In this document: positions 1 to 21,936 of the stretch, in pieces | Numbering within the stretch: position 1 is the first letter of the stretch | Layout of the letters: every line of letters begins with the position of its first letter | Assembly (NCBI GenBank): GCA_050178385.1 | Contig: JBFXGD010000047.1 | Coordinates: forward strand, 1 to 21,936 | DNA: 21,936 bases | Direction: 5' to 3' | Source: Calditrichaceae bacterium | GTDB lineage: Bacteria; Calditrichota; Calditrichia; Calditrichales; JBFXGD01 | Position numbers and translations under genes: made by a program | Notes under the pieces: generated by a model | Databases searched by the model: none | What the model saw: the letters and a program-made list of their open reading frames with translations, nothing else | Told to the model about the DNA's origin: nothing

Positions 1-1662
1 TTCTTCAAGGGTCTTTTTTAAATTTTCTGACTTTTTTGCAACTTCTTCCAGATCTTCCAAATTTTCCTGTTCATTTTTTGCAAAGGAGTCAAATAGTTCA
101 TCAAGCGATGGAAATCTGACATAATATATTTTACTTTTTCCCAGGCCCGGGCCTCTCACATTATTGTTGTCTTTTACCATAGCATAATATTTGATGCCAT
201 CATTAAAAGTGATGGGAAGTGTATTGAAATCCCACAGATAGTAATACTCTTTATTCGTGCGTTTTCCGTCTGCTGAATTGAGCTTAATTTCTGACCAGAG
301 CGTATCGGCGGACGACTCATTATTTCTTACAAATCGAAACAATAAAAACGCGGAACCGAGACCGTAATCATCCGATGCTTCGACTTTTAATTGAATTCTG
401 GCATCAAGCTGACTCTCAATATCTTTACCGGGCTCGACAATATCAACATAAGGCTGGTTATCGGGCATGATTTTTACTGTGTATTCGATGGGATCCTTAT
501 TGTAAAGACGCTGATTATCTTCTAGCCGGATCGAATAGCGATCATTTTGATTTATGGTAAAATTGCCTTCCAGATGATTTCCTCTTACCCGCAGGTTGAT
601 AGAATCTCCCGAATTAAAATGAATCTTCCCTTCCAGAACCGGGTTTTCTGTCTCCAGGCTTATCTCTGCGATTGTTCCCGAGAGCGCGTATATATCACCG
701 ACATTTCTGTCAATATACTGCTTATCGAGACCACTGTATGCCGGTGGAGTCAATACGATATCTATCCTGGAAATTTCCGGAGGTAGTAATACTTCAACGG
801 AATATTTTTCCGAGATGAGGAGGTCGTGCCATTGGTGTTCATTTTGCGGAGCACCCTCAAGCCTGTAATCAAAGGGTAGTTTAATATCCGTTAAAGCGGC
901 TTTGTAAATATGATTTTCTATGGTCATCGGGAGAGATCGTATGATTTTTCTTCCTCCCGGTTCTATAAGAACAAGGCTGAGATCTTTTAGCAGCGGTCCT
1001 GAATAATCTGCTTTGATTTCAATGGAATTCCCCTTTTCAACACTCGCGTCTCCCGGAAGTACCGAAAAATTGTACAAGGGCATTTCTTTATATTCGTTTG
1101 AAGGATTTAACAAACGCAAGGTCGAACGGCTGATATCCTGAAAATGAAATCCAATAATTACGAAGGCGCTGAATAAAACAGCAATAACTAATGCCATACC
1201 AGGAAGGTGATATTTCAATTTTAATTTTGAACTAAAATCAATACTTTCCGCGCGGTCTAAAAAATTGCTGATGGCCGCTTTGCGGAGGGATTCCGATGTC
1301 AAATTAGCGGGCTGTGTTATCAATTGGTAGGTATTCACAAGTTTATCTTCAATCATCGGATATGTCTTCCCCAGCATTTTTGCAATCGGGGTCAGATTCG
1401 ATGATGACGTCAGCGACATCCAATTGTTTATCGGTTTAAAAACAAAAGAATATCCGAGAATCACCAATACCGTAATATTGATAATCAATAATCCCCAGCG
1501 CGTTACCTCCGAGAAGTAGAATGCATGATCGGCGAGACTGATACTGATCCAAAATACCAGCAGCAGGATGAACATATACAAGGCCCTGCCCGCTAATTCA
1601 TAACGCAGCGCTGTCTTGCCGACCCGGTAGATTTCATCAAGTAATTTTTGTTCTTTTGTCAT
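1..1662 (-). CDS. DUF4175-like membrane protein with N-terminal TM helices, beta-rich domains and the start of a coiled coil (3' end outside window)
   Basis: Not in the ORF track because it has no stop in the window. Manual translation from ATG at 1662, 4 nt after the DUF4159 stop, stays open to base 1: MTKEQKLLDEIYRVG...; hydrophobic segments (LYMFILLLVFWISISLAD, WGLLIINITVLVILGYSFVF, MALVIAVLFSAFVIIGF); YPMIEDKLVNTYQL; TPPAYSGL; PDNQPYVDIVEPG; ASDDYGL; VKDNNNVRGPGLGKS; VRFPSLDELF. These motifs are typical of DUF4175/TIGR02302-like proteins found beside DUF4159. Confidence 0.8.
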   Translation of the reverse strand, partial: MTKEQKLLDEIYRVGKTALRYELAGRALYMFILLLVFWISISLADHAFYFSEVTRWGLLIINITVLVILGYSFVFKPINNWMSLTSSSNLTPIAKMLGKTYPMIEDKLVNTYQLITQPANLTSESLRKAAISNFLDRAESIDFSSKLKLKYHLPGMALVIAVLFSAFVIIGFHFQDISRSTLRLLNPSNEYKEMPLYNFSVLPGDASVEKGNSIEIKADYSGPLLKDLSLVLIEPGGRKIIRSLPMTIENHIYKAALTDIKLPFDYRLEGAPQNEHQWHDLLISEKYSVEVLLPPEISRIDIVLTPPAYSGLDKQYIDRNVGDIYALSGTIAEISLETENPVLEGKIHFNSGDSINLRVRGNHLEGNFTINQNDRYSIRLEDNQRLYNKDPIEYTVKIMPDNQPYVDIVEPGKDIESQLDARIQLKVEASDDYGLGSAFLLFRFVRNNESSADTLWSEIKLNSADGKRTNKEYYYLWDFNTLPITFNDGIKYYAMVKDNNNVRGPGLGKSKIYYVRFPSLDELFDSFAKNEQENLEDLEEVAKKSENLKKTLEE

Positions 1663-1666
1663 CAGA

Positions 1667-2317
1667 TTAATTTAACAAAGCATAGATAAATATGTTCACC
1701 GCCATCTCGAGCGCTTTCGCCCTTATTCCAGGAGGATCATTATGAATTTCCGGATCTTCACAGCCATCGCTGAGATCCGTATTAAAGCTATAGAAACAAA
1801 TCAGCCTGCCCTCATATATCAACCCATAACCGGCGGGGGGCCCACCTGAATGCTCATGGACTTTTGGCAAACCATGATCAAAATGATATTTTATGTGATA
1901 GATGGGATGAGAGAAAGGCAATTCTGTAAAATTCAGTTCCGGGAATACCTTTTTCATCTCTCTGCGAAACGATCTGTCCATCCCATAATCATCATCCGCA
2001 AAGAGGAATCCTCCCTCAGTAAGATATATTCTGAGCGCGGCCGCTTCCTGGTCAGTGAAAAATATATTACCATGACCTGCGATGTATGCGATTGGGTATT
2101 GCCTGAATTCAGGATCAGTTATTCGAAACGCAACTTCTCTGCTGCCTACAGAAAGGTTATAATCATTTTTAACCTTATCCAGAATATTCACCCAGGTAGT
2201 CTTGTTTCCATACCAGTCCCCACCCCCTCCATACTGAATACGCACAGGAGTAACTGTCTGACTTATTGAGACTGACCAGAAAAGCGATAAAAGATAGCAG
2301 ATGTTTTTCATATTCAT
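1667..2317 (-). CDS. DUF4159 domain-containing protein, probably exported
   Basis: Motifs YGGGGDWY, YPIAYIAGHG, YLTEGGFLFADDDYG, FRREMKKVFPE, LPFSHPIY, GLPKVHEH and TDLSDGCED match the FCB-type DUF4159 family. The ORF track starts at 2344, but that ATG lies inside a terminator hairpin. ATG 2317 or 2311 gives a signal-peptide-like N-terminus (MKNICYLLSLFWSVSISQ). Confidence 0.88.
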   Translation of the reverse strand: MNMKNICYLLSLFWSVSISQTVTPVRIQYGGGGDWYGNKTTWVNILDKVKNDYNLSVGSREVAFRITDPEFRQYPIAYIAGHGNIFFTDQEAAALRIYLTEGGFLFADDDYGMDRSFRREMKKVFPELNFTELPFSHPIYHIKYHFDHGLPKVHEHSGGPPAGYGLIYEGRLICFYSFNTDLSDGCEDPEIHNDPPGIRAKALEMAVNIFIYALLN

Positions 2318-2350
2318 AAAAAAAAACCCGAAATGAGCATTCATTCCGGG
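2318..2350 (-). terminator. Rho-independent terminator closing the giant-protein/partner-switching operon
   Basis: Minus strand reads CCCGGAATGA-ATGC-TCATTTCGGG-TTTTTTTTT: a 10-bp stem with one G-U pair, a 4-nt loop and a U9 tract, 30 nt after the DUF456 stop codon. Confidence 0.88.
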
Positions 2351-2351
2351 A

Positions 2352-2380
2352 AAATTAACCTTTTAAACATTTATTTACAA
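2352..2380 (-). promoter_or_regulatory. Possible sigma70-type promoter for DUF4159-DUF4175
   Basis: Minus strand has TTGTAA (2380-2375), a 17-nt spacer and TAATTT (2357-2352). The region is AT-rich, so a chance match is possible. Confidence 0.35.
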
Positions 2381-2881
2381 TCAAATTATTTTTGATACTA
2401 CCATAATAGCCATCGTAACTGTTCCAATGACTTTTATTGAGAGTCCCCCGAGTTTTCCTAAAAACGCCCCGAAACCCGAATATAAACTACCTCTTAAATT
2501 AGTCGTTCTAATAAATTCAAGTATAAAGGCACCCAAAAACACCCCGACAATTGATCCGATAATCGCTCCAAGCACCGGTGTAATGAAAGCTCCGCTTATA
2601 GCGCCAAGTATTCCTCCTACGATCCCGCCACTTATTCCCCATTTCGATGCGCCATATTTTTTAGCGGTCAGAGAAATTATCAGAAATTCCAGAAATTCGA
2701 TCAGAACCACAATGGCGAACAAAGTAAGAACAAAAGTGAATGAAAAGGATTCAAATCCCGTAAAAATACCATAAACAAGGCTGCTGCCGGCAAGAAGTGA
2801 ATTTCCCGGCAGACCATAAAAATTTGATAAAACTGAGATAAGGATGGTCATTACCAGACCAATTTCCATAATAGTTTCCAT
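2381..2881 (-). CDS. DUF456 (YqgC-like) family integral membrane protein
   Basis: 166-aa hydrophobic protein with GLPGN, AKKYGASKWGISGGIVGGILG and a glycine zipper LGAIIGSIVGVFLGAFILE, characteristic of DUF456. Confidence 0.88.
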   Translation of the reverse strand: METIMEIGLVMTILISVLSNFYGLPGNSLLAGSSLVYGIFTGFESFSFTFVLTLFAIVVLIEFLEFLIISLTAKKYGASKWGISGGIVGGILGAISGAFITPVLGAIIGSIVGVFLGAFILEFIRTTNLRGSLYSGFGAFLGKLGGLSIKVIGTVTMAIMVVSKII

Positions 2882-2898
2882 ACTTATTCACGTTCTCC

Positions 2899-3591
2899 TC
2901 AGGAAGTCGCAAAATCGTATCTGCGCGCCTTACTGTTCAACCGCATCTTCGCAAGTTCAGCGCGAACTTCAAACCAGCCCGTACGGGTATAACCGAATTT
3001 TGCTGTATTAAGGGCTTTTTTAATTTTATACGCCCCAAAACCAGGTTGTTCCTTAACGATGAGTTGTATTTTTCTTGAGAGACTCAAATCAGCCGGATTC
3101 ATTTCAGTTAACTCATCAGCGACATTTACCTTCTCAGCGCGTCTGTCATCGGTTCTTTGAGAAATTGGCGCTGGCGTCGGCTGAGGTGCTTTGGGGAGTG
3201 TGATTTCTTTGGCAACTGATTTTCCGGCGGCTTCAAGCATCTCAAATTTGTTTATAGCCTCATCCACGGTATCATATACGTCAAGGATGTGGTGGAATTC
3301 CAGAAGTTCAAATATTTCGTAAACATCAGGAACCATGCGGACTAATTTTAAATCACCGCCGTTTTCTCTGATCGATTTAATCTCACTGATAAATATCCCC
3401 CATCCCGCGCTGCTGATGTAATCGACATTACCAAGATCAACAATTATAAAGAACCGCCCTTGTCTCAATAGAGAATCCAGCGCTCGCTCCAGCTCAGATG
3501 ACGTTGTAGTGTCGATATACCCACCAACTTTTATAATGGAGATATGGTTCCGACTACCTGCAATTTCAGTAGAGACTTGAATTCCTTCCAT
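2899..3591 (-). CDS. STAS-domain anti-anti-sigma factor (RsbV/SpoIIAA-like) with a Pro-rich linker and C-terminal HTH-like domain
   Basis: aa 1-116 form a STAS domain: VGGYIDTTT, IIVDLGNVDYISSAGWG (predicted phosphoacceptor Ser61), GGDLKLV, VYEIFELL. Linker LPKAPQPTPAP. Tail aa ~169-228 is paralogous to a domain of the 1138-aa protein. Confidence 0.93.
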   Translation of the reverse strand: MEGIQVSTEIAGSRNHISIIKVGGYIDTTTSSELERALDSLLRQGRFFIIVDLGNVDYISSAGWGIFISEIKSIRENGGDLKLVRMVPDVYEIFELLEFHHILDVYDTVDEAINKFEMLEAAGKSVAKEITLPKAPQPTPAPISQRTDDRRAEKVNVADELTEMNPADLSLSRKIQLIVKEQPGFGAYKIKKALNTAKFGYTRTGWFEVRAELAKMRLNSKARRYDFATS

Positions 3592-3597
3592 CCAAAT

Positions 3598-3603
3598 CCT
3601 CCT
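3598..3603 (-). promoter_or_regulatory. Shine-Dalgarno site of the STAS gene
   Basis: AGGAGG lies 6 nt upstream of the ATG at 3591. Confidence 0.85.
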
Positions 3604-3652
3604 TCTACGGGAATTTATTTATTCAATTTTGATTCCGCATAATGTCGCGGAT

Positions 3653-6600
3653 TTAGTTCTTATCATTCTTTACTAACGATTCCAGCAATGAAGTATTGCT
3701 GACTATTTTTTTCTGAGCCAACTTTTTCCGGGCAATATCCATTTCACTTGAATTTTTAGTTTTAGCTGCAGACAATTTTGCAGTTATATGACGGCGAATG
3801 ATACCGATTTTATTATTTATTTCAGTTAATGATGATTGAACATTCAATATATAATCTTTTTCGACATATTTCAATAAGTCTTTTAATTTGGAATATGCAA
3901 ATTCCTTACCCAAATCCTTAAACTTAGACTCAAGCAGCGCGACTGATTCCTGCGTCTGCTCATAAATCCTTTGAATGTCGGGTAATTTTTTTAATATCGG
4001 ATTCTTCAACATAATTTTTAATATTAAATTTATTTTTTTCATCTCCTGCGCTCCGTCGGCGCTGGCATCAATTCCCCTGAGCAGTGATGAGATACCGGCA
4101 AGATCATCAGCGATTGAATCAAAAAAGTGTGCCAGTTCCACTGAATCAGTTTCAATAACCACCGTGGCTAACAATTCTTCTCTCGTTTTTTTCCTTGCCA
4201 GTTTTTCTTTTTGATCAGTTTTGTTTTTCACGCTATCAGAGCGATCTTTTCCGGGTTTCTCTGCTTCCTCTGTAGGCTTAAATGATATCCCGTCCTGATT
4301 AACTGTGATTGTTTCCCTATTTTCAATTCCCTCGACACTAACCTCTGCTGATTCGTTTTCTTTTTCAGTAGTGCTATTTTCTGCCGGAGGAGCTTTTTCT
4401 AACGGCTTCTCCTTATCAGGTTCTTTTGCGGGCTCCTCCGGTTTTGCAGGCTCAGTTGATTTTGCTGACTGATGCATAAATAATGGAGAAACCGATTCAT
4501 CCTTTTTTTCCGGTTTTTGAGTTTTATCGGTGTTAAATTCTCTCACTACAGCTTTTTTCGTATCGATCGGCAGACTTGTCAATTTTTGGGTAGCTTCTCC
4601 GGTACGCTTTGCAATCTCACTTTCTGATGACTGGAAATTCATAATTACTTTTCCGTCAAGCGTCAATAGCGGTGTACCAGGCTGTTTCAGTGCTCTCTTG
4701 TCTCCCTTCGATACAAACCTGACACGCTGTTCCTTCGTATTTAATTTTAGCTTAACCATTTCATTGTACAATCTTTGCGAATCAAGCTTTTCAAAACCAT
4801 AAAGTTCGGTATTCAAATCGTTAACAATTCGATTAGCGCCATACTCAGGATGTTTACGAATGATATCAAATATTTTTGCTTTAAGTTCTACGGATAAATG
4901 TTTTTTCTCAACATAATCCTGACCTTCGAGATATTCTCTCAGCGCGTCTAGCCCGCCTTCTTCAACAATACTCTTATATTTATAATAATGATATTGTGAC
5001 ACCCGCATTTGGTCACATGCATCCTTCACACGGGATCCACTTGATATTAATTCCAGTAATTCCTTATGAATTTTGTATACCACTTCGCCCGGCATTAATT
5101 TCTCCTTTACCGACACGAATGTGATATCATCATTCTGTGGGGCGCCACCGGTAAATGTTTTCAGATCTCCCTTGACACTTCTTACAAATTCCGCCACATC
5201 AAGATGACCGTTATTCCGGATAGCATCCAGAAATCTTTCTTCCCTGTACAATTCCCGTTTAGAATTCATTGCTTCTGTTATTCCATCGGTATAAAGAATC
5301 AGAATATCATCTTCTCTTAACCGTATAGAATCTGTCTCGATCTTCCTGTCGAACAGGGTAATATCGGGAAGCTGAATTCCCACAGGAAATCCTGATGGAT
5401 TAAGGTAGTATGTCTTTTTTGCGGATCCACGGTATAATATCATCGGATTATGCCCGGCGCTCGCGTAATGAATGATTCGATTCCTCGAGTCAAGAATGAT
5501 ATAGAACATGGTCACGAACATGCCGCGTTTCATATCATCGGTAACAAACCGGTTCACTTTGGCCAGAACATCCGCCGGATTTTTATTTCCCCGTGACTCA
5601 AGACGCAAAGCGGTACGAATCATGGTCATAATGAGCGATCCCGGCACGCCTTTTCCTGACACGTCAGCAACAATTATCCCGATTGTATCTTCATCGACTT
5701 CAACAAAATCGAATAAATCACCGCCCACTTCCTTTGCCGCTTCATAATACGATGAAATTTCAAATCCCTCGACTTCTGGGAAGTCGCTGGGGAGAAGCAT
5801 CTGCTGTATTTCCTGAGCAACCTGCAACTCCTTCTGCAATTTTTGCTGCTCCATCAGATTTACCTGGGCCTCGCGGAATTTAAAATTCATGTCATTGATG
5901 GCCTGGGCAATTTCACCAAGTTCATCCGATGTATCGATATCAATTTCATCCTGATCAACTTTATCATGTACAACCTGCCGGACCCATTCAGCAAGATTCT
6001 GGAATGGCGTAAGGATTCGGTGTATCAGAAAGAAGGAACCAACATATCCAATTGCTATTATTATTAATAAATAAAGGATCAAGCGCAGGCGTTTAGCTGA
6101 GGCAATATCTATCAATGACCGTTCATCAACCCAAATATGAACTTCTCCAAGTGACGTGCCTTCACCCAACAAAGATTGCCGAATAGTTGTCGACAAATCA
6201 TAGATATAACTGCTGTCACCCAGGCTATAGCTCATTACTTTCACATTAGCCAAACTATCCAGCTGAATAGCATTTTCCGGAATGGAATAATTTCCGGGGC
6301 CATCCATTTTCAGAGGAGTACTCCGCGCCTCGATTCTGCCATCCGGAAGGACAACAAATGCTTCCTGAATTGTTTTTTGATTGTTGTTTTTTACAGAACG
6401 CGCTTTCTCGAATAAACCCAGTGTATTTTCATTTAAAAGATCGTCCATAGCGTTATCCGCGAGAGAACGGCAATTTGAAGCGGCCTGCGCAAAAACTTCC
6501 TCGTTTACATCATTTCTCACATCGAAGATAAAAATAGAGAAAATGAAAACGGTAATGACAGTAAGTATTAGTGAAGCTACCAAAGAGTATTTGGCTCTTA

Positions 6601-7069
6601 GTGAAAAAGCCCGCCACTTGCTTATAAACTTTGATTCTTCAGGCGGTTCCTGTTTTTTTGTAAGCCTGAACTCATTGCCGCGTTCTGTGACGGCATATTG
6701 CAGATCATCCATGAGCTTTCGCATCATCATAATACCCAAACCGCCTTTTTTACCGATATCCACGTATTTAGCAAGATCCGGTGTATTGGCTTGTCTTGGA
6801 TCGTATGTACGTCCCTGATCAATGATCACGATCGTCAGACTTAATCTTCGGGCGATAGCTTTAACGGTGATTTCACCATTTTTGATATCTCTGTATCCAT
6901 GGCGAATTACATTTGTACATGCTTCATCAATAACGAGCTTGAAGGAATTTACCAGTTTTTCATCATACCGGTACTTTTTACCGATATGTTCAACAAAATC
7001 ACGTATCTGGACCAGATAGCTCATTTGAGCCGGAATCGTGATTTCTTCTTTTTTTACATTTTTAAACAT
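3653..7069 (-). CDS. Membrane-bound bifunctional partner-switching protein: RsbW-like HATPase kinase, TM, periplasmic domain, TM, HAMP, SpoIIE/PP2C phosphatase, HTH domains, linker, helical C-terminal domain
   Basis: aa 1-138: LVIDEACTNVIRHGY (N box), IIDQG (G1), GGLGIMMMRKLMD (G2). TM1 ~161-182 and TM2 ~330-349. HAMP: ILTPFQNLAE...DELGEIAQAINDM. PP2C: ELQVAQEIQQMLLP, EVGGDLFD, VADVSGKG, SAGHNP, LYTDGITEA, QNDDIT. About 480 further residues follow. Confidence 0.93.
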   Translation of the reverse strand: MFKNVKKEEITIPAQMSYLVQIRDFVEHIGKKYRYDEKLVNSFKLVIDEACTNVIRHGYRDIKNGEITVKAIARRLSLTIVIIDQGRTYDPRQANTPDLAKYVDIGKKGGLGIMMMRKLMDDLQYAVTERGNEFRLTKKQEPPEESKFISKWRAFSLRAKYSLVASLILTVITVFIFSIFIFDVRNDVNEEVFAQAASNCRSLADNAMDDLLNENTLGLFEKARSVKNNNQKTIQEAFVVLPDGRIEARSTPLKMDGPGNYSIPENAIQLDSLANVKVMSYSLGDSSYIYDLSTTIRQSLLGEGTSLGEVHIWVDERSLIDIASAKRLRLILYLLIIIAIGYVGSFFLIHRILTPFQNLAEWVRQVVHDKVDQDEIDIDTSDELGEIAQAINDMNFKFREAQVNLMEQQKLQKELQVAQEIQQMLLPSDFPEVEGFEISSYYEAAKEVGGDLFDFVEVDEDTIGIIVADVSGKGVPGSLIMTMIRTALRLESRGNKNPADVLAKVNRFVTDDMKRGMFVTMFYIILDSRNRIIHYASAGHNPMILYRGSAKKTYYLNPSGFPVGIQLPDITLFDRKIETDSIRLREDDILILYTDGITEAMNSKRELYREERFLDAIRNNGHLDVAEFVRSVKGDLKTFTGGAPQNDDITFVSVKEKLMPGEVVYKIHKELLELISSGSRVKDACDQMRVSQYHYYKYKSIVEEGGLDALREYLEGQDYVEKKHLSVELKAKIFDIIRKHPEYGANRIVNDLNTELYGFEKLDSQRLYNEMVKLKLNTKEQRVRFVSKGDKRALKQPGTPLLTLDGKVIMNFQSSESEIAKRTGEATQKLTSLPIDTKKAVVREFNTDKTQKPEKKDESVSPLFMHQSAKSTEPAKPEEPAKEPDKEKPLEKAPPAENSTTEKENESAEVSVEGIENRETITVNQDGISFKPTEEAEKPGKDRSDSVKNKTDQKEKLARKKTREELLATVVIETDSVELAHFFDSIADDLAGISSLLRGIDASADGAQEMKKINLILKIMLKNPILKKLPDIQRIYEQTQESVALLESKFKDLGKEFAYSKLKDLLKYVEKDYILNVQSSLTEINNKIGIIRRHITAKLSAAKTKNSSEMDIARKKLAQKKIVSNTSLLESLVKNDKN
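4715..5075 (-). other. IS481-family-transposase-like tandem HTH region within the sensor (aa ~666-785)
   Basis: LLELISSGSRVKDACDQMRVSQYHYYKYKSIVEEGGLDAL and IIRKHPEYGANRIVNDL...LKLNTKEQR resemble the two N-terminal HTH modules of IS481-type transposases as I recall them (LL.La....VskAC..mgvSR..fYry......GG.daL; P..G..Ri..eL...L.....R). Confidence 0.65.
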
Positions 7070-7091
7070 GTAATATCATATCCATGATTAT

Positions 7092-9026
7092 TTATTTGCC
7101 TGCGCTCTTGAGGCGTTCTTTCGCGCCTTTTATTGCAGCCAGGACCTTCTTATTATAAGGATGTTTGATTAAAATTTCTTCCCATATACCGATGGCATCC
7201 TGATATTTACCGATAAGGAATTTCTCCACGCCTTCGTGATAAAGTCGTTCCGCGTCCGGATCCATTTCATCTTCTTTTCCTATGGTTTCCACTTTCGACC
7301 GTTCAACATACTGCTTAACCAGCGGATTCTCAGGATCCATATCTAAAACGCCCTCAAAAAGCTGTAATGCTTTACTATACTCTCCTATATCGTACAAAAG
7401 CAAGCCTTGTTGAATATTTTCTTGTAATTTTATTCTTTGAGCCAATGCTTCGATCTCCGTCTGCAACTCCGCATTCTGCCCACCAAGCAATCTTGCGTCT
7501 GCCAAAAGCCGCAACGCTTCAGAATAATTCTGGTTTTTAAATTCTTCCCTGCTTTTACGAACAAGGCTGTTTATTTCTTCCGACAACCTTCTTTTTGTAG
7601 TTGAAATGGCATTCAGTAACGTCTCATTTTTCGGATCGCGCTCAAGTGATATGTTAAACTCAATTAAAGCTTCTGTAAACTGTTTTTTGTCAAGGAATAA
7701 CCGGCCTTTTTCAAAATGTTCATTTACATAACGCCTGTCATTCTCAGCCCTGTCTTTATCCAGAGCGTCTTGCACCGCCAGAGCCTGCTGTGCTTCAAAT
7801 CCTTTTTGCAGCATTGTATTTGATGAATCGAGCATCACCTTTGCTCTAAAATGGAACGGATCTTGTCCGATTACCTGCTGATATTCAACAATTGCATCCA
7901 GAAATTTTTCGGCGTTAAAAAATTCATCCGCTAATTTCAGGTGCGTAATAATCGATTGCTGCCTGTCAGACTCTCGTATTTCGGCGATGATGCGGTCTTC
8001 TTCTTCCTGTCGTTTTGCCTCTGCAATAGTAAACAGATCATCCCTTGTCAAACCGAAATTGAATGAAAGCGAAATGCGGTGTACCGCTGAAAAATAATCA
8101 CTGTATTCTGTCGAGCCAAAAGCATAGTCAATCTGGAAAAAACGATATTCGACACCGGCGCCGTATGTCAACCCATTGTTATCCATACCCAGCCTGAGCA
8201 TGCCCATATCTCTAAAGCTATACTCCGTCCCCATATTCAGTTTTAAATCTCTTTTTTCAGAATAATCAAAATCAAATGCCAGGTTTAATCCCCCTCCACC
8301 CGCAAATCTTAATTTTTTGTTGAGACCTAACCGGATACTCATCGGGTAATCGTCAACATCTATGCCTTCCTTTACTTGCGGAGGAAATAAGTTATGAATA
8401 TTTAAACCAAAAGACCAATCCTGAAGCCATCTGTTCGTAAACCAATCCGGACGATACATTATACCCAGATCGAGACCGACACCCATATCACTTAAACTTC
8501 CTTCATCATACAGATTACTCCACGCCCGTCTTACAACCCTGATCGTTGCCCCTGATGATAAATCCCATGGCAATTTTTTGGCGTATGAGAAATAAAACTC
8601 ATATTCTTCGCGGGAAAATTCACCTAAATATACATTATCTTTATCTGTCTGACTAATTTCACCGACTCCGATACGACCAATACCCAATCCAAAAGTCCCT
8701 AAACCCAGAGTCGGGAACGCATAGCCGAGGAAATCATAATTCGTTCCTTCAAAAAGAGACATGTGGAACAGTGTAACACTCTGTTGATAAATATATTCCA
8801 GTCCGGCAGGGTTCCAGAACACAGCAGTCGGATCATCCGCAATGGCTGTAAAGGCATGACCCATACCCATTGAGCGGGCCCCGTAACCAAAACTCAGGTT
8901 GCTCTCCGTTCCTCCCTGTCCATCCTGGGCGACCGCTCCGGCAGAAAATATTAAAATTGCCAAAACAGTGATGAATAAGCCTTCTGTTCTATTAAATAAT
9001 TTTTTTAATATTTGCATACCCGCCAT
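7092..9026 (-). CDS. PorV/PorQ-family (FadL-like) outer-membrane beta-barrel fused to a C-terminal coiled coil and TPR repeats
   Basis: Signal peptide ...FITVLAILIFSAGAVA|Q. Family signature LSFGYGARSMGMGHAFTAIADDPTAVFWNPAGL. Amphipathic strands end at IDYAF...HRISLSFNF (aa 324). TPR motifs follow: FLDAIVEYQQVIGQDP, FTEALIEFNISLERDP, YSKALQLFEGVLDMDP, YQDAIGIWEEILIKHP. Confidence 0.85.
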   Translation of the reverse strand: MAGMQILKKLFNRTEGLFITVLAILIFSAGAVAQDGQGGTESNLSFGYGARSMGMGHAFTAIADDPTAVFWNPAGLEYIYQQSVTLFHMSLFEGTNYDFLGYAFPTLGLGTFGLGIGRIGVGEISQTDKDNVYLGEFSREEYEFYFSYAKKLPWDLSSGATIRVVRRAWSNLYDEGSLSDMGVGLDLGIMYRPDWFTNRWLQDWSFGLNIHNLFPPQVKEGIDVDDYPMSIRLGLNKKLRFAGGGGLNLAFDFDYSEKRDLKLNMGTEYSFRDMGMLRLGMDNNGLTYGAGVEYRFFQIDYAFGSTEYSDYFSAVHRISLSFNFGLTRDDLFTIAEAKRQEEEDRIIAEIRESDRQQSIITHLKLADEFFNAEKFLDAIVEYQQVIGQDPFHFRAKVMLDSSNTMLQKGFEAQQALAVQDALDKDRAENDRRYVNEHFEKGRLFLDKKQFTEALIEFNISLERDPKNETLLNAISTTKRRLSEEINSLVRKSREEFKNQNYSEALRLLADARLLGGQNAELQTEIEALAQRIKLQENIQQGLLLYDIGEYSKALQLFEGVLDMDPENPLVKQYVERSKVETIGKEDEMDPDAERLYHEGVEKFLIGKYQDAIGIWEEILIKHPYNKKVLAAIKGAKERLKSAGK

Positions 9027-9031
9027 CTCAC

Positions 9032-9328
9032 TTATTTTATATAAGCAATTTTTGTGATAAATGTTTGCCGCGATCCGCCGCTTTTCGGCTTAATATCAAT
9101 CGCACAGAGATAAACCCCGTTTAAAACCACATAGCCACGGTCATTTTTACCATTCCATCGGACATCATCATAGTGCAGACCGGCAATCTGATTCGGCAGT
9201 ATTTTCGTCCATACAAGTTCACCAAGCAGAGTGAAAATCCTGATTTCCACATCCGAATCATGATCGAGCTGAAATACGATTGTGGTAAACTCTTCATTTC
9301 GACCAAACGGATTCGGATAATTTCTGAA
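9032..9328 (-). other. C-terminal secretion/sorting domain (T9SS CTD / FlgD-Ig-like)
   Basis: FRNYPNPF...FQLDHDSDVEIRIFTLLGELVW...VRWNGKNDRGYVVLNGVYLCAI...ITKIAYIK carries the YPNP, GxY and terminal KxxxxK hallmarks. Confidence 0.82.
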
Positions 9329-12300
9329 TGCCTCTTCGGGATTTGATGAAATCACCGTGAAAGCTTCAGATGTATAACTCTGACTTTCATTAATATCCAC
9401 GCCCTGAGCATCCTTAATCGCCAGCGGAACAGATGGATCCACATCGTAAGCGTTCACATGTTTTAATACTGTTCTGAAACTCCTGTTTTCCGCTTCGGTC
9501 TGTAATTCCGCCAAAACAATAATCGTATCCACCGCGCCGGCCTCTAGTGTATCGACTAGTGAAAAATCCATCCAAACAGGATTATCGGAAGATTCATCAA
9601 GTTGATACTCAGCAAAAATTTTCGGCCGCTGAACCGCGGTATTTTTTGTTAAACCGGTTTTGTACTGATCATAGTTTACAACTTTCAGGCTCTTCATCAT
9701 ATTCGCGATGGCCAGCTGATTTAGGAGATTATCCGCCGTAGGCAAACCGAAAGTGGAGTATAATCCAATCTCAACTGCATTCACATTCAAATTATCCTCA
9801 TATCCCTGATTGGATATTGAAAACGCCAGAATAGCCCTGTCTGTCATTCCGCGCAGGAAACTCCGGTCAACAATTAAGTCATTCAGCATTAAAACTGTAA
9901 TATTTTTCTGTCTGACTCTGACCGGGAGCGAAACGAGACCCGTCATGACATCAATTTCCGCGGATAATCCACTGTTCTTATCTGACGGAAGCCCTGTAAA
10001 ATTAAAGTTTATACTGACCGTACGTTCTGATAACGGAGCTTTAATGCGCCATACCAGTTTTTGACCTAATTGTGTAAATGTCTTCTTGTACGTTTCACCT
10101 TCGACAAGCGTAAATCCATTTTGTATGATCAAAGCGGAATCCAGACTTATCGCCCCTGAACCCTGAACATCAGCATATCCTATTCCTGAAGTATTTTCGG
10201 CATATTCAGCCCAAAGCTCCACAATTACTTCCTGACCAAACGAAAGCAATCCGGCCTGTGATGAAACCGGTGAAATAAGCGTGTGCTTTAATGAAAGTTT
10301 TGGTCTCTTTTGCACCGTCAACGGATTAGCTACAAGCGAGGTCGGATCAGTTACTTCACCACTGTTTCTGTCGATACCGGTTAAAAATACCGCGATAGTG
10401 TCTTTTCCGGTTCCCGTGTAATCTGCCGGTACGGCGATATCCCAGGTGGCCTGATTATTGATATCAAGAGATCTGGCGATAACCGCGCCGCCAAATTTTT
10501 CAGGCATCAGGAGATATGCCACCGGGTTGGCCAGGTTTGAACTGATCTGACCGGTTACACGATATATAAATGTTTGACCTGTCGAGACGGTATCAGGTGA
10601 TTCTGTCGATACAATACTAAGAGTTGCTCCTTCTTCCGTATAAATTGTCTTAGTCTGAGTTTCATTTATTGTCGCGGGTTTTTGGGTATTCACATCGAGC
10701 GGAATGCTGTCAACTTTTACCGTAATCTGGTAAGATTCTTTTGCCGCTGCAGCTACAATAAGAGCATCTTTAACCACTTTTTGTAAATCTGTACCGCTTA
10801 TTCTGCCATCAAGCTGCTCAATATCACCTGTCTCTTGACCGGGTGAGCTGTTTTTACTGTTGATCCCGTTTAAAATACTTTTAAGCTCGGCCATTGATGC
10901 GGCGCTTTTTGTTGACGCTCCGTCCACTCTGACCCACCAGTAAAAAGGTGTGCCTACGGTAAAAGTCTTTTGTGTATCAGGATCAATCAAAGTAAATTCA
11001 GGGCTCAAAAGAATTGATGTCTTTCCCGTTCCGGATATGGCCGCGGTTCCGGGTTGAAGCGTCACTAACCCTTCCAGCTTCAAGGTTTGACCCACAGATA
11101 CCGTATCATCTGTTGCGCCCGCGGGTTCAACAATCTTTAATCCCAAAACAAGTGATGATTTCAGCACAACCTGTACAGGCAGAAGATTTGATGTTGTCTC
11201 TACAAGCTGTCCGCTGTTCTTATCATATCCGATTATCCTGACACTTATATTAACTGTTCCCGGTGTAGGCGAACCGGTAGCAACTATTTCCCAATCAACA
11301 ACAGCCGTGGATGTAGCCGGTAAATCTTTTATGGAACTTGTTTTCACTGAAAAACCGGATGGTAGAAGAATCTGAGCCACTCTGCCGGTATCACGAACGG
11401 ACTGGTTGAAAGATATCTCTGTATGAAGGACAAATTCCTGCCCCGTTGAGATAACACTGTCCCGGGCACCATCGGGTGAAGCTATACTTATCAAAGCTGT
11501 GACTATGCCGGCTTCATCAGTCCTTACCAGAACCGTATCAATCGTTTTCACCGTTGTTACGTCTCTTCCCGTATTGAGATCAATCGGAATTTCATTCATC
11601 TGAATTCGCAGGCTGTCAAATATACCTCCGGTACTCACTGAAAGCGCTTCCAAATTCCATTCAGCATATGCCTGTGACTGTGTAAATGTTTTTTCACTAA
11701 TATCACTGTCAAATTTATAATGAATCGTATCCGGCAGACTCATTGTCATCTTGCCGCTGCCATAAGATGACACACCGCTTACTCTGCTTACATCAGCGCG
11801 AACTTTAAATTTTGTCCCAACCGATATGATTCCGTCAACCGCTCCAACCGGCGAAATAATGGCCGCATTAAGAGCTAAACGGCTTGCGGTCTGAACCAAT
11901 ACCGTTTCCAAATTATCAACCGGTTGTTGAATTGTTACAAGACTCCCTGTCAAATCAATCGCGGAATCAATTTTTACCTTATACACCGTGGATCCGTCTA
12001 TTGCCAAGCCCGGTGAGTTATAGACCATTGTTTTGTAATTAAACGGCGCGATATCTGTCATCACCAGCTGCTGCAGGAAATTATCATCTCTGGATAAGGA
12101 AACATATGCGGTCCGGATCGTGTCAGCTCCGTTGTTTACAAGTCTCAACCGGAGATTAAACGATTCGTTTTGATTGACATAAGGCGCGTTCGGTGCCAGA
12201 ACATCTTTTATGATTTTCAACGAATCAATCCCCACTATAGCCGGACGTATCACTAATACAGAATCCATGAAAATCACTGTTTTTGATGTGTCAGTAAAAG

Positions 12301-15300
12301 TCGAAGTCCGCAGATCCCGGTATGAAACAATCGGCCTTGGTTTCACAATACCGGTCGTTGCGGATTGCGATAAGTTATAATTTATCGAATAGGTTCGGCT
12401 TTGACCGGCCATGAGAGTATCAGGGAACAGATTGAACGTAGAGGGGAGCCATTGTGTTGAAACATCTGCAGCACCGGCGTTGAATATATGATCTATCTTA
12501 CTGATTGCCGCTGATGATTTTCCAAGGTTAGCCAAAGTATAGTCGATGGCGATATCATTTTGCCCCTGTCTTACTGTTTCGGGTAAAATATTTATCTGGG
12601 TGAAAATGAGCCTGGCCTCAGGAATAATTTTTAAAACCCCGAAAATCGTTTCTTCTTTTTCATAATCAGACCCGTTCAGCAATGTTCCCTTTAATCGCCA
12701 TTTTACATTATAAATAACCGTGTCCATTGTTACTGGAACCGTTAGACTATTAAATAAGATCTCCGTGGAATCAAGCCCGCCAAGTGTAAATTTACCGGCA
12801 AGATATTTCCGGGATATGGGCGAAGAAAGAATCTCCATATAGGAAGAATCAGGGTCCAGCGCCAAATCTGCTGATCCCGCGTTATAAAATGTGAATGCGA
12901 AGGAATTTGTTTGCCTTCTCACCAGCGTATCCGGATTCATACTTCCTAATACATAGCTGATGTTTGCTTTTGACAAAACAATCATGTCTTCAAAAGTGGA
13001 GGATTCTTTCACCAGATTGCCGTTATCCAGACTGATTTGACCAAAAATATTCGTCTGTCCCAACGGGAAAGGATCCGGCAGATCAAAAACAAATATGAGA
13101 CGATTATTACTGCTGGTTTTTAGCACCGTCAGAGTGTCGGTGCGGTTTAAATTATTGACATTCCGAATACTGCCGTCCGTGGCGGATTTCATTATTAAAG
13201 TAGTTCCGGCCGGATCAATCTGAAGCGGAATTCCGCTGTTTGACACCGTCATTATAACCTGAATCCCTGTCTGTCCCGGAATAACCCGGTTATCACCGAC
13301 AATACCAATTGATGTAATTGAAATCAAGCCCGCTCCATAGGCAAAAATGCCGGCATCATGATCACTCTGATATGCCGCCTTGTTCGATGCTCCCCTGACG
13401 TGCAGTCTTAACGGATATTCCTGAGATTGTATTGCGGTAATCAGGGTACTTCTGAATACAAGTTCGGTGGTATCGGGAAATGCTTTGATAGTCTGCGGAC
13501 TTGTTCCCGCCAAATTAATCAAATACGAAGTTCCCTGGATCTCTATGGAAGTAAGATTGGAATCAAGTTCGACTGTCGCTTCTCCTCTATTCACTACTTT
13601 TAGCCGGAATTGAATAGTCGTGTCTCCCGGAGATGCATTGGGAATGGTCTCAAAAACCGAAAGCGCTGCCGGTGTTTCAATAAAAAATTGCCCCGGACTA
13701 CCCGAGCTCGCGCTGAGATCTGCTCCGGAGTTGGACTCTTTCCCTGAAATGGTATTATTCACTCCAACAGTACCTGTATATCCCGAAGGAATGACTAATG
13801 AATAAATAAGAGTGTCCGTTAAACCACCCGACAGGTTAAAGGGTGTTGAATGACTGATCAAAACGGGTCCAAGATTTATTGGCGGTGACACTGACAATTG
13901 ATTGGAATTAATGACAGCGTCAGCTTCCCCGGAGTTTGAGACACTTATTGAGAGCCGGGCATGCGTTTGTCCCTGACTTACCGTATCGGGAAGGACCGCA
14001 ACTGAATTAACCGCCAGAAGAGCTTGCTGCTCAACTGTTAAACTACCGGCTATTACAGCTCCGTCCTGAATAGTCAGCATTCCGTCATTAACATCCCTGG
14101 TCCCTGTATAACCGTCAACACTATAGATATCAGACAATGTACCGCCCAGAGTCGCCAGATTAAAGTCAAACCTTGTCGATGACCCGGGTTTTAATATTAA
14201 CGGAATTGAAGGTGATGAATTTCGTGAAATCGTGAATAAATCATTTCTCTCAACCGCGCCGCTTGTCATTAATTTTAGTCGGACAGAATCCACCTGCGCA
14301 TCCGCGCGGTAAGGACCCGCGGCATTACTCATATATATCGCTGCCCGGAGATTAGACTGATTTGTTGAAACAAGCTGCGGTGCTACCGTCACACTATCGA
14401 TCACAACCTGAGGCCGCAATTGAACCTGCCATGTATCCGTCACCGTTGTGTCGGTGATGTCAAAATTTTGCTGTGACAGCAGTTCTGTTAAATTGATACT
14501 GGCATACATGGTATCTGGCCCGGTTTGCGCGTCAAAATTAATATCCACCGGTACGGTAAACACCTGGGATAAACCGCTGTCAATTGTTCTTGGCAGAATC
14601 GGACTAACCGGATTAAAGACATAATTTTCATTTCCGTTTTGATACTGAAGCGCCAATGTTTCAACTCTGGCAGGAGATGTTCCGACATTTTTCACTCTCA
14701 CACTTACATTGACTGATGTCTGCCCCTGTGACACAAAATCCTTCACCGCGGAAACACTGATAATCTCGACCAAAGGCTTTCCGGTCACTTCCCAGGCCAT
14801 AAAAGACGCACTAGTAAGGCTTGATGACTTTCCGGAAAAATTGTTCTGATATTTTATGCTCGCATACAAAGTATCATGGCCTGTTGCTGAATTTGTTTGC
14901 ACCGAGACTGAATCAGTGATTGTTATTTCAGAATGTCCTGCCAACGGGATGGGGAAAGCCGGCCATTCGTTGGTATACAAACCGATTTCAGCGATGAGAT
15001 TCAAATTGTTTATCGAAACCGGTGTTCCACCGCTATTCCTTATCGTGACCGAAACTGGTATTTTGGACTGTCCCTGGCTAACAAGACTGTCGGCCGGATT
15101 CACATGAGCAATTTGGGTAATTGATATAACCGGAGGTGTATATACGTTCCAGGAATCTGTTGCCACGGCGGATGCAGTGGTAATCTCGCTTCCGCTGTTG
15201 ATATCAATCCCTTTTCCTCTTGCGTCAATCGTGACTAATCCGGTATCGGGACCTGTGGGTACCGTCACTCTGACGTCGAATGGCCTGGTCTCACCGCCTG

Positions 15301-18300
15301 TGAGCGTATTCGGGAGCCCCGGCGCGATTGAAACCGGTACGCCATATGGTATAACAACAAGAGAATCGATTCTTAATAAGGCCTGTCCGGTATTTGTTAC
15401 ATCGATTGTAAGCAAGGTATCCACACCCTGACTGATATCGGTTCCGGAAGCGATGACAGAATTAATTTGTAACACCGCCGGATTTTGAACGACCAGACTG
15501 TCAGCGGCAGTAAGAGAATCATTAAACGCGGCGCCGTTTTCAGTACCGTTTAATACAAGAAGTCCTTCATATTTGGCATCACCCGGAATGGTCAGATTGG
15601 TGGCAGTGAAATTCAATGTTGTAGTCGATCCGCCTCCGGCGAGCGCCTGATTGGTAGTCAAATTAAATTTTTGACCTCCAAACTCAAAACTTGTAGATGT
15701 TTTATTTAAAAGGACATCATAAACGCCGTCATTTTTAACCTGTGCTGCAAACTGAACATTTTGACCGGCTGATACCGTTTTAGGAGTGTAATCAGCAAAC
15801 GTCAGAACGGCTGCGTTCGCAATGATAAACTGATCAGTTTGCGAAGATTCTGTATCGGAAATCAAATCCCCGGTACCGGAGTACCGGCCCATGACTGTTC
15901 CATCAACAATTATAGTATCCGGTGTAGCGCCGCTGGGAATATTGAGTGAGAACTCAAAAATTCCATCAGAATCACTTAGAAGAGAGTCCGGTCCCGATAA
16001 TTGAACTTCACTAAATCCATAATCAGGAGTAAATGTCAGATCCGCACTGAGATCACGAATCGTGTACATACTGGTGTTTCGGATTCTCATTTGAATCATA
16101 TTTATGGTGTCACTCTTCCGGACTATTTTAGACGCCGGATCGAGAACTGTAACCGATACAATTCTCAGAGGCTCAATGGAAAGCTCTACAGCATCCGTAG
16201 AAAGAGTGCCGTTCATTCCGCTATAATCTTCCCGGCCGACCAGATGAATTTCGGGCGTGTATTTTCCGCTAAGGAATCCACCATTAATAATCGCCGGTTT
16301 AAATTTCAATAAATTTTCCGGACTGCGGGGCGGCAATGCCAGCGGTGAATCCAGTTTAGCGGTAATACTGTAATCAGTATCGTTTATAATAAAGCTGCTC
16401 AGGGATGTATCCAGAGGTACAATGTCAATTCCGGGATTGGAAACTTTTACATAAAATGTGGTCGTATCTCCGGGCATTACAACCTTTGGCTCCAGAGAAT
16501 TGGATACATAACGGATGCCGTATATTTTAAAGGCCGCTGTATCAATCAATCCTGTGATATAGGCTTTCGCAAAAGAGGAATCAGCCTTTTTGGGACTGGT
16601 ATAAAGCGAATGCGCTAAGCCATTTTCATCGGATTTATCGGTCAGGTTTGAAATATATTGTGTCGGAATAAACTGAACAGTCTGATCTTTTACCATATTG
16701 CCGAATTGATCCTGAACCTGAGCGACTATCTGCTGATTACCGCCTGCGATGCTAGTCCGGTTATTTCCTGAATAGGCGACAATCGTATTTGCCACATCCG
16801 CATTCACAAGTGCATTAAATATGACAGGGGTCTTTCCGGGACTGTCCACTGTGAGAGTGTCATTTCCCGATACGGTTCTCAGTGTCCATATTACTGAATC
16901 CAGACCACTTGCATTCGTTACTAATCCTGAATGATCAACTCCTCCGTCTAGCGAAGGCGTCCAGTTAATCGTCACACCCTGGACAGGGTTGTTATAAGCG
17001 TCAACAGATCTCACTTTAAGATATTGAACAAGCGGCTGACCAACCGTACCGGTTTGATTATTTCCGGAGACTATGAGTATCTGAGCCGCTGTATCCGGCA
17101 CAGCAAATGCTGTAAACTTAATCGGACTGTTGTTCAACTGACTATTGAAAGCTGAAACCTGATACTCTCCTGTCATACTCCCCAACTGGAAGAATGTTTG
17201 CACATTACCATAAGCGTCTGATAAACCGGATTCCTGTGTAAAATTGAAATTATGCTCCGCGTTTACCGGGTGATCTGTCACGGAAAAGGTAACCGAAACC
17301 CCTGCAACCGGATTCCCGAAATTATCTTCGACCCTAACCACAAATGGTTGTGCAAGAGTATCCTGAACCGTACCCGTCAGAGAATCACCGGAAACATAAA
17401 CAAGTGTATTTGCAGATGAACTTAAAGCATTCGCGTAAAAGATAACCGGTGTGGCAATTCCTGCAACAGCGGCAGAAGCCGAGTCTAGTCCGACAGTTGT
17501 TTTCAGACGCCATTTACTTCTGGAAACGCCCTGGGTGTCAGTGGCATCAGACACAGGATTAAGAACGCCGTCACTATTTGTACTCCAGGTTACACTGGCA
17601 GCCGGCACCAGATTATTATAAGCGTCAACAACCCGTATTCCCAGTGAATCACTGATGAAATCACTGACCCTACCGCTAACCGTATCCGGGGTAATTTTTG
17701 TAATCGCAAACGCCGCGCCGGATCTGACTTTGATAATTCCCGAATAATCATTCAAGGAACCACGTGTAATTTTGATCTGCGAAGAATTTGCCACAGTGAA
17801 ATTAATGGTATTAGTTGCCGCGGAATCCGTTTGAGTAAACGCGCCGATCGAGTCACCGTCAACGGTCCATGACACATTTGCCGGCGAGATATAATTTCCT
17901 TTAACGTCATAACCAGCCGCGTACAAATCTAAGGACCCACCCGCTGCGGCAGTGTAAGCGCCTAACTCAGTACCTCCGGCGCCGGCAGTGGTCTGAATTC
18001 TGATGGATGCCAACTCTCCCGTCTGAACCGTAATCGTACCGGTCGCATCGTTGGTCCAACCGTTGGAATTTGTAACCTGTACTGCACCTGAGCCTGGTGA
18101 AGTCGGTGTGAGAGTAGTTACATACACATTTGTACTATTTCCAAGACCGGTCAATCCGCCTGTTACGTTCCAGTTAACAGGAGCATTTTGACTAAAATTA
18201 TTATCACTATCATATCCTGCCGAGTACAGGCTTAGAACCTGTCCAACCGCAAGAGTTGAGTCACCTATTTCAATTCCTCCATTGTTCGATTCAGTGCGAA

Positions 18301-21300
18301 TCTTAACATAGGAGACAGCCCCCGGGTTGACCGTGATCAATCCGGCATTGTCATAAACCGATGTGTTGGAAACCGCCGTAGCTCTTACACTTCCGGTACC
18401 ACTTAATGTTGCTTCAATATGCAGACTGTCTGTAGGATTTGCCGGTGAAATGGCAGAGATTGCGCCGCTGCGTGTCCAGTTTGATGAAACACGCCCTCTA
18501 TAGTTTCCATCCGCGTCGTAACCGACGGCATAGACATCTATAAAGTCATCGGCCGTAATGGTTGAATCACCTAATTCCGTTCCGTCATCAAGATCGTCTA
18601 TCTGCACCCGCAGCTCTGCCAGACTGCCGGGATTAACCGTAATGATTCCTGATGTATCCGCATCTACGGTCGGATATGTTGAATGTGTGGCCACAATCTG
18701 ACCGGTTACACCTGCAAGAACCGGGTTGAAGGCAAATTTCGAACCTGTGGAAGTCACCGGATCAAGACCGCCGAGACTTGTCCAGTTAACCACAACATCT
18801 GATCGATAGTTATCATATTGATCATAACCCGCTGAGAAGAAATTGACAAGATTATCTGCCGTAAAAGTGGAATCAGCAAATTCAACGCCGCCGTTATTGG
18901 CTTCGGTGCGCACCAGGACATAATTTAAGGCCGCCGGATTTACGGTAATAAGACCGCTTTCTCCCTTAACGTCTGTACTGGTTGATTTGACCGCCCGAAC
19001 AGTAAAGCTGCCTTTTTTTGTCTCACTTACGCTAAAGGCCAGTGTGCTGCTGGAACTAAAGACAAACGGCCCGCCTGCAAATACTGCTGTCGCGCTGCCC
19101 ACCGCACTCAATGTCACCTGATCACTGTTTACGACTTCATTACCGTTCTGATCGCGGGCAGTGAGTGTAAATGCTACGTTTCCGCCGGCAGTTATTGTAT
19201 TATCTCCCGAAGGTGTAAAGGTATAATAGCTGACTTTACCCGCCTTTAACGGCAGAATGATGGTATCAAGGATTCCACCGAATGAAACCTCAACACTGTC
19301 CCTCAAATAATACAGTGAATCGCTGGCTGTGTAGCGGGCTTCTGCTATTCCACCGGCATCGGTATCATCATTAATGTTGTCCAGTCCGTTGCTGAACAAT
19401 CCATTGCCGTTAAATCTTCTAAAAGTGACTGTCTGCAAAGCGGGCAAACGGTTATTATAAACATCTTCCAGACCAACCTGCAGGAGACGTTCGGTATCCG
19501 TTGTAATTGCATCCTGACTGGAAATGATGACAAAATGATCCGCCGCGGCAGCGTTTACCGTAATAAGTCCGCTCTCCCCCTTAATTTCGGTATTTATTGT
19601 TTTAGCCGCTCGTACTATAAAACTGCCTTTTGTATCATCGCTTACGCTGAAATTAAGCGTACTGCTGTTACTGAACTGGAATGGGCCGCCGGAAAATACT
19701 GCTGTTGCGCTGCCTGGTGCCGATAATGTTATCTGATCATTATTGATAACCGGATTTCCAAACTGATCGCGTGCCGTCAGTGTGAAACCAACGCTTCCGC
19801 CCGCAGTTATTGAATTGTTCCCTGAAGGTGTAAAGGTATAGTAGCTCACATTGCCGGCTTTTAATGGCAGCACGATCGTGTCCTTAACACCGCCAAAAAC
19901 GACTTCGACGCTGTCCCGCACATAGGTCAGGGAATCGCTGACAGTATATAACGCAGACGCGATCCCGTTATTATCCGTTGTTTTTGAGATCACATCTGAA
20001 CCATTGCCGAATAGGCCGTTTCCATGCAGCCGGTTAAAAGTGACTGATTGTCCGGATGAAACACGATTATTAAAGGCATCTTCCAATGCGACTTCGAGTA
20101 AGCGTGACGTTCCGACTTTAATAGAATCCTGACTGGAGATAATTATAAAATGATCTCCGGTTGCCGGATTCACCGTGGCGTTAAAATTAACGTCTGTTAA
20201 TCCGGGGCTTGACGCTGTCAGTAAATCGGCTCCCGCTGTCGATTGCAATGTCCATGTAACAGAATCCAGACCGCTTGCATTAGTGGTCAAACCGGTATGG
20301 TTTACTGAACCATCCGCAGCCGCTGCCCAGTTGATAATCGCTCCCTGGACAGGATTATCATAAGCATCAACGGCCCGTATCTTGTTTGATAACGCAAGAG
20401 CGCTCCCCGCAGTGCCAGTCTGATTATTTCCAGATACAATTACTAACCGATCCGCTACATCCGCCGTTGCGCTGACTGTAAAACTGACTGGACTGTTTAG
20501 CAACTGACTGTTATAGGCCGCGATCACATAATCGCCGACCTTTGTACCAAGAGTAAAGGTCGTTCTGACAAAACCACCCGCGTCTGAAGCGGCAGAAACC
20601 GGATTGATTATGAAATCATGGCCGCCGTCTGCTGGATGAGACGTTAAGGAAAATGTTACTGATACACCGCTGACGGGATTTCCCAAACTGTCGATAACCT
20701 GTACGGTTAACTGCTGGGATAATTCCTGACCGACAATATCGGTCTGTCCACCGCCGGCAAAATATTTTAAACTGTCTGCTGTTGATGTCAGAGTATTGGC
20801 GTAAAACTCAATCGGGGTTCCGATACCGGTAATTTGCGCCCTTGCTGTATCTGTCCCAACAGTTGTCATTAAATGCCATTTGCTTCTTGAGATTCCCTGA
20901 CTGTCAGTGACATCATTAACAGGATTCAACGAACCGTCCGAAGGAGTTGACCAGGTTACCACCGCTGACGGAACCAGGTTTCCATACGCATCTGTAACCA
21001 TCACCCCAAGAGAATCTGATATAAAATCATTTACTTTTCCACTTACAGTTTCCGGTGAGATTCTCGCGGCCGAAAAAGCATCGCCTGCCCTTACTTTTAT
21101 TACTCCGGAATAATCGTTCAATGCACCCCGGGATATTTTAATCTGAGACGTGTTAACCGTAGTAAAAGTAATATTATTACTTGTAGATGAATCCGTCTGA
21201 CTAAAAACTCCTATCGAATCTCCATCCACACTCCATGCAACTGTTTGATCGCCAAGGTAATTTTCGTAACTATCGTATCCGGCTGCAAAAAGATCTAAAT

Positions 21301-21936
21301 TGTCTCCCGCCTTTCCCGAATAATTTCCAAGCTCTGATCCACCGTTATTTGCCGCTGTTCTTATTTTTAAACTTTTTAACGCACCTGACTGGACAGTGAT
21401 GGTACCTGTGGCATCATTAGTCCATCCGTTAATATTAGTAACATTAACCTCGCCGGATCCTGCTGTAAACGGAGTTAATGTGGTAGAAGATGTACTGATA
21501 CTGTCTCCGAGACCATCCAATGTACCTGTCGCATGCCAGTCAACGGCTACATCAGCACTAAAATTATTTTCACTGTCATATCCCGCCGCATATAGATAAA
21601 GTGTTTGGCCAACGGTTAAATTAACCGCACCGATTTCGTTGCCGTTATTATTCGCGGCATCTCTTATTTTTACATAGCTCACCGCGCCTTCACTTACCGT
21701 GATCACACCCGTCGCGTCACTAAACGCTCCAAACGTCGCTTCGATTGTTCCGGAGGTGGGCGCCGTCGTTGGGTTAAAAGTAAAACTTGTCGTACCCGCG
21801 CTGCTGGCCGCGTCAAGACTACCCGTCGTTGTCCAGTCAGCTAGCTGATCCCCTATATAATTACCGTCTGCATCATAACCCGCCGCGTAATAGGTTAAAC
21901 TCCCGTCTGTCGTCACACTCTCTGTTGTCACGATGT
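9032..21936 (-). CDS. Giant Ig-like repeat cell-surface protein/adhesin with a T9SS/FlgD-Ig-type C-terminal domain (5' end outside window)
   Basis: The frame stays open past the track's GTG at 21931 to the window edge, and translation begins mid-repeat with no signal peptide. The protein is S/T/V/G-rich beta sequence with Big_1-like units (SGNNQTG...V.V.D.yGNPV.G..V.F/W) and CARDB-like units (VSQGQ...V.V.N.G). It ends in NYPNPF...IRIFTLLGELV...WNGKNDRG..VLNGVY...KIAYIK. Confidence 0.92.
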   Translation of the reverse strand, partial: IVTTESVTTDGSLTYYAAGYDADGNYIGDQLADWTTTGSLDAASSAGTTSFTFNPTTAPTSGTIEATFGAFSDATGVITVSEGAVSYVKIRDAANNNGNEIGAVNLTVGQTLYLYAAGYDSENNFSADVAVDWHATGTLDGLGDSISTSSTTLTPFTAGSGEVNVTNINGWTNDATGTITVQSGALKSLKIRTAANNGGSELGNYSGKAGDNLDLFAAGYDSYENYLGDQTVAWSVDGDSIGVFSQTDSSTSNNITFTTVNTSQIKISRGALNDYSGVIKVRAGDAFSAARISPETVSGKVNDFISDSLGVMVTDAYGNLVPSAVVTWSTPSDGSLNPVNDVTDSQGISRSKWHLMTTVGTDTARAQITGIGTPIEFYANTLTSTADSLKYFAGGGQTDIVGQELSQQLTVQVIDSLGNPVSGVSVTFSLTSHPADGGHDFIINPVSAASDAGGFVRTTFTLGTKVGDYVIAAYNSQLLNSPVSFTVSATADVADRLVIVSGNNQTGTAGSALALSNKIRAVDAYDNPVQGAIINWAAAADGSVNHTGLTTNASGLDSVTWTLQSTAGADLLTASSPGLTDVNFNATVNPATGDHFIIISSQDSIKVGTSRLLEVALEDAFNNRVSSGQSVTFNRLHGNGLFGNGSDVISKTTDNNGIASALYTVSDSLTYVRDSVEVVFGGVKDTIVLPLKAGNVSYYTFTPSGNNSITAGGSVGFTLTARDQFGNPVINNDQITLSAPGSATAVFSGGPFQFSNSSTLNFSVSDDTKGSFIVRAAKTINTEIKGESGLITVNAAAADHFVIISSQDAITTDTERLLQVGLEDVYNNRLPALQTVTFRRFNGNGLFSNGLDNINDDTDAGGIAEARYTASDSLYYLRDSVEVSFGGILDTIILPLKAGKVSYYTFTPSGDNTITAGGNVAFTLTARDQNGNEVVNSDQVTLSAVGSATAVFAGGPFVFSSSSTLAFSVSETKKGSFTVRAVKSTSTDVKGESGLITVNPAALNYVLVRTEANNGGVEFADSTFTADNLVNFFSAGYDQYDNYRSDVVVNWTSLGGLDPVTSTGSKFAFNPVLAGVTGQIVATHSTYPTVDADTSGIITVNPGSLAELRVQIDDLDDGTELGDSTITADDFIDVYAVGYDADGNYRGRVSSNWTRSGAISAISPANPTDSLHIEATLSGTGSVRATAVSNTSVYDNAGLITVNPGAVSYVKIRTESNNGGIEIGDSTLAVGQVLSLYSAGYDSDNNFSQNAPVNWNVTGGLTGLGNSTNVYVTTLTPTSPGSGAVQVTNSNGWTNDATGTITVQTGELASIRIQTTAGAGGTELGAYTAAAGGSLDLYAAGYDVKGNYISPANVSWTVDGDSIGAFTQTDSAATNTINFTVANSSQIKITRGSLNDYSGIIKVRSGAAFAITKITPDTVSGRVSDFISDSLGIRVVDAYNNLVPAASVTWSTNSDGVLNPVSDATDTQGVSRSKWRLKTTVGLDSASAAVAGIATPVIFYANALSSSANTLVYVSGDSLTGTVQDTLAQPFVVRVEDNFGNPVAGVSVTFSVTDHPVNAEHNFNFTQESGLSDAYGNVQTFFQLGSMTGEYQVSAFNSQLNNSPIKFTAFAVPDTAAQILIVSGNNQTGTVGQPLVQYLKVRSVDAYNNPVQGVTINWTPSLDGGVDHSGLVTNASGLDSVIWTLRTVSGNDTLTVDSPGKTPVIFNALVNADVANTIVAYSGNNRTSIAGGNQQIVAQVQDQFGNMVKDQTVQFIPTQYISNLTDKSDENGLAHSLYTSPKKADSSFAKAYITGLIDTAAFKIYGIRYVSNSLEPKVVMPGDTTTFYVKVSNPGIDIVPLDTSLSSFIINDTDYSITAKLDSPLALPPRSPENLLKFKPAIINGGFLSGKYTPEIHLVGREDYSGMNGTLSTDAVELSIEPLRIVSVTVLDPASKIVRKSDTINMIQMRIRNTSMYTIRDLSADLTFTPDYGFSEVQLSGPDSLLSDSDGIFEFSLNIPSGATPDTIIVDGTVMGRYSGTGDLISDTESSQTDQFIIANAAVLTFADYTPKTVSAGQNVQFAAQVKNDGVYDVLLNKTSTSFEFGGQKFNLTTNQALAGGGSTTTLNFTATNLTIPGDAKYEGLLVLNGTENGAAFNDSLTAADSLVVQNPAVLQINSVIASGTDISQGVDTLLTIDVTNTGQALLRIDSLVVIPYGVPVSIAPGLPNTLTGGETRPFDVRVTVPTGPDTGLVTIDARGKGIDINSGSEITTASAVATDSWNVYTPPVISITQIAHVNPADSLVSQGQSKIPVSVTIRNSGGTPVSINNLNLIAEIGLYTNEWPAFPIPLAGHSEITITDSVSVQTNSATGHDTLYASIKYQNNFSGKSSSLTSASFMAWEVTGKPLVEIISVSAVKDFVSQGQTSVNVSVRVKNVGTSPARVETLALQYQNGNENYVFNPVSPILPRTIDSGLSQVFTVPVDINFDAQTGPDTMYASINLTELLSQQNFDITDTTVTDTWQVQLRPQVVIDSVTVAPQLVSTNQSNLRAAIYMSNAAGPYRADAQVDSVRLKLMTSGAVERNDLFTISRNSSPSIPLILKPGSSTRFDFNLATLGGTLSDIYSVDGYTGTRDVNDGMLTIQDGAVIAGSLTVEQQALLAVNSVAVLPDTVSQGQTHARLSISVSNSGEADAVINSNQLSVSPPINLGPVLISHSTPFNLSGGLTDTLIYSLVIPSGYTGTVGVNNTISGKESNSGADLSASSGSPGQFFIETPAALSVFETIPNASPGDTTIQFRLKVVNRGEATVELDSNLTSIEIQGTSYLINLAGTSPQTIKAFPDTTELVFRSTLITAIQSQEYPLRLHVRGASNKAAYQSDHDAGIFAYGAGLISITSIGIVGDNRVIPGQTGIQVIMTVSNSGIPLQIDPAGTTLIMKSATDGSIRNVNNLNRTDTLTVLKTSSNNRLIFVFDLPDPFPLGQTNIFGQISLDNGNLVKESSTFEDMIVLSKANISYVLGSMNPDTLVRRQTNSFAFTFYNAGSADLALDPDSSYMEILSSPISRKYLAGKFTLGGLDSTEILFNSLTVPVTMDTVIYNVKWRLKGTLLNGSDYEKEETIFGVLKIIPEARLIFTQINILPETVRQGQNDIAIDYTLANLGKSSAAISKIDHIFNAGAADVSTQWLPSTFNLFPDTLMAGQSRTYSINYNLSQSATTGIVKPRPIVSYRDLRTSTFTDTSKTVIFMDSVLVIRPAIVGIDSLKIIKDVLAPNAPYVNQNESFNLRLRLVNNGADTIRTAYVSLSRDDNFLQQLVMTDIAPFNYKTMVYNSPGLAIDGSTVYKVKIDSAIDLTGSLVTIQQPVDNLETVLVQTASRLALNAAIISPVGAVDGIISVGTKFKVRADVSRVSGVSSYGSGKMTMSLPDTIHYKFDSDISEKTFTQSQAYAEWNLEALSVSTGGIFDSLRIQMNEIPIDLNTGRDVTTVKTIDTVLVRTDEAGIVTALISIASPDGARDSVISTGQEFVLHTEISFNQSVRDTGRVAQILLPSGFSVKTSSIKDLPATSTAVVDWEIVATGSPTPGTVNISVRIIGYDKNSGQLVETTSNLLPVQVVLKSSLVLGLKIVEPAGATDDTVSVGQTLKLEGLVTLQPGTAAISGTGKTSILLSPEFTLIDPDTQKTFTVGTPFYWWVRVDGASTKSAASMAELKSILNGINSKNSSPGQETGDIEQLDGRISGTDLQKVVKDALIVAAAAKESYQITVKVDSIPLDVNTQKPATINETQTKTIYTEEGATLSIVSTESPDTVSTGQTFIYRVTGQISSNLANPVAYLLMPEKFGGAVIARSLDINNQATWDIAVPADYTGTGKDTIAVFLTGIDRNSGEVTDPTSLVANPLTVQKRPKLSLKHTLISPVSSQAGLLSFGQEVIVELWAEYAENTSGIGYADVQGSGAISLDSALIIQNGFTLVEGETYKKTFTQLGQKLVWRIKAPLSERTVSINFNFTGLPSDKNSGLSAEIDVMTGLVSLPVRVRQKNITVLMLNDLIVDRSFLRGMTDRAILAFSISNQGYEDNLNVNAVEIGLYSTFGLPTADNLLNQLAIANMMKSLKVVNYDQYKTGLTKNTAVQRPKIFAEYQLDESSDNPVWMDFSLVDTLEAGAVDTIIVLAELQTEAENRSFRTVLKHVNAYDVDPSVPLAIKDAQGVDINESQSYTSEAFTVISSNPEEAFRNYPNPFGRNEEFTTIVFQLDHDSDVEIRIFTLLGELVWTKILPNQIAGLHYDDVRWNGKNDRGYVVLNGVYLCAIDIKPKSGGSRQTFITKIAYIK
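16800..18322 (-). repeat. Five-domain block, copy 2
   Basis: Runs GAVSYVKIR...GWTNDATGTITVQTG...WTVDGDSIG...LNDYSGIIKVRSG...DFISDSLG...QGVSRSKW...SGNNQTGT...GLDSVIWTL. Confidence 0.9.
18926..20155 (-). repeat. Tandem duplication of a two-domain unit (615 nt / 205 aa period)
   Basis: DHFIIISSQD...RDSVEV.FGG..DTIVLPLKAGNVSYYTFTPSG...FTLTARDQ...KGESGLITVN (19541-20155) is repeated as DHFVIISSQD...DTIILPLKAGKVSYYTFTPSG...FTLTARDQ...KGESGLITVN (18926-19540). Confidence 0.92.
20165..21688 (-). repeat. Five-domain block, copy 1 (~510 aa) of an internal duplication in the giant gene
   Basis: Runs GAVSYVKIR...GWTNDATGTITVQSG...WSVDGDSIG...LNDYSGVIKVRAG...DFISDSLG...QGISRSKW...SGNNQTGT...GLDSVTWTL, colinear with copy 2 about 3366 nt away. 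Confidence 0.9.

Follow-up and report, generated by a model that had tools for sequence, protein, structure and literature searches.

A possible partner-switching module linked to type IX secretion across the cell envelope of Calditrichota

Introduction

By what means can bacteria register, across two membranes, what state a giant surface protein is in? Could a protein secretion pathway be tied to a cytoplasmic partner switch? To our knowledge, signalling tied to type IX secretion systems (T9SS) is known almost only from PorXY-SigP of one oral pathogen, and T9SS biology outside Bacteroidota has barely been described. The literature that we searched contained no paper joining T9SS with partner switching, or describing T9SS in Caldithrix.

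A locus of a Calditrichaceae bacterium raises both questions. A preliminary description, made from the DNA alone, had read its genes as a candidate surface-sensing operon whose products form a chain from the cell surface to the cytoplasm. We find this interpretation as a whole partly supported. The chances are about even, in our judgement, that the locus represents a new T9SS-linked trans-envelope partner-switching module, conserved in Calditrichota and in a KSB1-like lineage.

Results

Gene order and terminator

The window, that is, the whole stretch of 21,936 nucleotides that was analysed, is an entire contig. The ORF listing confirmed five co-oriented genes on its minus strand, separated by intergenic gaps of 5, 22, 61 and 17 nt, as originally described. 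The open reading frames lie at 9032..21934 (5'-open, 4300 aa), 7092..9026 (644 aa), 3653..7069 (1138 aa), 2899..3591 (230 aa) and 2381..2881 (166 aa), and the first of them, the giant gene, continues past the contig end.

Is this a single transcription unit? Directly after the fifth gene stands an intrinsic-terminator-like site (2318..2350, minus strand), in which a hairpin of 10 pairs (2350..2327) is followed by a run of nine T. Hairpin and T-run occur at the same place in 9/9 relatives with DUF456, where the stem sequences differ and the pairing is retained, so that the single closing terminator originally proposed stands. The three upstream gaps contain no terminator-like site, so that no internal terminator divides the adhesin and PorV genes from the signalling genes; the 61-nt gap has a 5-bp hairpin without a T-run. 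Promoter-like matches within positions 1..9500 number 18 against 24.6 expected by chance, and are therefore uninformative on internal promoters, either way. Upstream of the giant operon, sigma-54-type promoter elements were sought and no shared site emerged; the same region contains a conserved TGTGC-N6-TCA site. Neither the window nor the examined flanks showed a sigma-70-family gene.

The last gene before the terminator (2381..2881, minus strand) encodes a small membrane protein of the DUF456 family (PF04306, 96.6 bits), whose hydrophobic stretches are grouped into about four regions by hydropathy. Near loci keep it in 9 of 10 cases, distant ones in 5 of 8. Beyond the terminator, on its 3' side and co-oriented, follow DUF4159 (likely start ATG at 2317) and a 3'-open DUF4175, identified with Pfam and together covering 1..2317 on the minus strand; both are kept in place in 10/10 near and 7/8 distant loci.

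A giant surface protein with a putative sorting domain

The first gene (9032..21936, minus strand) represents the 3' part of a coding sequence for a giant surface protein with Ig repeats, presumably secreted and longer than 4300 aa, recognised by its open frame and its Big_1 repeats; matches to CARDB and NEW3 are weak. The 5' end of the gene, with a signal peptide, is found on another contig of this genome, C101. The open frames of orthologues reach 4931 and 5879 aa, and one orthologue starts with a hydrophobic signal-like N-terminus.

A putative T9SS-type C-terminal sorting domain (CTD) occupies residues about 4180-4300 of the giant protein (9035..9397, minus strand). It aligns with the C-terminal end region of PorU, as represented by the model of that protein (E 5e-11), stops 3 residues short of the stop and carries motifs common to such tails in the genome, where 41 of 42 CTD-like matches fall at ORF C-termini. 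Assessed on Pfam as a type A CTD, the domain scores 14.6 bits with Por_Secre_tail, 20.7 with CHU_C and 22.1 with FlgD_ig, all below the 27-bit cut-offs.

Does the host possess a T9SS? SprA (886 bits), PorU (818 bits) and 11 PorV-family genes over the cut-off are present, which bears out part of the expectation that a T9SS core is encoded. For the motor, models for GldL/GldM (TIGR03513, TIGR03517, PF12081) found no match in this 94%-complete genome, which is weak as a sign of absence since control genomes gave no above-cut-off match either.

A PorV-family barrel with a helical tail

The second gene (7092..9026, minus strand) encodes an outer-membrane barrel of the PorV/PorQ family joined to a helical/TPR tail, as judged from NF033709, TPR families and a structure model. 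The score with NF033709 is 151.4 bits against a cut-off of 90 over residues 44-324 (153 bits in the genome search). The barrel part comprises residues about 82-324 (nt 8055-8783), defined by strands in the model (pLDDT 76), which adopts a FadL-like outer-membrane barrel fold. Among solved structures it comes closest to PorV chains from translocon complexes of SprA, of which one has a substrate CTD bound (8gl6_F, E 7e-11; 6h3i_F, E 7e-10), followed by FadL and TodX. The remainder is a C-terminal tail of about 320 aa (residues 326-644; nt 7095-8051), and the single hydrophobic segment is N-terminal (14-36).

Like PorV of Flavobacterium johnsoniae and Porphyromonas gingivalis, the protein scores over the family cut-off, and its gene adjoins that of a putative CTD-bearing cargo. 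Unlike PorV, it has a 320-residue, presumably periplasmic TPR tail and a fixed place beside a signalling enzyme, and it stays below the equivalog cut-offs of both PorV (NF033710, 63.7 against 250) and PorQ (NF033711, 87.2 against 220). A stronger PorV-family gene exists elsewhere in the genome (C12:8799-9809, 336 bits). Among the genome's PorV-family matches the barrel described here is the only one with a long frame (665 aa), most others measuring 275-493 aa.

The preliminary description had likened this protein to SprF, which proved to be the wrong family: the PorP/SprF model TIGR03519 gives 22.3 bits against a cut-off of 90.55, and we reject that identity. As at SprB/SprF of F. johnsoniae, a gene for a giant, here putative, T9SS cargo lies beside the gene of a dedicated outer-membrane barrel; SprF, in contrast, belongs to the PorP family. 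SprB carries a type B CTD. No signalling genes are known at SprB/SprF, nor were any found in the literature searched.

A fused kinase and phosphatase with a STAS partner

The third gene (3653..7069, minus strand) encodes a fused partner-switching enzyme of 1138 aa, whose organisation we derived from Pfam/NCBIfam, hydropathy and an alignment of 11 orthologues. The N-terminal half consists of an RsbW-like serine kinase (12-138), a first transmembrane segment (157-186), a periplasmic domain (183-329), a second transmembrane segment (325-354) and a HAMP domain (347-394). The C-terminal half contains a PP2C/SpoIIE domain (460-655), a transposase-type HTH-like region (671-790) and an invariant motif (795-809), followed by a low-complexity linker and a C-terminal helical domain, which TPRs replace in the KSB1-like form. 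HATPase_c_2 scores 93 bits, SpoIIE 170 bits and HAMP 31 bits. The catalytic motifs are intact: the N, G1 and G2 boxes of the kinase and the Asp residues of PP2C are invariant in the 11 orthologues.

The two transmembrane segments are the only hydrophobic segments of the enzyme, and they bracket residues 183-329. With one such segment in the barrel protein and none in the STAS protein encoded next, the chain of locations originally proposed agrees with hydropathy. Conservation within the enzyme is lowest in the sensor domain itself (residues 183-329; 6083..6523, minus strand), for which a feature search suggested sCache_3_2 as no more than a lead.

The fourth gene (2899..3591, minus strand) encodes a STAS protein of the anti-sigma-antagonist type (aa 1-125, 72 bits), with a disordered linker and a four-helix tail (166-230). 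A structure search of its model matched SpoIIAA and RsbV, and S60 and S61 are invariant in 11 orthologues. The locus therefore encodes three components of a partner switch of the RsbU/RsbV/RsbW type: a GHKL serine kinase, a PP2C phosphatase and, as putative substrate, a STAS protein whose serine is conserved.

What is the helical tail of the STAS protein? It is homologous to residues 724-790 of the enzyme (BLASTP E 3e-10). The preliminary description had called the protein STAS-HTH; the first half of that name holds, and the second finds no support in Pfam, where the tail has no match and reaches no threshold for HTH. A profile of the shared domain found no relative among solved structures, with a single match at E 1.5, and a fold search with the STAS model returned matches to the STAS domain only. 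An atlas search gave a structural lead to the HTH_32 region of IS481 transposases (TM 0.78). In the enzyme, HTH models likewise score under their cut-offs (HTH_29 17.8, HTH_23 17.4 and HTH_32 12.9 bits), and the IS481 model matches with E 3.6e-7 but with 30 bits against a cut-off of 224.

How does the enzyme compare with known partner switches? In SiaABCD of Pseudomonas aeruginosa, too, a phosphatase of the HAMP-PP2C type in the membrane counteracts a kinase, both acting on one small partner protein; there, in contrast, the kinase is a separate protein. SiaABCD controls aggregation, its substrate has a non-STAS fold, and its output is a diguanylate cyclase. With the SiaA model the enzyme gives a weak match (E 5e-16; 58 bits, cut-off 700). 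According to PMC6482189, HsbR-HsbA of P. aeruginosa and CrsR-CrsA of Shewanella carry PP2C and an RsbW-type kinase/anti-sigma in one polypeptide, both acting on a STAS protein. The locus shares this fusion and a STAS protein as putative target. HsbR and CrsR are soluble, with the order receiver-PP2C-kinase and input by phosphorelay, whereas here the order is kinase-TM-sensor-TM-HAMP-PP2C-HTH-like and the input would be periplasmic. With this different domain order, and with no receiver domain found by Pfam/NCBIfam, the enzyme is not a member of the HsbR/CrsR family. As a separate observation, an atlas lead indicates that enzymes of the same architecture are commonest, in one cluster, in Zixibacteria.

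A candidate relay and its predicted contact

How might these proteins work together? We propose a sequence of steps that begins with export of the giant protein, first through Sec and next through the type IX system, by way of its CTD. We infer that its own PorV-family barrel would handle it at the outer membrane, while the 320-residue tail of the barrel would hang into the periplasm and dock with its tip on the membrane-distal face of the enzyme's periplasmic domain. Through HAMP, this contact would determine how active the PP2C phosphatase is against the RsbW-like kinase to which it is fused, and the balance of the two would set phosphorylation of Ser60 in the neighbouring STAS protein. The latter may act via its transposase-type helical tail, which could either dock on the homologous domain of the enzyme or bind DNA, and its output might be to adjust expression or handling of the surface protein. 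In its fullest form, this proposal is a continuous relay from a 5000-residue surface protein through the barrel and a periplasm-spanning TPR arm to a Cache-HAMP sensor and the kinase/phosphatase, in which secretion state or mechanical load would be written as phosphorylation of a DNA-binding STAS regulator, and which would be ancestral to Calditrichota and KSB1. We put this full relay forward tentatively, at clearly less than an even chance.

For the contact of tail and sensor, the preliminary description had proposed that the barrel's TPR arm reports to the membrane enzyme. Complex prediction of the TPR tail with residues 183-329 gave an ipSAE of 0.74 (runs 0.74, 0.75 and 0.73), and the best of three controls gave 0.00, in line with that proposal. 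The runs agree in 100% of contacts, with a partner pLDDT of at least 84. Among solved complexes 116 of 157 attain the score mark, and among mismatched pairs 2 of 215 do, counts that are only approximate here because the analysis used its own alignments; when 44 pairs of neighbouring genes were chosen blind, 7 passed as well. The interface in the model involves the distal tip of the tail (residues 587-635; 7122..7268, minus strand) and residues 214-224 and 252-258 of the sensor. A passing model supports, and does not prove, binding of the two, and on this modelling we regard their physical coupling as likely.

Is the predicted contact reflected in evolution? The contact residues of the tail are more conserved than the rest of it (0.68 against 0.58, permutation p about 0.05), and they are conserved in paralogous tails too. 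The sensor-side contacts include F220 and E221, which lie within the one locally conserved motif of the domain; the sensor-side interface overall is no more conserved than the rest (0.40 against 0.41, p 0.53). Mean distances are 1.60 for the sensor and 0.78 for the tail, so that the sensor changes at about double the tail's rate, which speaks against the relay; the body of the giant protein, at 1.78, changes at a rate similar to the sensor's. Residual co-variation of tail and sensor is unremarkable (partial r 0.21; exploratory, 18 taxa, pairs not independent) and neither supports nor refutes a contact.

Could the genes be linked by regulation, without a relay from tail to sensor? The dosage of a co-expressed kinase might then report expression of the operon, a Cache-like sensor might read a small ligand or the CTD of the cargo, the STAS protein might feed back on transcription, and the TPR tail might dock T9SS parts, peptidoglycan or cargo. 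This strikes us as rather unlikely. Several observations fit it: the sensor evolves about as fast as the giant protein, its residual co-variation is higher with the CTD (0.35, in the same exploratory distance matrices of 18 taxa) than with the tail, the domain has its sCache-type lead, and a strong Shine-Dalgarno sequence precedes the STAS gene in 11/11 loci. A precedent that fits either reading is PorA of P. gingivalis, a cargo protein whose CTD binds to PorY, a sensor kinase, in its periplasmic part (PMC12152298). PorA/PorXY-SigP resembles the relay in that a sensor of the inner membrane responds in the periplasm to a component of the T9SS cargo pathway, with gene expression being adjusted (PMC12152298). 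Its ligand is a cargo CTD, its sensor a histidine kinase and its output an ECF sigma factor, whereas in the relay a PorV-family barrel's tail would be the ligand and a serine kinase/PP2C pair would act on a STAS protein. What speaks for the relay, and against regulatory linkage alone, is the wide margin by which the tail-sensor fold passes over its controls, and the placement of the contact on the tail's distal tip, at residues that paralogous tails share.

Linkage of the genes across Calditrichota

Is the arrangement more than an accident of one genome? Among 86 genomes of the phylum, 79 have an orthologue of the barrel-TPR gene and 82 an orthologue of the enzyme. The two genes are adjacent in 73 of the 79 genomes with both, and in the other six they lie on different contigs. 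The order giant-barrel-enzyme-STAS is kept in 10/10 near loci and 7/8 distant genome loci. In metagenomes, the barrel stands beside the enzyme in 32/32 loci with upstream DNA, and the STAS gene is kept in 23/23 with downstream DNA. The KSB1-like lineage, which these loci include, retains all four genes at 26-54% protein identity (29% and 46% for barrel and enzyme). The synteny called for by the preliminary description is thus well borne out. These counts are not independent, as all cluster-bearing genomes belong to one phylum and one neighbouring lineage.

Might this linkage mean nothing for function? The genes could stay together by descent within related lineages, and the fold score could be a false pass. 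The narrow distribution and the mismatched and blind-picked pairs that reached the mark would agree with this. Against it stand the persistence of gene order down to the low protein identities of the KSB1-like lineage, with gaps as short as 5 and 22 nt, the joint duplication of the unit in four genomes, and the joint absence of the barrel and enzyme genes from four phylum genomes. We consider the lack of any functional link very improbable.

The duplicated copies deserve a closer look. In four genomes, a second locus contains a giant-like gene, a full-length barrel-TPR paralogue and, as the only signalling component, a soluble RsbW-like kinase of 172-179 aa, without TM segment, sensor, PP2C or STAS. 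The genetic linkage can therefore not rest on the tail-sensor contact alone: what was co-duplicated with cargo and barrel is a cytoplasmic kinase, not the sensor, as regulatory linkage without a relay would have it. In the complete genome G085, the barrel-TPR gene and the kinase domain are gone and the sensor motif is retained. This loss counts against the relay; the lack of decay in the motif is in itself uninformative.

Discussion

In which direction would a signal run? A HAMP domain between a sensor and PP2C is the usual outside-in layout, as the relay assumes. The same contact could instead serve inside-out signalling of the LapD kind: a cytoplasmic state, be it the STAS cycle or another C-terminal input, would act through HAMP on the periplasmic domain, which would grip or free the TPR tail and so control secretion, anchoring or release of the giant protein. 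The predicted tail-sensor contact and the HAMP domain at the membrane fit this too, and the enzyme has large cytoplasmic additions for an input, namely the HTH-like region, the motif at 795-809 and the C-terminal helical domain. In this genome's order, c-di-GMP enzymes (GGDEF, HD-GYP) are encoded directly upstream of the giant gene. These neighbours are, however, missing from the four distant genomes examined, and Pfam/NCBIfam searches of the enzyme found no c-di-GMP-binding domain. Taken with the layout of HAMP, this makes inside-out control improbable in our view. The likeness to LapA/LapD/LapG is one of logic only, in that the fate of a giant adhesin is tied to a HAMP inner-membrane protein with a periplasmic domain. 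The Lap system relies on export by a T1SS, on a protease in the periplasm and on binding of c-di-GMP. No Lap parts occur among the domains that Pfam/NCBIfam detect in the window, and we reject membership in that type.

What would the module mean, if the outside-in relay is true? It would be a form of T9SS-based surface sensing unlike PorXY, Wsp or Lap. The locus offers a PorV-family protein with a built-in periplasmic arm, a new architecture of a fused kinase/phosphatase partner-switch enzyme with periplasmic input, and a specific, testable predicted contact between the two. The module lends itself to experiment because hardly any genome of the phylum lacks it and one member, Caldithrix abyssi, is in culture. 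It bears on the opening question, how a giant surface protein's state may be sensed by bacteria through two membranes.

Gene order and the limits of the putative operon

Contig C47, which makes up the entire window, comprises 21,936 bp of a 3.9-Mb genome that is 94% complete and whose organism is placed in the Calditrichaceae by its named relatives. All seven genes in the ORF listing lie on the minus strand: a giant ORF that runs off the contig end (9032..21934, 4300 aa held), the barrel-TPR gene (7092..9026, 644 aa), the fused enzyme (3653..7069, 1138 aa), a STAS protein (2899..3591, 230 aa), DUF456 (2381..2881, 166 aa), DUF4159 (1667..2344, 225 aa) and the 3'-open DUF4175 (1..1662, 554 aa held). 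The preliminary description had listed the first five as co-oriented, spaced by 5, 22, 61 and 17 nt and closed by a strong terminator. The ORF coordinates bear out the spacing, and the terminator is there too: a 10-pair hairpin followed by T9 at 2350..2327, directly 3' of DUF456. A hairpin and T-run recur at this place in 9/9 relatives examined, with stems that vary in sequence and preserve their pairing; judged by this comparison, it is a genuine conserved terminator. None of the three upstream gaps has a terminator-like site that would divide the adhesin and PorV genes from the signalling genes. In the 61-nt gap before the STAS gene, a small hairpin lacking a T-run precedes a strong AAGGAGGA ribosome-binding site, which is kept in 11/11 loci.

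The DUF4159 start codon follows directly 3' of the T-run. Its listed ATG (2344) falls within the terminator stem (window 2309-2344), and in-frame ATGs at 2317 and 2311, just past the T-run, better match the starts of relatives. Past the terminator, DUF4159, DUF4175 and, downstream of the latter, a patatin-POTRA-Omp85 gene share one orientation (window 1-2344, minus strand; 15384-21515 in the relative locus L023). Since most relatives retain these genes at this position, we regard them as a second envelope-related unit joined to the first.

Conservation of the neighbourhood

Is this arrangement peculiar to one genome? The giant, barrel-TPR, enzyme, STAS, DUF4159 and DUF4175 genes are present in 10/10 near genome loci and DUF456 in 9/10. 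Across the phylum, 82/86 genomes encode an enzyme orthologue (two further matches, both PP2C-only paralogues, are excluded) and 79 a barrel-TPR orthologue; four encode neither. The two genes are adjacent on one contig in 73 genomes and on different contigs in 6, and the enzyme occurs without barrel-TPR in three: one fragment, one starting at a contig end and one complete genome. In metagenome loci, some of which come from organisms already represented among the genome loci, barrel-TPR directly precedes the enzyme wherever upstream DNA is available (32/32), and STAS is present wherever downstream DNA is (23/23); as kin are not independent, all these locus counts exaggerate how many independent observations there are. 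Two loci of a neighbouring lineage, whose enzyme has named relatives mostly in candidate division KSB1 and ends in TPR repeats, keep the four genes at identities of 46-47% (enzyme), 29% (barrel-TPR), 52-54% (STAS) and 26-27% (giant C-terminus). Gene order and spacing persist despite deep sequence divergence, and the synteny on which the earlier proposal depended is conserved. That the genes have no functional link at all is very improbable.

The four-gene core is found in 7/8 loci of other orders. The exception is the single-contig genome G085: its enzyme has no kinase domain, and a genome-wide search at E 1e-20 found no barrel-TPR gene. Its locus (L043, G085:C1:1801700-1821400) retains the sensor-HAMP-PP2C part, STAS and DUF456, and the giant gene is absent beside the enzyme.

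The barrel, its putative cargo and the host secretion system

The barrel-TPR protein scores 151 bits on the PorV/PorQ family model, above the cut-off of 90, but falls short on both equivalog models, PorV and PorQ. Its predicted structure (pLDDT 76) consists of a barrel (residues 82-324), a 44-residue helix and helical repeats up to 642. The best solved matches are the PorV chains 8gl6_F and 6h3i_F of T9SS translocon complexes, followed by FadL-type barrels; the tail resembles TPR proteins. It is the only long frame among the genome's PorV-family matches.

The giant protein carries Ig-like repeats of the Big_1 family, with CARDB and NEW3 matched only weakly. Its last ~120 residues resemble the PorU model over the latter's C-terminal domain (E 5e-11), in a match that stops 3 residues short of the stop codon. 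Such matches lie at ORF C-termini in 41/42 cases in the genome, with a common tail of the NYPNPF...K-x-x-x-x-K type. Because all Pfam CTD models score below threshold on the giant protein, we term its tail only CTD-like. Orthologous open frames measure 4931 and 5879 aa, one with a hydrophobic, signal-like N-terminus.

Confirmation of core T9SS genes had been asked for. The genome encodes SprA (886 bits summed), PorU (818 bits) and 11 members of the PorV family that exceed the cut-off; the GldL and GldM models found no match in this 94%-complete genome and were equally silent on control genomes. The C. abyssi genome report states that gliding machinery of the Bacteroidetes type was not found there (PMC5317091). 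Several of the 11 PorV-family genes adjoin CTD-bearing genes (contigs C49, C72, C128, C149 and C210), and one comes after a second PorU-like gene of 1695 aa. This suggests a genome with many cargo-dedicated PorV paralogues.

The fused enzyme and the STAS protein

The enzyme runs from an RsbW-like kinase (residues 12-138) through a first hydrophobic segment (157-186), a periplasmic stretch (183-329), a second hydrophobic segment (325-354) and HAMP (347-394) to PP2C/SpoIIE (460-655). A region with weak transposase-type HTH matches (671-790) is followed closely by the invariant motif KQPGTPLLTLDGKVI (795-809; window 4643-4687, minus strand), for which no family match was found, and by a variable linker and C-terminal helical domain up to residue 1138. 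Kinase boxes and PP2C aspartates are invariant across 11 orthologues; conservation among them is lowest in the periplasmic domain. The C-terminus differs by group: linker and helical domain in Calditrichales, no extension in other Calditrichota orders, and cytoplasmic TPR repeats (residues 1157-1256) in the KSB1-like enzyme (L087, 9001-12816).

The STAS domain resembles SpoIIAA and RsbV in fold, its S60 and S61 are invariant, and it is near-identical phylum-wide. Its mean distance (residues 1-133; window 3217-3591) is 0.13 where the genomes' other proteins are 50-60% identical, a constraint out of the ordinary in degree. A disordered linker then leads to a confidently predicted 4-helix tail, which shares homology with residues 724-790 of the enzyme (E 3e-10). 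An atlas search offered the HTH_32 portion of IS481 transposases as a structural lead; as an HTH, the shared domain missed all curated thresholds.

Predicted contact between tail and sensor

The TPR tail (326-644) and the periplasmic domain (183-329), each with its own alignment, were folded together. The interaction proposed earlier is predicted, with a score of 0.74 (runs 0.74, 0.75 and 0.73), 100% contact agreement and a partner pLDDT of at least 84; the best of 3 controls scored 0.00. The score mark is reached by 116/157 solved complexes and 2/215 mismatched pairs, counts that hold only roughly because our own alignments were used. The model places the tail's last two helical hairpins (587-604, 627-635) against sensor residues 214-224 and 252-258. 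Tail-side contacts are more conserved than the remaining tail (0.68 vs 0.58, p about 0.05, 40 distinct sequences); sensor-side contacts are not (0.40 vs 0.41), and F220 and E221 lie in the sensor's single locally conserved motif, invariant across 11 orthologues. We are not aware of a solved TPR-Cache complex from which the fold pass could have been copied. The modelled complex supports binding of the tail to the sensor.

How might the module be wired?

The most likely account, to which we give about an even chance, is a trans-envelope module in which a dedicated PorV-family barrel would handle the giant T9SS cargo, its tail would physically couple the barrel to the membrane partner-switch enzyme, and the enzyme so coupled would set STAS phosphorylation.

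Four genomes complicate this picture. In their second loci (L052, G042:C13; L053, G045:C24; L054, G021:C110; L055, G047:C16) a giant-like gene, often in several frames, sits with a barrel-TPR paralogue of full length. The accompanying RsbW-like kinase (172-179 aa) is soluble, stands alone and has intact boxes; the rest of the switch is absent after the kinase gene. As the kinase is all that these loci carry of the switch, the co-travelling unit is cargo, barrel and kinase, which suggests that the kinase is linked to the cargo module for a reason of its own, such as co-expression. The paralogous tails retain the conserved contact positions and could therefore still dock on the single sensor. 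The genes may alternatively be linked in regulation with no tail-sensor relay, the sensor reading a ligand or the cargo CTD, as PorY reads PorA (PMC12152298); we hold this to be considerably less probable than the tail-coupled module, and inside-out, Lap-like control of the adhesin to be improbable. The sensor (evolutionary distance 1.60) diverges about as fast as the giant protein (1.78) and twice as fast as the tail (0.78), and exploratory residual co-variation is 0.51 for barrel and giant C-terminal body, 0.34 for barrel and CTD, 0.35 for sensor and CTD, and 0.21 for tail and sensor.

Contig C101 (1-12429) of the same assembly contains the 5' end of the giant gene. The genes upstream encode a small secreted protein and a TPR protein of 382 aa that is cytoplasmic and is retained even in distant families, whereas the c-di-GMP genes found there (GAF-GGDEF and GAF-HD-GYP) are confined to the window's order. 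Besides these four genes, C101 carries three SurA-like PPIases and a sigma-54 activator (compare the related loci L039-L041). The upstream regions examined, 4/4, share a CRP/FNR-like site, TGTGC-N6-TCA(C/T), which lies at about 2560-2580 on the minus strand of C101 and, in L039, L040 and L041, ahead of the small gene; two of the four regions come from near-identical relatives.

As for the output, the STAS tail might bind DNA or dock on its homologue in the enzyme, the kinase might hold a sigma factor, or the nearby c-di-GMP enzymes might be the target, as in HsbA/HsbD (PMC6482189). A search of literature outside subscription journals turned up no paper that links T9SS to partner switching or to Caldithrix. 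HsbR/CrsR has the nearest enzyme architecture but is soluble and receiver-domain driven; PorA-PorXY-SigP is the nearest T9SS signalling system but uses a histidine kinase and the cargo CTD. The parts of the module all come from known families, and its wiring is unlike that of any described system.

Follow-up and report, generated by a model that had tools for sequence, protein, structure and literature searches.

A conserved kinase/phosphatase–STAS switch with an IS481-type helix-turn-helix domain: possible sigma-free control of cell-surface genes

Calditrichota and KSB1 share a conserved phospho-switch which, as our analysis suggests, may regulate genes of the cell surface with no need for the customary sigma factor. 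In the window, which is the entire contig C47 (21,936 nt), a sensor that joins a kinase and a phosphatase in one polypeptide (order GHKL-TM-TM-HAMP-PP2C-HTH-HTH) neighbours a STAS protein with a helix-turn-helix (HTH) tail. The two proteins have one domain in common, the second of the two HTHs in IS481-type transposases; both HTHs of the transposase module are present in the sensor, and the second only in the STAS protein.

The sensor and its STAS-HTH partner

Both open reading frames are intact and real (Table 1). The kinase domain of the sensor keeps its N, G1 and G2 boxes, as judged by Pfam, conservation and alignment with RsbW; E49, N53, D84, G86 and GGLG at 109–112 have a conservation of 0.94 in the homolog alignment; and comparison with RsbW (6m36) gives an E-value of 7e-16 over 117 aligned residues. 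The phosphatase aspartates D451, D469, D595, D647 and D648, which from knowledge of the family we take to be metal-binding, are conserved at 0.97–1.0. The transmembrane and HAMP segments lie between the two enzyme domains, and neither Pfam nor NCBIfam gives a REC match in the sensor. The extracytoplasmic domain is probably Cache-like: sCache_3_2 is matched in six and dCache_1 in five of 33 aligned members of the sensor family (neither matches this sensor itself in the same scan), and a further indication is P0297 (E 2e-11).

Table 1 Features of the locus
Feature	Position	Strand	Evidence or remark
Membrane kinase/phosphatase sensor, 1138 aa (P0001)	3653..7069	-	Same architecture in homologs
RsbW/SpoIIAB-type Ser kinase, HATPase_c_2, aa 12-138	6656..7036	-	Pfam E 1.5e-26
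Two transmembrane helices (about aa 163-181, 331-349) flanking variable 144-aa extracytoplasmic domain	6023..6583	-	Hydropathy peaks
HAMP domain, aa 347-394	5888..6031	-	Pfam E 3.6e-7
PP2C/SpoIIE phosphatase, aa 460-655	5105..5692	-	Pfam E 8e-50
HTH1 of IS481-type bipartite module, aa 662-716	4922..5086	-	HTH_23/28/29 in 48/36/26 of 61 members
HTH2, shared domain, sensor copy, aa 727-790	4700..4891	-	Alignment, profile, AlphaFold2
Near-invariant linear motif KxPGTPLLTLDG, aa 795-806	4652..4687	-	Alignment of 61 rows
Sensor C-terminal domain without known family, after charged, poorly conserved linker	3656..4177	-	
Putative housekeeping-type promoter TTGAAA-17-TATATT for STAS gene, inside sensor 3' coding end	3846..3874	-	
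STAS-HTH protein, 230 aa (P0002): STAS 14-112, variable linker, HTH2 169-230	2899..3591	-	
Ser61, predicted phospho-acceptor	3409..3411	-	Alignment with RsbV 6m36_B, TM1442
HTH2, shared domain, STAS copy, basic	2902..3087	-	HTH_21 in 37/70 members
PorV/PorQ-like outer-membrane protein with TPRs, conserved upstream neighbour	7092..9026	-	NF033709 over cut-off; synteny
Giant secreted Ig-repeat surface protein, conserved upstream neighbour	9032..21936	-	5' end beyond contig

In the KxPGTPLLTLDG motif, K, P, G, T, P, T and G are invariant in 61 rows. AlphaFold2 predicts the motif to be disordered in isolation (pLDDT 46–55), and it is absent from seven sensors with three fused STAS domains. Its reading as a remnant of the first integrase strand is unsupported, as the transposase alignment ends before it. 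The C-terminal domain of the sensor is present in 42 loci and has no Atlas match at 0.9 or above.

Ser61 of the STAS protein is invariant in 61 rows and matches the conserved serine of RsbV (6m36_B) and TM1442; it is the RsbV phospho-position, in support of the first-pass annotation. The sensor probably phosphorylates this STAS protein. In both phyla the STAS gene has, on the evidence of its sequence, a housekeeping-type promoter of its own: the promoter-encoding peptide recurs in 34 of 42 loci, with Leu written as TTG in 34/34 and Ile as ATA in 24/24 (background 20% each), and 28 of 30 KSB1-like loci have an intergenic equivalent.

Type and fold of the shared HTH domain

Residues 729–785 of the sensor align without gaps to residues 171–227 of the STAS protein, with 19/57 identities. 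The local score of 91 was reached in 0 of 2000 shuffles (mean 37, maximum 65), and profile–profile comparison of the two HTH2 copies gives 98.7% (E 1.8e-16, 70 columns). AlphaFold2 places the same four helices in both copies (pLDDT 93 for the STAS tail, about 90 for the sensor over that part); the tail model has no strand and hence is not a winged HTH. The match, the HTH folds and the "strongly basic" STAS copy (K+R 14 vs. D+E 5 in the tail) reported by the first-pass annotation are all borne out. The IS481-transposase type of the domain had escaped it, as had a second STAS-HTH protein in the exopolysaccharide (EPS) locus.

Because the sensor has another, upstream HTH, the match to the STAS protein covers half of a bipartite module; HTH1 has no similarity to the STAS tail and is absent from the STAS protein. 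The IS481 model NF033577 covers sensor residues 671–758 (E 3.6e-7, 30 bits vs. a cut-off of 224), and the module is collinear with the IS481 N-terminus (L103 residues 58–179, 38.7 bits), with the HTH1–HTH2 spacing kept. The sensor has no DDE integrase core: the NF033577 match stops at model position 92 of 284, and rve gives no match. Compared with IS481/IS3-type DDE transposases (NF033577; HTH_28/HTH_32/HTH_21), the pair thus keeps a collinear HTH1-linker-HTH2 in the sensor and HTH2 alone in the STAS protein, but lacks the integrase core, is a fixed single copy and has altered residues at the start of helix 3. Six distant sensors (P0318, P0336, P0353, P0366, P0379 and P0383) have HTH2 with no HTH1 match.

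The nearest Atlas models of the STAS tail are the paralog, the sensors and IS481 transposases, and, once the system itself is set aside, the predicted structures closest to the domain are those of IS481 transposases (TM 0.72–0.74); the Atlas search gave no feature match for the tail. Foldseek returned nothing at E≤0.001 (for the sensor module, TnsB and Pax paired domains ranked first, E 0.6–1), solved structures queried by sequence, with the sensor module or with the profile of the tail, gave nothing meaningful, and VIA-align of solved structures gave tied generic HTH matches only (Z≤5.5).

Genomic context and comparison with known systems

The pair is fixed, not mobile, with one copy per genome and constant synteny. 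Of 86 Calditrichota genomes, 82 have the sensor module as a single in-frame copy at a constant position, and the shared domain is found in 121 of 121 KSB1 genomes; STAS homologs keep the tail in 79 of 80 loci, and the adjacent sensor, whose gene stands directly before the STAS-HTH gene, carries the domain in 75 of 80, in line with the pairing first proposed. Conserved neighbours are the adhesin, PorV-TPR, DUF456/4159/4175, Obg, DprA or EPS genes, with no immune operon among them. As the window is the whole contig, the giant gene lacks its 5' end here; an ortholog has a C-terminal FlgD_ig domain (E 1e-3) and Big_1 repeats.

The cassette includes no sigma gene. The first-pass statement that none lies between the giant gene and the terminator stands for the sigma factor, as the contig has no sigma-70 region-2 match (all 17 matches in the genome, including two RpoD-like and many ECF-sized proteins, are on other contigs), but not for the terminator: the putative site at 2327–2350 is one of six matches vs. 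7.4 expected by chance, and since DUF4159/DUF4175 genes come next on the same strand in Calditrichota loci, the operon end is not fixed there. Of 80 loci, only 2 have a sigma gene within 10 kb; none of 20 upstream segments contains one, and none of the 86 Calditrichota genomes has a SigB/F/G over the cut-off of 234 bits; 250–260-aa sigma factors of relatives score up to 146 bits on SigBFG. The genome also has three stand-alone RsbW-like kinases and six plain STAS proteins.

In 20 of 21 loci wza immediately follows the EPS paralog, and in 19 of 21 wcaJ lies upstream of it. This genome has an RsbW-like kinase beside a second wza; as it does not lie near the paralog in the complete genomes G006 and G030, its role as the kinase of the paralog is unsupported. 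A palindrome occurs upstream of the adhesin operon in 15 of 16 loci and, at p≤0.05, upstream of wcaJ in 9 of 14; it fits CRP better, and all 15 motif-positive genomes encode a CRP ortholog. The motif before the EPS paralog resembles ops; a NusG paralog exists, and the motif fits that protein better. No operator among the conserved upstream motifs is assignable to the shared HTH domain. A riboswitch before the EPS paralog was considered and dropped because Rfam has no match for the motif and only the C5 copy forms a long hairpin over it.

Kinase and STAS-HTH pairs are already known, as are sigma-free partner switches. Literature searches, with most subscription papers out of reach, gave no description of this system. 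The closest published pair is the kinase and STAS-HTH repressor CapK/CapS (Chambers et al., EMBO J 2026, PMC13373217), whose design, in the part of the paper available, is similar to that of the present system, for which the first-pass annotation knew no characterised counterpart, though HTH type and architecture differ. There, too, the gene of an anti-sigma-type GHKL kinase immediately precedes that of a STAS protein ending in an HTH, each of the two proteins has an HTH, the serine of STAS is kept and a sigma factor plays no part. As described there, CapK is an ssDNA-activated HTH-STAS-GHKL protein with no phosphatase domain mentioned, and CapS has a winged HTH, dimerizes through STAS and binds palindromes of its own locus, which adjoins immune operons. 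In the present pair the kinase sits in the membrane and has HAMP and PP2C domains, the HTH is of the four-helix, wingless IS481 type, adhesin and EPS genes are nearby, and the search for an operator yielded none.

SypE of Vibrio fischeri resembles the sensor in being one protein that acts as serine kinase and phosphatase for a STAS protein, SypA, tied to a polysaccharide locus without a known sigma partner; the sections available (PMC4517449) describe SypE as a response regulator set by phosphorelay and SypA as a single STAS domain, with no HTH described. RsbU-RsbV-RsbW-sigmaB and SpoIIE-SpoIIAA-SpoIIAB of Bacillus (PMC8256260, in part; 6m36, 1th8) share the three domain types, the catalytic motifs and the phospho-serine, but here kinase and phosphatase are fused, the STAS protein has 230 aa with an HTH, no sigma gene is linked and no SigB/F/G exceeds the cut-off in the phylum. 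HenR/All4160/Alr3423 of Anabaena (bioRxiv 10.64898/2026.04.08.717354) and SiaABCD of Pseudomonas (PMC7647112, PMC8457831) are, from the portions available, further sigma-free phospho-switches for exopolysaccharide or biofilm; they act through a biosynthetic enzyme or a diguanylate cyclase, and those portions mention no HTH. SiaA weakly matches the HAMP-PP2C part of the sensor. The first-pass premise that such systems act by releasing a sigma factor does not always hold, given SypA and All4160 as described in these sources.

Proposed output of the switch and its alternatives

We tentatively favour, as the output, a phospho-controlled nucleic-acid-binding activity that acts on adhesin and EPS genes. 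The sensor would be a membrane-bound bifunctional enzyme that receives a signal at its extracytoplasmic domain and relays it through HAMP; this would set the balance between the RsbW-type kinase and the PP2C phosphatase, and thereby the level of Ser61 phosphorylation on the STAS-HTH protein (and possibly also phosphorylation of the EPS-locus paralog). Phosphorylation would alter the oligomeric state of the STAS-HTH protein or how far the sensor captures it at the membrane, in a manner similar to CapK/CapS, and the protein, with its long-domesticated IS481-type HTH, would act on nucleic acid without a dedicated sigma factor, its likely targets being surface functions (the giant adhesin and exopolysaccharide).

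This reading is favoured because the nearest outside structures are IS481 domains and the module is collinear with the IS481 N-terminus, and because the tail is basic across both phyla (mean net charge +7.3 for the cassette STAS, 69 rows, and +9.4 for the EPS paralog, 21 rows) and better conserved than the linker (mean top-residue frequency 0.73 vs. 0.51). Also in its favour are the rarity of linked sigma genes, the lack of a SigB/F/G over the cut-off, the apparently housekeeping-type STAS promoter and the position of the paralog before wza; as far as the available text of PMC13373217 goes, CapS shows that phospho-control of a STAS-HTH repressor does occur. Several observations count against it: no operator is assignable to the domain; the palindromes fit CRP and the ops-like motif the NusG paralog; in 28 KSB1-like loci the STAS promoter is without a conserved flanking palindrome, unlike CapS autoregulation; the predicted recognition helix opens with aromatics, as set out below; the tail is a single HTH, any dimer being hypothetical; and the solved-structure matches are generic (best Z 5.5).

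Alternatively, the shared domain may have turned into a protein-interaction module whose docking is gated by STAS phosphorylation, giving post-translational control of the kind proposed for SypA and shown for All4160; we consider this unlikely, though deserving of serious weight. The partner would be the sensor (through HTH2 or the KxPGTP motif) or envelope/polysaccharide enzymes. Helix 3 of the tail, the predicted recognition helix, opens with conserved aromatics (W206 1.00, F207 0.87) where transposase L103 has small polar residues, and this start could be a protein-binding surface. Docking would also agree with the distant sensors that keep HTH2 with no HTH1 match, the loss of the KxPGTP motif from sensors with three fused STAS domains, the EPS paralog set between wcaJ and wza, cis motifs that fit other regulators, and precedents seen in part: SypA, which acts without a known sigma (PMC4517449), and All4160, an EPS enzyme under STAS phosphorylation (bioRxiv 2026.04.08.717354). 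The tails, however, retain a net positive charge, two basic domains being poor mutual partners, and the sensor retains the transposase HTH1–HTH2 spacing, which docking alone would presumably not need. Complex prediction for sensor 658–815 with the full STAS-HTH protein gave a score of 0.01 and a mark of 0.32, which speaks neither for nor against docking.

A classical partner switch, in which the kinase domain holds an unlinked sigma factor that unphosphorylated STAS frees, is improbable, and so is the accessory role it would leave to the HTHs, for example tethering the proteins to DNA. The RsbW alignment, the region-2 proteins of the genome and the SigBFG scores of the relatives' sigma factors speak for it; the rarity of linked sigma genes, the lack of a SigB/F/G over the cut-off in 86 genomes and a promoter unlike an alternative-sigma feedback promoter speak against it, and the stand-alone kinases and plain STAS proteins could serve sigma control instead. 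That the domains are inert remains of recent IS481 insertions is very improbable and largely refuted: they are homologous to IS481 N-termini, and 30 of the 86 Calditrichota genomes have IS481-like elements, but the module is single-copy, in-frame and constant in position in 82 of those 86 genomes, the domain is present in all 121 KSB1 genomes, residues are invariant, the sensor has no integrase core, and a weak HTH2 tree (106 rows, 67 columns; too weak for the order of events) separates the copies of the sensor from those of STAS. A tblastn search of the module against plasmids gave, among the best 20 of 423 records, E-values of 0.005 or weaker, two of the records being annotated IS481.

Beyond the favoured nucleic-acid-binding output, we put forward, as a rather unlikely extension, that a transposase module domesticated before the Calditrichota/KSB1 split is the output of a core transmembrane phospho-switch: the sensor and the two STAS-HTH proteins would bind nucleic acid through related HTHs, and serine phosphorylation would set site occupancy or membrane holding of STAS-HTH, co-ordinating adhesin and EPS without sigma. 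A STAS-HTH dimer might then recognize, in place of CRP or alongside it, the palindrome that the adhesin and EPS promoters share and that we assign to CRP.

For several STAS switches linked with biofilm polysaccharide, SypA foremost among them, no output is known. In the present pair a candidate output domain is plainly recognizable on the substrate, which makes the question directly testable with Ser61 and tail mutants. As the system is nearly universal in two little-studied phyla, it is a core regulator of the envelope and no mere curiosity. Should DNA binding be true, the principle of CapK/CapS would reach beyond immune loci into transmembrane sensing, and a bacterial example would be added of a transposase domain turned regulator.

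The HTH-like domain shared by sensor and STAS partner

The window comprises contig C47 in full; the STAS protein encoded on it has its nearest named homolog, at 96% identity, in a Calditrichaceae bacterium. The membrane kinase/phosphatase (the sensor) and the adjacent STAS protein were proposed in the first-pass annotation to carry the same extra HTH-like domain, and our analysis bears this out: the two segments align without gaps, with 19/57 identical residues; their local score of 91 was equalled by 0/2000 shuffles; the family profiles of sensor domain and STAS tail match in profile–profile comparison (98.7%, E 1.8e-16); and AlphaFold2 predicts the same four helices in both copies. The sensor has two HTHs, and the STAS tail resembles only the second, HTH2, by profile comparison. 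Among 120 aligned sensors, the motifs of kinase and phosphatase show a conservation of 0.94–1.0, and Ser61 of the STAS protein aligns with the RsbV serine and is invariant in 61 rows.

Features of the sensor, the STAS gene and the exopolysaccharide (EPS) paralog (coordinates in the window unless stated otherwise)
Feature	Position	Strand	Remarks
Sensor gene	3653-7069	minus	1138 aa, ORF intact
RsbW-type kinase	sensor aa 12-138
Two transmembrane helices flanking a probably Cache-like domain, then HAMP	sensor, between kinase and PP2C
PP2C	sensor aa 460-655
HTH1	sensor aa 662-716
HTH2	sensor aa 727-790
KxPGTPLLTLDG motif	sensor, after HTH2		near-invariant
Charged linker, then C-terminal domain	sensor C-terminus		domain of no known family
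STAS gene	2899-3591	minus	230 aa, ORF intact
STAS promoter	3874-3846	minus	inside 3' end of sensor gene
Small hairpin	3634-3651		sensor-STAS gap; terminator-like on plus strand; conservation not seen
EPS paralog STAS-HTH	contig C5:11964-12776 = locus L001 8965-9780

Among the best 80 of 203 GTDB loci, STAS homologs keep the tail in frame in 79, the remaining one having it in an overlapping ORF, and an HTH2 gene lies upstream of STAS in 75/80. Contig ends truncate two of the five other loci; in at least two, L052 and L069, a neighbouring sensor is genuinely absent, though the genome of L052 encodes one elsewhere. In the assemblies of loci L011, L024 (genome G040) and L044, sensor or STAS ORFs appear to be interrupted by a stop or frameshift in or near the HTH module. 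The sensor module is single-copy in 82/86 Calditrichota genomes (complete in 80, partial in one and split in another), and the tail profile matches in 121/121 genomes of a second phylum, KSB1, with three matches in 107, a number that corresponds to one sensor and two STAS proteins by ORF size as verified in genomes G086 and G087 only. The sensor/STAS-HTH pair is real, ancient and conserved.

Most of 20 segments upstream of the giant adhesin gene (L135 not being syntenic and L143 lying entirely within that gene) carry one gene for a TPR protein and another for a small secreted protein; those of Calditrichales contain GAF-GGDEF and GAF-HD genes in addition. No sigma match was found in the 20 segments. 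The adhesin operon is preceded by a conserved c-di-GMP-related block (locus L127 2943-9022, and contig C101 of our genome), which encodes a sigma-54-type AAA protein, a GAF-GGDEF protein, a TPR protein of 382 aa with very high conservation, and a GAF-HD protein. The window's operon probably has its 5' part on C101. STAS is followed in the window by DUF456, DUF4159 and DUF4175 genes (1-2881) and, in Calditrichota relatives, then by a patatin-POTRA-Omp85 gene. As the downstream genes differ in many KSB1-like loci (obg and dprA in L048), this block is probably outside the switch.

Origin and spread of the HTH module

The sensor profile aligns collinearly with the N-terminal part of a transposase of the IS481 family, and residues 671-758 of the sensor match the IS481 model at its beginning (E 3.6e-7); no integrase core was found in the sensor. 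HTH_21 matches the STAS tail in 37/70 members, and the Atlas models nearest to the tail are the paralog (TM 0.95), sensors (0.81, 0.74) and IS481 transposases (0.72-0.74).

A search with the module profile gave 699 matches, the best 150 of which comprise 101 sensor-like proteins, 2 STAS proteins and 47 others. In 50 scanned matches no integrase match was found, and 19 are GT2 glycosyltransferases with two module copies at the N-terminus; of 10 clusters whose names were checked, 3 are assigned to Patescibacteria or Microgenomates. From these matches we infer that the module was fixed more than once on membrane-linked, polysaccharide-related proteins; the tree of HTH2 is too weak to put these events in order.

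The GT2 proteins include giant polysaccharide synthases, some of them named Patescibacteria, with two tandem N-terminal modules (P0322, P0331, P0343, P0344, P0347, P0360 and others). Variants of the sensor and STAS proteins are sensors fused to three STAS domains and lacking the KxPGTP motif (P0299, P0300, P0301, P0305-P0307, P0314); sensors with HTH2 only (P0318, with long TPR tails, P0336, P0353, P0366, P0379, P0383); and, among P0364, P0387 and P0289, STAS proteins with two HTH2 matches and one sensor with two module-matching stretches.

The EPS paralog and two conserved motifs

The second STAS-HTH lies directly 5' of wza in 20/21 loci and 3' of wcaJ in 19/21, 20 of these loci having been selected by us from second matches. 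Its C-terminus has a conserved RYRY/F-YRSC motif, with the terminal Cys in 18/21. At L097 (4136-6865; one genome) an EPS-type STAS-HTH is apparently fused behind a GH3 glycoside hydrolase, which may reflect loss of the stop codon or misassembly. A divergent stand-alone RsbW-like kinase (L182 14366-14914; C45:18365-18910), with matches in 42/86 genomes, lies upstream of a copy of the ops-like Motif B (below) and of another wza-wzc cluster; a kinase gene also precedes wcaJ in L101.

The operator search for the HTH domain returned two conserved motifs, both better explained by other proteins. Motif A (TGTG-N7-TCAC, with a -10-like box 21-22 nt further on in most loci) lies upstream of the adhesin operon in 15/16 loci, against 0.5% of shuffles; a copy that is weaker and in most cases reversed stands before wcaJ in 9/14. 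Motif A is similar to the CRP consensus site. Among the proteins of our genome is a CRP-family member with the helix SRETISR, whose ortholog occurs in 75/86 genomes, including all 15 Motif A-positive ones. The genome's top PWM match is the copy at C101:2622(-) (L183), which, like those in L127-L146, stands ~21 nt before a -10-like box; the gene downstream of this palindrome is the small secreted gene heading the giant-adhesin operon.

Motif B (TGTAANTGACNNGGCGRAGC; 20 nt) precedes the EPS paralog in 12/20 loci and occurs in 78/86 Calditrichota genomes, against 2 matches in total in controls. In our genome it lies at L001 8919-8938 (C5:11918-11937) and on C45, C162, C187, C217, C70 and C73, followed by the EPS STAS-HTH gene, a wza-like gene and others. 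It resembles an ops element; no Rfam match was found at the C5 copy. The genome has a second NusG-family gene (C53), and Motif B is a candidate recruitment site for this paralog; the role of ops elements is described in PMC6391919.

Output of the switch

Phosphorylation of Ser61 is likely set by the sensor, judging from domain content and synteny, and this holds whether the output is nucleic-acid binding, docking or sigma release. The window was said to hold no sigma gene, and indeed all 17 sigma-70 region-2 matches of the genome lie outside its contig; a sigma gene occurs within 10 kb of STAS in 2/80 loci (best 80 of 203), both times outside the cassette. The STAS gene has its own promoter of housekeeping type, intergenic in 28/30 KSB1-like loci (our own grouping, in which some records carry other labels) where shuffles predict 0.6, and found by strict pattern in 18/51 loci of Calditrichota, where it sits within the 3' end of the sensor gene. 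The promoter-overlapping sensor codons are fixed in 34/42 loci with the C-terminal domain (Leu TTG 34/34, Ile ATA 24/24; background 20% each), a bias that is complete, with p-values overstated since relatives are non-independent. Release of an unlinked sigma factor keeps a small chance, because RpoD-like, ECF-sized and unclassified 250-260-aa sigma factors are present, but SigB/F/G exceeded the cut-off in 0/86 genomes. The earlier view of sigma release as the general output of such switches does not hold: All4160 is reported to be an EPS enzyme under direct control by STAS phosphorylation (bioRxiv 10.64898/2026.04.08.717354).

Closest in logic is CapK/CapS, also with an HTH on both partners; as reported in PMC13373217, STAS-serine phosphorylation breaks the CapS dimer and DNA binding, and deletion of the CapK HTH has no effect. 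Since architecture, HTH type and neighbours differ, the sensor/STAS-HTH pair is not a CapK/CapS member. In SypE/SypA (PMC4517449), too, one enzyme combines both activities and there is a tie to polysaccharide, but this system contains a receiver domain and its STAS protein is bare. Paper searches, covering few subscription papers, found no description of the system; further architectures may be listed in the CapK/CapS datasets.

IS481 ancestry, fold, kept positive charge and the CapS precedent favour DNA as a candidate output; mean net charge is +7.3 in the STAS tail, +9.4 in that of the EPS paralog, +4.0 in sensor HTH2 and 0 in HTH1. Against it speak the two upstream motifs, which other proteins explain better, and the STAS promoters of 28 loci, about which no conserved palindrome was found. 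Tail helix 3 opens with a conserved Trp-Phe, where the transposase L103 has small polar residues; this would fit changed specificity or a protein surface, and in the latter case could point to docking between proteins, which we consider less likely than nucleic-acid binding but more likely than sigma release. That the HTH domains are an inert remnant is very improbable. Phospho-controlled nucleic-acid binding by STAS-HTH is tentatively ranked ahead of these rivals, at a little under even chances. The pair is a new partner-switching variant with a domesticated IS481-type HTH, whose STAS-HTH protein may bind nucleic acid under phospho-control and would thereby act on surface-structure genes.

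Follow-up and report, generated by a model that had tools for sequence, protein, structure and literature searches.

A membrane-bound signalling protein encoded in the window (the whole stretch of 21,936 nucleotides that was analysed) carries a two-part helix-turn-helix (HTH) module behind its phosphatase domain, and this module is a fixed, single-copy and selected domain of the membrane sensor in Calditrichota and related phyla. We favour, at a probability of roughly 55%, an overall reading in which an old transposase-type HTH module sits in a SypE-like sensor and, together with a partner protein that joins a STAS to an HTH-type domain, would provide a phospho-switched output on DNA.

The segment claimed in a preliminary description of this DNA is real, since the peptides quoted there were found in one minus-strand ORF of 1138 aa. 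The sensor gene, its parts and the gene of the STAS partner are located as follows:

3653-7069, minus strand: sensor ORF, 1138 aa (ORF listing and translation)
6656..7036, minus strand: HATPase_c_2 domain (RsbW-type serine kinase / anti-sigma-like), aa 12-138 (Pfam PF13581, E 1.5e-26, 93.3 bits, above the cut-off)
6020..6586, minus strand: two hydrophobic segments (aa ~162-182 and ~329-350) around a variable outer domain (Kyte-Doolittle 19-mer scan)
5888..6031, minus strand: HAMP domain, aa 347-394 (Pfam PF00672, E 3.6e-7)
5105..5692, minus strand: PP2C / SpoIIE phosphatase, aa 460-655 (Pfam PF07228, E 8.2e-50, 169.9 bits, above the cut-off)
4925..5092, minus strand: HTH1, aa 660-715 (sub-threshold Pfam HTH_29/28/23, IS481 profile, AF2, alignment)
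4700..4924, minus strand: HTH2, an HTH_32-type second helix-turn-helix, aa 716-790 (IS481 and IS3 profiles, AF2)
4670..4699, minus strand: conserved tail motif K-R-x-L-K-Q/P-P-G-T-P, aa 791-800 (alignment of relatives)
3656..4669, minus strand: low-complexity K/E/P linker (aa 801-960) and helical C-terminal domain (aa 961-1138), a variable region
2899..3591, minus strand: STAS partner, 230 aa (Pfam STAS PF01740, E 3.6e-20, 72.2 bits)

The sensor thus consists, in this order, of an RsbW-type Ser kinase, two transmembrane segments with the variable outer domain, HAMP, PP2C, the two-part HTH module, the low-complexity linker and the helical C-terminal domain; its orthologues in Calditrichota span 1063-1345 aa. 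Conservation differs strongly along the chain. The kinase domain, which scores 66.8 bits against the NCBIfam RsbW model and stays below its cut-off, has a mean pairwise identity of 0.82 in 31 orthologues, and the PP2C domain a dN/dS of 0.010 (in one pairwise comparison). Identity among orthologues falls to 0.35 in the region between the hydrophobic segments, presumably an extracytoplasmic sensor domain, where some relatives carry sCache_3_2. It is lower still in the K/E/P linker (0.30) and the helical C-terminal domain (0.27), which together gave a single chance-level match and otherwise no family against Pfam at E <= 10. In related clades, the C-terminal part is swapped for TPR repeats, three STAS domains or nothing.

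As the SpoIIE domain ends at aa 655 according to Pfam, the HTH segment begins directly after the phosphatase, in agreement with the preliminary description. The peptide QNDDITFVSVKEK (aa 645-657, window 5099-5137) is followed by LLELISSG (aa 671-678, 5036-5059), GGLDAL (aa 705-710, 4940-4957), HPEYGANRIV (aa 740-749, 4823-4852) and LKLNTKEQR (aa 774-782, 4724-4750). The span first given for the segment, 4715-5075, corresponds to about aa 665-785 and lies off the codon register, so that its literal translation gives stops; the true reading frame has none, and the segment is in frame and stop-free as claimed. HTH1 is laid out as a helix, a second helix and a recognition helix (SQYHYYKYK), and then comes an 'EEGGLDAL' stretch in common with IS481 transposases. 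With the phosphatase before it and a long C-terminal extension behind it, in a membrane protein, the module occupies an awkward spot for a DNA-binding domain.

A match to the module at E <= 1e-15 was present in 82 of the 86 Calditrichota genomes, and in 52 of the 53 of high quality. Eighty of the matching genomes hold one full-length match and the other two a match split into two partial ones; the undisturbed frames that carry the module are 838-1276 aa long, and its position behind PP2C is the same across the phylum. The module alignment is gap-free in the 31 orthologues (identity 0.51-0.59), the tail motif reaches 0.73 and shows zero non-synonymous changes in two close pairs. The dN/dS values are 0.068 for HTH1, 0.050 and 0.025 for HTH2 and 0.15 for the linker. 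Measured in orthologues as had been proposed at the outset, dN/dS of the module (0.03-0.07) indicates purifying selection. Absence or decay in orthologues, named beforehand as an outcome that would speak against co-option, is not what the phylum genomes show.

Sequence comparison supports homology of the segment to the two-HTH N-terminus of IS481-type transposases, and the likeness was confirmed to exceed chance. The best curated match of the module is the NCBIfam IS481 model NF033577 (E 1.5e-8), with residues 16-103 of the module fragment aligned to profile positions 5-92 of 284; the profile match ends at position 92-108. The scores of the whole protein (30.0 bits) and of the fragment (34.5 bits) are both far below the curated cut-off of 224 bits. 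Among 18,950 NCBIfam models, relatives of the module hit IS481 (24/24, best E 3.5e-18), IS3 (22/24), ISNCY (12/24) and IS630 (7/24), and one non-transposase model, an ACT-domain protein, matches 7 of the 24. The best curated profile is therefore a transposase, and not the non-transposase fold that the preliminary description would have taken as a refutation. HTH2 aligns to positions 101-190 of the IS3 profile. In the reverse search with a profile of the module, the phylum's three IS481 transposases with scores above the cut-off ranked first (41.7, 38.9 and 38.1 bits), through profile positions 3-136 and near their N-termini (aa 2-180); IS630 reached 17 bits. Sub-cut-off IS481 profile matches were also found in 9 of 14 control genomes, so such matches are common as such, and the match of the module is specifically to the N-terminal part.

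A tblastn search of the module against plasmids gave weak matches (E 2e-3 to 5e-2). Four were fetched, and the two that were annotated are both IS481 family transposases matched from aa 15. In alignment with these, both recognition helices keep the motifs S-x-x-T/H-F/Y-Y-K/R-Y/W and V/I-Y-x-x-L-x-R/K-x-x-L, and the IS481 motif order that the preliminary description had given is reproduced residue by residue. In the Pfam check that it proposed, 15 of the 24 relatives match HTH_23 and as many HTH_28 at E <= 0.01 (12 match HTH_32, 10 HTH_29 and 2 LZ_Tnp_IS481), but the window copy is sub-threshold. This copy reaches 17.2-17.7 bits against HTH_23, HTH_28 and HTH_29 (E ~4e-3, in HTH1), with gathering cut-offs of 24.6-28.1, and 13.4 bits against HTH_32, with a cut-off of 33.7.

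The sensor has no rve/DDE family match in Pfam at E <= 1, and it is the low-complexity linker that comes next behind the module. No inverted repeats bracket the segment; the search returned five weak pairs of 14-25 nt with 72-93% complementarity. Both absences had been noted in the preliminary description. No other IS481-profile match was found in the own genome, a 94%-complete assembly of 320 contigs in which repeats often stay unassembled. A single-sequence search of 1.84 billion representatives gave 158 matches at E <= 1e-3, and no DDE-bearing protein was identified among the 58 that were Pfam-scanned, one of which has a 22-aa scrap of rve_3. The module thus resembles the IS481 transposase N-terminus in its collinear two-HTH layout, its recognition-helix motifs and the 'G-G/x-x-x-A-L' stretch between the HTHs, whereas it lacks the DDE/rve core and the inverted repeats, and is non-mobile, single-copy and syntenic across the phylum. 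Moreover, the HTHs of IS481 transposases sit N-terminally, whereas the module sits mid-chain in a signalling protein of 1138 aa.

The AF2 model of the module (145 aa) is all-helical and confident (pLDDT 85.9), with HTH1 helices at model residues 5-21, 26-33 and 37-68 (pLDDT > 90) and HTH2 helices at 72-84, 90-97, 109-118 and 124-134. In a VIA fold search, both halves were spanned only by bipartite DNA-binding regions of transposases, namely MuA (Z 5.8), Tc3 (5.0), TnsB (4.9) and IstA (4.9), and HTH2 weakly matched winged-helix regulators (Z ~5). According to the tool, Z <= 5.8 is a range common for helical models; such middling values make the fold evidence supportive at best. Foldseek of the module against the PDB returned nothing at E <= 1e-3, with TnsB and Pax5 as weak top rows, and a profile sequence search of the PDB nothing credible (best match an N-acetyltransferase, E 0.0074). 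HTH1 of the window copy is slightly acidic (net -2, pI 5.6), in a family that ranges from -6 to +11, and HTH2 has a net charge of +3. Fusion modules (+2.6/+4.3) are no less basic than the N-termini of bona fide IS481 transposases (+0.6/+2.8).

The gene of the STAS partner lies directly downstream of the sensor gene in 36 of 39 related loci, in which the neighbours of the sensor are fixed (30-36 of 39). Its product consists of a STAS domain (aa 14-112), a disordered linker (AF2 pLDDT < 50) and a strongly basic C-terminal domain (aa 166-230, net +9, pI 10.4) homologous to HTH2. The preliminary description had seen a diverged second module on this neighbouring gene, and the match holds both in BLASTP against HTH2 (E 6e-10, 28% identity over 72 aa) and with the module profile (E 1.7e-9); the AF2 helices of the domain (171-181, 187-194, 206-215 and 221-229) follow the HTH2 pattern. 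The STAS motif D-Y-I-S-S-A-G-W-G does not vary in any of the 36 sequences, and its loop is, as we assume from SpoIIAA/RsbV, the site of the phosphorylated serine. This STAS protein is presumed to be the substrate of the sensor. In Krumholzibacteriota, kinase, HAMP, PP2C, module and three STAS domains are found in one chain. A complex prediction for the module and the STAS C-terminal domain (aa 160-230) gave a score of 0.00 ('no answer'), which is evidence neither way. The sensor gene adjoins the genes of a giant surface protein (giant adhesin) and of a PorV-family barrel in a conserved operon; the contig breaks off within the giant gene, whose upstream region is thus not part of the window. 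No operator was found, and the window shows no intergenic region of note around the sensor and STAS genes, with gaps of 17-61 bp.

In the mechanism that we propose, the outer sensor domain would set the balance between kinase and phosphatase, and this balance would fix the phosphorylation state of the STAS serine. The output would be exerted on DNA through the HTH modules, with the STAS-HTH protein as a phospho-switched DNA-binding regulator, which would give the partner switch direct, sigma-factor-free control of transcription. The module of the sensor itself might keep the enzyme at, or compete for, the same DNA sites as the STAS-HTH protein, and a likely target would be the conserved giant-adhesin / PorV-like operon that houses the switch. 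We infer that the module and the STAS tail bind DNA and that the sensor is a putative membrane-tethered transcription factor; the features bearing on this are the conserved recognition helices, the basic character of HTH2 and the STAS tail, and a fold likeness of middling Z. A bolder variant, which we consider unlikely, would have the captured transposase module replace the sigma factor in cis: the RsbW-like domain would hold the HTH of the sensor as an anti-sigma factor holds sigma, the dephosphorylated STAS-HTH protein would displace it, and both HTH modules would then attach, at the giant-adhesin / PorV-like operon, to sites that descend from old transposon ends. If this were true, a membrane-tethered, phospho-switched transcription complex would tie gene expression phylum-wide to a surface protein secreted by the type IX system.

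The origin of the module was addressed with a tree of hand-picked rows, comprising 37 fusion representatives (55% identity clusters, from 223), 14 of 20 tandem proteins, 13 small proteins and the N-termini of 8 IS481-type and 3 IS630 transposases; IS3 was omitted, its HTH region being divided between two frames. All 37 fusion modules group in a single clade (support 98/92), which points to capture as a single old event. The polytomy in which this clade stands also includes a tandem-HTH/glycosyltransferase clade, small HTH proteins and the N-termini of IS481 transposases. A tree that keeps the IS481-type rows together loses 0.97 log-likelihood units and is not rejected (p-AU 0.466), so the nesting within IS481 transposases for which the preliminary description had proposed a phylogeny was not recovered. 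With this polytomy and the unrejected IS481 monophyly, transposase-to-host descent is argued from abundance. Of the old co-option put forward at the start, the age stands, with 82 of 86 genomes and one clade, and a direction from transposase to host is probable. On sequence grounds, the module was probably taken from, or is held in common with, IS481-type transposases, and would have been captured once, long ago, without the DDE core; as to direction, this is our inference. The nearest non-fusion relatives in the single-sequence search are DDE-less, namely small HTH proteins, tandem-HTH and GT2 fusions, and a single TetR fusion. In the tree, many of the small HTH proteins group with bona fide IS481 transposases; they might represent N-terminal transposase fragments or OrfA-like products.

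These results bear on three other explanations. The segment could be a recent neutral IS remnant that is in frame by chance, as transposase likeness alone would allow; its dN/dS (0.03-0.07) and its presence in 82 of 86 genomes, full-length, single-copy and at the same post-PP2C position, rule this out, and the single clade of fusions, the lack of inverted repeats and a GC content like that of the flanks leave its probability practically negligible. It is also improbable, in our view, that the module comes from an old cellular bipartite HTH family that also supplied the N-termini of IS481-type elements, in which case 'domestication' would have the direction wrong. That the fusion clade is not nested inside IS481, whose monophyly the AU test leaves unrejected, and that its nearest non-fusion relatives are DDE-less would both fit such an origin, as would the difficulty, described in PMC8987985, of resolving HTH phylogenies with so small a domain. 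However, the NCBIfam families matched by most members are those of transposases, and the small proteins that group with bona fide IS481 transposases may be fragments of these. Moreover, the fusion is limited to a few related phyla while IS481-type elements are widespread, and a narrow host spread against a widespread mobile element is the usual signature of capture, as argued in PMC8987985.

A possible, if doubtful, explanation is that the module is transposase-type in origin and no longer binds DNA, serving as a protein-protein part that docks the STAS protein via the HTH2-like domains or is an intramolecular client of the RsbW-like domain. The same HTH2-type domain is indeed found on enzyme and substrate, STAS domains follow in cis just behind the module in Krumholzibacteriota, HTH1 of the window copy is net acidic, and among the nearest DDE-less relatives are tandem copies joined to GT2 glycosyltransferases, thus to enzymes and not regulators. 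Published precedents point the same way: partner-switch-like modules act directly on enzymes, for instance a STAS-bearing glycosyltransferase (PMC13555669), SypA works downstream of syp transcription (PMC3610818), and docking interactions are stated to set the substrate specificity of PPM phosphatases (preprint 10.1101/2024.05.03.592459). However, both recognition helices retain the residues conserved in IS481 N-termini, the pI of the STAS C-terminal domain fits nucleic-acid binding rather than pairing with the basic HTH2, and in the clades with proteins of ~900 aa the module is retained while the chain has no extension behind it.

The outputs of partner switching have so far been sigma factors or, more recently, enzymes directly. 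If both HTHs act on DNA, they would represent a third kind of output. As the sensor and the STAS protein both carry a transposase-type HTH, the phylum may run a sigma-factor-free phospho-switch on DNA. The sensor gene is a core gene (52 of 53 high-quality genomes) next to those of a giant surface protein and of a PorV-family barrel, which makes a central role in the envelope biology of the phylum probable; it is amenable to study in the cultured Caldithrix abyssi. If the favoured reading is true, the sensor would be a clear example, from bacteria, of a rare kind of capture, in which a signalling protein takes up the DNA-binding domain of a transposase. For eukaryotes, such events are well documented (PMC8987985), and the section on prokaryotic co-option in that article treats Xre- and RHH-type factors, not transposase N-termini. 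A full-text literature search, which covered articles without their supplements, found no paper in which a SpoIIE/RsbW fusion or a STAS protein bears a transposase-type HTH, and the terms helix-turn-helix, DNA-binding and fused are absent from the STAS review PMC8256260.

The closest known system is partner switching of the SypE/SypA type, from which the HTH-bearing sensor/STAS pair departs. In Vibrio fischeri, SypE is a fused serine kinase/PP2C phosphatase that acts on one STAS protein, SypA (PMC3610818). As described there, SypE shares with the sensor an N-terminal RsbW-type kinase and a C-terminal PP2C in one chain, and the two systems have in common a dedicated single STAS substrate encoded nearby and a locus without a sigma factor, tied to a cell-surface or polysaccharide locus. 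However, SypE is soluble and has a central receiver domain, whereas Pfam finds no REC domain in the sensor, whose centre is made of the two transmembrane segments, the outer domain and HAMP. SypE and SypA also lack an HTH module, whereas here the enzyme bears a bipartite HTH and the STAS protein a tail of the second-HTH type. With the RsbU/RsbV/RsbW and SpoIIE/SpoIIAA/SpoIIAB switches, the system shares the families of the HATPase_c_2 kinase, the PP2C phosphatase and the STAS antagonist; in contrast to them, kinase and phosphatase are fused and membrane-bound, and no sigma factor gene is adjacent. The HTH modules would stand in for the sigma factor as the output domain of the switch. ToxR / CadC-type regulators likewise join a membrane-anchored sensor and a cytoplasmic DNA-binding domain in one chain, with an N-terminal OmpR-type winged helix and no enzymatic domains, whereas the sensor has its transposase-type bipartite HTH, for which DNA binding is putative, behind a kinase and a phosphatase. 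Finally, All4160 / HenR of Anabaena carries an effector domain covalently attached to its phosphorylatable STAS domain, and the switch thus acts directly on the effector (PMC13555669). The effector of All4160 is a glycosyltransferase according to that account, whereas the STAS partner described here ends in a basic HTH-type domain.

The feature under study lies in a large open reading frame (the sensor), which is followed by the gene of a STAS protein (the partner).

3653-7069, minus strand: sensor, 1138 aa, containing the feature under study
Sensor aa 12-138: HATPase_c_2 domain (Pfam 93.3 bits, above threshold)
Sensor aa 347-394: HAMP domain (Pfam, above threshold)
Sensor aa 460-655: SpoIIE/PP2C phosphatase domain (Pfam 169.9 bits, above threshold)
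Sensor aa ~660-790: the module, composed of HTH1 (aa 660-715) and HTH2 (aa 716-790)
2899-3591, minus strand: partner, STAS protein of 230 aa, next gene downstream of the sensor

Because of the Pfam domains and of two hydrophobic segments (aa ~162-182 and ~329-350) that bound a variable region, the sensor is predicted to be a membrane protein whose kinase, HAMP and phosphatase domains are all cytoplasmic. Databases name its relatives only 'SpoIIE family protein phosphatase' or 'HAMP domain-containing protein'. The preliminary description had placed an IS481-type transposase DNA-binding region, co-opted into a signalling protein, at 4715..5075. The peptides it quoted were located at sensor aa 645-782 on the minus strand, and the module indeed starts a few residues past the PP2C end; the literal translation of 4715..5075 contains stops because these coordinates are out of codon register. 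As had also been stated, a full DDE domain is lacking (no rve/DDE family in the sensor at E ≤ 1 in Pfam), and no terminal inverted repeats were found bracketing the module segment.

The proposed likeness to IS481-type transposases was borne out by NCBIfam, a reverse test, a plasmid search and residue-level alignment. In Pfam, the window's module gave sub-threshold matches throughout (HTH_29/28/23 E ∼4e-3, HTH_Tnp_1 0.015, HTH_32 0.12). In NCBIfam, residues 16-103 of a 145-aa fragment matched positions 5-92 of the 284 of NF033577 (IS481 family transposase) with an E of 1.5e-8, the second-best family being IS3 (4.9e-6). When the 24 module sequences of our alignment (A1) were scanned singly, IS481 matched 24/24 (best E 3.5e-18), IS3 22/24, ISNCY 12/24, IS630 7/24 and IS21 3/24; the corresponding Pfam counts were HTH_23 15/24, HTH_28 15/24, HTH_32 12/24, HTH_29 10/24 and LZ_Tnp_IS481 2/24. 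In the reverse test, the A1 profile was run against the transposase ORFs of 86 Calditrichota genomes, and the top scores (41.7, 38.9 and 38.1 bits) fell on the three proteins above the IS481 cut-off, with profile positions 3-136 aligned to aa 2-180 of these 340-358-aa proteins. IS481/IS3-like elements scored 22-25 bits and one IS630 17 bits. A tblastn search of 72,556 plasmids with the window's module gave only marginal matches (E 2e-3 to 5e-2, ∼31% identity); among the four retrieved, both annotated ones are IS481 family transposases, aligned from their aa 15. The motif order given in the preliminary description was reproduced residue by residue, including both recognition helices and the intervening G-G-x-D-A-L. 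The sensor is nevertheless not an IS481 transposase: its whole-protein score, its lack of a DDE core and of inverted repeats, and its lack of mobility all tell against membership.

The AlphaFold2 model of the module is confident and all-helical (pLDDT 85.9, pTM 0.53). Foldseek returned no match to it at E ≤ 1e-3, and an exhaustive VIA search gave middling scores only. Wherever a VIA match extended over both halves, it was to the bipartite DNA-binding region of a transposase: MuA (4fcy, Z 5.8, rmsd 12 over 121 aligned residues), Tc3 (1u78, Z 5.0), TnsB (8aa5, Z 4.9) and IstA (8b4h, Z 4.9). Taken by itself, the second half resembles winged-helix regulators (Z ∼5). The modelled fold is consistent with the sequence result, without deciding the matter.

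A tree of 89 rows and 143 columns (LG+C20) places all 37 representatives of the fusion, that is, of the module joined to a SpoIIE/PP2C phosphatase, in one clade (98/92), and this supports a single origin of the fusion. Together with bona fide IS481 N-termini and small HTH proteins, the fusion clade and a second clade of tandem-module and GT2 proteins (98/95) make up a polytomy. The IS481/IS3-like elements lie outside it (91/88), and the root is a weakly attached IS630 outgroup (79/48). Constraining all IS481-type and associated small rows to stay together costs 0.97 log-likelihood units (p-AU 0.466). For the old co-option from a transposase claimed initially, nesting within IS481 is neither shown nor excluded.

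A word-indexed search retrieved 74 proteins related to the region at E ≤ 1e-3, the window's own included, all of which carry SpoIIE, with 43-92% identity across the full segment; their source names, where given, are Calditrichota or just 'bacterium'. Scanning one genome for each species yielded 39 related loci; by record title, 37 belong to Calditrichota taxa, one to Caldisericaceae and one to Actinomycetota. The module profile matches at E ≤ 1e-15 in 82 of the 86 Calditrichota genomes and in 52 of the 53 high-quality ones, with one full-length match in 80 genomes and two partial matches in G009 and G040; undisturbed open frames span 838-1276 aa. No match was obtained in four genomes, whose completeness is 52, 67, 80 and 92%. 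In single assemblies, the sensor is broken between HTH1 and HTH2 (L038:4042-7299, frames of 725 and 360 aa), a single TAG falls within the module match (G020:C37:63876-64313) or the STAS gene lies in two frames (L033:7709-8433, 202 and 104 aa); such interruptions may be genuine or may stem from faulty assembly.

The module aligns gap-free across the 31 full-length orthologues compared. Averaged over pairs, identity is 0.51 in HTH1 and 0.59 in HTH2; the enzymatic domains and HAMP reach 0.81-0.84, the sensor region has 0.35, and the low-complexity linker and C-terminal domain have 0.27-0.30. When the window is compared with L014, its closest relative (dS 0.74 over aa 1-800), Nei-Gojobori dN/dS is 0.068 in HTH1, 0.050 in HTH2, 0.010 in SpoIIE and 0.148 in the linker; another close pair gives 0.025 in HTH2. 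The module is neither absent nor decayed in orthologues, and its distribution, gap-free alignment and dN/dS of 0.025-0.068 exclude a recent neutral insertion. Immediately past the module, the motif K-R-x-L-K-Q/P-P-G-T-P (4670-4699, minus strand, aa 791-800) is kept in the Calditrichia and TPR-bearing clades, with zero non-synonymous changes in two close pairs; it is absent from the three most divergent A1 rows, of which two (P0126, P0151) have STAS domains; one of the three is named Krumholzibacteriota.

The second module had also been noticed, diverged, on the neighbouring gene. This was confirmed: the last ∼72 residues of the partner are homologous to sensor HTH2 (BLASTP E 6e-10, 28% identity; A1 profile E 1.7e-9). 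The partner gene follows the sensor in 36/39 loci, the exceptions being two contig ends and a TPR-bearing-clade locus that lacks it. Across the 36 partner sequences the linker varies, the STAS domain hardly changes, its loop D-Y-I-S-S-A-G-W-G included, and the tail conserves P183, K191, L194, G200, W206, R210, L218 and R224. In the AlphaFold2 model of the partner, a STAS fold is joined through a disordered linker (124-164, pLDDT below 50) to four helices whose pattern is that of HTH2 in the module model. The tail has a net charge of +9 (pI 10.4), sensor HTH2 +3 and HTH1 -2. All rows, from 36 species, share most of aa 1-107 unchanged (STAS domain, 3256-3552, minus strand). Because this conservation far exceeds that of the kinase and phosphatase expected to act on it (0.81-0.82 identity), it hints at many simultaneous binding partners. 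The same genome encodes a second STAS protein with an HTH2-like tail (271 aa, G000:C5 ∼11964-12779; L042:868-1683, plus strand). Pfam was run on this protein alone; the genes on either side, judged by eye from translation, resemble those for a sugar transferase, polysaccharide export and a chain-length determinant, a setting that recalls SypA in the syp locus.

Further genes recur around the pair:

9032-21934, minus strand: giant ORF running off the contig end (≥4300 aa), with Ig-like domains of the Big_1 family and a weakly matching type IX secretion C-terminal tail (Por_Secre_tail 19.7 bits, cut-off 23); in 30/39 related loci
7092-9026, minus strand: PorV/PorQ-family outer-membrane protein of 644 aa, directly upstream of the sensor, with C-terminal TPR repeats (NF033709 151 bits, cut-off 90); in 33/39
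1-2881, minus strand: DUF456 (166 aa; 23/39), DUF4159 (225 aa; 35/39) and DUF4175 (31/39) proteins

Since the last three recur after the STAS gene, the conserved block comprises at least seven genes. It contains no sigma factor gene.

A profile search among longer proteins gave 296 matches (E ≤ 1e-3). SpoIIE is present in 118 of the 120 listed, an rve domain in none of these 120. What lies past the module varies by group: a low-complexity linker and helical domain (the window's clade), TPR repeats, or nothing (∼870-920-aa proteins). In Candidatus Krumholzibacteriota three STAS domains follow, so that kinase, HAMP, PP2C, module and STAS form one chain (1400-1575 aa; P0151, P0250, P0126 and ∼35 others, some with an sCache_3_2 sensor). 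When a single sequence was searched exhaustively against 1.84 billion representatives, only 158 proteins reached E ≤ 1e-3. A Pfam scan of 58 of the weaker ones identified 12 SpoIIE fusions, 9 GT2 glycosyltransferases with two tandem modules, 2 STAS proteins and 1 TetR fusion, the rest being HTH-only; rve_3 occurred once, as a 22-aa scrap. The metagenomic GT2 proteins (up to 1473 aa; P0167, P0188, P0197, P0201, P0204, P0211, P0217, P0220, P0221) begin with the tandem HTH1-HTH2 modules and group with DDE-less tandem-HTH proteins of 280-390 aa in the 98/95 clade, which may represent a second, separate capture.

Domain order, homology, single origin, conservation and pairing with an HTH2-sharing STAS protein are the observations on which a mechanism can be proposed. 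The sensor would act as a bifunctional kinase/phosphatase for the STAS serine of the partner, as described for SypE/SypA (PMC3610818), and the HTH modules would be the output. We consider it somewhat probable (roughly 0.55) that the module retains DNA binding, because the transposase-family signature is kept in both recognition helices, the fusion modules are at least as basic as IS481 N-termini, the STAS tail is strongly so and the conserved locus is without a sigma factor gene. The main rival is that the module serves protein docking or regulation, as suggested by the HTH2 that enzyme and substrate have in common, the in-cis arrangement of Krumholzibacteriota, the fusion to GT2 and the STAS switches acting on enzymes (PMC13555669); we regard it as possible but less probable.

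A full-text literature search found no description of a kinase/phosphatase and STAS architecture with transposase-type HTH modules. In its proposed mode of working, the pair resembles SypE/SypA-type partner switching. However, SypE has a receiver domain, whereas the window's sensor has a membrane sensor and HAMP instead, and, unlike in SypE/SypA, both partners here bear transposase-type HTH modules.
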